Shown piece after piece: positions 1 through 62,790 of a stretch of 62,790 nt of DNA; position 1 is the stretch's first letter, and the number at the start of each line of letters is the position of its first letter. The translations under genes and the position numbers were made by a program. The notes under the pieces are model-generated. The model ran no database searches and was not told the DNA's origin. It saw only the letters and a list, made by a program, of their open reading frames with translations. Source of the DNA: Raillietiella orientalis (lineage: Eukaryota); contig JAYWIR010000114.1 of the NCBI GenBank assembly GCA_036172245.1, forward strand, positions 62,001 to 124,790, in the 5' to 3' direction.

Positions 1-3000
1 AATGGAGCTGCCCGAGGGAGCGAACGTCGGCCATCGAGATATGCGCGTCAGTACGCGCTCTCAATTTGATGGACGGCGTACCTGAGATGGAAAGGTCACC
101 GGATCACATCTTCCTCGATGACAACCTGCACCCTCGTGTGGGAAGAAGAGGAAGATTGTCGTCCGTACTTTCTGATCATCACAGGTTGGAGTTCGAGCTC
201 CTTCCGCCAGGAAATGTGCCTCCGTTGAAAAACTGCAGGATGCCGGCGGACCGGCTTAGCCATCCGGAAACGGCGAATCATCTCCGTCAGTACCTCCGGA
301 CCTTCGTCATCCGCGAACTCGCGGACTGGGATCATTTAATAAGATCAGTCCGCGATTTCTGCGAACGGTTTCCCTTGCATTGGCTCCCGCGAGGCATTGG
401 AGAAGGGGTCGCCAACAGCAGGACTTTCCTGCAGGCGCGCACCTTTTCCAGACGCGCTGATGTCAGCCGGCTTGCGGAATACAAGGAGAGAGCCGAGCGC
501 CAGGTCTGGCAGTCTGGAGCATCTTGCTTGCTCGACGAAAAAGGCCTGGAATGCTCGGCACCAGCCCCTATCCGCCGCATAATAAAAAGTTATTACTCCT
601 CGCTATACGCGGAAGCACCAACGGAAATTATCTTTTCGGAGATACTGCTTTCCCAGGTTGCTGCCGTGGTTAGCGAAGAGGAACGCTCACGTCTCGACGA
701 GTCCTTCACGGAGGAGGAAATTTCCTCCCCAATAGCGAAGCTCAAGAGACGAAAAGCGCCAGGCGAGGATGGGCTGCCTGCGGAGTTTTATCAGTGCTTC
801 GCGGGGGAGCTCGTCCCCCTGGTGCATTGCCGCTCGACGCTGATGAGGGTATTGGGGGATGTCCGCAACTCCTTCCGCTCAGCGAGGGTGCGTCTCCTTC
901 CGAAAGGTGGAGACGCACGCCATTTAAACAACTGGCGTCCGGTCACTTTGGTGAACTCGGACGTCAAGTTGTTCTTCAAGATTGGATTGCGCGCCTAGGG
1001 AGAATAGCGCCGTCCTTGGTGAGCCCGGAGAAGACTTACGCTGTTCCCGGGAGATCCATGGACGCGAACCTCCTGATTGCACGCACCTGGATGCAGCTGC
1101 AGAAGCGCAGAGCGCAGCAAAGTCGATCCGTGACAAATGCCACTGCTAAAGGCACACGGTATCGACAGAAGCGGCAGGAGAATACGCCTGATGCTTTGGC
1201 GGTCGCAGTCGACCGGCACAAAGCGTTTGATTGCGTGAACCAAGGGCTCTTATTAGAGCTCTTCGAACGCCTGGGTCTTTCGGCGTATCTCTTGAAGTAC
1301 TTACGCGCTAACTGGCGCCACGCGCTAACCTGCATTTCTTTTAGCGCCTGCAACATGTACGGTATTCCCGTGCGCAAGGGCATCAGACAGGGTGACAGCT
1401 TAAGCCCGTCGCTCTTCAGCATCTTCTTCGAGCTGATGCTGAGGGTGTACAGACTGACGCTGGAGTACCTGCCTAGCTCCTGCCCGGGTACGCCTGCCGT
1501 GGCTGCCTATGCAGACGACCTGCTTCTTCTGCTCCCCGTGTCCACCCCGACGGCCAGTGTCGAAGATTTCTTCAAACTGATTCGTCGGGGAGCAGGCGTG
1601 AGTGTGAACCGGAAGAAGAGCGTGGTCGTACCTGTTGGAGCGTCGTGGGAGGGGCAGTCCGACTGGATCCGCCTAGGGATCCCAAAGGCAGGGTATTTCA
1701 AGTACCTTGGAGTTCCGCTGGGCGACCTCGGTTCTGCCGAGGCGTGGTCGGACTGCCTTTAAAAGGCAGAGTTGACAGCCAGCCCGTTCACTATATGCAA
1801 GTTCACCTTGCCGGAACGGGCAGCTATTTGAAACACCTCCGTGGTCTTCCTCCTTGGACCCCTGTTTTTTGTCTTTGACCCCCCCTGCGCGGCCAAGGAG
1901 CGGGCAAAACGCCTGCTAAGGAACGCACTCTGGAGTCCGGCGCGATTTAGGATCCGCCTGAAAGACCTCGCGGCTCCACGTCGGAATGCTGGTCTTGGCA
2001 TCTTTACGATGGAGAGAATCGAACTGCAAGTGCAGTTTCGGATGCTCGCACTGTGTGCTGAGCTATGGACTTCCCCCCTGTGTCCGACCGCGCGCATTTT
2101 TCTAAGGAAGTGTGCAGGCAGTGAAACACTTCTTTCCTTGGTGGCTGGCATGCGTCACAGGAAACAGGGATTTGGCTATCCTCTGAGGCAAATCGCCTCC
2201 CTATTGGAAGCCAATGCGTAAATTTCCTGCTGCCCGATGAACTACAATGCTTGGCGGTAGGAATCCATTGATTCTTGGGCTGTATCCTGAGGAATGAGCC
2301 GTGAAGATCGCCCCCTGCGTCGATTTCAACCTTGGTCCCTCCAAGATGTCATGCAGGAAGAGGTAAAGTTTTCCTCCCTGGCCACCACGATCCTCGCCGA
2401 AGCACTGTCTGCCCTCGAGGATCGAGATGACAGTAGCCAGCCATCGAAGTGGGAATTCTATTGCACCATTGCAGGAAGAACAAAACCAGTTGACGGATGG
2501 GCCACGAGCGAGCTTGCGGATGCCGCCACTCCTCGTGCAACACCAAAGGGATTACTTCGGTGGGGAGAAGCACTAGGTGTTGCCCCCGAGGAACTTACAA
2601 TCCCTCCTTGGTGTTTGGACGGTTCGGTGTTTCCCCTTGCATGGAAGCAAGACGTCTTGCTCTTCTTGCACTGGGGCTTGCGCTACAACGAGCGGCGCCA
2701 CAGAGTTTGCGGTGGGGGGCTTCTCTATACTGTGCCCGGTGCGGAGCGACGGAGTCGTTCCCGCACCTTGTTATGGACTGCAGTGCCCTCCAGGAACTGT
2801 GGAGGAGGCTAGCAGCAGCTCTCCCGTCACCAGGAGACACCGCTCGAGAAGTCCTGCGACGGTTCTTCCAGACACAAGGACTTTCGATGGCTGCGACGAT
2901 TTCCACTTTTGGTTGCATCCGCGCCATCGTCACGGTCCGAGACGTGCTGGAGAACACTGGACAGCAATGTTGTGTCACCAGGAAAGCAGCTGACTTCATC

Positions 3001-3416
3001 AGGTCGGCAGCTGGATGGCGACAATTATGGAAAGACACAACGGAGGAGCTAACCGTTATCCATCGCCGGATGAGAAACGGCTTAGAACGACGATCCGGGT
3101 GATCCGCCCTCATTTTATTTTCAATTGATTTTTTTTTGTTCTCTCATCCTTCTCCCTATACGCTCTGCAGAGGTTTTAATGCTGAAACTTATGAGTTTCC
3201 CGGTGACTGCGGAGCGTCGCCAAAGTTCTCTGGCCCACTCCTCCAGTTATACAGATTTTTTTTTTTTGACTCCCCTCAGTCGTCTGTGTTCTTCCGTTTT
3301 CCTGGCCTGCGTGCCAGTGGTGAATCTCCGCTGCATGTCTACATAGTCGTGGGCTGGAAACAACTGTTTCTAGCCCGTTTATATAAATGAACGTCCCGGC
3401 GTGACCGGGTAAAAAA
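1..3416 (+). mobile_element. Degenerate L1/Tx1-like non-LTR retrotransposon, family C copy 1 (ORF2 remnant + 3' UTR; runs off window start)
   Basis: Frameshifted ORFs 66-3102 carry APE C-terminal motifs (PDHIFLD, LSDHH), RT motifs (APGEDG, NWRPVTLVNSD, DRHKAFD, GIRQGDSLSP, YADD, KYLG) and a C-terminal CARC...HLVMDC zinc finger. The T-rich 3' UTR ends in a hairpin plus A6 at 3411-3416. Confidence 0.9.
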
Positions 3417-6400
3417 TTTCAACGTTCGCCTGAAACCAGTTGGGCAGAATCACGAGCGTGACCTGGTCAACCAGGTGTGTAAAGCGGTGCACACCAGTAA
3501 TTTGTTCGCCATTGCACCGGGGATGAAGGACAGTATCGACCACGTGTTCTTTGATCAGCACCTGTGCCCTCGCGTGGGCAGGCGCGGCAGGTAACCGTGC
3601 GAGCTGTCTGACCATCGCCCGATAGTTCTCGATATTCATCCGCGCGACAGGGGCCCCCCTCGTCAGCATGGCGTCTCCCATGCGCGGTGGAACATCTCCG
3701 CACGTTCATACGAAGCTTCAGGCTGCGGACACTCCAGGATTGGAACCGCTTCAAGCGGTCGGTCCAGGATTTCTGCGACCAGTTGCCTCTGCACCGCCTT
3801 CTTACGGCTCTCAGGACCGGGGTCCGTTACAAACGAGCCTATCTGCAGGCCAGTCGTTACGCCAGGACCCATGACATTCTAAGGCTGGCGGAGTACAAAG
3901 CGGGAGCAGAAAGGCAAGCCTGGCAGTCCGGATCGGCCAGCTTACTGGACGATCAGGTCCAGGAGCACTCGACACCCGCCCAAATCCGCAGCCTGCTGCG
4001 GAGATACTACTCCTTCCTGTATGCCAGGGCACCTCTAAAGAGGAAGGTTTTACGACTCCTGCTTCCGGAAGGTGCTCTAGCGATCGGAGAGGAGGAGATA
4101 AATACCCTCGACGAGCCTTTCACGATGGAGGAGATCCTCTCGGCCATCGGAAAGCTCAAAAGGCGCAAGGCTCTAGGGGAGGACGGCCTGCCCGCGGAGT
4201 TTCATCAAATTTTCGCTGCAGAGCTTACTCCCCTGGTACATCAGCTCACCTTGCTGATCCGTAAAACAGGTGACGTTTCCACCTGGTTTCTTTCAGCAAA
4301 TTTGCGGCTCCTACCAAAGGGAGAAGACCTGAGGAGCATCAACAACTGGCGTCCCATCACAATAGTGAATGCGGACGCCAAGTTGCTAGCCAAGCTGTGA
4401 GCAGAGCGTCTGGGACGGGTTGGCAGCATCTTCATCAGCCCGCAACAGACATATGCTGTTCCCTGGAGAAGCATGGAGGCGAACTTGTTCCACGCTTCCA
4501 CATGGTTAGAGCTCCACCAAGGAACCGGCTTATTCAACAGACGGAATTCCTGTGCGTCCGCTCGTGGGAGACAATAAGGTCGGGTGGGGAAGGGAGCCCT
4601 TGCGGTCGCTGTCGACTTGCAGAAAGCATTCGACATTGTCGATCAGAATCTCCTGCTGGAGCTTCTGGAACGCTTGGGCTTCCCGGCCTCTTTGTTGGCC
4701 TACCTGCGTTCCAGCTGGCGCGACGCGCTCATTAATGTTTTTTTCAGCGGGCATAACGTGCACGGCGTACCGGTGCGACGCGGCATACGGCAGGGAGACA
4801 GCCTGAGCCTTCTGCTCTTTAGCCCCTTTTTCGAATTGGTGCTGAGAGCGTAGAGGGAGACTCTGGCGCACCTGCCACGTGATTGTCTCGGTACGTCTGC
4901 GGTTTCGCCATACGCGAATGATCTTCTGCTGCTGCTCCCTATGTACACCTTGGCTTCGGCGGTCGAGGAGTTCTTCGACCTGCTGCATCGGGGAACCGGA
5001 CTTACGTTGAACAGGGCGAAGTCGTCCTTAATGCCAGTCGTAGCGGCGTGGGCAGGGCAGCAGGACTGGGTCCGTTTGGGGATCTCCACGGTGAGGTACT
5101 TCAAGTACCTTGGTGTGCCGTTGGGGGACTATTCCCCTGCGGAACCGTGGTCCGGCTGCCTTCAGAAGGCTCAGGAGGCGATCGGCCCGTTCCAGGACGG
5201 GAGGTTTTACCTGCCGGAACGGACCGCGGCGTGGAACGCGTTTTTGGCCCCCCTCCTACGCCCCTTGCTTTTTGTTTGCCCTCCCTCAGCGGAATCAAGG
5301 AATAGGACGAAGGACCTTCTGAGGATAGCCCTTTGGGGCAGAGAGAGGCCCCGAGTCCTTCTCGCGGACTTGTGCCCTCCGCGTCGGGTGGATGGTCTGG
5401 GCCTCCTGACGCTGGAGCGGCTGGAGCTTCAGTTCCAGTTCCGGATAATTGCCTTTATGGCAAAGAACTGGTGCACCCCCTGGTGCGTTTCTGCACGCCT
5501 CCTCGTCGAGCAGGCCACCGGCAACGCGGGACTCTCGTCCTACTTTGCACTCGGAAGGCCGATCTGCCACTGCGGAATTCAGCTTCAAAGGGCGGCCAAA
5601 CTCGTCAAAAAGAACGCGGGATCCATCTTCGTACGCGCCGCAAACGGTCCTGCCTGGCTACAGAAAACCGTTGGAACGTGGGTGATGACTCAGGAGCAGA
5701 ACCCACAACTGGAGCGAATAGCTGTTCGGGCCGCGCGCCCACCGCACGCTCCGAGAAATCGTCGAGGATCCCCGAAGGAGAGCGTGGGAAGAAAGAACCT
5801 TCCATGCTGCGGTACTGCCTACTTCAAGGGAACATCTCGGCAGCAACGTCGCGGCACAATGGGAGGTTACCTTTAACTTCGCACGCAGGGAAAAGAAGAT
5901 TGGGGATTGAAGAACGGGTCAGCTGACCATCGCTGCGACCCCGAAGACCACCCCACACGAACTGCTGCGCTGAGTCGAGCTACTGGATGTTCCGGGGAAA
6001 CATCTCGAGTGGCCCGCGGCGCTCATGGACTCGCGCACCCTCCCCATGGAGTAGCAACAGTCGGCACTGCTGGTGTTGCATTGGGGTCTTCCCTGCAACT
6101 CCCGCCGACACCACTGGACGGGGAAGGTGTCAATCATAATTGTTTCAGGTGCGGGGAGAGGGAATACCTCCCCCACCTGTTAGTGGAATGCGTTGCCCTC
6201 CGTCCCTTGTGGGAACACTTTGCCGCGGCCCTGGGTATCCCCGGAGGTAACCTTAGAGACGCTTTGCGCCCCTTCTTCGTCCGAGACGCCCTGCCTCCGG
6301 CGGCCTCGCTTGCAGCCCTGTGCTGCCTATGCGGGATCGTCGTGGCCTGGAGGAAAGCGACGGGAGGGTCCAGAGACAGGGATGCCTCCGTGTACGCCGC

Positions 6401-6716
6401 CCGTTTTCTGAGGATGGCGACGCGATGGCCCCATCTGAAATCCACCATTCAGCAACAGCTTGCCAGCATCCTCCAAAGGATGACGGACCCTCCCAGCAGA
6501 CAGTGATCCCTTTTCGCTTCCTCTTTGATTTCAGTTTATTTTTTGTTTTCTTTTTCTTTGATTCCCCCTCCCTTCTTCTGCCGAGGTCGACCGCGCCGGT
6601 GTATGCACCGGTAGCCCGGCAGGCTGAATGTTTCCAGGGCGTGGCTGGACTACTGGTCCAGTCACAGGTTGTATAAGTTTATTTGAAAAAACAAACGTCT
6701 TGGGGAACCGGGTTTC
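3417..6716 (+). mobile_element. Degenerate 5'-truncated L1/Tx1-like element, family C copy 2
   Basis: Begins in the endonuclease C-terminus (SIDHVFF...LSDHRP near 3530-3620). RT motifs NWRPITIVNAD, DLQKAFD, GIRQGDSLS, YAND, KYLG. Zinc finger CFRC...HLLVEC. Stop at 6506, then a T-rich 3' UTR. Confidence 0.9.
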
Positions 6717-8315
6717 AATTCAAGCGCGGGGTCCGACTGTCTCTAAAAGGTTGAGACGGCGATCGGACCGTTCCTGTAAGGCAAGTTTCACTTGCCGGAA
6801 CGGGCCGCGGTATGGGAGACCTTTGCGGCCCCCCCCATTCTTCGCCCCTTGCCTTTTGTTTGACTGCCTTCGTGGAATGCAAAAAGAGGACCAAGGACCT
6901 CCTCCGCATCGCTCTCTGGTGTAGCGGGAGGCCTCGTGTTCCTCTGAAGGACTTATGCGCTCCGCATCGGGGCGGCGGTTTTAGCCTCCTGACGCTGGAG
7001 CGCGTTTAGAAGCAGCTGCGATGGCGAACCTTTGCCTTCGCAGCGAAGATGTGGAGCACCCCTTGGTGCATTCCCGCCCACCTCCTGGTCAGCCGTGTGT
7101 CCCGGTGCGATGGACTCGCGTCTTTTCTTCTAATCCGAGGCCCGAAGATGCGAAGATGCGGCCTCCTACTCAAGCTCATGGCAACCTTGGGCAGAGGGAA
7201 CAACTGGATGGTTTTCTGCACCCCTACCTCCCCTACCTGGCTGGAGGAAAACATTGCAACGTGGGCAGTCGTGAGCCGGAGGAGCCATGAAACGTGAAAT
7301 CGTCTCCGATGGAGCCCCTACGCCCGCTGCACGCTGCGGAATCTTCTGGAGAGTCCAGTTGGAAGCACTTGGGCGGAGACAACCTACGGCGATGCCCTTC
7401 CCGAGAAGGGCGCTTCACAGCAGCCGCACACTGAAGTGGAAAGTCTCCTGCTGCATCGCGGGACGGGAGAAATAAATGAGCGACTGGACCGTGGGTGAAC
7501 TGGCGGATGCCAAGACCACGAGCGTACAGCCGCGTTGAATATTGAGATGGGGCGAGCTGCTTGATATCCCCAGGAATAAGCTGAAGTGGCCCACAATCTT
7601 AAGAGAATCCAGGATTCTGCCCCTTAAGTAGCAAGAGTCGGCGTTGCTCCTGTTGCACTGAGGTCTACCCTGCAACACGCGCCGATTCCACTGGACGAAA
7701 GGAGCGGTGGATCCTGCGTGTGACAGGTGCGGAGAGCGGGAATCGCTCCCTCACCTTGTTGTGGATTATGCAGCCCTCTGACCCCTATGGGAACGGTTTG
7801 GAACGACCCTCGGGCTTCCAATAAGCAGCGAGCCCACAGAAGTTTTCCGGCTGCTCTTTGTGCGGTACGCCCTGCAGCCAGCCCCTGCCCTCGCAGCCCT
7901 CTGTTACGTCCGAGGGATCGTGGCGGCTTGGATCGACGCCATCAGCGAAGATCTGGTTACGAAAGAGAGAGAACTAATCCCATATGCTGTGAGCTTCATG
8001 AGAACAGTTGCGAGATGGTTCCAACTGTGAAATATGCAGACGTACCTCAGGGACATCCTTCGAAGGATGGGCCCTCCTAACAGCGCTCAGTTATCCCTTC
8101 CCTGCCCACCAACTCTTTTTTTTGTTTGTTTATTCTTTATTTTTCTTTTAGAAAAATTAAGAAAAGTTTTGTTTTTCCCCCATACCCTTTCGCCGCCGGG
8201 GAGTGCCACGCCTCGCTGCGTCCCGGCGTCCCGGTAGGTCCTCTGTCCCGTGGTGCGGCCTTGTACCACGGATTGCATAGTTCTTCAATAAACGCCTCGC
8301 GCGTACCCGGGTGGC
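6717..8315 (+). mobile_element. Heavily decayed 5'-truncated family C copy 3 (post-RT region + 3' UTR)
   Basis: RTKDLLRIALW..RPRV.L.DLC.P...G...LLTLER and W.TPWC match copy 2. T-rich 3' UTR, AATAAA at 8287-8292 and terminal ...CCGGGT. Confidence 0.8.
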
Positions 8316-8379
8316 AACACCAAATCCCACGGTGAGCGGATGTGTTTTTCCGGCGCTACCGAAAGAGTCGTTGCAAAGC

Positions 8380-10503
8380 GCAACTGCGGAAGGACCTGCC
8401 GGCAGGCCCTGACAATGTATCCATTACGCACTATTAGCGGTACCTGCAAGCCTACCTGCGCTTCTTCCATCAGTTCACCCTCTGCATTCGTGAAGAAGGA
8501 AGACTACCCGAGTCCTTCTACGAGAGTAGGATGAGACTGTTGCCGAAAGGGGGAGACCTAGCACAGGTCTCTCAATGGAGGCCAATCTCTGTCCTGAACT
8601 CCGATGCCAAGTGGTTGGCGAAGATATGGTCCAACCGCTTCGGCAAGGTTATGACGAAGCTAATCTCCCTGGTCCAAACATGTGCGGTGCCCGGACGCCA
8701 CATGTTGGACAATGTCAAGTGTGCCCAGGCCATCGTGGGACTTAGCCTGCACGTCGGCGAGAATCTGGTGCTGGTGTTCACTGACATCCAGAAGGCTTTC
8801 GACTCCATAGACCATGGAATGCTGCTGAAGATTCTGGACAAGCTGGGCCTTCCTGATTACTTCATCAACTTCGTGAAGATGGTACACCAGAACCAGCACT
8901 GCCGCATTAAAATCAACGGCCAGTAGACGGCAGCAATCAGGATGGAACGAGGAGTCCTGCAGGGCGACTCGATAAGTCCGATGCTGTTCGTCATCTACAT
9001 GGAGGCAGTGTCATCGTTTATCGAGAAGAGCGGTCGGCTCCAAGGCATAACCATTGACAGCTAGCGACTCACCCATCTGGCGTATGCTGATAACCTCCTC
9101 ATTCTCAACAAAGAAGAAAGAAATCAGCAAGCGTTTCTAGATGTGCTGGAGATTATGGAGGAAGGACTGGACCTTAAGATCAACGCCGAGAAGAGCCAGC
9201 TCTTACCCGTTGGAATACTAGATCTCTCCGCTCTCACGGGGAGAGGATTCCGAACGGTGGACGTAGCTAAATACCTGGGAGTCTACATTGGCGACGACTC
9301 GGCGTCGAAACTATTGTGGACGGAAATCCTAGGGAAAACGGCCAAACAAGCAGCAACCCGACTGGACCATGGGATGAAGACAAAGAGCAACTTATGGGAT
9401 AGAGTACTCCTACCTAAGGTGCTCTTTGGAGCGGCTTTTGCGAAAGTCAAGAGGCACACCTCAATGGAGCAGGAAAAACTGCAGAGGAAAACACTTTGGG
9501 AACACTATCGCCCAAGAGTACGTTTAAAACCCCTGTGTCCTCCCAGGGTAGAAGGAGGCTCCGGGATGAAGTCGCTTGCACATTCCATGAAAATCATGGA
9601 TTCGCGACACATCCTGGATATCGCCATCCACTTGGATGACTGGCCATACTCGGCACATAGGGCCTACGCGTTGTTTTAAAACAATGAAAAAGGCTTGATG
9701 ACTGCGCTGCTAGGCCGAGCAGGAGAGTGGATCAACATCGACCCGACCTGGAGGAGAAAGCAACGGCTGGTGCGAAAGCACAAGATGAAGATCGTGCCAA
9801 GAAGCAGGGAACTCTGGCAGGAGGAATCCATCCTGGTGATTCCTTGGAAGCTTCCGGTCCCTCCGGACACGAGAAGCTGGATCTACCAGCGGCCCAGAGT
9901 TACCCTGCAGCGAATCCAGGAGTGGAGACGAGGATGCTACCTACATCATACGCGTGTACTTTGGTACATGGATATCGTGTTATGCAGGTTTACCCACATG
10001 ACTCGCGAAGTGTGGATTAACCACAACGACATCATGTGGTCAAGGGTGACCAAAATGAACCTCCGGAGATTAATTAAAGAAGAGGAACGCGACACCATTG
10101 CCCTCCAAGAAGACGCCGATGGCTACGGGAGAGATCGTATCAACCTGCTGGCGATCGGCACGACGCTCTGGAGGAGTGACCTTCCGCCGGACACCCAGGA
10201 CAACCTCCTGATGTTTTGTCATGGAGGAATCCTGAGCGGTTGTAGACTACAGCACTTCACGAGAAGGGAAGACCAAGACTGCTTGGCATGTGGACAAGAT
10301 TACACATGTTGACGTGTCCCACATTGCTACACCACTGGCTGATCCTCAAAAGGATCATTGGAGTCACCACCAGCTCCGACATGGAGATCCTCGCCGGGAT
10401 GTTTCAGGGGGATGGTAATGTTCCCTGTTACAATCCCATGGTGAGAACGACCATTGCCCTCTTCAACACCGCCATACTTGTGCGGTGGTGGAACATGAGG
10501 AAA
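8380..10503 (+). mobile_element. Internal ORF2 fragment of a family A-like element, inverted relative to the main array
   Basis: QWRPISVLNSDAKWLAKIW, QTCAVPGR, DIQKAFD, KYLG, LWRSDLPPDTQDNLL and CYNPMVRTTIALF align with array family A ORF2. Multiple stops; both ends missing. Confidence 0.9.
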
Positions 10504-13118
10504 CCTGTAATTGAAGTTCATTTTGGCATGATGCGCCTTTGGATTCAAGTGGAATTTGCCTGTTCTCTCCTTGTCGCTTAAACTGAAATGCCCGATTGCT
10601 AATCAGGCGATTAAGACCACTAACCATACAGAGTTTCTTTCAATTTGCAAGCAACCCTTGATTTAGCTCGAAGTATATTCTGTTTCGGAGAGATGAAGAC
10701 ACATGCTCAGTATGTCTTCATTCCTGATATGGAAGGCAGTGTTTTTAGTACGGAGATGATACGCTCAATCTTGTAAGAAGGGTTCTTACGCCCTGATTTT
10801 CGGGATATTTTCGTATGTGTGTAATGGAATGTCACAGGTTTTGTTCATGACACGTGCTTCAAATATCAAGCGAACAACCCCCGCTCGCGATTTTCCTTTC
10901 GAAATAACTGTACTTCCACGGACACCAAATGCCTTGGTTCAGATTGAACACGTTCGTTTTCCGGATGCATGACGAGGACTGGGACGTTATGGTGTTATTT
11001 TGTTGAAATGGGTGGCACTGTACGAAATACGTAGAACAAATGATTTCCAGATGAAGAATCCGGAAATCAAGCGTTTAACTATTGCGTTTCCCTTGGAACC
11101 AGAGTTTCAGACAAAGTTATTCTCCAAAGGGTTGAAGAACAAATCGTTCATATCGAATCTTTGGTTGAAGTGCTCATCCGAAACGAAGAAAGTTCCTTTG
11201 ACTTGGAATTTTGTTGTTTACATTTAGTACGATCACCTTCCAGTACATGAAATGTTGTGTGCAGTCTGTGTTCACTGTGTAACTAAGGAAACCATGTTCC
11301 TGAATCCAGATTTAGAATTTTTCTTTGAGCTTGATTCTGAAATTGGGCTGATCTCAGTTGGTCTCACCCTTGGAAGCAAATGCAAATCACCTGTGATCTC
11401 GCTTTTTTTGTTGATCAGATAGTCAGAAACGACTTTTGCGATGAGCACCAACTTTTAAATAATGCTTCAGGCAGTGTTCTATCCCATCGTATGCATGCAA
11501 GCCCATGTGTTTCGAGATACATGCAGTGTTCGCGGAAGTTTGCCTGTTTTCTGGTGAAATGGAAAAGGATCTTTCATACACAAGGTAGGATTCGTTGATT
11601 CCCTTGATCTGCGATTAATCACACTTTATTGCTGTATTCCTCTTTGAATTTAAATCTAATTCACGGAGAGATAATAATTTAATCTAATCTTATTCAAGTA
11701 GCCAAAAATCCTAAATCGGCTTCGCTACATTGGAATCCAAATAATTCCCCCTCCACTGAATTCCAATCTTTGTTCTACTTGTTTATTCTTACAAAAATTT
11801 GATATTTAAATTCTGCCTGTTGTAGTGGATCAGCAACTAGTTTGAGTATTTGATCACAATTGACAAACTGTTCTAACGTTTTTTTTCATTATGGGTAGCA
11901 AGAACACAGTGCGGTGGTCTGGTTACAAATGTAACGAACACGTGAAGAAATAGCAGTAGCTTAATAGCAGAAATCTCACGTGATCAACAATGGCTTCTCA
12001 GCTTGCATTTTATGTTTGTACTATTGAATCAAAGATTAAATGACATTGAGTGATTTAATAATAATAGTTTCATTAAATGCAAGCTGACATGAATGCACAT
12101 TGATAAATTCCTAGGTATGAAAATCTAGAGTGTGTTTCTTCGAAGAATGGCGGATTTTGAAAGGCATCGAGCGGGATTCCATTAACCACTGTTGGCAACC
12201 TTGCGTGCGCATGTGTGCGTTCGCCATGCTTTCTGAGAGCGCGGGCGGAACAATTTTCGCGAGGTTAAAGCAAAGGTTAGAGTGACTCGGGTTTCTTCTT
12301 CGGAAATACCGCGTCATTCATGTGCCGTGTAAGCTAGGTATTCCGCATCATTTGGCAGCATGTGGATTTTGTGGGATTGGATTACTTAGTACATTAGTGC
12401 TCTGCGAGTGTCTGATATTAAAGTTGCACAATATTGGCTATGCATCCCCTGGATTAGTGCGAAATTTCAAGCATGCATATTCGCAAATCAAACCGGGAGA
12501 GGAAAAAAGAAGAGCTTCTGAATGTAGCTGTGAGATTTACGGAAGAAACTGATGAAGACTCGCAGGTTTGTGAAAAAAGTTTAATTGGTATTACGTAATT
12601 TCATCATATTCCTTATTTCAAAACGAATCAGCAGGATCAACAGTACTCGTACACCATACATGTGAATGTTGCCAGTACATTGCTTAATTGGTTACCAGGA
12701 AATCACTTGATGTAGTGCTTTTGAGTAGTATCTCCCGAAAGAATGCACTCCTAAGATGGATTGTTTTGTTTTAGTCGTTTTGTTCCATTTTTTTGCCAAG
12801 GATTTTGTGACTTGGAAACCTTTCTGTGTCTGTAGAATTAGGCAGATTACGATAACCAAAATCTGTGCGAACTGAAATTCAGTTGAACACAGAATCTTTT
12901 GTATACTTTTATAAGACGTGGGTAAATGATTGCTATTAAGGAATATTTGAACCAGCAAAATAGTAATTTTGCTGGTTTAACGTTTTATAGCTCCATGATT
13001 GTTTCAGTGCATTTTGATAAGATCATTATAAAAAGAAATAAAATCTCAAACAAGTAAGACTGAATTACACGAGGATTTGTGAAAGTGAGAAATCCTCTTT
13101 TAATGTGGGTACTCAGTT

Positions 13119-13162
13119 CTTCCAACTCAGCAAGGACTCAGAATTCCTTGCTGAGTTGGAAG
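13119..13162. repeat. Perfect inverted repeat, 18-bp arms, 8-nt loop
   Basis: CTTCCAACTCAGCAAGGA-ctcagaat-TCCTTGCTGAGTTGGAAG. Confidence 0.95.
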
Positions 13163-13457
13163 TAGAGTTAGGAGAAGTATGTAAAGGGTAAAAACAAAAA
13201 GATAAGAGGGTAAAGAGGGTAACTGACATGCCTAATGAACTCTGTATAGACTGGGTACTACTGTGGTTTGTGATAAAAAGGTACAACAAGTAAATTCTGG
13301 TATTTGTAATTTACTTTTGGCATTCTGGTATTCATGTTAAGTTAATGTATAATCCAGCAGGTTTTGGATATTAGAGTGACTGCCTGTGTTTGAAGATGCC
13401 AATGCAAAGAAAATGCTGAGAAATTCCAATATGGAATTGTTGATGAACTGAAGAATT

Positions 13458-13510
13458 TTCAATTTCCACACTGAAGATGTGGCAACCACATCTTCAGTGT
13501 GGAAATTGAA
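13458..13510. repeat. Perfect inverted repeat, 25-bp arms, 3-nt loop
   Basis: TTCAATTTCCACACTGAAGATGTGG-caa-CCACATCTTCAGTGTGGAAATTGAA. Confidence 0.95.
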
Positions 13511-16500
13511 TGTGGTTTCTTATTGAAATTGATAACGCTGAAGTTCGTCTATGGCTTGTGATTTTGATGCTTTCTTTGATGATGGCATAGCTCTTATTGT
13601 GTTTCCACTGCTCTCTGGATAGTTTGGAAACAGGACAGTAGTACATAGTTTTTCATGATTGTTTTTCAGCATGAGCATTTTATTCAGCACTATAGTTTGG
13701 AGTGTAATTTGATGCATTGAGGAAACAAGTGCACTGTGAGATTGTTGCACAAAAAAATTCCAAATTGCAAGTTTTCGATTGATTCCTGGTAATTGTTTAA
13801 ATTATTGTCATGACAATTATGATGGTAGAAGGACTGCACTGACTGAATGTGGAAGCAAAATCAAAGTCTTTTGGTCTTAGAGTGCACCGCTTTTAAGATG
13901 ATGTGTTGTATCTATCCTGATTTACTATCTTTTCTTTTTGGTGTTTATGACATAGTTTGCGCTCTCAAAGTTGAGCATACGTTTATTTCCATGCACCAAA
14001 GCCAATATTGTTTTCTGTTTGCTAATCAGTGTGCTTCTGATCATAAGTTGGAAAGCTGTTGCTTAGTCATCCTACTGAACTGCAGATTCTATTGAGTCTT
14101 TGTTAGTATGCTGCTTCTAGTAAAATAATATAAGCCTTACAGATCAACGGGGTCATTACATGGCTTTCTTCAAGTTGTATGGAATTAGAAAACAAAGGAA
14201 AACTTGATACTGTAACACCTAATAAAGCAAACATTTCAATGGACTTATTCTTTGGAGGATATCTGGTTCCATGGTTATTGTGTGTGTGTGAAGGAACTTG
14301 TAACAGTGTTTCAGCCTGGTTTGACTTGCTGCTTTGCCTTTTTAAATGAGATTTACACATTGTTGTTGTATATTAACTTGCTAGTGCTTCCACCATCAAA
14401 TTTCTTCACATTCCAGCTTCTCAGAAGCTCTTTGATGCACTTACATTGTGGAACAACTGGTGGCCACAGCAAGTAGCATGAAATGGACACTCCCGTTTGT
14501 GTGTTTTTTCCTTACACTGGTGGTTTGTCCTGTAACCAGTTTGTAGCATTTATTACAATCACAAGCCAGTGGTACAACAAGATATTTTTGGAGGAAGGGA
14601 ATGATGGGTTCCAAACCAACTTGACAGTAATGGCATTCATTTATTGTGCAGGCTAATTGTGATGGGATGCACAGGGGTGATGTACTGGTAAGGAAACGTT
14701 TGTGGGAGACAACCATGCATCAAAAGAGTTGTCTCATCAATGCTTCTCCGCATTGAAATATCAACTTGGCAAAGAAAATTCTGTGGTAGCGGAAAACTGT
14801 TATGTATTTTGCTATGGATGCTCAGTTGCCATCGTTTGATAGTCGTTACCTTGGTTCGGAATGGTCCGTTCTTGGTTTTTGCAGGGAGAATCACTTTTTC
14901 GTTAAGTTCATTTAAGATGTCAATGATCCACAAAAGATGGGTCGTGTTCGAAAACCTCGAGAATGTTCTGATTCTATACCCCTGAATTTCCACAGTATGA
15001 ATTATTGGCAGTTTTCTGGGAAACTCCTAACATATGCGTGATCATTCTGCTCATTCAGAAAGTGCTAATTCAAACATTTAGTGCATCTTTGTATTGTATA
15101 AAGGAACTGGGCCTCTTTGAATTTGTGTTCTTTGCGAGTTTGTTGTAAGGTATTTTTTAAGCACTTAGAATCCATGCATCGTGATGCAATAAGTACAGAT
15201 TGTGAGGTTAGGTGCGACGTGAACAGTACCTTTTTTTTTTTTTTTTTTTTATCAGATTCATCGTCCGTGACAGTGATGGCGAACCTTTTTATTTGTGCGT
15301 GCCAATAATTTACAAATAATGTTTATCGAGATGCTAAGGTCATGGGGTTTGGAAAAAAAGGAAAGTTGCTCATAGCAGGATTTTAATAAAATAATTTGAA
15401 AGTTAAGGTAAAGTGATTCAAAGTAGCATAAAAAAATTCATGTATTCGGAACTTGATATATTTGAAAAATTAATGGAATTTTCGTTGTATTTTTGATGCT
15501 CAATGTTTTGCATCGGTTTCATATTTAGGGCATTGAAGTGTAGCATTTAATTGATTTGAATTTTAGCACGAATTATTAAAAAAACATTAGTATTGGAAGC
15601 TACTCGATGTCCAGTAACTGATTGTATTTGTGAATGATGTTTTTCATAATGTAAAAAGTCCAACCTCATGTAAGCACTCAACAAATCTTGGGAGGACCTT
15701 TCGACCACTTAACCATCGGACCTTGTTGTGCATAAGCAAGCCATTGTCCACTGCATGTATTTCATTGAATGATTCTAAAACTTTTCGTTTCTTTAAAGCG
15801 CGTGCAGTTATAAAAATTAACCCGTTTTGTTAGAAGGCTCATAATATCATCCACTGGCTTGAGACTTGGCTTTGCGCGTAAAACCTGCTGCTGTTTAAAC
15901 TGCAATGCAGTTTAGACCCAGAATTGAATGCCCAATGTGTTTGGTGAAAATTAACAAAGCCATTTTCCTCCTTATTCGTGCTTCGAACGCCATCAGTCAT
16001 TACTGATACAGTTTTAGAATGACATGTTTCTCTTTCATTAAGTGCGTGTGCAATCGTATTGCAATTTTGTATTCCTCTCGTTTTTGCTGCTAATGATTTT
16101 ATGTCCATGAACCCTTGAAGTTCTTAGTAGAATGTGACATGTAAATTGCTAAACAAGAGGATCCAGTGATGTCTGCACTTTTATCAAGACTAAGAGAGAT
16201 TTAGGCGGAAGACTTTCATTTGAATCTTCTGCCTATACGTCGAATTTTAAGCCATTTCCAATATTCCGTTTTTTATGTTGTTTGTGGCCAATGGCATATG
16301 TTTTATTCTTGGAATGATGTTCCTCTTGTTCTCCAAATCTTCAGAGAACTGGTATACAATTTAAGCATGCTCCTTTATACATTCACCATTATTAAAAGGT
16401 TTTCCGTGTTTGGCAATTACATGCGAGTCAAAAACATTAGCGGCAGTTATATCGGAAATCGTTCCAGGAACGATTTCCGATAAAGTCCATCAGGGCATTT

Positions 16501-16865
16501 GATTGAATGTTTCCGTTTTCAATTGCCTGAGCAATGAATCTTTTGTGGTCGTCTTTTCTCAAGGGGCGATTTATGTTTCCTCTCATAATGGTGACGTCCT
16601 ACATACAACTAACTGTTCCTGAAAATACAACACACAGCTTTATGATCTTCGTGAAGCGTGCCATAATGTTTAGTCCACCAGGTTTGGGAATGTCAGTTGC
16701 TGGATTCAGATGGGTTTTGTTTTCCATTTTGGCTAGTCAAATCGAAATAGTGAAGGAGATGATTCATCGGTGGAGAGGAAGTTTTGGATAAGTGTTGTGG
16801 CATGGGTCTTTCACCCGGGTGAGCCGGAGCTTTTATTATTAAAATTTTTGACATCGACAGAAATT

Positions 16866-17264
16866 TCATAGCAAAGTCTTTTTTGTTAAGTCTTTTAGGT
16901 CAGCACTGTAATTGTTTCTGTATTTTGGCATGGGTGCGACTGGAGGGACGGGATTTTTGAGTGATGAGTTGATTGTTTCAGATGGAGGAATGGGTGGTCC
17001 TTTCCTCGGTGGAAACGTTCTGCTTTCACGACCCTTGGTTTTTCGATCCGACTTGGGCGGGCGGCTGTAATCGTAGGAAGTTATCACTGCTTGTTTGCAT
17101 TGTAACTGCAGCTCTGAGAATGAGTCTGGTAGCTGCTGGTGTTGAACCGCTTTTGAAAAAGTTAAAAACGGGGAAACGTACCTCTCCAATTCGCTTCTCG
17201 TGCATTCAGTTCGTATGTCCTTTCGGAGGCTTGTGGAAGAGTAGACACTCAGATAATCTGGCAT
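16866..17264 (-). CDS. Possible terminal exon or remnant of a host gene (Pro-rich C-terminus), product unknown
   Basis: 132-aa open frame in AT-rich DNA with protein-like composition (PPRKGPPIPPS...PVPPVAPMPKY). Minus-strand AATAAA at 16832-16837, ~30 nt after the stop. No family recognised. Confidence 0.3.
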   Translation of the reverse strand: MPDYLSVYSSTSLRKDIRTECTRSELERYVSPFLTFSKAVQHQQLPDSFSELQLQCKQAVITSYDYSRPPKSDRKTKGRESRTFPPRKGPPIPPSETINSSLKNPVPPVAPMPKYRNNYSADLKDLTKKTLL

Positions 17265-17279
17265 CTTGCCAGATTATCT
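17251..17279. repeat. Perfect inverted repeat, 13-bp arms
   Basis: AGATAATCTGGCA-tct-TGCCAGATTATCT. Confidence 0.9.
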
Positions 17280-18171
17280 TTGTCCGCATGGAAACCCATG
17301 GAGTCGTACCCTTTAGAATTTCGCTTCTTCATTTTTTTATCCAGATGTTGCTGCGTAAACCGATGTAGCTCTAAAGACACGTGATATCCAGAATCGCAAA
17401 TTACTTTTCTTTGGAATGCACTTCTGTAAAGGTACATTTGTCTGAGGTGCGATACCGAACAAGATACGTGAGCAGCGTATTGATGCGAAGCATCCCCACT
17501 TCCAGCAGCACCAAGGGAGCTCTTTGATTTCCGTTCTTCCCTTCACTGATAAATGCTTACGTGCAGAATGAATCAGTTCCCCCCTGAAAAGCAAAGTAAC
17601 ACAAATACATGAATGTTTGAGATGACGTCTCACCCACAGGCACATTTCTATTCGGTGAAGACAATGGAAATTTAGTTAATGATGGGCTCGTTAAGAATCA
17701 GACAGACCTGGGACTTCATGTCGTGTTCTCGTCACCACGAATACGGTTCGTCACCCATCATAGAGTAGACGTTGGAATTATCTCCTGAAGCACATATCTT
17801 GAAGTAGTGTTGCTCACCGTTGCGAAGGCAAGTCACGCATATGGCATGGAAGTGCTACGTGAATAGCAAGCATGCGAGAGGTCGAGCTTTCAAAGGGTAG
17901 CAAGCAAACGCCAATTAGGGAAATGCGAAAACATTTCCCCAAAGACGTCTGCGCAACTGCCATCGCCTACGTGGTACCTTTTAGCATGAGTCAAGCACAA
18001 ATACGAAATGCGATCCTTTAACACGTTGGGACCTACAGGTGCGTCAGCGAAAAGGTGTCGTTAGCGGCTGCGTACTAACGACTGCAATTTCCCTATACAG
18101 TTGTCTGGCCTTCGCCTTCTTATCTCTTGCTGCTGAGTCATGATCTCTGTGAGATCTTAACCTAAGTGGTA

Positions 18172-20472
18172 ACCGTCGATACGCCGTTCTTCCCCTGGCG
18201 TCCCGGGAATACCTAATCTCGTCCAGGATGTTCAAGTCACCCACGACGATGATGATGTCCTTCGGTGCTACTCCTTTGCGGAGTTCTTGTACTTTCTCCG
18301 CGCATCGCTGTTTCAATTTATGCGGGCCATACACGTTCAGTAGTAAAAGGTGTACGTTACTGGACCAGGACAGTCGCACGCCGATTATCCTGCCAGTTAC
18401 CGGACAGATGGTTTCCAGAATGGTGTGGGCTAGCTCGTTCTTGATGAGACTCGCCACATCCATGGTACTCTTCTGTTCTTCGCTGGCGAACAGTTGTTCG
18501 TTTAAACGGCGTTCTATCTCCAGGGTGATCTGATGCCCGATACGGTGGGCTTCTGAAATGGAAAGCACATCTTGTCTTGCGATGGTCCGGATGCCACTTT
18601 TGCTCTTGCCTTCGTTAGTAGGGCCATTGAGGTTCCAGGAGGCGATGTTAATTCACCTGACGGTGGACAGCCACGAGGCCTAAAACGGGTTTATTTACTT
18701 GTTTTTCTTGCTTTTCTTAGCATCTGCTGGGGAGACCTTTGCTGTTTCCCTGCAGAAGAAGCGGGTTTCTCACTACCGGCATCGCTCTCGGTGCTGGTGT
18801 GGTAGGTGGACTCTGGTTATTCCACGGAGCGTTCCGCCATGGCGATCACTTTGTGCGGGAGGGTCTCTAGCGAGACCGTCGCACAGTAGGCCGCCTTGAC
18901 ATCGCAAAGCTGGGTCTCCAGTTTCTCCCGCTCCGGCTCCACACCCATGCGGTTGACGTTCTCATGGGTCTCGCAGATGCGGTTCAGTAGTTGCTGCTGC
19001 TGCGCCTCTGTCCGGATTTGACGGATTTCTTCCGCAAGCTTGACCACCTCCTCCGTGAGCTGCAGGGCATCCTGCGTCTCCGTGGTGGGTTCTGGCCTTT
19101 TCGCCTCCTGAATTTCTTCCGCAACCTCCATCGACTCGCCTTCCACAGCTTCTACTTCCGGGGTAAGAAGAGTTTGCTGCTCCCTGACGAGCATCTTCCT
19201 CTTCCCTTTTTTCCCGACCTTTACAAACCCGTCCGCCTAAACCGGGGCGGCCTCCTTCGCCTTACTCTGCTTTTGTATTTGAGGTTTTATCACCTCCGCA
19301 TCACCCTTTCCCTCACGGAGGATTCGCCTCTCATCCTCCGGTAGTTGGCGTACTCCGGACGACTCCATTTCGCATGCCCGGTTTGTTTGCAAAAGGAGCA
19401 AAGTTCGGTCATGCTGCAGTTTCGGACCTGAACGCCCTGCTTCCCACAACGAAAACATCGCAACCTAGGGCATGCGCCCATCAGGTATCCAAAGTTTTTG
19501 CAACCGGTACAAAATATCGGCTGCTGCGTATATCGAATAGAGACATCTTGGAATGCCTCGTCGATATATCATTTCTGGGGATTTGAGCCCCCTCTTTCAG
19601 CTTCATCTTGATGAGCTCGCCTGAGTAGATGTTACCGGATATATTCTGGGTTTTCATCTCCAGAATTTCTCCGTACTGCGATAGGAAGTCCCAAACCGTT
19701 TCTCGTTCGGTGAGTATTCCTATCTCGTTTTACGAATACGGTCGTGTAAGGCATTTCGCCAATGCCTTGGACCATCTTCCCCTGTATATTAATCCTCATC
19801 TCAATTAGGGTCTCTCCCAGGATTTCGCAATCCGTGTACAAGATGAATCCCGCTGAATTCCGGATGATCGCTTGAAGGCGATCGAAATCAGCATTGGTCT
19901 TGTATAAGGCACAGTACACCCCTTTTACATTGTTAAACCGGATTAATCCGGTTTTGAAAATCGTTGGTTTCTATGCCGGACGAAGACGAACCATCGGTTC
20001 TTTACACTTTGTGATGGTTTCGCTTCCGGCTTACGAATTTTCTGTTCGGCTGGGCACTGGTCTGTCCTGCCGCCATCGTCGCATAAGATAACGGCTGCAC
20101 CCCCGCAGCCAAGCAAGATGGCGTCGCACCTTGTACCATGAGCACCGCGTGGACGTCCACGGGTCCCGCGTGGGGCGCAGCCGCCGCGGGCGCAACCCTC
20201 GGCGTTGCCGCCGTTATCGCTGCCGCAGGCGGAAGCCTCGGCATCGCCGCCGCGGGCGCGATCCTCGGCGTCGTCGCCGCGGTAACGACCTCTACGGTCG
20301 TTGCTGCGGGCACGACCTTTGGCATCGCCGCAGCCGGCGAAGAAATTGGCGCCTCGAGCGCGATCGTCGGCATCGGCGCCGCCTCGCCATTGCCGTACTG
20401 TAACTCCATCTCCATGGGAGACGTCGGCCTCTCCGCTCCTCTTCCTTCCTGTATCCTTCCGGCCACCGCCAA
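18172..20472 (-). mobile_element. Array unit E0: decayed family A-like element, truncated at both ends (most of ORF1 + endonuclease N-terminal part)
   Basis: Ala/Pro repeats, FDRLQAII, CFRCGKQG, LNRICE, then LLNVYGPH/VGDLN. Many frameshifts; homology stops at AYRRL (~18172). Confidence 0.9.
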
Positions 20473-23400
20473 CCTTCGCCATGTTGGTAAACACCAGCAC
20501 CACGTCCTCGATGACGTATCGGCTGAGTCCTATGGTGGCTTGTGCACACTTGACATTGTCCGACATGTGACGACCGGGCACCGCGCATGTCTGGACCGGA
20601 GATATAAGCCGCGGCATGACCTTGCCTAAGCGGTTGGCCCAGATCTTCGCCAACCACTTGGCAACGGAGTTCAGGATCGAGATTGGCCTTCATTGAGTGA
20701 CCTGCGTGAGGTCACCGCCTTTCGGCAACAATCTCATCCGACACTTGCTGAAGGACTTTGGTATTGTTCCTTCTTCTTTGATGCATAGTGTCAGCTGGAG
20801 GAACAGTCGCCGGTAGGCATGCAGATACCTCTGATAGTGAGAGATTGGCATACTATCAGGGCCTGCCGCCACATCCTTGCGAAGTTCCTGGAACGCAGCT
20901 TTCACTTCTTCATCGGAGATATCTTCTTCCAGCATCTTCTTGCTCTTCTCGTCAAGCCGGTTTTCTAGATGTTTCAGGAATCCTCGTTCATAGGTCACGT
21001 CCAGTTGTTTCATGCGGAAGTGTTCTGCATAATGCCTGTGGAAGGCTTCTGCGATGTCTTCCGTCTTGTTCCTCGTTTGGCCTGCGTACTGGATGCTGAA
21101 GATATTTGTTGCCAGATTCTTCTTCTCCAGTACGCCAACTTCACCCTTGATGTTGTTGAAGACGTACCGGCTCTAGTACTGTTGCCAGTACTTGGAGAGC
21201 GAGCGATTTTGGATGTTGAGCTCGCGGTACGCCTCCTGCCTCAGTCTCTTGTCTCCAAACTGCATATTGCAGAAGAAATGGATGCGGTGCTTGAGGCTGT
21301 CCCAATCGGCGACCCTGCTGATGGTTGTGGTTTGCAGGATCACCTCCATCAGATCTTGATGATGGGGATGGGTCTCGAACCATTGGGGCATGGTGAGAAT
21401 GGCCTCCCTCGTTGCCTTGCTCCGTCGAGGGTTTTCCGTCCGCAAGGTGAACCTCATCAACGGATGATCGGACACAGAGTGTGGCCTGTCACGAAAACCG
21501 AGGACTCGCTTCCCAATGTCGGAGCTATAGAGGACGTGGTCGATCGGCTTCTGGCTTGCTGTTAACCACTGGAGTCTGAACTCGTCGGAAAGCCGCCGAT
21601 ACGCCTCTCTTCCTCTGACGTCCCGGAAATCGATGACATCATCCAGGATGTTGAAGTCCCCAACGATGATGACGATGTCCTTCGCCTGCACTTTGTGGCG
21701 GAGGGCTCCATGGAGCACTTCCCCGCACTTGTTCTTCAGGTGATGCGGCCCATAAACGTTCACCAGGAACAGGTGAATGTTCGCGACCAGGACAATCGTG
21801 AGACGAGAATTCTGCCAGGTACGGGACAGAAGACTTCCAGGATGGTGGCGGCAAGATGGTTCTTGACTGCCGTTGTCACCCCCATGGTGTATCTCTGTCC
21901 CACGATGGTGAACAGTTGGACGTTCATTCGTCTCTCCAATTCCAGGCTGATCTGCTGCCCCATCTCGTGGGTTTCCTGCAGGCAAACGATGTGGAAGTGC
22001 CTCATCTTGTGGACTATTCTTCGTCTTCGCCCCGGGTCTGGCATTCCATAAGTGTTCTAGGAGGTGATGTTTAGTCTCCTGGGTGTCCACAAGGATGAGG
22101 CCATAAAGGGGCGGTGTTAGTTTTTGGCCTTTCTCAGCTTCTTCTGGCGGCGAAACCTTTCTCTCCTCATCGCCGTGGAAGCTGGCTTCTCACTTCAGGC
22201 GTCGCTCTCCGTGCCGGCTTGATCGGTCTACTCATTGTCCAACTCCTTAGAGCGCTTACCCTTGGAGACTGTTTTGTGCCGAAGGGTCTCCAGAGAGACC
22301 TTCGCACAGTAGGCCGCCTTGACTGTGAAAAGCTTGTTCTCCAGCTTTTCACGCTCTTCTGGGATTACGAGGGCGTTGATCCCCTCCTGGTTTTCCGCAA
22401 TGCGAGTCAGGATGTTCTCCTGCTGCACCTTGGTCAACTCTCCCTGCACCTCCTCGGCAAGCTGCACCACCTCCTCGGGGAGCTTCGCCGCCTCCTGCGA
22501 TGCCGGAACCACTTCGGCAATTTCCATAACCTCAGCTTCCGGGACTCCCTTCTACACGACAACCTGCTGTTCCTCTATTTCGCCAACCTGCTTCTCGGCC
22601 TGTGCAGAGGAGGAGTCTGGCTCTCTCACGAGCATTCACATCTTGCCGCCCTTTCCCACCGTTGTAAAGCCGTCCTCAGAAACCGGAGCTGCCTCCTTCA
22701 CCTTCCTCTTCTTCAGTGCTCTTTGAGGCTTGATGACCTCCTCCAGCACTCGCACCCTGACTGGGGACTGACCCCGCATGGTCCGATAGTTCGCAAACTC
22801 GGGGTAGCACCATTTTGCATGGCCTGGGGCCTTCCAAAACGAGCATACCTCCGGCATGCTACAGTCACGGACTTGATGGCCTTGCTTCCCACAACGGAAG
22901 CACTTCAACTTTGGGCAGACTCGCTGCCGGTGATCAAAATTCCTGCAGCCGTTGCAGAACACCGGCTGAGCTCGGTATCGCACGGACACTCCGAATTCTT
23001 CCCCCTCGAAATGGATGGTCCCAGGAACCTGGGCATCCTCCAACAACTTGATTTTTACGGTCGCCTCCCCCGAGAAGATCTTCCCAGAAATGTGAAAGTT
23101 GCAGTCTAGTACCTCGCCGTACTGCGACAGTCGCCTCCACACAGCCTTTTGGGTTTGAACGGCCCAAGCCCGCTCAGGAATAAGGTGGTGTACGGCATTT
23201 CGCCGATCCCACACACCATCCTGCCTTGTATGTTAATTCCTTTTTCGATGAACTCCTGGCGGAGTTCATCGCACTCCGTGTAGATCGTGAACCCGAATGG
23301 CCCGGGTACGATCGCCTGCAACTTATCAAAGTCTACCTGTTGCTTAAATAGCGCCCGGTAGACTTCCCTGATGTTGTGCATCCTTATTAATCCAGTCCTG

Positions 23401-23669
23401 AACGTGACTGTCTTTACGTTTTTGCCCAACTTTACGATGGGCTCGTCAACGTCCCTAATCGGCCCGGACTCGGGCTTTCCAAATTTTCTCTGCGGCTGGG
23501 TTGTTGTCGTCCCAGCCGCCACTGCCGCATACGAGAATGTCGCCTCCGCCGGCGGCCGCCCCACGGTCGCAGCCGCCGGGCAAGATGGCGTCGCGCCACT
23601 AGCTATGGTGGGGCCTACGGGCCCTAGCGTCGCTCCGGCAATCGCCGTCGCCGGGGACCCTGCCGCTGC
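20473..23669 (-). mobile_element. Array unit E1: family B-like element, 5'- and 3'-truncated
   Basis: Partial ORF1 (three knuckles, 22636-23564 fragments). ORF2 ATG at 22104; ORF2 runs through the EN domain to RT motif LVFTNM, where it fuses to E0 ORF1. Confidence 0.9.
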
Positions 23670-23711
23670 CGCCTTCCTCGCCTATGATTTTCCCCAAGTC
23701 CCACAAGGGGT
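23670..23711 (-). ncRNA. Partial U4 snRNA-like module (5' ~42 nt only)
   Basis: ACCCCTTGTGGGACTTGGGGAAAATCATAGGCGAGGAAGGCG matches the 5' part of the other junction modules and is fused to E1 ORF1. Confidence 0.7.
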
Positions 23712-23836
23712 GGGTTAAATTTATTTTCCTATTTAAATAACATTCACACTACAATTTCACATTCGCACTCTCATTCACTCGTTATACTACCACATTTTCT
23801 CTTTGAAGTTCTTTGGGGTCACTAGAGTTCTGCTTT

Positions 23837-26800
23837 TCAGGGTGTGATACCAGCTGGATGGTCCCTACCGTCGTCCTCGATCCTCTTCAGGATTAATCTG
23901 TACGTCCAGGCTTGGATCCTTCCACAGTTTCTGATGCTGATTTCCTTCTTCAGGAGTCCCAGGAGGATCTCCATTGGAGGTGCGGCTCTCCTGGCTTTCC
24001 TCATCTTCCTTCACCGCACAAGTATGGCGGTGATGAAGAGGGCGATGGTCGTCCTCAACATGGGATTGTAACAGGGAACATTACCATTTCCCTGAAACAT
24101 CCCGGCGAAGATCTCCATTACGGAGATGGTGGTCCGTCCGATGATCCTTTTCAGGATCAGCCAGTCGTGAAGCAGTGTGGGACACGTCAAGATGTGAAGT
24201 CTTGTGTCGATGTCACCACACGCTGTGCAGTCTCTGTCTTCCCTTCTTCTCGTGAAGTGTTGTTGCCTGGACCCCGTCAGGATTCCTCCATGGTAAAACA
24301 TCAGGAGGTTGTCCTGGGTGTCTGGCTGAAGGTCACTCCTCCAGAGCGTTGTGCCGATTGCCAACAGCTGGATGCGATCGCTCCCGTAGCGGTCGGCGGC
24401 TTCTTGGAGGGCACTGGTGTCTTTCTCGTCGTCTCTGATCTTCTTACGGAGGTTCATTGTGGTCATCTTCGACCACGCGAAGTCGTTGTGGTTAATCCAC
24501 ACCTCGCGGGTCTGGTGGGTGAACCTCCCTAGCATCATCTCTATGTACCGGAGTACACGACAATGATGTAGGTATCCTCCTCGGCGCCATTCCTGGATCC
24601 GTTGCAGGGTAGCTCTGGGCCGCTGGAAGATCCAGCTACTTGTCTCCGGAGGCACCGGAAGATTCCAAGGGATCATCAGGATGGATTCCTCCTGCCACAG
24701 TTCCCTGGTTCTTGGGACGATCTTCATCTTGTGCTTTCGCACGAGCCGTTGTTTTCGTCTCTATGTCGGGTCGATGGAGATCCATTCTCCTGCTCTGCCT
24801 AGCAGCGCAGTCATCAGGCCTTTCGAGGTGTTTCGCAACAACCCGAAAGCCCTGTGCGCCGCATATGGCCAGTGATCCCAGTGAGTGGCCATGTCCAGGA
24901 TGTGTCGCGTATCAATGATTTCCATGGAATGTGCAGGCGACTTCATCACGGAACCGCCTTCTTCCCTGGGACGACACAGGGGTTTAAGACGAACTCTTGG
25001 GAGGTAGTGGAACCACAGTGTTTTGCGCTGCTGCTTCTCTACTTCTCTCGTGGTTTCTTTATTCATTCTTGCGAAGGCCGCCCCCAAGAGTACCTTTGGA
25101 AGAAGTACTCCGTTCCACAGGTTGGCTCTTCGCTTCATGTTAAAGTCCACTCGAGTGTACTTTGCTGCTTCCTTGGCCGTTTTCCCTAGGATTTCCGTCC
25201 ACACCAGCTTCGACGCAGAGTCGTCGCCGATGTAGATTCCCAGGTACTTGACCGTATCCGCCGTACGGAATCCACTCCCCGTGAGAGCGGAGAGGTCCAG
25301 GATTCCCACGGGCAAAAGCTGACTCTTCTGGACGTTGATCTTCAGGTTGTTCCATGAGGTCTACCACATCCAGGAACGCTCGTTGATACCTCTCTCCGTT
25401 GATGAAGAATAGGAGATCATCCGGGTACGCTAAATGGGTAAGTTGCTGACCATCGATGGAAATTCCATTTAGGCGTCCGTTCCTCTCGATGTAAGAGGAC
25501 AGCGCCTCCATATAGATCACGAACAGCGACGAACTTAGCGAGTCGCCCTGCCGGACTCCCCGTTCCATCCTGATTGCTCCAGTCTCTTGACCGTTGATTT
25601 TGATACGGTATTACTGGTTTTGGAGTACCGCCCTCACGAAGTTGCTGAAGTGTACCGGAAGTCCTATCTTCTCCAGAACCTTCAGCAGCATACCGTGGTC
25701 GATGGAGTCTAAGGCCTTCTCCATGACGGTGAACACCAGCACCAGGTTCTCGCCGACGTATCGGCTGAGTCCCACGGTGGCCTGGACACCCTTGACATTG
25801 TCCGACATGTGTCCTCCTGGGACTGCACATGTCTGGACCGGAGAGATCAGCTTCGACATGACCCTGCCTAAGCGGTTGCACCAGATTTTCGTCAACCACT
25901 TGGCATCTGAGTTCAGGACGGAGATTGGCCTTCATTGAGCGACCTGCGTGAGGTCAACTCCTTTTGGCAACAATCTCATCCGACTCTCGCAGAAGGACTG
26001 TGGTAGACAACTTTCTTCGCGGATGCAGAGTATCAACTGGTGGAACAAACGCAGGTAGGCGTGCAGGTACCGCTGATAGTGCGAGATGGGTACACTATCA
26101 GGGCCTGCTGCCACATCCTTGCGAAGCTGCCCAAACGCAGTCTTCACTTCCTCTTCGGAGAACTCCTCCTCCAGTCTACTTCTTTGGAGGTCGTCCGTCC
26201 TCTTCTCGAGGTAACCCAGGAAGGCTTGCTGACTCGAGCGGCAGAGATCTTGTCGTCGGAAGTGTCTCGCGTAGTGCCTATGAAAGGCTTCCACAATATC
26301 CTGCGACGAGTGCCGCTCTTGGCCGTCGTACTGGATGCAGAAGATATCTGTTGCCAGATTCCTCTTTTCCAGCACGCCGACCTCCCCTTTCGTATTCTGG
26401 AAGACGTACCGACTCTCGTACTGATCGAAGTATTTCGAGAGGGAGCGATCTTGGATGTTCAGCTCCCGGTACGCTTCCTGCCTCATGCGCTTACAAAAAT
26501 ACTGCATGTTGCAGAAGAGATGGATTCTGTGCTTCAAACGGTCCCAGTCGGCGACCCTGCGGATGGTAGTATCTTGCAGGATCGCCTCGATGACTTCCTG
26601 GTTACCGGGAAGCGTTTCGAACCAGGCGGGCATGCAGATGAGCGCCGCCCTGGTGGCCTTTTCTTTACGAGGATTCTCAGTGCGGAGTGTAAACCGTAGC
26701 AATGGGTGATCGGACAACAGGTGTGGGATGTCACGAAAACCCTGGATGCGGTTGTCTATCTCCGCACTGTGGAGGACGTGATCGATCGGCTTGTGGCTAG

Positions 26801-27347
26801 CTGTTCGCCACACAAGTCCGAACTCGTCGGACAGCCGCCGATACGCCGCTCTTCCCCTTGCATCCTGAGAATACTTGATTTCATCAAGGATGTTGAAATC
26901 CCCAGCGACGATGACTATGTCCTTCGGTGCAACTCGTTTGCGGAGTTCTTCTTGCTGCTTCTCCGCGCACCGATGCTTGATCTTGTGCGGTCCGTAAACG
27001 TTCACCAGGAAGAGGTGAACGTTACTGGACCAGGACAGTCGCACGCCGATTACTCTGCCAGGTACCGGACAGAAGGTTTCCAAAATGGTGTGGGCGAGCT
27101 CGTTCTTGATGAGGATCCCCACCCCCATGGTCTTCTTCTTTCCTTCGCTGGCGAACAGTTGTCCGTCGAATCGGCGTTCCATCTCCAGGGCGTTCTGCTG
27201 CCCAAGACGGTGGATTTCTTGTAGGCACACCACATCCTGTCTTGCGATGGTCCGCATGACACTTTTTCTCTTTCCCTGGTCCGTCTGTCCATTCACATTC
27301 CAGGAGGCGATGTTAATCCTCCTGGCACTGGACAGCGAGGAGGCCAT
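23837..27347 (-). pseudogene. E2 ORF2 (APE-RT-Zn finger), interrupted
   Basis: IASWNVNG, CLQE, VNVYGP, AGDFN, IDHV, SDHP; QGDSLS; YPDD; KYLG; CTAC...HILTC. Stops at 25932, 25611 and others. Confidence 0.9.
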
Positions 27348-27363
27348 GAAAGGGGAGAGAGTC

Positions 27364-29298
27364 CTACTTGTTCTTACGCGCCTTCGTTAACTTCTTCTGT
27401 TGGGGAGACTTGTTGAGTTTCCCCGCTGAAGAAGTGGGTTTTTCACTGCCGGCATCGCTCTCGGTGCCGGTGTGATCAGTGGACTCCTGTTCGTCCACAG
27501 AGCGTTCCGCCTTGGCGACCACCTTTTGCGGAAGGGTCTCCAGCGAGACCGTCGCACAGAATGCCGCCTTCAGGTCGCCCAGCTGGTCCTCCAACTTTTC
27601 CCGCTCTGGTTCTACAACCATGCGGTTGACGTCGTCTTGGACCTCGCAGATGCGGTTCAGGATTTTCACCTGATCCGCCTCCGTTTGGCCCTGACGGACC
27701 TCCTCTGCCAGTTTAACCACCTCCTCGGAAAGTTGCAGGGCCTCCTGCGTTTCCGGGATGGGTTCCGGCGTCTTGACTTCCTCTTCTGCCTCTACCGCCA
27801 CCTCCATCTTCTCGCCTTCAACTGCTTCCACTACCGGGGTAGAGGGAATCTCTTGCTCCCTGGCAATCATCTTCCTCTTCCCCTTCTTCCCCACCTCCAC
27901 AAAACCGTCTGCCGAGACCGGAACGGCCTCTCTCACCTTCTTCTGTTTTGCTAGCTGAGGTTTTATCACCTCAGCCAGCACCCTTTCCCTCACGGGGGAT
28001 TCACCTCTTATTGTCCGGTAGTTGGCATACTCCGGGCACGACCATTTCGCATGCCCAGGCTGTTTGCAAAAAGAGCAAAGCTCGGGCATGCTGCAGTTTC
28101 GGACCTGGTGGCCCAACTTCCCACAGCGGAAGCAACGCGACCTTGGGCAGGCGCCCAAGCGGTTCCCGAAATTTTTGCAGCCGGTGCAAACGATCGGCTG
28201 CTGCCTATATCTGACGGAAACGTCTTGCGACGATTCGTCGATATGTACATTGCCTGGGATCTGCACCCCGTCCTTCAATTTAATTTTGGCGATCAACTCG
28301 CCCGAGAAGATGTCTCCGGAAATGTTCTGGGTCTTCATTTCCAGAACCTCTCCGTATTGGGACAGGAAGTCCCATATCGCTTCTCTCTCGGTGAGGATGC
28401 CAATTTTACTTAGGAAGACTGTCGTGTAAGGCATTTCGCCAATGCCTTGCACCATCTTCCCCTGAATGTTGATGCCCTTTTCGATAAGGGCCTCCCGCAG
28501 CTCTTCGCAGTCAGTATAGAGGATGAATCCCGCTGAGTTCGCGATTATCGCCTGCAGTCGATCAAAGTCGACATTTGTCCTATACAGCGCACAATACACC
28601 TGCCTTATGTTGTTAAACCGGACCAGCCCGGTTTTAAAGGTGATGGGTTTGGACGCTGGGCTCAACTTCACCATCGGTTCTTTGGTTCGAGAGATGTTTT
28701 CACTCGCAGGCTTCCCGAATTTCCTGTTTGGCAGGGCAGAGGCCTGCCCCGCCGTCACCGCCGCATACGAAAAAGGCGGTTTCGCCGTCGCCGCCGAGCA
28801 AGATGGCGTCGCACCTTGCACTGTGTGCGCCGCGTGGACGCCCGCGGCTCCCGCCTGGGACGCCGCCGCCACCGCGGGCGCAACCCTCGTCGTCGCCGTC
28901 GCTGATGTCGCCGTAGGCGGGACCTTCGGCATCGCCGCCGCCGGCATGACCTTCCCCGCCGCGGGCGCGATCCTCGGCGTCGCCGCCGCGGGCACGACCT
29001 CCATCGCCGTCGCCGCGGGCACGACCCTCGGCATCGCCGCCGCCGGCGCAACAAAGCCTGCCGCTGGCGCGACCCTCGGCGTCGCCGCTGCCTCCTCGCC
29101 ACTGCCGCATATTACCTCCATGTGTTCTTCCATGGGGGTCGACGGCTGCTCCACTCCCTGTAGGTGCCTCCTTGCGGCTGCCGTTGATGCCGCACTTCCT
29201 GTTTGGAGGACTTCCACCTCGGGTCCTTCGGCACTGCTGCTGCTGCTGCTGTCGGGAATTTCCCTCGGTGGCACAGTCACTTCCAAACTATTCTTCAC
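27364..29298 (-). CDS. E2 ORF1 (gag-like nucleic-acid chaperone: Ala/Pro repeats, RRM-like domain, 3 CCHC knuckles, coiled coil, basic tail)
   Basis: Uninterrupted 644-codon frame. The track start is GTG; first ATG at 29133. Knuckles CTGCKNFGNRLGAC (H to N), CFRCGKLGHQVRNC, CSFCKQPGHAKWSC. Confidence 0.9.
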   Translation of the reverse strand: MKNSLEVTVPPREIPDSSSSSSAEGPEVEVLQTGSAASTAAARRHLQGVEQPSTPMEEHMEVICGSGEEAAATPRVAPAAGFVAPAAAMPRVVPAATAMEVVPAAATPRIAPAAGKVMPAAAMPKVPPTATSATATTRVAPAVAAASQAGAAGVHAAHTVQGATPSCSAATAKPPFSYAAVTAGQASALPNRKFGKPASENISRTKEPMVKLSPASKPITFKTGLVRFNNIRQVYCALYRTNVDFDRLQAIIANSAGFILYTDCEELREALIEKGINIQGKMVQGIGEMPYTTVFLSKIGILTEREAIWDFLSQYGEVLEMKTQNISGDIFSGELIAKIKLKDGVQIPGNVHIDESSQDVSVRYRQQPIVCTGCKNFGNRLGACPRSRCFRCGKLGHQVRNCSMPELCSFCKQPGHAKWSCPEYANYRTIRGESPVRERVLAEVIKPQLAKQKKVREAVPVSADGFVEVGKKGKRKMIAREQEIPSTPVVEAVEGEKMEVAVEAEEEVKTPEPIPETQEALQLSEEVVKLAEEVRQGQTEADQVKILNRICEVQDDVNRMVVEPEREKLEDQLGDLKAAFCATVSLETLPQKVVAKAERSVDEQESTDHTGTESDAGSEKPTSSAGKLNKSPQQKKLTKARKNK

Positions 29299-29304
29299 CA
29301 GGCA

Positions 29305-29447
29305 CTTGCTCTGTCAGGGCACGCAAAAATTGCCTCGGCAGTGGTTTTACGCACTGCCTTGGCGGGGTATTGGGTAAAGTTTTCAACTAGCAATAATCGC
29401 GGCTCAGTCGCCTTCCTCGCCTATTTTCCCCAGGTCTTACAAGGGGT
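29305..29447 (-). ncRNA. U4 snRNA-like module (B variant)
   Basis: GCCGCGATTATTGCTAGTTGAAAACTTTACCCAATACCCCGCC is near-identical to the conserved metazoan U4 core. Hairpin GGCAGTG..CACTGCC, Sm site AATTTTTG (29324-29331), terminal hairpin with one mismatch. Confidence 0.85.
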
Positions 29448-32400
29448 GGGGTAAATTTATTTTCTATAAAACATTCACGCTACAATCACATTCATACACT
29501 TTCACTTTTTCTCACTTATCACTGATCACTTGGGCACTTGTTCTTAAAGTTCACTTCTGGGCGTCTGAAAAGTCACTGCTCTACTTACCTTGGATCCGCT
29601 TGGGTTCGGAGACTTCCTTCTATCCTTCTCAGGATGTGTCGGTAGTTCCAAACTTGCACTCGTCCGCAGTTTCGGATGCCAATCTCCTTCTGGATCAACC
29701 CTTGCAGGATCTCCATCGGAGATATGGCGGTCCTCGTGGTCCTCATCTTCCACCACCGCACAAGGATGGCGGTGATGAAAAGGGCGATGGTCACTCTGAC
29801 CATGGGGTTGTAGCGTGAAACCGTTCCAGTTACCTGGAACACTCCTGCCAGAACGTCGATGGTCGAGGCGTTGTTCAGCCCGATGACCCTTTTCAGGGTT
29901 GTCCACTCGGATTGCAATGTGGGGCAGGTCAAGACATGTCTGTCTGAATCTAATCCACCACATGCTTTGCAGGTTTCTTCTTCTCGTCGTCCCGTGAAGA
30001 GCTTCATTCTCGTGCCGCATATAATCCCCCCATGATAAAACATGAGGAGATTGTCCTGTGTATCTGGTGGTAGGTCACTCCTCCATAGCACCGTACCGAT
30101 CGCTAGTGGGTTGAATCCACTGCTTGCGTATCGGTCGGCAGCATCTTGGAGGGCACTGTGGTCTTGTTCTTCCGTGATGATATCTTTCCTGTTCTTCTTC
30201 GTTACCCTGCACCACGCATGGTTAGGATGGCTTTTCCATACCTCGCGGGTCTTCAGGGTAACGGATCCACTCATCCTTTCCACGTGACGAAGTACCCGTG
30301 AATGATGAAGGTATCTTCGCCGTGTCCAGGATTCCAGTTCTCCGGATTTCCAGTTCTCTGGACCGCTGGCGTATCCAGCTCCTCGTGTCATCCTGTACGG
30401 GGAGCATCCAAGGGATAACCAGGATGGATTCCTCCTGCCAGAGTTCCTTGCTTCTCGGGATGATCTTGATTCCCTCGCTCTTGATCAATCTTTGTTTCCG
30501 CCTCCACGTTGGGTCGATGGTTGACCATTCGTCCACTCTGCCGACGAGCGCAGTCATCAGGCCCCTCGAGTTATTAATTAACAACGAGTATGCCCTATGC
30601 GCCGCGTACGGCCAGTCGTCCCAGTTGGAAGACATCTCCAGGATGTGTCGCACGTCCATGTTGTTCACGGCGTGTGCAGGCGACTTCATCCCGGTTCCTC
30701 CCTCCTCCCTCGGACGACAAAGTGGCTTCAGGCGTACTCTAGGACGGTATCCTCCCCACAGGGTCTTACTCTGCAGCTTTTCCACTTCTCGCTTGGTGTC
30801 TTTCGACATGTTGCTGAAGGCCGCTCCGAAAAGTACCTTCGGAAGGAGAACTCCATTCCAAAGGTTGGCCCTCTGCTTCATGTTGAAGTCCGAGCGCGTG
30901 TACTTCGCTCCTTCTTCAGATACTTTCCCCAGGATTTCCTTCCACAACAGTTGGGACGCGGATGCATCACCAATGTGGATACCTAGGTACTTGATCGTGT
31001 CCACCGTACGGAAACCTTCACTCACGAGTGTTGTGAGGTCCAGGATGCCGACGGGCAAGAGTTTGCTTTTCTGGACATTGATTTTAAGCCCCAATCCTTT
31101 CTCCATGAGCTCAACCACATGCAAGAAGCCTCGCTGATCTCTCTCCCCTTTGAGAAAGATGAGAAGATCGTCCGCGTAGGCGAGATGGGTGAGTCTCTGT
31201 TGGTCCACTTTGATTCCTCGGAGATACCCGGTTCTGTCGATGAACGACGAGAGGGCCTCCATGTAGATGACAAACAGCATCGGACTTAGCGCGTCGCCTT
31301 GACGGAATCCGCGTTCCATCCTGATGGCTGCTGTCGCTTCCCCATTGACGGTGATGCGGAATTCTTGGTCTTGTAGTACCATCCTGACGAAGTTGCTGAA
31401 GTATTCCGGGAGGCCCAGTCTTCCTAGAATCTTCAGCAGCATCCCATGGTCTACCGTGTCGAAGGCTTTCTCCATGTCAGTGAAGCTCAGCACCAAGTTC
31501 TCGCCTGTGTATCGGCTGAGTCCTATGGTGCCTTGTGCACACTTGACATTGTCCGACATGTGACGACCGGGCACCGCGCATGTCTGGATTGGAGATATAA
31601 GCCGCGGCATGACCTTGCCTAAGCGGTTGGCCCAGATCTTCGCCAACCACTTGGCATCGGAGTTCAGGATCGAGATTGGCCTTCATTGAGTGACCTGCGT
31701 GAGGTCACCGCCTTTCGGCAACAATCTCATCCGACTCTTGCTGAAGGACTTTGGTATTCTTCCTTCTTCTTTGATGCATAGCGTCAGCTGGAGGAACAGT
31801 CGCCGGTAGGCATGCAGATACCTCTGATAGTGGGAGATTGGAATACTATCAGGGCCTGCCGCCACATCCTTGCGAAGTTACTCGAACGCAGCTTTCACTT
31901 CTTCATCGGAGATATCTTCTTCCAGCATCTTCTTGCTCTTCTCGTCAATCCGGTTTTCCAGATGTTTCAGGAATCCTCGTTGATAGGTCTCGTCCGGTTG
32001 TTTCCTACGGAAGTGTTCTGCATAATGCCTGTGGAAGGCTTCTGCGATGTCTTCCGTCTTGCTCTTCGTCTGGCCTGCGTACTGGATGCTGAAGATATCT
32101 GTTGCCAGATTCTTCTTCTCCAGTACGCCAACTTCACCCTTGATGCTGTTGAAGACGTACCGGCTCTGATACTGTTGCCAGTACTTGGAGAGCGAGCGAT
32201 CTTGGATGTTGAGCTCGCGGTACGCGTCCTGCCTCAGTCTCTTGTCTCCAAACTGCATGTTGCAGAACAAATGGATGCGGTGCTTGAGGCTGTCCCAATC
32301 GGCGACCCTGCTGATGGTTGTAGTTTGCAGGATCACCTCCATCAGATCTTGATGATGGGGATGGGTCTCGAACCATTAAGGCATGGTGAGAATTGCCTCC

Positions 32401-34979
32401 CTCGTTGCCTTGCTTCGTCGAGGGTTTTCCGTCCGCAAGGTGAACCTCATCAACGGATGATCGGACACAGAGTGGGGAGTGTCTCGAAAACCGAGGACTC
32501 GGTTCCCAATGTCGGCACTGTAGAGGACGTGGTCGAGCGGCTTGTGGCTCGCAGTCAGCCACTGAAGTCCGAACTCGTCGGAAAGCCGCCGATACGCCTC
32601 CCTTCCTCTGACGTTCCGGGAATAGATGACTTCATCCAGGATGTTGAAGTCCCCAACGATGATGACGATGTCCTTCGCCTGCACTTTCTGGCGGAGGGCT
32701 TCATGAAGCACCTCCGCCCACTGGTGCTTTAGGTGGTGCGACCCGTAAACGTTCACCAGGAAGAGGTGGACGTTCGCGGACCAGGACAATCGTGAGACCA
32801 GAATTCTTCCAGGGACGGGACAGAAGACTTCCAGGATGGTGGCGGCAAGGCGGTTCTTGATTGCCGTTGCCACCTCCATGGTGTACCTCTGTCCCACGCT
32901 GGTGAACAGCTGGACGTTCATTCGTCTCTCCAATTCCAGGCTGATCTGCTGCCCCATCTCGTGGGTTTCCTGCAGGCAAACGATGTCGAAATGCCTGATC
33001 TTATGGGCTATTCTTCGTCTTCGCACCTGATCTTGCATTCCATTAACGTTCCAGGAGGCGATGGTCAGTCTCCCGGCTGTCGACAAGGATCAGGCCATAA
33101 AAGGTGGTATTAGTTTTTGGCCTTCCGCAGCTTCTTCTGGCGGGGAGACCTTTCTCTCCTTACCGCCGTCGAAGCTGGCTTCTCACTCCCGGCATCGCTC
33201 TCTGTGCCGGTGTGGTCTGTTGTATCGTTGTCTTGTTCGTTGGAGCGCTCTGGCTTGGCGACTGTTTTGCGCGGAAGGGTCTCCAGGGAGACCTTGGCGC
33301 AGTAGTTCCCCTTTACAATGCAGAGCTTGTTCTCCAGCCTGCCGCGCTCTTCCGGATCTATGAGGGCGTTGATTCCCTCCTGTGTTTCACCAATGCGTGA
33401 CAGGAGCTTCGCCTGCTGCACTTGGTTCACCTCCGTCTGTACCTCCTCCGCCAGCTTCACCACCTCCTCGGTGAGCTGCGCCGCCTCTTGCGAAGCCGGG
33501 GTAGCTTCGGTGATTTCCATCACCTCAGCTTCCGGCACTCCCTTCTGCGCAACAACCTCCTGCTGTTGCTCCACTACCTCGCCAACCGCCTGCTCGCCAA
33601 CCGCCTGTTCGCCACCCTGCTGCATCTCCTCGCCTACCTGCTTCTCGGCCTGTGCAGAGGAGGAGGATTCTGGCTCCCTCACGAGCCTCCTCCTCTTGCC
33701 GCCCTTCCCCACCTTAGTAAAGCCGTCCTCAGAAACAGGAGCGGCCTCCTTCGCCTTCCTCTGCTTCAGTGCTCTCTGAGGCTTGATCACCTCTTCGAGC
33801 ACTCGCGCCCTGACCGGTGAATGGATCCTCATCGTCCGGTAATTGGCAAACTCGGGACAGCACCATTTTGCGTGCCCTGGGGCCTTGCAAATTGAGCATA
33901 CCTCCGGCATGCTGCAATCACGGACTTGGTGGCCTTGCTTCCCACAGCGGAAGCATTTGGAACTTGGGCAGACGCCCTGTTTGTGTCCGAAGGATTTGCA
34001 ACCGTTGCAGAAAGCGGGTTGCGCCCTGTACCGCACAGAGACTCCCTGGTCATCCCCCTCGAAATGTATGGTCCCTGGAATCTGGGCATCCTATAACAGC
34101 TTTATCTTCACCGTCGCTTTTCCCGAAAAGATCTTCCCCGAGATGTTATGGAAGTTGCTGTCCAGTACCTCGCCGTACTGCGACACGCGTTTCCATACCG
34201 CCTTCTGTGTGATAAACGGCCCTAGCCCGCTCAGAAAAACGGTGGTGTACGGCATTTCGCCGACTCCACTCACCATTTTGCCCTGGATGTTGATTCCTTT
34301 TTCGATGAACTCCGCCAGGAGTTCATCGCACTCTGTGAAGATCGTGAACCCGAATGGCCCGGGCACGATCGCCTGCAACTTATCAACGTCTACCTGTTGC
34401 TTGTACAGCGCCAGGTAGACTTCCCGAATGTTATGCATTCGGATTAAACCGGTCTTCAACGTGACCGTCTTGACGTTTGGGCCCAACTTAACTATGGGCT
34501 CGTCAACTTCTTTGATCGGCCCGTACTCGGGCTTTCCGAATTTTCTCTACGGCTGGGTTGTTGCCGTCCCAGCCGCCACCGCCGCATAGGAAAACGTTGC
34601 CGCCGCCGGCGGCCGCCCCACGGTCGCAGCCGCCGCGCAAGATGGCGTCGCGTCATTAGCAATGGTTGGGCCTACGAGCCCTGCCGTTGCTAGGGGCGCT
34701 TCCGCCGTCGCCGCCGCCTTCGCAACCACCAACGTGGCCTGCCTTGCCTCCACCGCCGGTGTGGCGCCAGAAAAACACGATTGCCCAACCTCCATGGGCT
34801 GAGGCTTCTCCGTGGTTCCCATCCACCGCTGCTCTTGCATCTTGACGGGGTGCTGCTGCACCGCCGCCGGGGAGGGTCGCGACTCCTCCACCTTGGACTC
34901 CCTCTGGATGCTGCTGCTCCTGCTGCAGTCGCTGTGGGACGTACTGAGTAGCGCACTTACTGTTTTTTTTAACTATTCA
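29305..34979 (-). mobile_element. Array unit E3: full-length family B element including U4-like tail
   Basis: ORF1 ~34960-33110 (stops at 34547, 34091). ORF2 33098-29585 (stop at codon 3, also 32376, 31878, 31683). YADD intact. Confidence 0.95.
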
Positions 34980-35125
34980 CTTGCCCTCTCGGGGCACGCA
35001 AAAATTGCCGCGGCAGTGGTTTTACGCACTGCCTTGGCGGGGTATTGGGTAAAGTTTTGAACTAGCAATAATCGCGGCTCAGTCGCCTTCCTCGCCTACG
35101 ATTTTCTCCAAGTCCCACAAGGGGT
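34980..35125 (-). ncRNA. U4 snRNA-like module (A variant)
   Basis: Full 5' stem-loop ATCGT-A-GGC-GAG-GA-AG-GCGA-CT-GA-GCC-GCGAT, stem I TGCTAGT, Sm site, terminal TGCCC-CGAGA-GGGCA. Confidence 0.85.
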
Positions 35126-38100
35126 GGGGTAAATTTATTTTCTATAAAAATACAATTTTTGCATTCACACTCACATTCACTCTATCTTTACTCTTTGTCT
35201 CTCACTTTGAAGTCCTGGGGGGTTCACTAGAGTTCTGCTTTTACCTCAGGGTGGATTTCCATCTGGATGGTCCCGGGCGTCGTCCTCGATCCTCTTCAGG
35301 ATGAATCTGTACGTCCAGGCTTGGATGCGTCCACAATTCCTGATGCCGATCTCCTTCTTGATGAGTCCTTTCAGGATCTCCATCGAGGTTGCGGCTCTGC
35401 TGGCTCTTCTCATCTTCCACCACCGCACAAGTATGGCGGTGATGAAGAGGGCAATGGTCGTCCTCACCATGGGATTGTAACAGGGAACATTACCATTTCC
35501 CTGAAACATCCCGGCGAGGATCTCCATCGAGTTGTTCAGCAACAACGCGTAGGCCCTGTGCGCCGCATACGGCCAGTCATCCCAGTGAGTGGCTATGTCC
35601 AGGATGTGTCGCGTGTCCATGATTTCCATGGAATGTGCAGGCGACTTCATCCCGGAACCGCCTTCTTCCCTGGGACGACACAGAGGTTTGAGACGGACTC
35701 TTGGGCGATAATGGCCCCACAATGTTTTCCTCTGCAGCTTTTCTACTTCTCTTGTGGTTTCTTTATTCATTCGTGCGAAGGCCGCCCCGAAGAGTATCTT
35801 TGGTAGAAGTACTCCGTTCCACAGGTTGGCTCTTCGCTTCATGTTAAGGTCCACTCGAGTGTACTTCGCTGCTTCGTTGGCCGTTTTCCCCAGGATTTCC
35901 GTCCACAGCAGTTTCGACGCAGAGTCGTCGCCGATGTAGAGTCCCAGGTACTTAGCCGTGTCCACCGTACGGAATCCACTCCCCGTTAGAGTGGAGAGGT
36001 TCAGGATTCCGACGGGCAAAAGCTGGCTCTTTTGGGCATTGATTTTCAATCCCAGTCCCTGTTCCATGAGGTCGACCACATCCAGGAACGCTCCTTGATT
36101 CCTCTCTCCCTTGCTGAAGAAGAGGAGATCATCTGCGTATGCCAGATGGGTCAGGTGCTGACCATCAATGGAAATCCCTGATAGACGACCGCTTCTCTCG
36201 ATGTAAGAAGACAGCGCCTCCATGTATATGACGAACAGCATTTGACTTAGCGAGTCGCCCTGCCGGACTCCTCGTTCCATCCTAATTGCTGCCGTCTCTT
36301 GGCCGTTGATTTTGATACGGCAGTACTGGTTTTGGAGTACCGCCCTCACGAAGTTGCTGAAGTGTTCCGGAAGCCCAAGCTTCTCCAGAACATTCAGCAG
36401 CATCCCGTGGTCGATGGAGTCGAAGGCCTTCTCCATGTCGGTGAACACCAGTACCAGGTTCTCGCCGACGTATCGGCTGAGACCTACGATGGCCTGGGCA
36501 GAATTGACATTGTCAGACATGTATCGTCCTGGGACTGCACACGTCTGGACCGGAGAGATCAGCCTCGACATGACCCTGCCTAAGCGGTTGGACCAGATCT
36601 TCGCCAACCACTTGGCATCTCAGTTCAGGATCGAGATAGGCCTCCATTGATCGATCTGCGTGAGATCGCCTCCTTTTGGCAGCAATCTCATCCTGCTCTC
36701 GTAGAAGGATTCCGGAAGTCGTCCTTCTTCTCGGATGCAGAGTGTCAACTGGTGGAACAAACGCAGGTAGGCGTGCAGCTACCGCTGATAGTGCGAGATG
36801 GGTACACTATCAGGGCCTGCTGCCACATCCTTGCGAAGCTGCCCAAACGCAGTCTTCACTTCTTCCTCGGAGAACTCCTCCTCCAGTCTATTTCTTTGGA
36901 GGTCGTCCGTCCTCTTCTCGAGGTAACCCAAGAAGGCTTGCTGACTCGAGCGGCAGAGATCTTGTCGTCAGAAGTGTCTCGCGTAATGCCTGTGAAAGGC
37001 TTCCGCGATATCCTCCAACGTGTGTCGCTCTTGGCCGTCGCACTGGATGCAGAAGATATCTGTCGCCAGATTCCTCTTTTCCAGCACGCCGACCTCCCCT
37101 TTCATGTTCTGGAAGACGTACCGACTCTCGTATTGATCGAAGTACTTCGATAGGGAGCGATCTTGGATGTTCAGCTCCCGTTACGCTTCCTGCCTCATAC
37201 GCTTACAAAAATACTGCATATTGCAGAACAGATGGATCCTGTGCTTCAACCTGTCCCAGTCGGCGACTCTGTGGATGGTGGTTTCACGCAGAATCGCCTC
37301 GATGACCTCCTGGTGACAGAAAAGCGTTTCGAACCAGGCGGGCATGCAGATGAGCGCCGCCCTAATGGCCTTTTCCCTACGGGGATTTTCAGTGCGGAGT
37401 GTAAACCGTACCAATGGGTGATCGGACAACAGATGTGGAATGTCACGAAAACCCTGGATGCGGTTGTCTATCTCCGCACTGTGGAGGACGTGATCGATCG
37501 GCTTGTGGCTAGCTGTTCGCCAAAAAAGTCCGAACTCGTCGGACAGCCGCCGATACGCCGCTCTTCCCCTTGCATCCTGAGAATAGTTGATTTCCTGAAG
37601 GATGTTGAAATCCCCAGCGACGATGACTAGGTCCTTCGGTGCCACTCGTTTGCGGAGTTCTTCCTGCAGTTTCTCCGCGCACCGATGCTTGATCTTGTGT
37701 GGTCCGTAGACGTTCACCAGGAAGAGGTGAACGTTACTGGACCAGGACAGTCGCACGCCGATTACTCTGCCAGGTACCGGACAGAAGGTTTCCAAAATGG
37801 TGTGGGCGAGCCCGTTCTTGATGAGGATCGCCACCCCCATGGTCTTCTTCTGTCCCTCGCTGGCGAACAGTTGTCCGTCGAATCGGCGTTCCATCTCCAG
37901 GGCGTTCTGCTGCCCGAGACGGTGGATTTCTTGTAGGCACACCACATCCTGTCTTGCGATGGTCCGCATGACACTTTTTCTCTTTCCCTGGTCCGTCATT
38001 CCATTCACATTCCAGGAGGCGATGTTAATCCTCCTGGCACTGGACAGCGACGAGGCCATGAAAGGGGAGAGAGTCCTACTTGTTCTTGCGCGCCTTCCTT

Positions 38101-40009
38101 AACTTCTTCTGCTGGGGAGACTTGTTTAGTTTCCCCGTTGAAGAAGTGGGTTTTTCGCTACCGGCATCGCTCTCGGTGCCGGTGTGGTCGGTGGACTCGG
38201 GATCTTCTCCGGAGCGTTCCGCCTTGGCGATCACCTTGCGCGGGAGGGTCTCCAGGGAGACCGTCGCGCAGTAGACCGCCTTGACTTCCGAGAGCTGGGC
38301 CTCCAGATTCTCTCGCTCCGGCTCCGCAACCATACGGTTGACTTCGTCTTGAGCCTCGGAGATGCGGGTCAGGAGTTGCTCCTGTTGCGCCTCTGTCTGG
38401 CCTTGACGAACCTTCTACGCTAATTTGACCACCTCCTCGGTGAGTTGCAGGGCCTCCTGCGACTCCGGGGTGGGTTCCGGCATCTTCACCACTTCGTCTG
38501 TCACCTCCATCTTTTCGCCTTCCACTGCTGCAACCTCACGAGTAGGGGGGGGTTGTTGCTCCCTTACGAGCATCTTCCTCTTCCCCTTTTTCCCTATCTC
38601 GACGAGCCCGTCCGCCGAGACCGGAGCTGCCTCCCTCACCTTCTCTTGTTTCGCAAGCTGAGGTTTAAACACCTCAGCTAGCACCCTTTCCCTCACGGGG
38701 GATTCTCCACGGATTGTCCGGTAGTTAGCAAACTCCGGACAACTCCATTTGGCATGCCCGGGTTGTTTGCAGAACGAGCAAACTCCGGGCATGGTGCAAT
38801 TTCGGACCACGTGGCCCATCTTTCCGCACCGGAAACAGCGCACCTAGGACACGCGCCCATCCGGTGGCCAAAGTTTTTGCAGCCGGTGCAAAAGATCGGC
38901 TGCTGCCTGTATCGAATTGAGACGTCCTGCGACGCCTTGTCGATATGCACGTTTCCGGGGATTTGCGCCCCCTCCTTTAATTTTATCTTGGCGATCAGCT
39001 CGCCCGAGAAGATGTTTCCGGAGATGTTCTGGGTTTTCATCTCCAGAACCTCTCCGTATTGGGACAGGAAGTCCCACACCGTTTGTCTCTCGGTAAGGAT
39101 GCCAAGGCCATTCACGAAGACGGTCGTGTAAGGCATCTCGCCGATGCCTTGCACCATCTTCCCCTGGATATTGTTGCCCCTTTCGATGAGGGCCTCCTGC
39201 AGCTCCTCGCAGTCTGTATAAAGGAGAAATCCCGCTGAGTTCGGGATTATCGCCTGCAGCCGGTCAAAGTCCACATTCGTCTTGTAGAGAGCGCAGTACA
39301 CCTCCCTCACATTGTTGAACCAGATCAGTCCGGTTTTAAAAATTATCGGCTTGGACGCCGGGCTGAGTCGAACCATCGGCTCCTTCGTTCGAGTGATGAT
39401 TTCACTCGCCGGTTTGCCGAATGCTCTATTCGGTTGGGCAGAGGCCTGCCCCGCCGTCACCGCCGCATACGAAAAAGGCGGTTTCGCCGTCGCCGCCGAG
39501 CAAGATGGCGTCGCACCTTGCACTGTGTGCGCCGCGTGGACGCCCGCGGCTCCCGCCTGGGACGCCGCAGCCGCCGCTGCGGGCGCAACCCTCGTCGTCG
39601 CCGTCGCTGATGTCGCCGTAGGCGGGACCTTCGGCATCGCCGCCGCCGGCACGACCTTCCCCGCCGCGGGCGCGATCCTCGGCGTCGCCGCCGCGGGCAC
39701 GACCTCCATCGCCGTCGCCGCGGGCACGACCCTCGGCATCGCCGCCGCCGGCGCAGCAAAGCCTGCCGCGGGCGCGACCCTCGGAGTCGCCGCTGTCTCC
39801 TCGCCACTGCCGCATATTACCTCCATGTGTTCCTCCATGGGGGTCGACGGCTGCTCCACTTCTTCCTTGTGCCTCCTTGCGGCTGCCGTTGCTGCCGCGC
39901 TTCTTGTTTGGAGGACTTCCACCTCGGGTCCTTCGGCGCTGCTGCTGCTGCTGCTGTCGGGTATTTCCCTCGGTGGCACAGTCACTTCCACACTATTCTT
40001 TTCGAGGCA
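34980..40009 (-). mobile_element. Array unit E4: family A element with ~705-bp in-frame ORF2 deletion
   Basis: ORF1 ~40000-38076 (frameshift ~38843). ORF2 38059-35246 with stops; LLNNS is joined to MEILAG at 35527. Confidence 0.95.
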
Positions 40010-40155
40010 CTTGCCCTCTCGGGGCACGCAAAAATTGCCGCGGCAGTGGTTTTACGCACTGCCTTGGCGGGGTATTGGGTAAAGTTTTCAACTAGCAATA
40101 ATCGCGGCTCAGTCGCCTTCCTCGCCTACGATTTTCCCCAAGTCCCACAGGGGGT
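40010..40155 (-). ncRNA. U4 snRNA-like module (A variant, best preserved)
   Basis: Same elements as 34980-35125, with intact GTTGAAAACTTTACCCAATACCCCGCC. Confidence 0.88.
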
Positions 40156-43100
40156 GGGGTGAATTTATTTTCTATAAAAATACAATTTTCGCATTCACAC
40201 TCACATTCACTCTATGTTTACTCTTTGTCTCTCACTTTGAAGTCCTGGGGGGTTCACTAGAGTTCTGCTTTTACCTCAGGGTGGATTTCCAGCTGGATGG
40301 TCCCGGGCGTCGTCCTCGATCCTCTTCAGGATGAATCTGTACGTCCAGGCTTGGATGCGTCCACAATTCCTGATGCCGATCTCCTTCTTGATGAGTCCTT
40401 GCAGGATCTCCATCGGGGTTGCGGCTCTGCTGGCTCTTCTCATCTTCCACCACCGCACAAGTATGGCGGTGATGAAGAGGGCAATGGTCTTCCTCACCAT
40501 GGGATTGTAACAGGGAACATTACCATCTCCCTGAAACATCCCGGCGAGGATCTCCATCACGGAACTGGTCGTCATTCCAATGATCCTTTTCAGGATCAGC
40601 CAGTCGTGAAGGAGTGTGGGACACGTCAAGATGTCAAGTCTTGTATCGTTGTCACCACACGCCGTGCAGTCTCCGTCTTCCCGTCTTCTGGTGAAGTGCT
40701 TGAGTCTGGACCCGCTCAGGATACCTCCATGGTAAAACATCAGGAGGTTGTCCTGGGTGTCCGGCGGAAGGTCACTCCTCCAGAGCGTTGTGCCGATCGC
40801 CAACAGGTTGATGCGATCGCTCCCGTAGCGGTCGCCGGCTTCTTGGAGGGCACTGGTGTCCGTTTCTTCGTCTCTGATCATCTTCCGGAGGTTCTATTTG
40901 GTCACCCTCGACCACGCGAAGTCGTTGTGGTTAATCCACACCTCGCGGGTCTGGTGGGTGAACCTCCCTAACATCATCTCTATGTACCGGTGTACACGAG
41001 AATGATGTAGGTATCCTCCTCGGCGCCATTCCTGGATCCGTTGCAGGGTAACTCTGGGCCGCTGGTAGATCCAGCTTCTCGTGTCCGGAGGGACCGGAAG
41101 CATCCAGGGGATCACCAGGATGGACTCGTCCTGCCAGAGTTCCCTGCTTCTTGGCACGATCTTCATCTTGTGCTTTCGCACAAGCCGCTTTTTTCTTCTC
41201 TAGGTAGGGTCGATGGTGATCCATTCCCCTGCTCGGCCTAGCAGCGCAGTCATCAGGCCTTTCGAGTTGTTCAGCAACAACGCGTAGGCCCTGTGCGCCG
41301 CATACGGCCAGTCATCCTAGTGAGTGGCTATGTCCAGGGTGTGTCGCGTATCCATGATTTCCATGGAATGTGCAGGCGACTTCATCCCGGAACCGCCTTC
41401 TTCCCTGGGACGACACAGAGGTTTGAGACGTACTCTTGGGCGATAATGGCCCCACAAAGTTTTTCTCTGCAACTTTTCTACTTCTCTTGTGGTTTCTTTA
41501 TTCATTTGTGCGAAGGCCGCCCCGAAGAGTATCTTTGGTAGAAGTACTCCGTTCCACAGGTTGGCTCTTCGCTTCATGTTTAAGTCCACTCGAGTGTACT
41601 TCGCTGCTTTCTTGGCCGTTTACCCCAGGATTTCCGTCCACAGCAGTTTCGACGCAGAGTCGTCGCAGATGTAGACTCCCAGGTACTTGGCCGTGTCCAC
41701 CGTACGGAATCCACTCCCCGTTAGTGTGGAGAGGTTCAGGATTCCGACGGGCAAAAGCTGGTTCTTTTGGGCATTGATTTTCAAGCCCAGTCCCTGTTCC
41801 ATGAGGTCGACCACATCCAGGAACGCTCGTTGATTCCTCTCTCCCTTGATGAAGAAGAGGAGATCATCTGCGTATGCCAGATGGGTCAGGTGCTGACCAT
41901 CAATGGAAATCCCTGATAGACGACCGCTTCTCTCGATGTAAGAAGACAGCGCCTCCATGTATATGACGAACAGCATTGGACTTAGCGAGTCGCCCTGCAG
42001 GACTCCTCGTTCCATCCTAATTGCTGCCGTCTCTTGGCCGTTGATCTTGATACGGCAGTACTGGTTTTATAGTACCGCCCTCACGAAGTTGCTGAAGTGT
42101 TCCGGAAGCCCTAGCTTCTCCAGAACCTTTAGCAGCATCCCGTGGTCGATGGAGTCGAAGGCCTCCTCCATGTCGGTGAACACCAGCACCAGGTTCTCGC
42201 CAACGTATCGGCTGAGACCGACGGTGGCCTGGGCACACTTGACATTGTCAGACATGTGTCGTCCTGGGACTGCACACGTCTGGACCGGAGAGATCAGCCT
42301 CGACATGACCCTGCCTAAGCGGTAGGACCAGATCTTCGCCAACCACTTGGCATCTGAGTTTAGGATCGAGATAGGCCTCCATTAAGCGATCTGCGTGAGA
42401 TCGCCTCCTTCTGGCAGCAATCTCATCCTGCTCTCGTAGAAGGATTCCGGAAGTCGTCCTTCTTCTCGGATGCAGAGTGTGAACTGGTGGAACAAACGCA
42501 GGTAGGCGTGCAGGTACCGCTGATAGTGCGAGATGGGTACACTATCAGGGCCTGCTGCCACATAGTTGCGAAGCTGCCCAAACGCAGCCTTCACTTCTTC
42601 TTCGGATAACTACTCCTCCAGTCTACTTCTTTGGAGGTCGTCCGTCCTCTTCTCGAAGTAACATAGGAAGGCTTGCTGACTCGAGCGGCAGAGATCTTGT
42701 CGTCGGAAGTGTCTCGCGTAATGCCTGTGAAAGGCTTCCGCGATATCCTCCGACGTGTGCCGCTCTTGGCCGTCGTACTGGATGCAGAAGATATCTGTTG
42801 CCAGATTCCTCTTTTCCAGCACGCCAACCTCCCCTTTCGTGTTCTGGAAGACGTACCGACTCTCGTACTGATCGAAGTACTTCGAGAGGGAGCGATCTTG
42901 GATGTTCAGCTCCCGGTACGCTTCCTGCCTCATGCGCTTACAGAAGTACTGCATATTGCAGAACAGATGGATCCTGTGCTTCAACCTGTCCCAGTCGGCG
43001 AGTCTGCGGATGCTGGTGTCCCGCATAATCGCCTCGATGGCCTCCTGGTGACAGGGAAGCGTTTCGAACCAGGCGGGCATGCAGATGAGCGCCGCCCTAA

Positions 43101-43809
43101 TGGCCTTCTCCCTACGGGGATTTTCAGTGCGGAGTGTAAACCGTACCAATGGGTGATCGGACAACAGATGTGGAATGTCACGAAAACCCTGGATGCGGTT
43201 GTCTATCTCCGCACTGTGGAGGACGTGATCGATCGGCTTGTGGCTAGCTGTTCGCCACAAAAGTCCGAACTCGTCGGACAGCCGCCGATACGCTGCTCTT
43301 ACCCTTGCATCCTGAGAATACTTGATTTCGTCAAGGATGTTGAAATCCCCTGCGACGATGACTATGTCCTTCGGTGCCACTCGTTTGCGGAGTTCTTCTT
43401 GCAGTTTCTCCGCGCACCGATGCTTGATCTTGTGCGGTCCGTAGACGTTCACCAGGAAGAGGTGAACGTTACTGGAACAGGACAGTCGCACGCCAATTAC
43501 TCTGCGAGGTACCGGACAGAAGGTTTCCAAAATGGTGTGGGCGAGCTCGTTCTTGATGAGGATCGCCACCCCCATGGTCTTCTTCTGTCCCTCGCTGGCG
43601 AACAGTTGTCCGTCGAATCGGCGTTCCATCTCCAGGGCGTTGTGTTGCCCGAGACGGTGGATTTCTTGGAGGCACACCACATTAAATTTTGCGATGGTCC
43701 GCATGATGATCTTTCTCTTTCCCTGGTCCGTCAGTCCATTCACATTCCAGGAGGCGATGTTAATCCTCCTGGCACTGGACAGCGACGAGGCCATGAAAAG
43801 GGGGGAGTC

Positions 43810-45717
43810 CTACTTCACCTTTCTTGCCTTCCTTAGCTTCTTCTGCTGGGGAGACTTGTTCAGTTTTCCTGCTGAAGAAGTGGGTTTTTCACTGCCGGCA
43901 TCACTCTCGGTGCCGGTGTGATCAGTGGACTCCTGTTCGTCCACAGAGCGTTCCGCCTTGGCGACCACCTTGCGCGGAAGGGTCTCCAGCGAGACCGTCG
44001 CACAGAATGCAGCCTTCAGGTCGCCCAGCTGGTCCTCCAGCTTTTCCCGCTCTGGTTCTACAACCGTGCGGTTTACATCGTCTTGGACCTCGCAGACGCG
44101 GTTTAGGATTTTTGCCTGTTCCGCCTCCGGTTGGCCCTGGCGAACCTCCTCTGCCAGTTTAACCACCTCCTCGGAAAGTTGCAGGGCCTCCTGCGTCTCC
44201 GGGACTGGTTCTGGCGTCTTCTCCTCCTTCTCCGTTTCCTCCGCCACCTCCATAATCTCGCCTACCGCCGCTTCAACTACCGGGGTTTGAGGAATCTGTT
44301 GCTCCCATGCGAGCATCTTCCTTTTCCTTTTCTTCCCCACCTCCACGAAGCCGTCTGTCGAAACCGGAGCGGCCTCTCTTGTTTTCCTCTGCTTTGCTAG
44401 CTGAGGTTTGATTACCTCAGCTAGCACCCTTTCCCTTACCGGGGACTCTCCTCTAATCGTCCGGTAGTTTGCATACTCCGGACAACTCCATTTCGCATGC
44501 CCTGGTTGCTTGCAAAAGGGGCAAAGCTCGGGCATGCTACAGTTCCGGACCTGGTGGCCCTGTTTCCCGCACCTGAAGCAGCGAGATCTAGGGCAGGCAC
44601 CCATCCGGTGGCCAAAGTCCTTGCAACCGAGACAGAAGATCGGTTGCTGGCGGTACCTGACGTTCACCTCTTGCGAGGTTTCGTCAATGTGCACTAAACC
44701 GGGGATTTGGGCACCTTCTTTAAGCTTAATTTTGGCGATTACTTCGCCCGAGAAGATGTCTCCAGAGATGTTCTGGAAGCTTACATCCAGAACCTCTCCG
44801 TATTTCTCCAGGAAATCCCACACCGTTTCTTGTTCGGTGAAGATTCCCACTCCGCTGAGGTGGACGGTGGTGTAAGGCATTTCTCCTACGCCTTGTACCA
44901 TTTTCCCCTGAATATTGATTCCCTTTTCGATTAGGGCCTCCCGCAATTCATCGCAGTCCGTGTACAGTGTAAAACCTGACGTGCTGGGAATGATCGCTTG
45001 GAGACGATCAAAGTCGACGTTGGTTTTAAAAAGAGCACAGTACACCTCTCTTACATTGTTAAACCGGATCAATCCGGTTTTAAACATAATTGGTTTCGAC
45101 GCTGGACTTAGGCGAACCATTGGTTCTTTGCATCGCGTGATGCGTCCAGTCGTCGGCTTCTTGAAAGTTCGGTTTGGCTGGGCAGAGGCCTGCCCCGCCG
45201 TAACCGCCGCATACGAAAACGGCTTTGTAGCCGAACCCGAACAAGATGACGTCGCCATGTACGCCGCGTGGACGCCCGGGGCTCCCGCCTGGGACGCCGC
45301 CGCCGCCGCTGCGGGCGCAACCCTCATCGTCGCCGTCGCCGATGTCGCCGTAGGCGGGACCTTCGGCATCGCCGCCGCCGGCACGACCTTCCCCGCCGCG
45401 GGCGCGATCCTCGGCGTCGCCGCCGCGGGCACGACCTCCATCGCCGTCGCCGCGGGCACGACCCTCGGCATCGCCGCCGCCGGCGCAGCAAAGCCTGCCG
45501 CGGGAGCGACCCTCGGCGTCGCCGCTGCCTCCTCGCCACTGCCGCATATTACCTCCATGTGTTCTTCCATGGGGGTCGACGGCTGCTCCACTCCTTGTAT
45601 GTGCCTCCTTGCGGCTGCCGTTGCTGCCGCACTTCTTGTTTGGAGGACTTCCACCTCGGGTCCTTCGGCGCTGCTGCTGCTGTCGGGTATTTCCCTCGGT
45701 GGCACAGTCACTTCCAC
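43810..45717 (-). CDS. E5 ORF1 (RRM-like + 3 CCHC)
   Basis: 635-codon open frame, first ATG at 45570. CLGCKDFGHRMGAC, CFRCGKQGHQVRNC, CPFCKQPGHAKWSC. Confidence 0.9.
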   Translation of the reverse strand: MEVTVPPREIPDSSSSAEGPEVEVLQTRSAAATAAARRHIQGVEQPSTPMEEHMEVICGSGEEAAATPRVAPAAGFAAPAAAMPRVVPAATAMEVVPAAATPRIAPAAGKVVPAAAMPKVPPTATSATATMRVAPAAAAAASQAGAPGVHAAYMATSSCSGSATKPFSYAAVTAGQASAQPNRTFKKPTTGRITRCKEPMVRLSPASKPIMFKTGLIRFNNVREVYCALFKTNVDFDRLQAIIPSTSGFTLYTDCDELREALIEKGINIQGKMVQGVGEMPYTTVHLSGVGIFTEQETVWDFLEKYGEVLDVSFQNISGDIFSGEVIAKIKLKEGAQIPGLVHIDETSQEVNVRYRQQPIFCLGCKDFGHRMGACPRSRCFRCGKQGHQVRNCSMPELCPFCKQPGHAKWSCPEYANYRTIRGESPVRERVLAEVIKPQLAKQRKTREAAPVSTDGFVEVGKKRKRKMLAWEQQIPQTPVVEAAVGEIMEVAEETEKEEKTPEPVPETQEALQLSEEVVKLAEEVRQGQPEAEQAKILNRVCEVQDDVNRTVVEPEREKLEDQLGDLKAAFCATVSLETLPRKVVAKAERSVDEQESTDHTGTESDAGSEKPTSSAGKLNKSPQQKKLRKARKVK

Positions 45718-45735
45718 ACTAATCTTCGGCAGGCA

Positions 45736-45878
45736 CTTGCCCTGTCAGGGCACACAAAAATTGCCTCGGCAGTGGTTTTACGCACTGCCTTGGCGGGGTA
45801 TTGGGTAAAGTTTTCAACTAGCAATAATCGCGGCTCAGTCGCCTTCCTCGCCTATTTTCCCCAGGTCCCACAAGGGGT
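45736..45878 (-). ncRNA. U4 snRNA-like module (B variant)
   Basis: U4 core, Sm site, terminal TGCCCT-GAC-AGGGCA. 3-nt deletion in the 5' stem-loop base. Confidence 0.85.
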
Positions 45879-46015
45879 GAAGTAAATTTATTTTCTATAA
45901 AACATTCCCGCTACAATCACATTCATACACTTTCACTTTTCCTCACTTGTCACCGGTCACTTTGGCACTTGTGCTTAAAGTTCACTTCTGGGCGTCTGAA
46001 AAGTCACTGCTTTAC

Positions 46016-49000
46016 TTACCTTGGATCCGCTTGGGTTCGGAGACTTCCTTCTATCCTTCTCAGGATGTGTCGGTAGTTCCAAACTTGAACTCGTACGCAG
46101 TTTCGGATGCCAATCTCCTTCTGGATCAACCCTTGCAGGATCTCCATCGGAGATATGGCAGTCCTCGTGGACCTCATCTTCCACCACCGCACAAGGATGG
46201 CGGTGATGAAAAGGGCGATGGTCACTCTGACCATGGGTTTTAGCGTGGAACTGTTCCAGTTCCCTGGAACATTCCTGCCAGAACGTCCATGGTCGAGGCG
46301 TTGTTCAGCCCGATGACCCTTTTCAGGGTTGTCCACTCGGATTGCAATGTGGGGCAGGTCAAGACGTTTCTACCTGAATCCAATCCACCACATGCTTTGC
46401 AGGTTTCTTCTTCTCGTCGTCCCGTGAAGATCTTCATTCTCGTGCCGCACAGGATCCCCCCATGATAAAACATGAGGAGATTGTCCTGTGTATCCGGTGG
46501 TAGGTCACTCCTCCATAGCACCGTACCGATCGCTAGTGGATTGAATCCACTGCTTGCGTATCGGTCGGCAGCATCTTGGAGGGCTCTGTGGTCTTGTTCT
46601 TCCCTGATGATGTCCTTCCTGTTCTTCTTCGTTACCCTGGACCTCGCATGGTTAGGATGGCTTTTCCATACCTCGCGGGTCTTCAGGGTAACGGATCCAC
46701 TCATCCTTTCCACGTGACGAAGTACCCGTGAATGATGAAGGTATCTTCGCCGTGTCCAGGATTCCAATTCTCCGAAGGTAACTCTGGACCGCTGGCGTAT
46801 CCAGCTCCTCGTGTCATCCTGTACGGGGAGCATCCAAGGGATAACCAGGATGGATTCCTCCTGCCAGAGTTCCTTGCTTCTCGGGATGATCTTGATTCCC
46901 TCGCTCTTGATCAATCTTTGTTTCCGCCTCCACGTTGGGTCGATGGTTGAACATTCGTCCACTCTGCCGACGAGCGGAGTCATCAGGCCCCTCGAGTTAT
47001 TAATTAACAACGAGTATGCCCTATGCGCCGCGTACGGCCAGTCGTCCCAGTTGGAAGACATCTCCAGGATGTGTCGCACGTCCATGTTGTTCACGGCGTG
47101 TGCAGGCGACTTCATCCCGGTTCCTCCCTCCTCCCTCGGACGACAAAGTGGCTTCAGGCGTACTCTCGGACGGTATCCTCCCCACAGGGTCTTCCTCTGT
47201 AGCTTTTCCACTTCTCGCTTGGTGTCTTTCGACATGTTGCTGAAGGCCGCTCCGAAAAGTACCTTCGGAAGGAGAACTCCATTCCAAAGGTTGGCCCTCT
47301 GCTTCATGTTGAAGTCCGAGCGCGTGTACTTCGCTCCTTCTTCAGATACTTTCCCCAGGATTTCCTTCCACAACAGTTGGGACGCGGATGCATCACCAAT
47401 GTGGATACCTAGGTACTTGATCGTGTCCACCGTACGGAAACCTTCACTCACGAGTGTTGTGAGGTCCAGGATGCCGACGGGCAAGAGTTTGCTTTTCTGG
47501 GCATTGATTTTAAGCCCCAATCCTTTCTCCATGAGCTCAACCACATGCAAGAAGCCTCGCTGATCTCTCTCCCCTTTGAGAAAGAAGAGAAGGTCGTTCG
47601 CGTAGGCGAGATGGGTGAGTCTCTGTTGGTCAACTTTGATTCCTCGGAGATACCCGGTTCTGTCGATGAACGAAGAGAGGGCCTCGATGTAGATGACAAA
47701 CAGCATCGGACTTAGCGCGTCGCCCTGACGGACTCCGCGTTCCATCCTGATGGCTGCTGTCGCTTCCCCATTGACGGTGATGCGGAATTCTTGGTCTTCT
47801 AGTACCATCCTGACGAAGTTGCTGAAGTATTCCGGGAGGCCCAGTCTTCCTAGAATCTTCAGCAGCATCCCATGGTCTACCGTGTCGAAGGCTTTCTCCA
47901 TGTCAGTGAAGCTCAGCACCAAGTTCTCGCCTGTGTATCGGCTGAGTCCTATGGTGGCTTGAGCACACTTGACATTGTCCGACATGTGACGACCGGGCAC
48001 CGCACATGTCTGGACCGGAGATATAAGCCGCGGCATGACCTTGCCTAAGCGGTTGGCCCAAATCTTCGCCAACCACTTGGCATCGGAGTTCAAGATCGAG
48101 ATTGGCCTCCATTGAGTGACCTGCGTGAGGTCACCGCCTTTCGGCAACAATCTCATCCGACTCTTGCTGAAGGACTTTGGTATTCTTCCTTCTTCTTTGA
48201 TGCATAGCGTCAGCTGGAGGAACAGTCGCCGGTAGGCATGCAGATACCTCTGATAGTGGGAGATTGGAATACTATCAGGGCCTGCCGTCACATCCTTGCG
48301 ATGTTCCTCGAACCCAGCTTTCACTTCTTCATCGGAGATATGTTCTTCCAGCATCTTCTTGCTCTTTACGTCAATCCGGTTTTCCAGATGTTTCAGGAAT
48401 CCTCGTTGATAGATCTCGTCCGGTTGTTTCCTACGGAAGTGTTCTGCATAATGCCTGTAGAAGGCTTCTGCGATGTCTTCCGTCTTGCTCTTCATCTGGC
48501 CTGCGTACTGGATGCTGAAGATATCTGTTGCCAGATTCTTCTTCTCCAGTACGCCAACTTCACCATTGATGCTGTTGAAGGCGAACCGGCTCTGGTACTG
48601 TTGCCAGTACTTGGAGAGCGAGCGATCTTGAATGTTGAGCTCGCGGTACGCATCCTGCCTCAGTCTCTTGACTCCAAACTGCATGTTGCAGAACAAATGG
48701 ATGCCGTGCTTGAGGCTGTCCGAATCGGCGACCCTGCTGATGGTTGTAGTTTGCAGGATCTCCTCCATCAGATCTTGATGATGGGGATGGGTCTCGAACC
48801 ATTGGGGCATGGTGAGAATTGCTTCCCTCGTTGCCTTGCTTCGTAGAGGGTTTTCCGTCCGCAAGGTGAACCTCATCAACGGATGATCGGACACAGAGTG
48901 AGGAGTGTCTCGAAAACCGAGGACTCGGTTCCCAATGTCGGCGCTGTAGAGGACGTGGTCGATCGGCTTGTGGCTCGCAGTCAGCCACTGGAGTCCGAAC

Positions 49001-49524
49001 TCGTCGGAAAGCCGCCGATACGCCTCCCTTCCTCTGACGTCTCGGGAATAGATGACTTCATCCAGGAGGTTGAAGTCCCCAACGATGATGACGATGTCCT
49101 TCGCCTGCACTTTTTGGCGGAGGGCTTCATGAAGCACTTCCGCGCACTGGTGCTTTAGGTGGTGCGGCCCGTAAACGTTCACCAGGAAGAGGTGACCGTT
49201 CGCGGACCAGGACAATCGTGAGACGAGAATTCTTCCAGGGACGGGACAGAAGACTTCCAGGATGGTGGCGGCAAGGTGCTTCTTGATTGCCGTTGCCACC
49301 CCCATGGTGTGCCTCTGTCCCACGCTGGTGAACAGTTGGACGTTCATTCGTCTCTCCAATTCCAGGCTGATCTGCTGCCCCATCTCGTGGGTTTCCCGCA
49401 GGCAAACGATGTCGAAGTGCCTGATCTTGTGGGCTATTCTTCGTCTTCGCACTGAATCTTGCATTCCATTAACGTTCCAGGAGGCGATGGTCAGTCTCCC
49501 GGCTGTCGACAAGGATGAGGCCAT
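46016..49524 (-). CDS. E6 ORF2 pol (APE endonuclease, reverse transcriptase, C-terminal Zn finger), nearly intact, ~1170 aa if repaired
   Basis: 1094-aa open frame 46240-49524, with the last codons shifted at ~46240. Catalytic YADD is altered to YAND and LQE to LRE, so this copy is probably inactive. Confidence 0.9.
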
Positions 49525-51387
49525 AAAGGGGTGGTGTTAATTTTTGGCCTTCCTCAGCTTCTTTAGGCGGAGAGACCTTTCTCTCCTTACCGCCGTCGAA
49601 GCTGGCTTCTCACTCCCGGCATCGCTCTCTGTGCCGGTGTGGTCTGTCGTATCATTGTCGTGTTCGCTGGAGCGCTCGAGCTTGGCGACTGTTTTGCGCG
49701 GAAGGTTCTCCAGGGAGACCTTGGCGCAGTAGTTCGCCTTTACGATGCAGAGCTTGTTCTCCAGCCTGCCGCGTTCTTCTGGTTCTATGAGGGCGTTGAT
49801 TCCCTCCTGTGTTTCACCAATGCGTGACAGGATCTTCGCCTGCTGCACTTGGTTCACCTCCGTCTGTACCTCCTCCGCCAGCTTCACCACCTCCTCGGTG
49901 AGCTGCGCCGCCTATTGCGAAGCCGGGGTAGCTTCGGTGATTTCCATCACTTCAGCTTCCGGCACTCCCTTCTGCGCAACAACCTCCTGCTGTTGCTCCA
50001 CTACCTCGCCAACCGCCTGCTCGCCAACCTGCTGCATCTCCTCGCCTACCTGCTTCTCGGCCTGTTCAGAGGAGGAGGATTCGGGCTCCCTCACGGGCAT
50101 CCTCCTCTTTAGCCATTCCCCACCGTCGTAAAGCCGTCCTCAGAAACGGGAGCGGCCTCCTTCGCCTTCCTCTGCTTCAGTGCTATCTGAGGCTTGATCA
50201 CCTCTTCGAGCACTCGCGCCCTGTCCGGTGAATTGCCCCTCATCGTCCGGTAATTGGCAAACTCGGAACAGCACCATTTTGCGTGCCCTGGGGCCTTGCA
50301 AAATGAGCAAACCTCCGGCATGCTGCAATCCCGGACTTGGTGGCCTTGCTTCCCACAGCGGAAGCATTTCAATTTGGGACAGACACGCTGCCTGTGGCCA
50401 ACTGATTTGCAACCGTTGCAGAAAACGGGTTGCGCCCTGTACCTCACAGAGACTCCTTGATCGTCACCCTCGAAATGGATGGTTCCAGGAATCTGAGCAT
50501 CCTCCAACAGCTTCATCCTTACCGTCGCTTCTCCCGAAAAGATCTTCCCCGAAATGTTGTGGAAATTGCTGTCCAGTACCTCGCCGTACTGCGACAGGCG
50601 TTTCCAGACCGCCTTCTGTGTGATGAACGGCCCTAGCCCGCTCAGAAAAACGGTGGTGTACGGCATTTCGCCGACTCCACACACCATTTTACCCTGGATG
50701 TTGATCCCTTTTTCGATGAACTCCTGGCGGAGTTCATCGCACTCTGTGTAGATCGTGAACCCGAATGGCCCGAACACGATCGCCTGCAACTTATCAAAGT
50801 CCACCTGTTGCTTGTACAGCGCCAGGTAGAGTTCCCGAATGTTATGCATTCGGATTAAACCGGTCTTGAACGTGACCGTCTTGACGTTTGGGCCCAAATT
50901 GACTATGGGCTCATCAACGTCCGTGATCGCCCCGGACTCGGGCTTTCCAAATTTTCTCTGCGGCTGGGTTGTTGCCGTCCCAGCCTCCACCGCCGCATAG
51001 GAAAAAGTCGCCGCCGCCGGCGGCCGCCCCACGGTCGCAGCCGCCTCGCAAGATGCCGTCGCGTGATTAGCAACGGTTGGGCCTAGGAGCCCTGCCGTTG
51101 CTAGGGACGCTTCCGCCGTCGCCGTCGTCTTCGCAGCCACCCCCGTTGCCTGCCTTGTCTCCACCACCGGTGTGGCGCCAGAAACACACGATTGCCCTAC
51201 CTCCATAGGTTGAGGCTTCTCCGTGGTCCCCATCCACCGCTGCTCTTGCATCTTGACGGGGTGCTGCTGCACCGCCGCCTGGGAGGGTCGCGACTCCTCC
51301 ACCTTGGACTCCCTCTGGCTGCTGCTGCTGCTGCTGCAGTCGCTGTGGGACGTCCTGAGTACCGTACTCACTGTTTTTCACTATTCA

Positions 51388-51530
51388 CTTGCCCTGTCAG
51401 GGCACGCAAAAATTGCCTCGGCAGTGGTTTTACGCACTGCCTTGGCGGGGTATTGGGTAAAGTTTTCAACTAGCAATAATCGCGGCTCAGTCGCCTTCCT
51501 CGCCTATTTTCCCCAGGTCCCACAAGGGGT
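51388..51530 (-). ncRNA. U4 snRNA-like module (B variant)
   Basis: U4 core, Sm site AATTTTTG, terminal TGCCCT-GAC-AGGGCA. Confidence 0.85.
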
Positions 51531-54500
51531 GGGGTAAATTTATTTTCTGTAAAACATTCACACTACAATCACATTCATACACTTCAACTTTTCCTCATTT
51601 GTCACTGGTCACTTTGGCACTTGTGCTTAAAGTTCACTTCTGGGCGTCTGAAAAGTCACTGCTCTACTTACCTTGGATCCGCTTGGGTTCGGAGACTTCC
51701 TTCTATCCTTCTCAGGATGTGTCGGTAGTTCCAAACTTGCACTCGTCCGCAGTTTCGGATGCCAATCTCCTTCTGGATCAACCCTTGCAGGATCTCCATC
51801 GGAGATATGGCAGTCCTCGTGGTCCTCATCTTCCACCACCGCACAAGGATGGCGGTGATGAAAAGTGCGATGGTCACTCTGACCATGGGATTGTAGCGTG
51901 GAGCCGTTCCAGTTCCCTGGAACATTCCTGCCAGAACGTCCATGGTCGAGGCGTTGTTCAGCCCGATGACCCTTTTCAGGGTTGTCCACTCGGATTGCAA
52001 TGTGGGGCAGGTCAAGACGTGTCTACCTGAATCCAATCCACCACATGATTTGCAGGTTTCTTCTTCTCGTCGTCCCGTGAAGAGCTTCATTCTCGTGCCG
52101 CACAGGATCCCCCCATGATAGAACATGAGCAGATTGTCCTGTGTATCCGGTGGTAGGTCACTCCTCCATAGCACCGTACCGATCGCTAGGGGATTGAATC
52201 CACTGCTTGCGTATCGGGCGCCAGCATCTTGGAGGGCACTGTGGTATTGTTCTTCCCTGATGATGTCCTTCCTGTTCTTCTTCGTTACCCTGGACCACGC
52301 ATGGTTAGGATGGCTTTTCCATACCTCGCGGGTCTTCAGGGTAACGGATCAACTCATCCTTTCCACGTGACGAAGTACCCGTGAATGATGAAGGTATCTT
52401 CGCCGTGTCCAGGATTCCAATTCTCCGAAGGTAACTCTGGACCGCTGGCGTATCCAGCTCCTCGTGTCATCCTGTACGGGGAGCATTCAAGGGATAACCA
52501 GGATGGATTCCTCCTGCCAGAGTTCCTTGCTTCTCGGGATGATCTTGATTCCCTCGCTCTTGATCAGTCTTTGCTTCCACCTCCACGTTGGGTCGATGGT
52601 TGACCATTCGTCCACTCTGCCGACGACGCAGTCATCAGGCCCCTCGAGTTGTTAATTAACAACGAGTATGCCCCTATGCCGCGTACGTAGTCGATACAGT
52701 TGGAGAACATCTCCAGGATGTGTCGCACGTCCATGTTGTTCACGGCGTGTGCAGGCGACTTCATCCCGGTTCCTCCCTCCTCCCTCGGACGACAAAGTGG
52801 CTTCAGGCGTACTCTCGGACGGTATCCTCCCCACAGGGTCTTCCTCTGCAGCTTTTCCACTTCTCGCTTGGTGTCTTTCGACATGTTGCTGAAGGCCGCT
52901 CCGAAAAGTACCTTCGGAAGGAGAACTCCATTCCAAAGGTTGGCCCTCTGCTTCATGTTGAAGTCCGAGCGCGTGTACTTCGCTCCTTCTTCAGATACTT
53001 TCCCCAGGATTTCCTTTCACAACAGTTGGGATGCGGATGCATCACCAATGTGGATACCTAGGTACTTGATCGTGTCCACCGTACGGAAACCTTCACTCAC
53101 GAGTGTTGTGAGGTCCAGGATGCCGACGGGCAAGAGTTTGCTTTTCTGGGCATTGATTTTAAGCCCCAATCCTTTCTCCATGAGCTCAACCACATGCAAG
53201 AAGCCTCGCTGATCTCTCTCCCCTATGAGAAAGAAGAGAAGGTCGTCCGCGTAGGCGAGATGGGTGAGTCTCTGTTGGTCCACTTTGATTCCTCGGAGAT
53301 ACCCGGTTCTGTCGATGAACGACGAGAGGGCCTCCATGTAGATGACAAACAGCATCGGACTTAGCGCGTCGCCCTGACGGACTCCGCGTTCCATCCTGAT
53401 GGCTGCTGTCGCTTCCCCATTGACGGTGATGCGGAATTCTTGGTCTTGTAGTACCATCCTGACGAAGTTGCTGAAGTATTCCGGGAGTAGCTGATCTTCC
53501 TAGAATCTTCAGCAGCATCCCATGGTCTACCGTGTGGAAACTTTCTCCATGTCGGTGACTTCAGCACCAAGTTCTCGCCTGTGTATCGGCTGAGTCCTAT
53601 GGTGGCTTGAGCACACTTGACATTGTCCGACATGTGACGACCGGGCACCGCACATGTCTGGACCGGAGATATAAGCCGCGGCATGACCTTGCCTAAGCGG
53701 TTGGCCCAAATCTTCGCCAACCACTTGGCATCGGAGTTCAAGATCGAGATTGGCCTCCATTGAGTGACCTGCGTGAGGTCACCGCCTTTCGGCAACAATC
53801 TCATCCGACTCTTGCTGAAGGACTTTGGTATTCTTCCTTCTTCTTTGATGCATAGCGTCAGCTGGAGGAACAGTCGCCGGTAGGCATGCAGATACCTCTG
53901 ATAGTGGGAGATTGGAATACTATCAGGGCCTGCCGCCACATCCTTGCGAAGTTCCTCGAACGCAGCTTTCACTTCTTCATCGGAGATATCTTCTTCCAGC
54001 ATCTTCTTGCTCTTTTCATCAATCCGGTTTTCCAGATGTTTCAGGAATCCTCGTTGATAGATCTCGTCCGGTTGTTTTCTGCGGAAGTGTTCTGCATAAT
54101 GCCTGAAGAAGGCTTCTGCGATGTCTTCCGTCTTGCTCTTCATCTGGCCTGCGTACTGGATGCTGAAGATATCTGTTGCCAGATTCTTCTTCTCCAGTAC
54201 GCCAACTTCACCCTTGATGCTGTTGAAGACGTACCGGCTCTGGTACTGTTGCCAGTACTTGGAGAACGAGCGATCTTGGATGTTGAGCTCGCGGTACGCC
54301 TCCTGCCTCAGTCTCTTGTCTCCAAACTGCATGTTGCAGAACAAATGGATGCGGTGCTTGATGCTGTCCCAATCGGCAACCCTGCTGATGGTTGTAGTTT
54401 GCAGGATCACCTCCATCAGATCTTGATGATGGGGATGGGTCTCGAACCATTGGGGCATGGTGAGAATTGCCTGCCTCGTTGCCTTGCTTCGTCGAGGGTT

Positions 54501-55662
54501 TTCCGTCCGCAAGGTGAACCTCATCAACGGATGATCGGACACAGAGTGGGGAGTGTCTCGAAAACCGAGGACTTGGTTCCCAATGTCGGCGCTGTAGAGG
54601 ACGTGGTCGATCGGCTTGTGGCTCGCAGTCAGCCACTGGAGTCCGAACTCGTCGGAAAGCCGCCGATACGCCTCCCTTCCTCTGACGTCCCGGGAATAGA
54701 TGATTTGATCCAGGAGGTTGAAGTCCCCAACGATGATGACGATGTCCTTCGCCTGCACTTTCTTGCGGAGGGCGTCATGAAGCACCTCCGCGCACTGGTG
54801 CTTTAGGTGGTGCGTCCGTAGACGTTCACCGGGAAGAGGTGAACGTTACACGTTCGCGGACCCGGACAATCGTGAGACGAGAATTCTTCCAGGGACGGGA
54901 CGAAGACTTCCAGGATGGTGGCGGCAAGGTGGTTCTTGATTGCTGTTACCCCCATGGTGTACCTCTGTCCCACGCTGATGAACAGTTGGACGTTCATTCA
55001 TCTCTCCAATTCAGGCTGATCTGCTGCCCCATCTCATGGGTTTCCTGGCGAACGAAACGATGTCGAAGTGCCTGATCTTGTGGGCTTTTCTTCGTCTTCG
55101 CACTGGATCTTGCAATCCAATTAACGTTCCAGGAGGCGATGGTCAGTCTCCCGGCTGTCGACAAGGATGAGGCCATGAAAGGGGGTGTTAATTTTTTGGC
55201 CTTCCTCAGCACAGTGTCGACTGGCGGGGGAGACCTTTCTCTGCTTACCGCCGTCCGAAGCTGGCTTCTCACTCCCGGCATCGCTCTCGTGCCGGTGTGG
55301 TCTGTCGTATCGTTGTCGTGTTCGCTGGAGCGCTCGAGCTTGGCAACTGTTTTGCGCGGAAGGTTCTCCAGAGAGACCTTGGCGCAGTAGTTCGCCTTTA
55401 CGATGTAGAGCTTGTTCTCCAGCCTGCCGCGTTCTTCCGGGTCTATGAGGGCGTTGATTCCCTCTTGTGTTTCACCAATGCGTGACAGGAGCTTCGCCTG
55501 CTGCACTTGGTTCACCTCCGTCTGTACTTCCTCCGCCAGCTTCACCACCTCCTCGGTGAGCTGCGCCGCCTCTTGCGAAGCCGGGGTAGCTTCGGTGATT
55601 TCCATCACCTCAGCTTCCGGCACTCCCTTCTGCGCAACAACCTCCTGCTGTTGCTCCACTAC

Positions 55663-55737
55663 CTCGCCAACCGCCTGCTCGCCAACCGCCTGCTCGCCAA
55701 CCGCCTGCTCGCCAACCGCCTGCTCGCCAACCGGCTG
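55663..55737. repeat. 15-bp in-frame minisatellite in family B ORF1 (VGEQA)n
   Basis: CTCGCCAACCGCCTG x4 plus one variant copy. Fewer copies in E3, E6 and E8. Confidence 0.9.
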
Positions 55738-57088
55738 CATCTCCTCGCCTACTTGCTTCTCGGCCTGTGCAGAGGAGGAGGATTCTGGCTCCCTCACGAG
55801 CATCCTCCTCTTGCCGCCCTTCCCCACCGTCGTAAAGCCGTCCTCAGAAACGGGAGCGGCCTCCTTCGCCTTCCTCTGCTTCAGTGCTCTCTGAGGCTTG
55901 ATCGCCTCTTCGAGCACTCGCGCCCTGACCGGTGACTGGCCCCTCATCGTCCGGTAATTGGCAAACTCGGGGCAGCACCATTTTGCGTGCCCTGGGGCCT
56001 TGCAAAATGAGCATACCTCCGGCATGCTGCAATCACGGACTTGGTGGCCTTGCTTCCCACAGCGGACGCATTTCGATCTGGGACAGACACGCTGCCTGTG
56101 GCCAAATGATTTGCAACCGTTGCAGAAAACGGGTTGCGCCCTGTATCTCACAGAGATTCCCTGATCGTCACCCTCGAAATGGATGGTTCCAGGAATCTGG
56201 GCATCCTCCAACAGCTTCATCCTTACCGTCGCTTCTCCCTAAAAGATCTTTTCCGAAATGTTGTGGAAATTGCTGTCCAGTACCTCGCCGTACTGTGACA
56301 GGCGTTTTTAAACCGCCTTCTGTGTAATTAACGGCCCTAGCCCGCTCAGAAAAACGGTGGTGTACGGCATTTCGCCAACTCCACACACCATTTTGCCCTG
56401 GATGTTGATTCCGGTTTCAATCAACGACTGCCGGAGTTCTTCACAATCTGTGTAGATCGTGAACCCGAATGGCCCGGGCGCGATCGCCTGAAGCTTATCA
56501 AAGTCTACCTGTTGCTTGTACAGTGCCAGGTAGACTTTTCGAATGTTATGCATTCGGATTAAACCGGTCCTGAACGTGAGTGTCTTCACGTTTGGGCCCA
56601 ACTTGACGATGGGCTCGTCAACGTCCCTAATGGGCCCGGACTCGGGCTTCCCAAATTTTCTCTGCGGCTGGGTTGTTGCCGTCCCAGCCGCCACCGCTGC
56701 ATAAGAAAATGTTGCCGCCGCCGGCGGCCGCCCCACGGTCGCAGCCGCCGCCGCGCAAGATGGCGTCGCGTCATTAGCAACGGTTGGGCCTAGGAGCCTT
56801 GCCGTTGCTAGGGGCGCTTCCGCCGTCGCCGCCGCCTTCGCAGCCACCACCGTGGCCTGCCTTGCCTCCACCACCGGTGTGGCGCCAGAAACACACGATT
56901 GCCCTACCTCCATGGGCTGAGGCTTCTCCGTGGTTCCCATCCACCGCTGTTCTTGCATCTTGACGGGGTGCTGCTGCACCGCCGCCGGGGAGGGTCGCGA
57001 CTCCTCCACCTTGGACTCCCTCTGGCTGCTGCTGCTGCAGTTGCTGTGGGACGTCCTTGGTTGCGCACTCACTGTTTTTCACTATTCA

Positions 57089-57231
57089 CTTGCCCTGCGA
57101 GGGCACACAAAAATTGCCTCGGCAGTGATGTTACTCACTGCCTTGGCGGGGTATTGGGTAAAGTTTTCAACTAGCAATAATCGCGGCTCAGTCGCCTTCC
57201 TCGCCTATTTTCCCCAGGTCCCACAAGGGGT
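57089..57231 (-). ncRNA. U4 snRNA-like module (B variant with altered loops)
   Basis: GGCAGTGA-GTAACA-TCACTGCC and TGCCCT-CGC-AGGGCA. Stems and Sm site preserved. Confidence 0.85.
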
Positions 57232-60200
57232 GGGGTAAATTTATTTTCTGTAAAACATTCACACTACAATCACATTCATACACTTCAACTTTTCCTCATT
57301 TGTCACTGGTCACTTTGGCACTTGTGCTTAAAGTTCAACTTCTGGGCGTCTGAAAAGTCACTGCTCTACTTATACCTTGGATCCGCTTGGTTTCGGAGAC
57401 TTCCTTCTATCCTTCTCAGGATGTGTCGGTAGTTCCAAACTTGCACTCGTCCGCAGTTCGGATGCCAATCTCCTTCTGGATCAACCCTTGCAGGATCTCC
57501 ATCGGAGATATGGCAGTCCTCGTGGTCCTCATCTTCCACCACCGCACAAGGATGGCGGTGATGAAAAGGGCGATGGTCACTCTGACCATGGGGTTGTTGC
57601 GTGGAACTGTTCCAGTTCCCTGGAACATTCCTGCCAGAACGTCCATGGTCGAGGCGTTGTTCAGCCCGATGACCCTTTTCAGGGTTGTCCACTCGGATTG
57701 CAATGTGGGGCAGGTCAAGACGTGTCTACCTGAATCCAATCCACCACATGCTTTGCAGGTTTCTTCTTCTCGTCGTCCCGTGAAGAGCTTCATTCTCGTG
57801 CCACACAGGATCCCCCCATGATAGAACATGAGGAGATTGTCCTGTGTATCGGGTGGTAGATCACTCCTCCATAGCACCGTACCGATCGCTAGTGGATTGA
57901 ATCCACTGCTTGCGTATCGGTCGGCAGCATCTTGGAGGGCACTGTGGTCTTGTTCTTCCCTGATGATGTCCTTCCTGTTCTTCTTCGTTACCCGGACCGC
58001 ATGGTTAGGATGGCTTTTTCCATACCTCGCGGGTCTTCAGGGTAACGGATCCACTCATCCTTTCCACGTGACGAAGTACCCGTGAATGATGAAGGTATCT
58101 TCGCCGTGTCCAGGATTCCAATTCTCCGAAGGTAACTCTGGACCGCTGGCGTATCCAGCTCCTCGTGCCATCCTGTACGGGGAGCATCCAAGGGATAACC
58201 AGGATGGATTCCTCCTGCCAGAGTTCCTTGCTTCTCGGGATGATCTTGATTCCCTCGCTCTTGATCAGTCTTTGCTTCCGCCTCCACGTTGGGTCGATGG
58301 TTGACCATTCGTCCACTCTGCCGACGAGCGCAGTCATCAGGCCCCTCGAGTTATTAATTTACAACGAGTATGCCCTATGCGCCGCGTACGGCCAGTCGTC
58401 CCAGTTGGAAGACATCTCCAGGATGTGTCGCACGTCCATGTTGTTCACGGCGTGTGCAGGCGACTTCATCCCGGTTCCTCCCTCCTCCCTCGGACGACAA
58501 AGTGGCTTCAGGCGTACTCTAGGACGGTATCCTCCCCACAGGGTCTTCCTCTGCAGCTTTTCCACTTCTCGCTTGGTGTCTTTCGACATGTTGCTGAAGG
58601 CCGCTCCGAAAAGTACCTTCGGAAGGAGAACTCCATTCCAAAGGTTGGCCCTCTGCTTCATGTTGAAGTCCGAGCGCGTGTACTTCGCTCTTTCTTCAGA
58701 TACTTTCCCCAGGATTTCCTTCCACAACAGTTGGGATGCGGATGCATCACCAATGTGGATACCTAGGTACTTGATCGTGTCCACCGTACGGAAACCTTCA
58801 CTCACGAGTGTTGTGAGGTCCAGGATGCCGACGGGCAAGAGTTTGCTTTTCTGGGCATTGATTTTAAGCCCCAATCCTTTCTCCATGAGCTCAAACACAT
58901 GCAAGAAGCCTCGCTGATCTCTCTCCCCTTTGAGAAAGAAGAGAAGGTCGTCCGCGTAGGCGAGATGGGTGAGTCTCTGGTAGTCCCACTTTGATTCTCG
59001 GAGATACCCAGTTCATCGATGAACGACGAGAGGAGCCTCCATGTAGATGACAAACAGCATCGGACTTAGCGCGTCGCCCTGACGGACTCCGCGTTCCATC
59101 CTGATGGCTGCTGTCGCTTCCCCATTGACGGTGATGCGGAATTCTTGGTCTTGTAGTACCATCCTGACGAAGTTGCTGAAGTATTCCGGGAGGCCCAGTC
59201 TTCCTAGAATCTTCAGCAGCATCCCATGGTCTACCGTGTCGAAGGCTTTCTCCATGTCAGTGAAGCTCAGCACCAAGTTCTCGCCTGTGTATCGGCTGAG
59301 TCCTATGGTGGCTTGAGCACACTTGACATTGTCCGACATGTGACGACCGGGCACCGCACATGTCTGGACCGGAGATATGAGCCGCGGCATGACCTTGCCT
59401 AAGCGGTTGGCCCAAATCTTCGCCAACCACTTGGCATCGGAGTTCAAGATCGAGATTGGCCTCCATTGAGTGACCTGCGTGAGGTCATCGCCTTTCGGCA
59501 ACAATCTCATCCGACTCTTGCTGAAGGACTTTGGTATTCTTCCTTCTTCTTTGATGCATAGCGTCAGCTGGAGGAACAGTCGCCGGTAGGCATGCAGATA
59601 CCTCTGATAGTGGGAGATTGGAATACTATCAGGGCCTGCCGCCACATCCTTGCGAAGTTCCTCGAACGCAGCTTTCACTTCTTCATCGGAGATATCTTCT
59701 TCCAGCATCTTCTTGCTCTTTTCGTCAATCCGGTTTTCCAGATGTTTCAGGAATCCTCGTTGATAGATCTCGTCCGGTTGTTTCCTACGGAAGTGTTCTG
59801 CATAATGCCTGAAGAAGGCTTCTGCGATGTCTTCCGTCTTGCTCTTCATCTGGCCTGCGTACTGGATGCTGAAGATATCTGTTGCCAGATTCTTCTTCTC
59901 CAGTACGCCAACTTCACCCTTGATGCTGTTGAAGACGTACCGGCTCTGGTACTGTTGCCAGTACTTGGAGAGCGAGCGATCTTGGATGTTGAGCTCGCGG
60001 TACGCCTCCTGCCTCAGTCTCTTGTCTCCAAACTGCATGTTGCAGAACAAATGGATGCGGTGCTTGAGGCTGTCCCAATCGGCGACCCTGCTGATGGTTG
60101 TAGTTTGCAGGATCACCTCCATCAGATCTTGATGATGGGGATGGGTCTCGAACCATTGGGGCATGGTGAGAATTGCCTCCCTCGTTGCCTTGCTTCGTCG

Positions 60201-60890
60201 AGGGTTTTCCGTCCGCAAGGTGAACCTCATCAACGGATGATCGGACACAGAGTGGGGAGTGTCTCGAAAACCGAGGACTCGGTTCCCAATGTCGGCGCTG
60301 TAGAGGACGTGGTCGATCGGCTTGTGGCTCGCAGTCAGCCACTGGAGTCCGAACTCGTCGGAAAGCCGCCGATACGCCTCCCTTCCTCTGACGTCCCGGG
60401 AATAGATGACTTGATCCAGGAGGTTGAAGTCCCCAACGATGATGACGATGTCCTTCGCCTGCACTTTCTTGCGGAGGGCTTCATGAAGCACCTCCGCGCA
60501 CTGGTGCTTTAGGTGGTGCGGCCCGTAAACGTTCACCAGGAAGAGGTGAACGTTCGCGGACCAGGACAATCGTGAGACGAGAATTCTTCCAGGGACGGGA
60601 CAGAAGACTTCCAGGATGGTGGCGGCAAGGTGGTTCTTGATTGCCGTTGCCACCCCCATGGTGTACCTCTGTCCCACGCTGGTGAACAGTTGGACGTTCA
60701 TTCGTCTCTCCAATTCCAGGCTGATCTGCTGCCCCATCTCGTGGGTTTCCTGCAGGCAAACGATGTCGAAGTGCCTGATCTTGTGGGCTATTCTTCGTCT
60801 TCGCACTGGATCTTGCATTCCATTAACGTTCCAGGAGGCGATGGTCAGTCTCCCGGCTGTCGACAAGGATGAGGCCATAAAGGGGTGGTG

Positions 60891-62741
60891 TTAATTTTTG
60901 GCCTTCCTCAGCTTCTTTTGGCGGGGAGACCTTTCTCTCCTTACCGCCGTCGAAGCTGGCTTCTCACTCCCGGCATCGCTCTCTGTGCCGGTGTGGTCTG
61001 TCGTATCATTGTCGTGTTCGCTGGAGCGCTCGAGCTTGGCGACTGTTATGCGCGGAAGGTTCTCCAGGGAGACCTTGGCGCAGTAGTTCGCCTTTACGAT
61101 GCAGAGCTTGTTCTCCAGCCTGCCGCGTTCTTCCGGGTCTATGAGGGCGTTGATTCCCTCCTGTGTTTCACCAATGCGTGACAGGAGCTTCGCCTGCTGC
61201 ACTTGGTTCACCTCCGTCTGTACCTCCTCCGCCAGCTTCACCACCTCCTCGGTGAGCTGCGCCGCCTCTTGCGAAGCCGGGGTAGCTTCGGTGATTTCCA
61301 TCACCTCAGCTTCCGGCACTCCCTTCTGCGCAACAACCTCCTGCTGTTGCTCCACTACCTCGCCAACCGCCTGCTCGCCAACCGCCTGCTCGCCAACCTG
61401 CTGCATCTCCTCGCCTACCTGCTTCTCGGCCTGTGCAGAGGAGGAGGATTCGGGCTCCCTCACGAGCATCCTCCTCTTGCCGCCCTTCCCCACCGTCGTA
61501 AAGCCGTCCTCAGAAACGGGAGCGGCCTCCTTCGCCTTCCTCTGCTTCAGTGCTCTCTGAGGCTTGATCACCTCTTCGAGCACTCGCGCCCTGACCGGTG
61601 ACTGGCCCCTCATCGTCCGGTAATTGGCAAACTCGGGGCAGCACCATTTTGCGTGCCCTGGGGCCTTGCAAAATGAGCATACCTCCGGCATGCTGCAATC
61701 CCGGACTTGGTGGCCTTGCTTCCCACAGCGGAAGCATTTCGATTTGGGACAGACACGCTGCCTGTGGCCAAATGATTTGCAACCGTTGCAGAAAACGGGT
61801 TGCGCCCTGTATCTCACAGAGACTCCCTGATCGTCACCCTCGAAATGGATGGTTCCAGGAATCTGGGCATCCTCCAACAGCTTCATCCTTACCGTCGCTT
61901 CTCCCGAAAAGATCTTCCCCGAAATGTTGTGGAAATTGCTGTCCAGTACCTCGCCGTACTGTGACAGGCGTTTCCACACCGCCTTCTGTGTAATAAACGG
62001 CCCTAGCCCGCTCAGAAAAACGGTGGTGTACGGCATTTCGCCAACTCCACACACCATTTTGCCCTGGATGTTGATTCCGGTTTCAATCAACGACTGCCGG
62101 AGTTCTTCACAATCTGTGTAGATCGTGAACCCGAATGGCCCGGGCACGATCGCCTGAAGCTTATCAAAGTCTACCTGTTGCTTGTACAGTGCCAGGTAGA
62201 CTTCCCGAATGTTATGCATTCGGATTAAACCGGTCCTGAACGTGACCGTCTTCACGTTTGGGCCCAACTTGACGATGGGCTCGTCAACGTCCCTAATGGG
62301 CCCGGAGTCGGGCTTCCCAAATTTTCTCTGCGGCTGGGTTGTTGCTGTCCCAGCCGCCACAGCTGCATAAGAAAACGTTGCCACCGCCGGCGGCCGCCCC
62401 ACGGTCGCAGCCGCCGCGCAAGATGGCGTCGCGTCATTAGCAACGGTTGGGCCTAGGAGCCCTGCCGTTGCTAGGGGCGCTTCCGCCGTCGCCGCCGCCT
62501 TCGCAGCCACCACCGTGGCCTGCCCTGCCTCCACCACCGGTGTGGCGCCAGAAACACACGATTGCCCTACCTCCATGGGCTGAGGCTTCTCCGTGGTTCC
62601 CATCCACCGCTGTTCTTGCATTTTGACGGGGTTCTGCTGCACCGCCGCCGGGGAGGGTCGCGACTCCTCCACCTTGGACTCCCTCTGGCTGCTGCTGCTG
62701 CTGCTGCAGTCGCTGTGGGACGTCCTGAGTGGCGCACTCAC
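60891..62741 (-). CDS. E8 ORF1 (RRM-like + 3 CCHC)
   Basis: 616-codon open frame, first ATG at 62621. CNGCKSFGHRQRVC, CFRCGKQGHQVRDC, CSFCKAPGHAKWCC; basic tail RQKKLRKAKN. Confidence 0.92.
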   Translation of the reverse strand: MSAPLRTSHSDCSSSSSSQRESKVEESRPSPAAVQQNPVKMQEQRWMGTTEKPQPMEVGQSCVSGATPVVEAGQATVVAAKAAATAEAPLATAGLLGPTVANDATPSCAAAATVGRPPAVATFSYAAVAAGTATTQPQRKFGKPDSGPIRDVDEPIVKLGPNVKTVTFRTGLIRMHNIREVYLALYKQQVDFDKLQAIVPGPFGFTIYTDCEELRQSLIETGINIQGKMVCGVGEMPYTTVFLSGLGPFITQKAVWKRLSQYGEVLDSNFHNISGKIFSGEATVRMKLLEDAQIPGTIHFEGDDQGVSVRYRAQPVFCNGCKSFGHRQRVCPKSKCFRCGKQGHQVRDCSMPEVCSFCKAPGHAKWCCPEFANYRTMRGQSPVRARVLEEVIKPQRALKQRKAKEAAPVSEDGFTTVGKGGKRRMLVREPESSSSAQAEKQVGEEMQQVGEQAVGEQAVGEVVEQQQEVVAQKGVPEAEVMEITEATPASQEAAQLTEEVVKLAEEVQTEVNQVQQAKLLSRIGETQEGINALIDPEERGRLENKLCIVKANYCAKVSLENLPRITVAKLERSSEHDNDTTDHTGTESDAGSEKPASTAVRRERSPRQKKLRKAKN

Positions 62742-62757
62742 TGTTTTTCACTATTCA

Positions 62758-62790
62758 CTTGCCCTCTCGGGGCACGCAAAAATTGCCTCG
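62758..62790 (-). ncRNA. 3' end of another U4-like module (cut by window edge); the array continues
   Basis: CGAGGC-AATTTTTG-CGTGCCCCGAGAGGGCAAG. Confidence 0.8.

Follow-up and report, generated by a model that had tools for sequence, protein, structure and literature searches.

In the window, that is, the whole stretch of 62,790 nt analyzed here (Raillietiella orientalis, GCA_036172245.1 JAYWIR010000114.1:62001-124790), two L1-like LINE families (A and B) form one head-to-tail array of seven units on the minus strand, in which each unit is followed by a complete or partial module derived from the U4 snRNA. The sequence variants of this module are passed on with the element that precedes it, and the module itself is strongly conserved between the two families. 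We consider it rather probable that U4 is a co-mobilised 3' tail of these LINEs and that the joining point of a new copy is exactly the 3' end of a U4 sequence. It should be noted that all evidence comes from a single array in a single window and that the copies are partly non-independent (E1/E2 and E4/E5 are sister copies), so that independent events are fewer than junctions. Since the LINEs and the U4 modules all lie on the minus strand, 'after', 'upstream' and 'downstream' are read along that strand.

The order of the units from E1 to E7 is B B B A A B A, with the families interleaved, and six full-length Rfam U4 matches together with two partial modules separate them (Table 1). E1 and E2 are adjacent sisters (3' UTR 99.7% and body 97.3% identical; 96.4% over 5737 columns for the unit, blastn), and E4 and E5 are adjacent as well. 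The internal deletion of E5 is visible in the blastn comparison, in which E5 joins E4 positions 1-4479 directly to 5183-5733. E1 has an intact ORF1 frame of 618 aa and a broken ORF2, with Pfam matches to zf-CCHC, Exo_endo_phos and RVT_1. A truncated B-like fragment (E8) sits downstream of the partial tail of E7. No copy with both ORFs intact was found among the units in the window.

Table 1. LINE units and U4 modules of the array, listed in the direction of the minus strand (RF00015 is the Rfam U4 model)
Feature	Position	Strand	RF00015 score (bits)	Rfam U4 match	Remarks
Partial module, mixed variants	62756..62790	-			last 35 nt of U4; upstream element outside the window
E1, family B LINE unit	57256..62755	-			5' end immediately after GCAAGTG of the partial module at 62756
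B-type tail of E1	57087..57255	-	63.0	57093-57230	leader, U4 and AAGTG; model 1-138
E2, family B LINE unit	51555..57086	-			blastn reference unit; ORFs broken
B-type tail of E2	51386..51554	-	60.5	51392-51529	
E3, family B LINE unit	45903..51385	-			ORF2 46240-49536 intact, 1098 aa; ORF1 truncated, 422 aa
B-type tail of E3	45734..45902	-	61.3	45740-45877	informative junction: B upstream, A downstream
E4, family A LINE unit	40180..45733	-			ORF1 frame intact, 640 aa
A-type tail of E4	40008..40179	-	75.6	40013-40152	
E5, family A LINE unit	35150..40007	-			internal deletion of ~703 nt
A-type tail of E5	34978..35149	-	68.9	34983-35124	informative junction: A upstream, B downstream
E6, family B LINE unit	29472..34977	-			93.9% identity to E2 over 5737 columns (blastn)
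B-type tail of E6	29303..29471	-	53.5	29309-29442	informative junction: B upstream, A downstream
E7, older family A LINE unit	23729..29302	-			88.2% identity to E4 over positions 1-5627 (blastn)
Partial A-type tail of E7	23670..23728	-			leader and ~first 39 nt of U4; abuts E8 directly
E8, B-like LINE fragment, 5'- and 3'-truncated	20471..23617	-			84-88% identity to B positions 302-3555 (blastn)

The coding regions identify the type of element. In the intact ORF2 of E3, Pfam searches located Exo_endo_phos at residues 18-218 (6.6e-15) and RVT_1 at residues 465-713 (1.6e-30), and this order of an APE endonuclease followed by an RT within ORF2 is that of an APE-type non-LTR retrotransposon. ORF1, located upstream of ORF2 and 618-640 aa in frame length, contains zf-CCHC (E3 1.9e-07, E1 8.3e-05 and E4 0.0014, the last two scoring below or near the curated cut-off). 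Among solved structures, E3 ORF2 scored best against human LINE-1 ORF2p (2e-48), R2 giving 3e-25. Homologues often carry zf-RVT. The best protein relatives were only 22-32% identical (71 matches near length and 2 shorter), and a close LINE relative was not obtained by protein searches.

Both families are old. Their ORFs are ~74% identical at the nucleotide level, and their UTRs are not alignable, forced alignments giving 48-63%. For ORF2, dS ranged from 0.90 to 1.17 and dN/dS from 0.15 to 0.28, which shows that A and B have diverged as working elements under purifying selection. Within family B, two sub-lineages, (E1, E2) and (E3, E6), were split by 39 of 47 informative sites. Divergence along the B copies is patchy (mosaic), which suggests exchange between units.

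All six full modules matched the Rfam U4 model over positions 1-138 of 138, one per junction and in the sense orientation of the LINEs, with scores of 53.5-75.6 bits against a gathering score of 46. Each module is ~170 nt long and consists of an A/T-rich leader containing AATAAA, followed by a complete U4-derived sequence ending in ...GCAAGTG. The leader, ~27-30 nt 5' of the U4 start, is common to all modules, and AATAAA is conserved ~20 nt before U4; the leader may represent a TATA box or a poly(A) signal. Alignment to RF00015 revealed the 5' stem-loop, the central stem-loop, AAUUUUUG and the 3' stem-loop/hairpin; the lower 5' stem is 3 nt shorter in B-type modules. Homology between A and B starts ~27-30 nt before U4, so that the individual events did not each capture a free snRNA.

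The junctions between units are precise to the nucleotide. All seven full 5' ends start right after GCAAGTG, and all seven visible 3' UTR ends enter the same leader and U4, so that both families meet U4 at identical nucleotides at both ends (7/7 junctions with a visible 3' side). The sequence-only reading had described a switch to the downstream family right after the common GCAAGTG, and we observed it at each of the seven junctions with this end. The heptamer itself is not enriched (10 matches versus 9.47 expected); its position alone matters. At the seven junctions with a visible 3' side, neither poly(A) nor a spacer nor a second U4 unit was found, exactly one module lies between elements, and adjacent modules do not occur across ~40 kb. 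Among the units that follow a module, seven of eight are full length, without poly(A) or variable truncation. Independent copies share nucleotide-precise junctions with the U4 sequence, as snRNA-targeting LINEs do with their targets. No U4 split into flanking parts by an element was found, the full modules all covering the complete model.

The distribution of U4 variants shows which neighbor they follow. The motifs quoted in the sequence-only reading are present: modules after A elements (40008 and 34978) carry GACTTGG, AAAATCGTAGG, CCGCGGC and CCCCGAGAGGG, and those after B elements (57087, 51386, 45734 and 29303) carry GACCTGG, AAAATAGG, CCGAGGC and CCCT..CAG, the last being CCCTGACAG in three of the four and CCCTCGCAG at 57087. 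When the six full modules were aligned (172 columns, 23 variable), the upstream family fixed seven columns, equivalent to five events (four substitutions and one 3-nt indel), and the downstream family fixed none; the best alternative among all 25 non-singleton bipartitions fixed one event. The proposed co-segregation with the upstream element is borne out by these counts. The tails of E1 and E6 are B-type at 5/5 events, the tail of E3 is B-type at 5/5 despite the A element that follows, and that of E5 is A-type at 5/5 despite the B element that follows. With the partial tail at 23670-23728 counted, which the sequence-only reading had not listed, all four informative junctions track the upstream element, as do all seven junctions whose upstream element lies inside the window. 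The association spans the A sub-lineages (E4/E5 and E7, the latter 88% identical to E4) as well as the B sub-lineages (E1, E2) and (E3, E6), the diagnostic sites extend over ~125 nt of the module, and the sole leader site that splits 2:2 matches the split of the B sub-lineages.

Since variants follow the upstream element at 4/4 informative junctions, both a whole-module target-site duplication (TSD) and a 5' head are rejected, as had been claimed from the sequence alone. A module-long TSD was ruled out because the variants on the two sides of E4, E6 and E7 differ, and a 5' head agrees neither with the absence of events fixed by the downstream family nor with the shared leader that precedes U4. 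For E1, we also considered a hybrid of tail and long TSD, which was ruled out because the last 35 nt of its flanking modules differ at five positions. A short TSD, of up to 10 nt, may lie at the very end of U4.

The two partial modules and the tail of E1 deserve separate description. At 23670-23728, blastn-short over 59 nt found 93.2% identity with the A module against 91.5% with the B module; this tail has GACTTGG and the 3 nt missing from B, and is A-type at both sites covered. The module at 62756-62790, already regarded as mixed, does combine the B-type CGAGGC with the A-type CCCCGAGAGGG. The tail of E1 has five private changes, all in loops. It differs from the tail of E2 at 6 of 169 positions, all within the last 48 nt, while ~1 position differs in the adjacent 300 nt of 3' UTR. 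Because the differences are confined to the end of the tail and the 3' UTRs are nearly identical, the E1 tail shows some uncoupling of tail and body, for which gene conversion, template exchange or a target-derived part might be responsible.

With the leader included, A and B modules are 94.7-95.9% identical. Because this identity of ~95% is seen despite an ORF2 dS of ~1, the module is either constrained or renewed. Among the U4-part variable events, 2 of 17 fell in paired positions versus 33% expected (binomial 0.046), a weak argument for the tail reading; no covariation was found in the tail, since its base pairs never vary. Tails within a family differ by 2.4-5.9%, which resembles the 2.7-5.1% between B bodies, so that the tails appear to decay along with dead copies and not to be kept uniform as working genes are. 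The same differences of 2.4-5.9% between copies argue against the modules being working U4 genes.

These data can be combined as follows. A and B would be L1-superfamily LINEs with an APE endonuclease, whose retrotransposed RNA would lack poly(A) and end instead in the ~170-nt module with its AATAAA leader and complete U4 (...GCAAGTG). The module would be copied with the element in front of it, so that family-specific U4 mutations, for example the loss of 3 nt from the lower 5' stem in B-type modules, would travel along. The 5' end of a new copy would then be joined exactly to the 3' end of a U4 sequence, either by endonuclease-directed insertion behind a resident tail or by a jump of the RT, which would leave one element RNA at its 5' end and continue on another at the U4 3' end, and either route would generate head-to-tail arrays with exactly one U4 between units. 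Candidate roles of the tail include recognition by the RT, homing to U4 sequences and 3'-end formation via the Sm site and the terminal hairpin. The sequence-only reading had arrived at a similar interpretation, of which the exclusion of a TSD and a 5' head stands; an RNA that ends at the U4 3' end (GCAAGTG) and is joined to an existing 5' end is the best-supported reading, and it is here, as in the way the junction forms and the role of the tail, that we infer.

Several observations count against U4 as an inherited tail: the module at 62756 combines A and B states, the tail of E1 is partly uncoupled from its body, a module identity of 95% at an ORF dS of ~1 would be equally natural for a host or target sequence, AATAAA, if it served as a poly(A) signal, would terminate the RNA ahead of the tail, and both ORFs are intact in none of the copies in the window. 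A more specific form of the tail reading, which we regard as speculative and on the whole unlikely, is that the module is a working Sm-class snRNA unit replacing poly(A): an Sm core on AAUUUUUG and the terminal hairpin would let the machinery that matures snRNAs cut read-through RNA back to the precise ...GCAAGTG end, would stabilise the RNA and would bring the RNP back into the nucleus, with the same sequence also guiding the element to U4 3' ends. In a bolder form, the conserved leader and the end of the 3' UTR would act as a U4-type promoter, and the LINEs would spread expressible U4 genes or drive their downstream neighbor.

The co-segregation also fits a choice of target, the main alternative. 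In this scenario, which is possible and to us rather doubtful, a U4-derived tandem repeat or gene cluster with two unit types pre-existed, A and B, as sequence-specific LINEs, each insert just upstream of their own type, and the variant follows the element by target choice. Precedents exist in part: the available texts tie Mutsu subfamilies to different 5S variants by target sequence (PMC5340908), describe, for Phytophthora, arrays of U2 genes that host several Utopia families, the elements being preceded by intact U2 genes (PMC4640811), and annotate the 138-bp monomer of a frog tandem repeat family as U5/U4 snRNA-like (PMC12054243). The high identity of the modules would then require no selection on the LINE, and the mosaic module at 62756 and the divergent tail end of E1 would suit a recombining repeat family. 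On the other hand, each of seven junctions holds a single unit, no two units are adjacent in ~40 kb, and no U4 fragment was split by insertion, unlike in Mutsu, Keno and Utopia. A unit of 170 bp would leave a spacer of ~30 nt, too short for a normal snRNA promoter. The spread of the diagnostic sites over ~125 nt of the unit, and the leader site that follows the B sub-lineage split, also speak against target choice.

Growth of the array at the DNA level appears quite improbable. A LINE would have landed by a U4 gene or acquired U4 once by 3' read-through, with U4 as a passenger, and unequal crossing-over or segmental duplication would have done the rest, which suits the adjacent sisters E1/E2 and E4/E5, the exchange between units suggested by the mosaic B copies, and the lack of a copy with both ORFs intact. 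Duplication of a single unit cannot, however, yield families at an ORF2 dS of ~1, under purifying selection and with non-homologous UTRs, that share place and boundaries and are interleaved, and a passenger module should diverge between families about as much as synonymous sites do, yet it is 95% identical.

A template-switch chimera, in which the RT switches from the 5' end of LINE RNA to free U4 snRNA, as in U6/L1, and U4 belongs to the downstream element, is scarcely credible: a full-length sense snRNA directly 5' of a LINE is the known geometry of snRNA/L1 chimeras (in the available texts of bioRxiv 10.1101/2025.02.02.635956 and PMC4494074) and the junction coincides, to within a few nt, with the 3' end expected for mature U4, but none of the five family-fixed events follows the downstream element and all four informative junctions contradict it. 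Moreover, the shared block includes ~27-30 nt before U4 that would be missing from a free snRNA, and 7/8 units after a module are full length, without poly(A) or variable truncation.

We also searched for the module outside the window. Exact-pattern scans with a 31-nt module stretch returned 0 loci in metagenome_contigs, genome_contigs and viral_contigs, and a scan of metagenome_contigs based on the ORF2 protein gave 33 pattern matches, none of which was confirmed. Among sequencing runs, X1 matched the window (share 0.34, contigs), two same-study runs had nearly no shared words, and no RNA run was among those listed. When contigs of X1-X3 were aligned to 39800-51800, relatives at 90-99% identity and a few bridging contigs were obtained; these are contigs, from which RNA ends or absence cannot be read. 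One X1 contig (455 nt, depth 25.9) runs from an A-like 3' UTR into the module and stops exactly at 40008, the U4 3' end, which is a weak indication. Loose ends of X2/X3 contigs lie at 39942, 40186 and 51673. No joint of a U4 3' end to a leader is listed in the X1-X3 contigs, which is no evidence of absence. In the literature searched, no U4-linked LINE or other transposon was found.

Known 3' ends of LINEs are poly(A), short repeats or stem-loops recognised by the RT, and some LINEs live inside small RNA genes. In telomere- and microsatellite-specific LINEs of the R1 clade and the Tx1 group, the 3' tail repeats the target, and in L1 3' transduction read-through carries downstream sequence along. 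As with target-repeating tails, the tail proposed here would be the sequence where the next copy integrates; it differs from these tails and from L1 transductions in being a single complete structured snRNA of 145 nt rather than a short repeat or a random flank. Keno (U2) and Mutsu (5S), APE LINEs of the L1/Tx1 group, resemble the present elements in having APE, RT and a CCHC ORF1 (the nearest solved relative here being human L1 ORF2p) and in that independent copies, here of two families, share boundaries relative to a small RNA gene sequence. A LINE subtype is linked to a small-RNA variant in Mutsu as well (available text of PMC5340908). In contrast with Keno and Mutsu, the RNA here is U4 and unsplit, and a complete copy follows each element and carries its variants.

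Utopia in Phytophthora U2 arrays is similar in that several LINE families lie amid snRNA genes with intact genes upstream; its available description, in which the endonuclease is restriction-like, insertion occurs inside U2 and the downstream U2 starts at nt 39 (PMC4640811), differs from the APE-type elements here, which have a full-length downstream U4 with leader and no intergenic DNA. The available text of this 2015 paper gives only U2, U1 and U6 as snRNA targets (PMC4640811). The snRNA/L1 chimeras (U6/L1, more rarely U1-U5) share with our array a full-length sense snRNA joined end to end to a LINE, an arrangement suggesting that an RT linked two RNA ends. In these chimeras, the snRNA is added, in a non-heritable way, to the 5' side of a polyadenylated L1 that is flanked by TSDs and usually 5'-truncated, whereas here U4 is common to two old families, is passed on with the element that lies 5' of it and is found in place of poly(A).

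If the alternative of matched target variants were true, the array would still represent the first pair of LINEs that are specific for a U4 repeat and matched to its variants. The module has been kept ~twenty times more similar between the two families than synonymous sites. If U4 is indeed an inherited tail, an autonomous LINE with a complete snRNA as its heritable 3' end would solve in a new way three problems that all LINEs face, namely a defined RNA 3' end, recognition of the RNA together with its return to the nucleus, and a safe landing site. In that case, U4 would become one of the few snRNA genes known to be exploited by transposons, and the array would provide a natural case for studying array growth by end-to-end joining.

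From ~18 kb to the right end of the window, the minus strand carried a head-to-tail array of non-LTR retrotransposons. Searching the window by blastn with two reference units resolved two families, A and B (see table). The 1098-aa ORF2 of unit E3 (46240-49536) contained the Pfam domains Exo_endo_phos and RVT_1, and ORF1 a CCHC knuckle (Pfam). The closest solved protein to ORF2 was human LINE-1 ORF2p (2e-48; R2 proteins, ~1e-25), and the best relatives in a collection of 5.8 billion proteins, many of them with zf-RVT, were only 22-32% identical. Taken together, these results suggest that the array elements are APE-type LINEs of the L1 superfamily, with no near relative described in the collections searched. 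A and B showed ~74% identity across the ORFs, and their UTRs could not be aligned. Between families, dS was 0.90-1.17 for ORF2 (dN/dS 0.15-0.28) and ~2 for ORF1; A and B are taken to have diverged while they were working elements. No copy in the window had both ORFs intact. In the best-preserved copies, the two ORFs shared one frame with a single stop codon between them (E1, 60888-60893; E4, 43807-43812), and the first ATG of ORF2 lay 4-5 codons past that stop. The first 10 nt of A units (45724-45733, 39998-40007 and 29293-29302, minus strand) comprised an additional ~9-10 nt of unusual variability (CCT....AAG pattern) preceding AATAGTG, which is the very first sequence of B units; they may represent 5' end heterogeneity arising at integration.

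Positions of the LINE units, partial modules and ORF1 complement sites in the window
Feature	Position	Strand	Method or setting
E1, family B	57256-62755	-	blastn
E2, family B	51555-57086	-	blastn
E3, family B	45903-51385	-	blastn
E4, family A	40180-45733	-	blastn
E5, family A, deletion ~703 nt	35150-40007	-	blastn
E6, family B	29472-34977	-	blastn
E7, family A	23729-29302	-	blastn
Partial module, last 35 nt	62756-62790	-	window edge
Partial module, leader + ~39 nt of U4, after E7	23670-23728	-	abuts 5'-truncated B-like element
14-nt complement site	33866-33879	+	blastn-short
14-nt complement site	50277-50290	+	blastn-short
14-nt complement site	55981-55994	+	blastn-short
14-nt complement site	61647-61660	+	blastn-short

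Each pair of units was joined by one module, a leader plus U4-derived sequence. Six Rfam matches to U4 (RF00015) were found, all on the minus strand and covering model positions 1-138 of 138, with scores of 53.5-75.6 bits (gathering score 46). The 5' stem-loop, single-stranded middle, central stem-loop, AAUUUUUG and 3' hairpin of the model were all present; all proposed pairs (24 of 24) were retained across the six copies, with 1 of 132 cells unpaired, and no covariation was observed in the U4 pairs of these copies. B-type tails lacked 3 nt of the lower 5' stem. The U4 part had 17 variable events, of which 2 fell at paired positions, against an expected 33% (binomial 0.046), a weak hint that the variants might have arisen under selection for the fold. 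A and B units became homologous at TTTTAYAGAAAATAAATT..., which lies ~27-30 nt 5' of the U4 sequence, and remained so up to GCAAGTG (directions relative to the minus strand). As a sequence-only reading had described, the downstream family began with the very next nucleotide. No poly(A), spacer or second module unit occurred at any junction in the window. AATAAA was conserved ~20 nt before U4 in 7/7 leaders; it may serve in polyadenylation or as a promoter element, or have neither role. Within ORF1 of each of the four B units lay a 14-nt exact complement to the 3' hairpin region in that unit's B-type tail (blastn-short E 0.033), which could reflect chance or a long-range pairing site.

The same reading had proposed that U4 variants co-segregate with the upstream element, and this was borne out. 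Among 172 alignment columns of the six full modules, 23 were variable; seven of these, corresponding to five events (four substitutions and a 3-nt indel), were fixed by upstream family and none by downstream family, and the next-best of all 25 non-singleton splits gave one fixed event. All three junctions with differing upstream and downstream families (45734, 34978 and 29303) followed the upstream element, as did the partial tail of E7, which had been missed before, giving 4/4 informative junctions. The association spanned sub-lineages of A (E7 is 88% identical to E4) and of B, where (E1,E2) and (E3,E6) were separated at 39 of the 47 informative sites, including one in the leader. Because two pairs, E1/E2 and E4/E5, are sister copies, independent events are fewer than junctions. 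A module-long target-site duplication was excluded, as had been argued, because E4, E6 and E7 each carry differing variants on their two sides.

Between families, the modules were 94.7-95.9% identical, compared with 48-63% for the neighbouring 300 nt of UTR (forced alignments). Such identity despite the ORF dS values points to a module that is replenished from a shared source or else under strong constraint in lineages that are active. Within families, tails differed by 2.4-5.9%, similar to the bodies, which suggests that resident tails are decaying, without the uniformity maintained in working U4 genes.

We consider it reasonably likely that the leader and U4 module forms the 3' terminus that both LINE families inherit, and that each new unit is attached exactly at a U4 3' end. 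Attachment might proceed through site-specific insertion behind tails already in place, or through end-to-end template jumps from one element RNA to another. The shared leader speaks against free U4 snRNA being captured anew each time. The main rival, to which we give a distinctly smaller chance, is that a U4-derived repeat was there beforehand and each family targets a variant of its own, much as Mutsu subfamilies are tied to 5S variants via target sequence in the account of Locati et al. (PMC5340908). Such target choice would explain co-segregation and between-family conservation equally well, but fits poorly with exactly one unit per junction and with a 170-bp unit leaving no room for a spacer. 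DNA-level amplification with U4 as a passenger is improbable, since it leaves two interleaved old families with identical boundaries unexplained. A 5' head acquired by template switching is very improbable, since the shared leader and 4/4 informative junctions contradict it.

The coupling of tail and body was not complete. The tails of E1 and E2 (57087-57135 vs 51386-51434) showed 6 differences, all within the last 48 nt, whereas the adjoining 300 nt of 3' UTR were 99.7% identical; the E1 tail had five private changes, all in the central and 3' hairpin loops, plus one shared CpG-type change. Its end thus seems to have a history other than that of its body. The partial module at the right window edge, whose upstream element lies beyond the window, was indeed mixed, being a mosaic of A and B states. 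Together these two cases point to some exchange between modules or to a partly target-derived tail. A long target-site duplication for the E1 tail was ruled out, as the last 35 nt of the flanking modules differ at 5 positions.

Three public sequencing runs of one study were compared as contigs. In the first, 34% of sampled words were present (next to none in the other two), and its contigs were mostly 90-99% alike to 39800-51800. One contig of 455 nt ran from an A-like 3' UTR into the module and ended exactly at 40008, the U4 3' end; this fits a branch point there, though as weak evidence. The other two runs, otherwise almost without LINE sequence, held identical contigs that matched around modules and then became unrelated, at 39942, 40186 and 51673; these could derive from solo junctions, from transcripts or from a native locus. 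A 31-nt piece of the module had no exact match in the metagenome, prokaryote-genome and viral collections, and ORF2 had no confirmed match in the metagenome contigs.

Other elements were present in the window. A further LINE family, only distantly related, was represented by old fragments (102-2002, 4107-5471 and 6875-7240, plus strand; 23-32% amino acid identity to B ORF2) that were 64-71% alike, with no U4 match nearby. An inverted A-like ORF2 fragment (8387-10425, plus strand; 66% amino acid identity to B, 83% nucleotide identity to A) and the 5' part of a third, C-like family (18170-20395, minus strand) both lack 3' ends, and are hence mute on the U4 tail. They flank an AT-rich block (~10500-18170; GC 37-43% vs ~55% around) with only short ORFs (135 aa or less), two of which, when tested, had no Pfam match.

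As far as the text of the Utopia paper (PMC4640811) goes, snRNA-gene targeting was known only for Keno and Utopia (U2), Dada-U1 and Dada-U6, and Phytophthora arrays hold several Utopia families among U2 genes, with intact U2 upstream. A full-text literature search found no link of U4 to the target or tail of a non-LTR element; the supplementary figures of the Utopia paper may show how alike Utopia arrays are to the present one. As described in a 2025 preprint (10.1101/2025.02.02.635956) and in the text of Kojima 2015 (PMC4494074), snRNA/L1 chimeras do not propagate and have the snRNA on the 5' side of an L1 that is usually truncated. In PMC12054243 (Table 2), the 138-bp monomer of a frog satellite is annotated as U5/U4-like. 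On the basis of one array, the present elements would belong with target-linked or tailed LINEs.

Follow-up and report, generated by a model that had tools for sequence, protein, structure and literature searches.

A U4 snRNA-derived domain as the probable 3' terminus of L1/Tx1-type LINEs in a head-to-tail array

The right two-thirds of the window (by which we mean the whole 62,790-base stretch of DNA that was analysed) consist, as revealed by self-comparison, of a head-to-tail array of ~5.7-kb units, each a LINE on the minus strand, and where one unit gives way to the next there lies a sequence that resembles the U4 small nuclear RNA. This raises the question of whose U4 it is, as it might be the end of the LINE before it, the head of the LINE behind it or a piece of target DNA caught between the two, and of what, if anything, keeps it there. 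That LINEs take up pieces of small RNAs as 5' heads, and that they target snRNA genes, is known already; of an autonomous LINE with a near-complete Sm-class snRNA as its 3' terminus we found no report. If such a tail is functional, it would provide a test case for how the 3' ends of non-polyadenylated LINE RNAs are made and protected, for how a reverse transcriptase chooses the end of its template, and for the hijacking by a mobile element of the pathway for snRNP assembly and import.

To establish what the module is, the whole 62,790-base window was scanned against Rfam 15 with cmscan at gathering thresholds, which revealed exactly six matches, all of them to RF00015 (U4, cut-off 46 bits), all on the minus strand, each covering positions 1-138 of the 138-position model and scoring between 53.5 and 75.6 bits. 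The reference copy, at 40013..40152 (75.6 bits, E 5.4e-15), is the U4-derived 3' terminal domain of a LINE unit that we call A40 and carries variant a of the module, as does the tail of unit A35 at 34983..35124 (68.9 bits). Variant b is found in the tails of B29 at 29309..29442 (53.5 bits), B45 at 45740..45877 (61.3 bits), B51 at 51392..51529 (60.5 bits) and B57 at 57093..57230 (63.0 bits), the last with private loop changes in addition. Two partial copies on the same strand were recognised by alignment. One, at 23670..23708, is the first 39 nt of the tail of unit A23, is a-type and, together with its leader, is joined to a 5'-truncated B-like LINE; the other, at 62758..62790, is the last 33 nt of a module cut by the window end and is a mosaic of the two variants, with a b-type internal loop and an a-type terminal hairpin. 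The original prediction of six complete and two partial copies of a U4-like module is thereby borne out, with the complete copies starting within 3-4 bases of the positions given for them, and the check that it proposed, a comparison of the minus strand with the Rfam U4 covariance model, comes out in its favour, the module being U4-derived in that all six complete copies exceed the cut-off over the full model.

Evaluating these copies against the U4 model, we found a close match from the 5' stem-loop onward, including the central UUAUUGCUAGUUGAAAACU... strand, the central 3' hairpin, the Sm site AAUUUUUG and the terminal hairpin, with the U4 motifs almost invariant among the six copies except at loop positions. 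In the 5' stem-loop, neither the GA...GA loop nor the GGC/GCC stem that flanks it varies, and the Sm site is unchanged in all six complete copies and in the one cut by the window end. In U4 itself, the GA/GA K-turn and Sm-site motifs bind Snu13 and the Sm proteins, the central single strand is the partner of U6 in stem I, and the first ~20 nucleotides are the pairing partner of U6 in stem II of the U4/U6 duplex. It is in this last stretch that the conserved 5' end of a U4 is missing, with about half of the first ~20 positions agreeing with the consensus. The U4 domain is directly preceded by a leader of 33 nt with an AATAAA (40153..40185 on the minus strand for the reference copy, with a core at 40162-40172, as delimited by alignments), and folding predicts that the altered U4 5' stretch pairs with CCCCACCCC in this leader. 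The claimed layout of 5' stem-loop, central strand, Sm site and 3' hairpins is thus present in the model alignment, and the description of the module as a near-complete U4 holds for that layout but not for its 5' end. As a whole, the tail has an unexceptional predicted fold energy (z = -1.67, not significant, with 10 of 200 shuffles folding at least as well). Nor does the module appear to be a stand-alone U4 gene, because what precedes it is LINE 3' UTR, in which there are AATAAA and a TATA-like stretch; the DNA downstream is the next LINE.

The LINEs themselves have a constant organization. Read in the sense direction, each unit proceeds from a 5' end beginning with AAGTG through ORF1, ORF2, a family-specific 3' UTR of ~330 nt, the 33-nt leader and the 140-nt U4 domain into the next unit. 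Two families, A and B, are interleaved along the array in the order B57-B51-B45-A40-A35-B29-A23, all on the minus strand: self-comparison places B57 at 57231..62757, B51 at 51530..57092 and A35, which has an internal deletion of ~700 nt, at 35125..40012, while B45 occupies 45878..51391, A40 40153..45739, B29, flanked by two family-A units, 29443..34982, and A23, leader included, 23709..29308. Open reading frames are retained for ORF1 of A23 (27364-29298, 644 aa) and ORF2 of B45 (46240-49524, 1094 aa); in A40 the ORF1 frame (43810-45717) encodes a CCHC knuckle, and ORF2 (40513-43794, with APE and RT) has seven in-frame stops and no frameshift. The 1094-aa ORF2 holds an APE domain (PF03372, 6.5e-15) and an RT domain (PF00078, 1.6e-30), and its closest solved relative is the human L1 ORF2p (E 2e-48). 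ORF1 has zf-CCHC knuckles similar to those of the retroviral nucleocapsid and of Lin28, and these knuckles alone were detected in it, with no snRNP-related domain. An N-terminal APE and an RT in ORF2 together with a nucleic-acid-binding ORF1 assign the elements to the APE-type LINEs of the L1/Tx1 group, an assignment to be read with the nearest library proteins to ORF2 at no more than 36% identity and with the neighbours of the best homologue, mostly from Chordata, named both LINE-1 and TX1. The best explanation of the units is that they are an autonomous L1/Tx1-type LINE lineage whose RNA would terminate in a domain of ~173 nt that replaces poly(A).

A poly(A) or A-rich 3' tail is a typical feature of L1, and none is seen at these junctions. 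From 200 nt before to 60 nt past the module's 3' end, the longest run of A is 4-5 bases at five of the six junctions, and the run of 8 at the remaining one (j35) is located in the 5' end of the next LINE, which agrees with the earlier claim that a sense-strand module stands in the place of poly(A). In seven of seven junctions there is exactly one module and the 5' end of the downstream LINE is full-length, starting straight behind the U4 3' end (...GGGC/AAGTG) whichever family it belongs to. The presence of a full-length, AAGTG-starting LINE behind each module confirms the proposed position of the module between the 3' UTR of one LINE and the 5' end of the next. The AAGTG (40008..40012 on the minus strand for the reference copy) follows every module and is the same in both LINE families, and the sequence beyond it differs between them. 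It could have arisen as a 5-bp duplication of the target or through microhomology, or it could belong to the element, either as its end or as the first bases of the next LINE. Because it is common to all junctions, a lack of target-site duplication cannot be asserted, so that of the prediction of neither poly(A) nor target-site duplication we retain only the first half.

We then used the differences between modules to ask with which neighbouring LINE each is inherited. Modules of type a have T at column 47, the trinucleotide TCG, CCGCGGC and the hairpin CCCCGAGAGGGC, and those of type b have C at column 47, no TCG, CCGAGGC and the hairpin CCCTGACAGGGC, so that the two differ at column 47, at the TCG indel, at one internal-loop position (C/A) and at two positions of the terminal loop. 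The module variant corresponded to the family of the upstream LINE at seven of seven junctions for the 5' sites and at six of six for the 3' sites. At the mixed-family junctions (B45/A40, A35/B29, B29/A23 and A23/B-like fragment) it matched the upstream LINE in all four cases and the downstream LINE in none; these counts represent few independent events, with A35 and A40 sharing their 3' region and adjacent B units possibly being part duplicates, and, like all the evidence from the window, they come from one array. Since the variant tracks the upstream family at every junction, U4 would be the element's own 3' end, neither a 5' head nor sandwiched target DNA, and the alignments thus show, as had been supposed, a module that is passed on together with the LINE located 5' of it and is that element's putative 3' end.

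Comparison of the two families suggests how the array came to be. Identity is 89-91% among the A units (A23, A35 and A40) and 95-97% among the B units (B29, B45, B51 and B57), and falls to ~69-70% between A and B. The ORF2s of A40 and B45 share 68% amino acid identity over 1086 codon pairs, with dS about 1.1, dN/dS 0.2 and no frameshift, which argues that A and B are active lineages that diverged under selection and inserted here separately. The units are, on these comparisons, probably independent insertions rather than duplicates that diverged in place, and successive insertions explain the array better than a single concatemer because within-family divergence is unequal in A and B and because B29 lies between A units. 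Exchange between units occurs nonetheless: identity between A35 and A40 is 98% in the unit's first 546 nt (its 3' region) but only 89% further on, and B45, B51 and B57 could be partly duplicates from unequal exchange.

Against this background of divergence, the tail stands apart. Between the family majorities of A and B, the conserved tail of ~173 nt (the 33-nt leader with its AATAAA plus the 140-nt U4 domain) differs at 4 of 160 columns (2.5%) as compared with 1474 of 5188 (28.4%) elsewhere in the element and 12.4% for the best other 170-column window, which lies in the RT. Its divergence is therefore ~11-fold below the rest of the element and ~5-fold below the best RT window, and no other part of the element evolves nearly so slowly. 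The conserved block continues unbroken into the upstream 3' UTR leader, and both families retain the Sm site AAUUUUUG, the 5' stem-loop with its GA/GA internal loop, and the two 3' hairpins. Four substitutions are diagnostic of the families; in the Rfam-derived structure, those at columns 47, 148 and 170 are unpaired and that at column 167 is scored as paired, and only a one-base shift of the register would bring it into the terminal loop (our own reading, not computed). Through the b-type TCG deletion, family B has lost three bases that are paired in the lower part of the 5' stem. Among the six copies, none of the 44 predicted pairs has a compensatory change, and there is no covariation signal because the copies vary too little. 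Recent exchange of tails, or gene conversion, could also give rise to such conservation instead of selection.

The account that we favour, with moderate confidence, is that a selected U4-derived 3' terminal RNA domain, combined with integration directly behind resident U4 tails, gives rise to head-to-tail arrays. A single capture of U4 by the ancestor, through template switching or else read-through into a U4 gene, would have come first, and the tail would since have been kept as a cis-acting 3' module that defines and protects a non-polyadenylated 3' end. It may also be the handle at which ORF2p begins target-primed reverse transcription, comparable to that of stringent-type LINEs (PMC4176376), and integration would take place preferentially just behind a U4-type 3' end, with the host's U4 genes perhaps the original target, as U2 genes are for Keno and Utopia (PMC4640811). 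Since each new copy would supply another U4 pad, units of different families and ages could accumulate head to tail, and a LINE with a site preference could in this simple way give rise to a long array, every copy carrying its own landing pad. The likeness to the stringent type lies in a conserved, structured 3' end that is independent of poly(A) and at which reverse transcription starts, a function that we only infer for the tails here; the stringent-type tails, in contrast, are short LINE-specific stem-loops, and the passages of that source that describe them report none derived from a spliceosomal snRNA (PMC4176376).

Compatible with a selected terminal domain, and advanced here tentatively, is the possibility, raised with the original prediction, that the tail mimics an snRNP, in which an Sm ring, perhaps with Snu13 on the K-turn, would provide an exonuclease-resistant, non-polyadenylated 3' end and import of the snRNP type. 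The invariance of AAUUUUUG and of the GA...GA loop with its GGC/GCC stem is what such mimicry would lead one to see, all of the U4 protein-binding motifs being conserved, and the whole 140 nt are kept, seemingly beyond what a nick site or primer annealing would need. However, the 33-nt leader is equally conserved yet is not U4-like, and Sm binding leaves the perfectly conserved central single strand unexplained. Moreover, 3' processing of snRNAs by Integrator depends on an snRNA-type promoter, and LINEs are not known to possess one. A precedent for the Sm-directed formation of a 3' end outside the snRNAs is the yeast telomerase RNA TLC1 (PMC7151599), the analogy drawn with the original prediction, which, like the LINE RNA, works with a reverse transcriptase and has near its 3' end an Sm site that stabilises the non-polyadenylated form; unlike the mobile, protein-coding element described here, TLC1 is a cellular non-coding RNA without a full snRNA body (PMC7151599).

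Somewhat more doubtful is the fuller version of mimicry, in which the LINE RNA would be a protein-coding pseudo-snRNP with an Sm ring and with Snu13 on the K-turn, the leader CCCCACCCC folded onto the altered 5' end of U4, where U6 pairs in the genuine U4/U6 duplex. Such a particle could be stable, possess a 3' end independent of poly(A) and undergo nuclear import of the snRNP type, and in its DNA form the tail would be the homing site for a further insertion.

The main deflationary rival to a selected tail, which we regard as unlikely, holds that U4 is a functionless passenger. A single 3' transduction of U4 would have been followed by the making of the array in few events, through template jumping or double insertion, and by unequal exchange, with the tail kept uniform by gene conversion or recent swapping. 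Exchange between units is real, as the 98% and 89% identities of A35 and A40 show, and the mosaic of a and b variants in the tail at 62758-62790 and the absence of compensatory changes (0 of 44 pairs) are in keeping with a passenger. Template jumping by a reverse transcriptase between RNAs, furthermore, would yield precise, full-length head-to-tail joints without target-site duplication. But the a and b variants are still linked to family at all seven junctions, and the tail is conserved alike among the A units, which are ~10% apart, and among the B units. A divergence 11-fold below that of the rest of the element and 5-fold below that of the best RT window is also hard to obtain by occasional conversion alone, and the unequal within-family divergence of A and B speaks against a single concatemer event.

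Very unlikely, in our judgement, is that the LINEs are specific for U4 genes and that the U4 between them is duplicated or left-over target, in the style of Drosophila R1 or of Utopia in U2. Site-specific LINEs do make tandem arrays with target sequence in between, R1 being an example (10.1101/158386), and in Phytophthora, U2 arrays hold several Utopia families, with a 5'-deleted U2 adjoining the Utopia 3' UTRs (PMC4640811); it is likewise at its 5' end that U4 deviates here. Targeting of an snRNA gene would interrupt the gene and leave flanking pieces independent of LINE family, but the U4 of this array is contiguous, never split around a LINE, its variants follow the upstream LINE (at six of six junctions for the sites in its 3' part), and with one module at each of the seven junctions there are no empty U4 repeats between LINEs. 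Leftover target of the R1 type would, moreover, place like copies on both sides of each element, whereas in our reading of the alignments, with like-flanked LINEs removed stepwise, four of the seven LINEs (B57, A40, B29 and A23) keep unlike U4 variants on their two sides.

The D. melanogaster R1 array nevertheless offers an instructive parallel, in that there too the copies of a site-specific LINE stand head to tail with a short spacer of constant sequence between them, the array having formed by repeated insertion at the same site and grown by unequal exchange (McGurk and Barbash, 10.1101/158386). Its spacer, however, is a target duplication of 33 nt of rDNA between units, whereas the spacer here measures 140-173 nt, is derived from U4 and tracks the family upstream (10.1101/158386 for R1). 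Similarly, Keno (Tx1 clade) and Utopia (NeSL clade), both with U2 as target, resemble our elements as LINEs beside snRNA sequence, with several families per array in Phytophthora and with an adjoining snRNA that lacks its normal 5' end (PMC4640811). They differ in that they interrupt the gene and are flanked by target DNA, while here an unbroken U4 occurs once per LINE in variants inherited with the LINE (PMC4640811 for Keno and Utopia).

That U4 could instead be the 5' head of the downstream LINE, acquired through a template switch as reverse transcription finished, in the manner of Tx1-Mar and SINEU, is highly improbable, for although U1- or U2-derived 5' heads are known from autonomous Tx1 LINEs and U6-L1 chimeras also carry their snRNA 5' (PMC4494074), a head would be co-inherited with the element 3' of it, which is the case at none of the four informative junctions, and the conserved block runs unbroken into the leader in the upstream 3' UTR.

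The closest precedents for the U4-tailed elements are the Tx1-Mar LINEs with their U1/U2 5' heads and the Utopia/U2 arrays of Phytophthora, and both were missing from the earlier list of links between snRNAs and retroelements (PMC4494074; PMC4640811). Tx1-Mar comprises autonomous LINEs with a U1- or U2-derived 5' head and is described together with SINEU (Kojima 2015, PMC4494074). With these, our elements share the character of autonomous APE LINEs of the L1/Tx1 group, a heritable snRNA segment and a tendency to tandem insertion at a preferred target, but the segment there is U1 or U2, sits at the 5' end and is thought to be template-switched (PMC4494074), whereas here it is U4, sits at the 3' end, replaces poly(A) and is the most conserved part of the element. 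The snRNA-L1 chimeras, U6-L1 included, are alike in that an snRNA has been joined to a LINE by a LINE reverse transcriptase (PMC4494074; 10.1101/2025.02.02.635956). As described in those sources they are one-off, dead products with the snRNA 5' of a truncated L1, whereas here two diverged families have full-length elements in which the snRNA is a stable component at the 3' end.

As for U4 in particular, the snRNA targets named as of 2015 in the relevant passages of one account are U2 (Keno, Utopia), U1 (Dada) and U6 (Dada) only, with U4 absent (PMC4640811), and a figure legend elsewhere names a Tx1 family that targets U5 (PMC4494074). Our literature search for U4 as a LINE terminus or target found no paper, and an earlier entry in Repbase, Repbase Reports or Dfam is possible; what a paper on frog tandem repeats offers, in the part that touches on U4, is just a 138-bp satellite with similarity to U4/U5.

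Copies outside the array were sought as well. Within bases 1-30000, no further U4 or tail remnant was found at E up to 1 besides the known copy. The one relative that is not part of the array lies on the plus strand at 8387-10499, and its similarity ends 74 nt into its 3' UTR, at a border with AT-rich DNA; the window yielded no copy, dispersed or solitary, that has its 3' end intact. In a metagenome scan, a 22-base pattern from the tail leader gave two matches, both due to chance and with no U4 behind them. Matches in Logan runs X2 and X3 were rejected, being read as low-complexity sequence: (CTG)n near 39940, CA/CT-rich DNA near 40186 and (TCC)n at 44218. Logan run X1 holds short contigs that cover the LINE. 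A 455-nt contig of this run, which may come from the same sample as the assembly to which the window belongs, combines a third 3' UTR variant with the same tail and ends 5 nt beyond the U4 3' end.

Folding of the tails predicted that the leader, the conserved 33 nt with AATAAA upstream of the U4 domain, pairs through CCCCACCCC with the altered U4 5' end (...GUGGG...UGGGG; 40140-40165 on the minus strand and the equivalent positions of the other tails), such that the resulting hairpin is predicted to occupy the place where a real U4 would pair with U6. Both strands of this predicted pairing are kept in families A and B, and the six complete tails show no covariation between them. At the other side of the junctions, the LINE 5' ends (first ~25 nt, e.g., 39988-40012 on the minus strand) carry an A-rich word about 10-16 nt past the U4 3' end, which reads GAAAAR at five of the seven junctions (A35, B29, B45, B51, and B57) and GAAGA at the remaining two (A23 and A40). 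In position and content this word bears a putative likeness to an snRNA 3' box.

Self-comparison of the window further revealed that the first 546 nt of two family A units, comprising the tail, the 3' UTR, and the end of ORF2, are 98% identical (34983-35528 in A35 and 40013-40558 in A40), whereas identity past this segment is 89%. This step in identity suggests that LINE lineages have recombined or that adjacent units have undergone gene conversion. At 35527, A35 also lacks about 700 nt corresponding to A40 unit positions 546-1250, an internal deletion within the C-terminal part of ORF2. The incomplete tail at 62758-62790, where the window ends and its LINE lies beyond, is a mosaic with a b-type internal-loop site (the variant of family B) and an a-type terminal hairpin (that of family A). 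This tail is a recombinant or else a third variant.

Within the coding regions, the N-terminal parts of ORF1 hold in-frame tandem repeats in both families, with 27- and 48-nt periods in family A (28909-29092, 39614-39793, and 45346-45529) and a 15-nt period in family B, where B51 has 5.1 copies (55663-55738) and B57 has 2.7. The ORF2 of A40 (40513-43794, minus strand) contains seven in-frame stops and no frameshifts, and the commonest differences among Logan contigs are C>T and G>A, a combination that looks like CpG-type transition decay.

Toward low coordinates, 18170-23597 (minus strand) holds two LINE fragments that are older and share the orientation of the array, one B-like and spanning ORF1 residue ~162 to ORF2 residue 544, the other belonging to a further family and spanning ORF1 residue 47 to ORF2 residue 172. 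Both fragments are without their 3' parts, so deletions have taken away the low-coordinate end that the array originally had. The stretch 10500-18000 is AT-rich (GC 37-43% vs 52-60% in LINE-rich parts of the window), and searches there returned no Pfam match for either of two ORFs tested, no tRNA genes, and no Rfam match above threshold. Further LINE remains occupy the plus strand, opposite to the array, at 102-2002, 4107-5471, and 8387-10499. Two of these are distant, with 23-32% amino acid identity to ORF2, and the third is a relative at 66% amino acid identity, whose 3' UTR match ends 74 nt after ORF2 at an abrupt change to AT-rich DNA.

Follow-up and report, generated by a model that had tools for sequence, protein, structure and literature searches.

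The window, a stretch of 62,790 nt, contains an array of U4-like modules separated by retrotransposons. The sequence between the modules consists of non-LTR retrotransposons on the minus strand, arranged head-to-tail, which carry an ORF1 with a CCHC zinc knuckle and an ORF2 with APE endonuclease and reverse transcriptase (RT) domains (Pfam). These elements form two families. The fam1 units lie at 29309-34982, 45740-51391, 51392-57092 and from 57093 to the window end, with a mutual identity of 95-97%, and the fam2 units lie at 23670-29308, 34983-40012 and 40013-45739, with a mutual identity of 88-98%. Between the families, identity is about 72-73% along most of the element body, and fam1 and fam2 copies are interleaved in the array. 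The fam1 copy at 45740-51391 holds the sole uninterrupted ORF2 of the window (46240-49524) and an ORF1 of 380 residues, shorter than the 576-residue ORF1 of the copy at 57093-62761. The Atlas clusters nearest to ORF2 combined APE, RVT_1 and zf-RVT domains. Likewise, the protein relatives (20 matches, 6617 candidates) had the L1-type APE, RT and zf-RVT architecture; zf-RVT itself was not detected in the fam1 ORF2. The relatives found were at most 28% identical, and we read the elements as putative L1/Tx1-like LINEs. The features discussed below are the following:

23670-23712, minus strand: truncated A-type cassette; it breaks off inside the loop of the K-turn, where a fragment from the ORF1 region of another LINE copy is attached.
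29309-29442, minus strand: B-type module with the lowest score (53.5 bits); a G-to-A change breaks one pair of the 3' hairpin.
34983-35124, minus strand: A-type module (68.9 bits), assigned to the 3' end of the fam2 copy 34983-40012, which has an internal deletion.
39839-40007, minus strand: X-type 5'UTR of the fam2 copy 34983-40012, with a (CAG)n run; begins right after the cassette.
40008-40184, minus strand: A-type U4-derived cassette, assigned to the 3' end of the fam2 copy 40013-45739 (75.6 bits, junction alignment).
40101-40132, minus strand: predicted K-turn hairpin of the A type, homologue of the U4 5' stem-loop (sequence, Rfam and MFE folding).
45740-45877, minus strand: B-type module without CGT (61.3 bits), assigned to the 3' end of the fam1 copy 45740-51391.
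46240-49524, minus strand: fam1 ORF2, 1094 residues; APE at residues 14-214, reverse transcriptase at residues 461-709.
50109-51251, minus strand: fam1 ORF1, 380 residues, CCHC zinc knuckle; same copy as the ORF2 at 46240-49524.
51392-51529, minus strand: B-type module (60.5 bits), assigned to the 3' end of the fam1 copy 51392-57092.
57093-57230, minus strand: B-type module (63.0 bits) with five private loop changes and a central hairpin longer by an A-U pair.

The hairpin at 40101-40132 sits within a full-length match to U4 (Rfam RF00015) at 40013-40152 on the minus strand (75.6 bits, E 5.4e-15). Five further matches were found at 29309, 34983, 45740, 51392 and 57093 (53.5-68.9 bits). All six modules scored above the RF00015 gathering score of 46, spanned model positions 1-138 and were spaced by 5.0-5.7 kb. 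An Rfam scan of positions 1-29300 with E up to 1 revealed no additional U4, returning two sub-threshold chance matches only. The cassette at 40008-40184 was made of a leader (40153-40184), the U4-like module (40013-40152) and a terminal AAGTG (40008-40012). The leader is conserved, about 32 nt long and carries a TATA-like/AATAAA motif; in both families it contains TTTTATAG...AATAAATT, directly upstream of the module. Two module variants were distinguished. The A variant contains CGT, has a C in the bulge of the central hairpin and has its own 3' hairpin loop, whereas the B variant is devoid of CGT, has an A in the same bulge and differs in the loop of the 3' hairpin. The B variant was present in four of the six copies, and the absence of CGT, already reported in the preliminary description, removes three of the five pairs of the basal stem.

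We compared the modules with canonical U4 genes through a metagenome scan using the central 33-nt pattern of the module, which retrieved 66 loci from other eukaryotes. All 66 corresponded to canonical U4 genes or truncated, pseudogene-like pieces and none was of the LINE type; no large ORF was found near the truncated U4 pieces at loci L009 and L036. Searches of genome and viral contigs for the exact hairpin of the element and for its central pattern gave no match in either case. Enough upstream sequence was available for 54 matches, 50 of which had a canonical 5' part. These 50 all displayed a CTTTGCGCAG-type 5' end, the U6-pairing sequence of the extended U4/U6 stem II, and a U at position 3 of the K-turn bulge. 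Unlike the canonical genes, none of the six modules had this U6-pairing 5' end. No canonical U4 5' piece was found elsewhere in the window, where matches with one mismatch were at chance level and on the other strand. The 33-nt segment encompassing the stem I strand and the central single-stranded region matched the canonical pattern (W read as T) in five modules; the copy at 34983 had one change. The putative Sm-site motif AATTTTTG was invariant in all six modules, and the 3' hairpin was formed in five, with one mismatch in the copy at 29309. Membership of RF00015 is therefore indicated by the score, the stem I/central region and the Sm-site motif with its 3' hairpin, but not by the U6-pairing 5' end.

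The junction alignment, built from six complete junctions with two types of 3'UTR before the module and 5'UTR types X or Y after it, was used to assign the modules to individual elements. Each complete junction contained exactly one cassette, never two in a row and never none, and the 5'UTR of the next LINE abutted the terminal AAGTG of the module. At the cassette under study, the ORF1 start was found at 39838, 174 nt past the terminal AAGTG. When the truncated cassette at 23670 was counted, the A type followed fam2 at 3/3 junctions and the B type followed fam1 at 4/4. The cassette type therefore tracked the upstream LINE family at 7/7 junctions and had no association with the downstream family; the statistical weight of this linkage, which covers seven junctions and two types, is modest: a chance of 1/35 presumes independent junctions, and the linkage would be exaggerated by tandem duplication. 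The differences between A and B extended into the 3' hairpin, and none of the six full cassettes was an A/B chimera. All six complete junctions were precise, with the snRNA piece going with the upstream element, and no split target was seen within the window. The window contained no array end, solo copy or target-site duplication, and no poly(A) or A-run was present at any junction examined. Because the variant follows the upstream family at 7/7 junctions, with one module per junction, a direct 5'UTR start and no canonical U4 5' piece, the module and its leader of about 32 nt most likely constitute a cassette that terminates each LINE on its 3' side.

Read on the minus strand, positions 40101-40132 correspond to ATCGTAGGCGAGGAAGGCGACTGAGCCGCGAT (the reverse complement of the window), and the segmentation of the hairpin given in the preliminary description matched this sequence exactly. 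The hairpin is made of a 5-bp basal stem (40132-40128 paired with 40105-40101), a 1-nt bulge (40127), a 3-bp C-stem GGC/GCC (40126-40124 with 40108-40106), a 3-nt bulge GAG (40123-40121), tandem G.A/A.G positions (40120/40109 and 40119/40110), a 2-bp NC stem AG/CU (40118-40117 with 40112-40111) and a GCGA loop (40116-40113). The G.A positions would form non-canonical pairs. The predicted K-turn geometry, comprising the C-stem, the 3-nt bulge, G.A/A.G and the NC stem, was seen in 6/6 modules. All six also had the GNRA tetraloop described earlier, in the form of GCGA closed by a G-C pair. The hairpin occupies the same position in a full-length U4-like RNA as the U4 5' stem-loop, which binds Snu13/15.5K and then Prp31. 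The two share the 5-bp basal stem with a 1-nt bulge (in the A type), the C-stem, the 3-nt bulge, G.A/A.G and the NC stem. The vertebrate sequence used as a reference in the preliminary description was sound, since the canonical locus L005 differs from it in one loop letter. In contrast to canonical U4, the middle pair of the C-stem was G-C instead of C-G, the first NC pair was A-U instead of G-C or U-A, a GNRA tetraloop replaced the pentaloop, and the U6-pairing 5' end of the module was not conserved. The protruding base at bulge position 3, which is a U in canonical U4 and enters the protein pocket, was a G in 6/6 modules.

This substitution bears on the proposal that the K-turn recognised by Snu13 is retained. 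Snu13p/15.5K is described as having a strong preference for U at bulge position 3, where mutations are deleterious (PMC1874613). According to the same source, an A or G at position 2 is helpful and L30 accepts a G (PMC1874613). Since both the A and the B hairpins have an A at position 2 and a G at position 3, binding of Snu13 to them is doubtful as judged from these bases. The proposal therefore holds for the tandem G.A and the bulge length of 3 nt, but not for the third bulge base, and the B hairpins also lack three of the five basal pairs. A Watson-Crick pair following the G.A pairs is reported to characterise a class of K-turns that fold only with protein (PMC4382518); the corresponding pair is Watson-Crick in the hairpin, which places the motif in this protein-dependent class.

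Folding predictions were less informative. The minimum free energy structure of the isolated A hairpin reproduced the stems (-9.7 kcal/mol), with a z-score of only -1.09, which counts against the structural reading. The isolated B hairpin folded no better than shuffled sequences (z -0.04), 84 of 200 shuffles being equal or better, and the minimum free energy structure of the full B module did not contain the hairpin. Whole-module z-scores were -1.5 and -2.0 versus -0.9 for canonical U4. Thermodynamic stability was dropped as a line of evidence, as the module values are no more telling than that of canonical U4.

Comparison of the six modules indicated that substitutions avoided the helices. 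Sixteen of 143 columns were substituted, and one of these fell at a paired or G.A position when about six were expected (binomial P 0.005). The same trend was found for the U4 body alone (1/11 substituted columns paired or G.A, P 0.02). The hairpin itself had no substitution in any of the six copies. The module at 57093 (placed at 57089 in the preliminary description) had five private changes, each at a position unpaired in the other copies. Two of these converted a C/C mismatch to an A-U pair, giving an 8-bp stem with a predicted energy of -19.9 versus -17.5 kcal/mol, so that the earlier observation of changes concentrated in loops and extending a stem was borne out.

The module was by far the best-conserved part between the two LINE families. 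A 100-nt window over U4 was 98% identical between fam1 and fam2, compared with at most 86% elsewhere. Across the eight between-family pairs, the cassette was 89-94% identical, whereas the adjacent 200 nt of 3'UTR were 51-59% identical and a 1.5-kb ORF2 segment 70-75% identical. The excess conservation of the cassette was significant in 8/8 pairs (binomial P at most 1e-7). Within families, the cassette had no excess conservation over its flanks (7/7 pairs, P 0.28-0.99). This absence is the pattern of dead copies and adds no support, and within-family conservation was rejected as evidence for constraint. All support for constraint consequently comes from the contrast between families and from a single contig. 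The contrast itself reflects one of three situations: active lineages under strong constraint, cassettes exchanged recently, or target DNA derived from the host.

The modules were also aligned (alignment A2, MAFFT) with 15 of 31 distinct full-length canonical U4 sequences from other eukaryotes. Between modules and canonical genes, this alignment placed neither the basal stem nor the central hairpin correctly, and only the six unambiguous hairpin pairs were therefore counted. Standard pairs were present in 126/126 cells of these six pairs. The covariation score was 0.729 versus 0.199 for shuffled alignments, a value that 0/500 shuffles reached, and slid controls were 31-57% paired. Two pair types, G-C at the middle pair of the C-stem (columns 30-49) and A-U at the first pair of the NC stem (columns 37-45), were seen in no sequences other than the six modules, in agreement with the earlier statement that both stems covary relative to U4. 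Canonical U4 genes also covaried with one another in the same stems (A-U/G-C and C-G/A-U/U-A). Covariation against vertebrate U4 alone is therefore no proof of selection in the element.

Further cassette-like sequences were found when three DNA runs from one study were compared with positions 39900-40300. In runs X2 and X3, the matches were limited to 18-21 nt of simple sequence. Run X1, which comes from the same organism, contained two informative contigs. The first (record 3, 232 nt) aligned without gaps to 40008-40171 with 23 differences, 19 of which were listed; it retained the leader and the non-canonical 5' region, and the gapless segment 40130-40171 holds no more than 4 unlisted differences. 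By eye, its sequence after AAGTG resembles a third kind of LINE 5'UTR. Thirteen of the 19 listed differences fell within the 32-nt hairpin, so that 41% of the hairpin (13/32) was changed versus about 5% elsewhere in the module. All ten pairs nevertheless stayed standard and the four G.A bases were unchanged. Changes affected four pairs without breaking any, and in three of the four both partners were replaced: G-C became C-G at 40125 and 40107 and again at 40117 and 40112, A-U became U.G at 40118 and 40111, and a change at 40128 converted U.G to C-G. The other six hairpin changes were located in the single-base bulge, the K-turn bulge (changed to GCU, so that position 3 is a U) and the loop (changed to UUUA). 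Random placement of 13 changes spared all ten pairs and the G.A bases in a fraction of 2.1e-5 of 2,000,000 trials. The six remaining listed differences comprised five in the central loop and one at a single-stranded base, and two of the central-loop changes make the same A-U pair as in copy 57093. The possibility that record 3 represents the host U4 was rejected, as the contig aligns without gaps through the non-canonical 5' region. From its sequence we read it as the cassette of a third LINE family; if so, hairpin turnover took place in the cassette lineage and left the fold intact.

The second contig (record 5, 180 nt) had a near-identical hairpin, with 4 differences in 51 nt (40081-40131), and flanks unlike the window. 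Records 3 and 5, the two contigs that span the middle pair of the C-stem and differ there, both contained the two changes (40107 and 40125). Record 5 may belong to another family or to the host's own U4 gene; in the latter case, most of the hairpin covariation would be inherited. Collectively, the alignments showed that the cassette is derived from U4 and tied to the 3' side of the LINEs, that its helices were spared by substitutions, and that the hairpin versions are distinguished solely by changes that are unpaired or maintain a pair. Selection on RNA structure, as proposed in the preliminary description, is thus supported by the sparing of helices (1/16 columns), the changes in record 3 and the conservation between families. 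This selection may have acted in the element or may be inherited. The partner of the fold and its purpose are what we infer below.

With moderate confidence, and for the single window considered here, we lean towards the hypothesis that the hairpin is the K-turn stem-loop of a U4-derived cassette of about 177 nt, which would serve as the 3'-terminal domain of an L1/Tx1-like LINE lineage, provide a poly(A)-independent end and contribute to the building of arrays. The cassette would have been captured once, for example by read-through into an adjacent U4 gene, and its U6-pairing 5' end would have decayed after capture. The element RNA would have no poly(A) tail and would end in a folded snRNA-like domain composed of the K-turn hairpin, the central hairpin, the Sm-site motif AATTTTTG and the 3' hairpin; active elements would for this reason retain the remainder of the domain. 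Such a domain could define and protect the RNA 3' end and could be the site where the RT starts target-primed copying. Integration of new copies just 3' of an existing cassette would produce arrays. The K-turn geometry may be retained for a protein partner, either weakly bound Snu13, another L7Ae-type protein or the element's own proteins.

A more specific version of this hypothesis, which we regard as possible but rather unlikely, is that the LINE uses the host snRNP machinery through the captured U4. A Sm ring on AATTTTTG and an L7Ae-type protein on a retuned K-turn would take the place of poly(A) in forming the 3' end, stabilising the RNA and bringing it back to the nucleus, the cassette would mark the next integration spot as the element's own landing pad, and the fast, pair-preserving turnover of the hairpin would reflect tuning of host-protein binding. 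The AATAAA just upstream of the module could terminate the mRNA before the cassette, an observation that counts against a tail function.

The cassette could instead be flanking host DNA. Under this explanation, site-specific LINEs comparable to Keno or Utopia in U2 genes would have inserted in an array of U4-derived repeats or variant U4 genes, and the cassette would be a target-site remnant with no selection in the LINE, its hairpin covariation and its identity between families mirroring the host repeat. High cassette identity between families combined with sharp borders is what flanking target DNA looks like, and target DNA is the simplest account of that identity. It would also agree with the absence of excess conservation within families, and the CGT difference lies near the onset of clear U4 homology, where it could be a family-specific junction. 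Interleaved families each followed by an snRNA have been described for Utopia and U2 in Phytophthora (PMC4640811), and the Tx1 clade is presented as rich in target-specific families, including those with U2, U5 and satellite targets (PMC4494074). We nonetheless consider this explanation unlikely, if still a serious contender, given that one cassette was found at 6/6 junctions, never two or none, and that the 5' end of each LINE abuts the cassette 3' end without a spacer or a U4 5' piece. The cassette type followed the upstream family at 7/7 junctions and differed across 3/6 elements, which argues against a duplicated target, and the boundary coincides with the expected terminus of a mature snRNA, in keeping with the end of a retrotransposed RNA; the lack of a split target also fits poorly. 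If the cassette were a tandem promoter, that is, an snRNA-type transcription unit retained at the 3' end of each element and driving the next one, with the hairpin as part of the transcribed leader, the strict head-to-tail arrays and the short 5'UTR before ORF1 (just 174 nt) would fit. The leader with TTTTATAG...AATAAATT is conserved in both families when the rest of the 3'UTR is 51-59% identical, and TATA begins 22 nt ahead of the start assigned by Rfam. HeT-A in Drosophila telomeres reportedly has a 3' promoter that drives the next element. The AATAAA of the leader may be a poly(A) signal instead, however, and a promoter leaves the conservation of the Sm-site motif and of the K-turn geometry unexplained; this explanation appears improbable. 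A promoter role of the TATA-like leader in tandem copies would be compatible with a cassette acting as the tail of the LINE.

Two other explanations are, in our view, very improbable. The modules could be working, possibly variant, U4 genes of the organism, arranged as a tandem cluster with LINE-filled spacers. All six exceed the gathering score of Rfam, 32/33 positions of the stem I strand and central region agree with the canonical pattern and the Sm-site motif AATTTTTG is invariant, but the 5' 20 nt do not contain the CTTTGCGCAG-type U6-pairing sequence present in 50/50 canonical 5' parts, bulge position 3 is a G where the same 50 have a U, four of the six copies are without the basal stem, and the spacer is LINE and nothing else. 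Alternatively, each U4 copy could be owned by the downstream element, as a template-switch chimera resulting from a jump of the RT from the 5' end of the LINE RNA to U4 snRNA. Human U6/L1 chimeras that contain a full-length U6 in sense orientation have been described (bioRxiv 10.1101/2025.02.02.635956), and here a full-length snRNA-like module ends exactly at the start of a LINE 5'UTR. The type of module was nevertheless unrelated to the downstream family, the canonical mature 5' end is missing from the module, and the conserved leader, common to other contigs, would not result from copying a mature U4.

Associations between LINEs and spliceosomal snRNAs have been described. The snRNA targets listed in PMC4640811 are U2, U1 and U6, to which PMC4494074 adds U5. 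Similarly to the elements described here, Keno (Tx1 clade, APE) and Utopia (RLE) are LINEs tied to a spliceosomal snRNA at their 3' side, and several Utopia families are interleaved in the U2 arrays of Phytophthora (PMC4640811). Keno shares an APE-type endonuclease with the elements of the window. Unlike in Keno and Utopia, which are associated with U2, the snRNA found here is U4, is near full length and is not a 3' fragment starting from a fixed internal nucleotide. In addition, the snRNA piece varies with the upstream element and the next element starts at its 3' end. SINEU are SINEs with heads derived from U1 or U2, mobilised by Tx1-Mar (PMC4494074). As in the present elements, snRNA sequence is incorporated into a retroelement and there is a connection with LINEs of the Tx1 type (PMC4494074), but the snRNA forms the 5' head of a non-autonomous SINE, in contrast to a U4-derived sequence at the 3' end of an autonomous LINE.

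A non-LINE or structured 3' end is also inherited in LINE 3' transduction and in the 'stringent' LINEs with structured 3' tails. The carried 3' terminus is similar here, and the poly(A) run is absent at the junctions. Unlike a one-off transduced flank, the domain is a whole snRNA-like sequence conserved across families that are about 28% divergent. Sm-class RNAs that serve other reverse transcriptases or parasites, outside the spliceosome, include yeast telomerase RNA, which contains an Sm site, and the HSURs of herpesvirus saimiri. As in these RNAs, the modules have a putative Sm-site motif followed by a 3' hairpin; in contrast to them, the domain is a near-complete copy of U4 and not an isolated Sm site.

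A search limited to a library of PMC and bioRxiv papers found no report of an autonomous LINE tied to U4 or of one with a near-complete snRNA as a 3' domain. In the sources cited here, the snRNA-linked retroelements known so far are insertions in U1, U2, U5 and U6 genes or SINE heads. If the cassette works in the element, it would represent a poly(A)-independent way of finishing and protecting a LINE RNA by snRNP mimicry. It would also provide a natural experiment on which features of a K-turn (stems, loop, protruding base) are free to drift while the fold is kept. If the cassette is merely target DNA, the array would be a U4-associated array of site-specific LINEs, a new target for a known strategy.

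Two further observations concern the modules themselves. By eye, two short segments of the module could still pair with U6. The B variant, lacking three of the five basal pairs, belongs to fam1, the family with the only intact ORF2, which counts against the hypothesis favoured here.

MFE folding predicted that, on the minus strand, the diverged 5' region GGG..UUGGG (40134-40146) of the A-type module, the U4 snRNA-like variant that contains CGT and follows a fam2 LINE, pairs with the central CCCAA..CCC (40069-40079), which is invariant, and that this pairing closes a junction enclosing the K-turn hairpin. The counterpart predicted by MFE for the B-type module, which lacks CGT and follows a fam1 LINE, was restricted to GGGG pairing with CCCC. 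The 5'-central pairing is not supported by covariation.

Analysis of the 66 metagenome loci matching the central U4 pattern of the module (L001-L066) indicated that canonical U4 genes display natural covariation in the same stems as the module hairpin. Two hairpin lineages were identified among these genes, GCC..GG..CC..GGC and ACC..UC..GA..GGU, and AUC/GAU and AAC/GUU variants were also present. Two loci, L009 and L036 (second match), contained 5'-truncated U4 pieces on unrelated contigs. Both pieces start at CCGAGG, directly 3' of the hairpin loop, and their upstream sequences differ; no large ORF was found near either piece. These truncated pieces may correspond to retropseudogenes or to a common insertion site.

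Upstream of the module, a leader of approximately 32 nt, TTTTATAG...AATAAATT...CCCCA (40153-40184), was found to be near-invariant between fam1 and fam2, whereas the 3'UTRs of the two families are only 51-59% identical outside this leader. The leader also precedes each of the other modules (for example at 45878-45909). It contains an AATAAA motif and a TATA-like box, the first T of which lies 22 nt upstream of the module start defined by Rfam. Several contigs from X1, a DNA sequencing run of the same organism, share the leader and differ in the sequence upstream of it.

In each of the LINE copies in 23670-62761, one or more reading frames are shortened. A full ORF2 (1094 aa) is present solely in the copy at 45740-51391, the ORF1 of which encodes 380 aa as compared to 576-589 aa in other copies; the remaining copies contain ORF2 pieces of 394-621 aa. 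The fam2 copy at 34983-40012 lacks approximately 700 nt present in the adjoining fam2 copy (unit positions 547-1249). The LINE 5'UTRs contain a (CAG)n run that varies in length (39938-39962 and the equivalent site of each), and one X1 contig was 6 nt shorter at this run.

The following features were identified in 1-23669:
~1-10.5 kb, opposite orientation, LINE fragments
1058-1762, RT piece of these opposite-orientation fragments
8402-10499, opposite-orientation LINE fragment with 82% identity to fam2
~10.5-18 kb, AT-rich stretch (37-43% GC) without LINE similarity
18173-23625, rearranged LINE fragments
Since this region is made of reversed LINE fragments, an AT-rich stretch and rearranged fragments, the window does not contain a clean array end. 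Two sub-threshold Rfam matches, to mir-547 (13457-13511; 27 bits, gathering score 90) and to the Mnt IRES (8141-8252; 21.5 bits, gathering score 100), are most likely due to chance.
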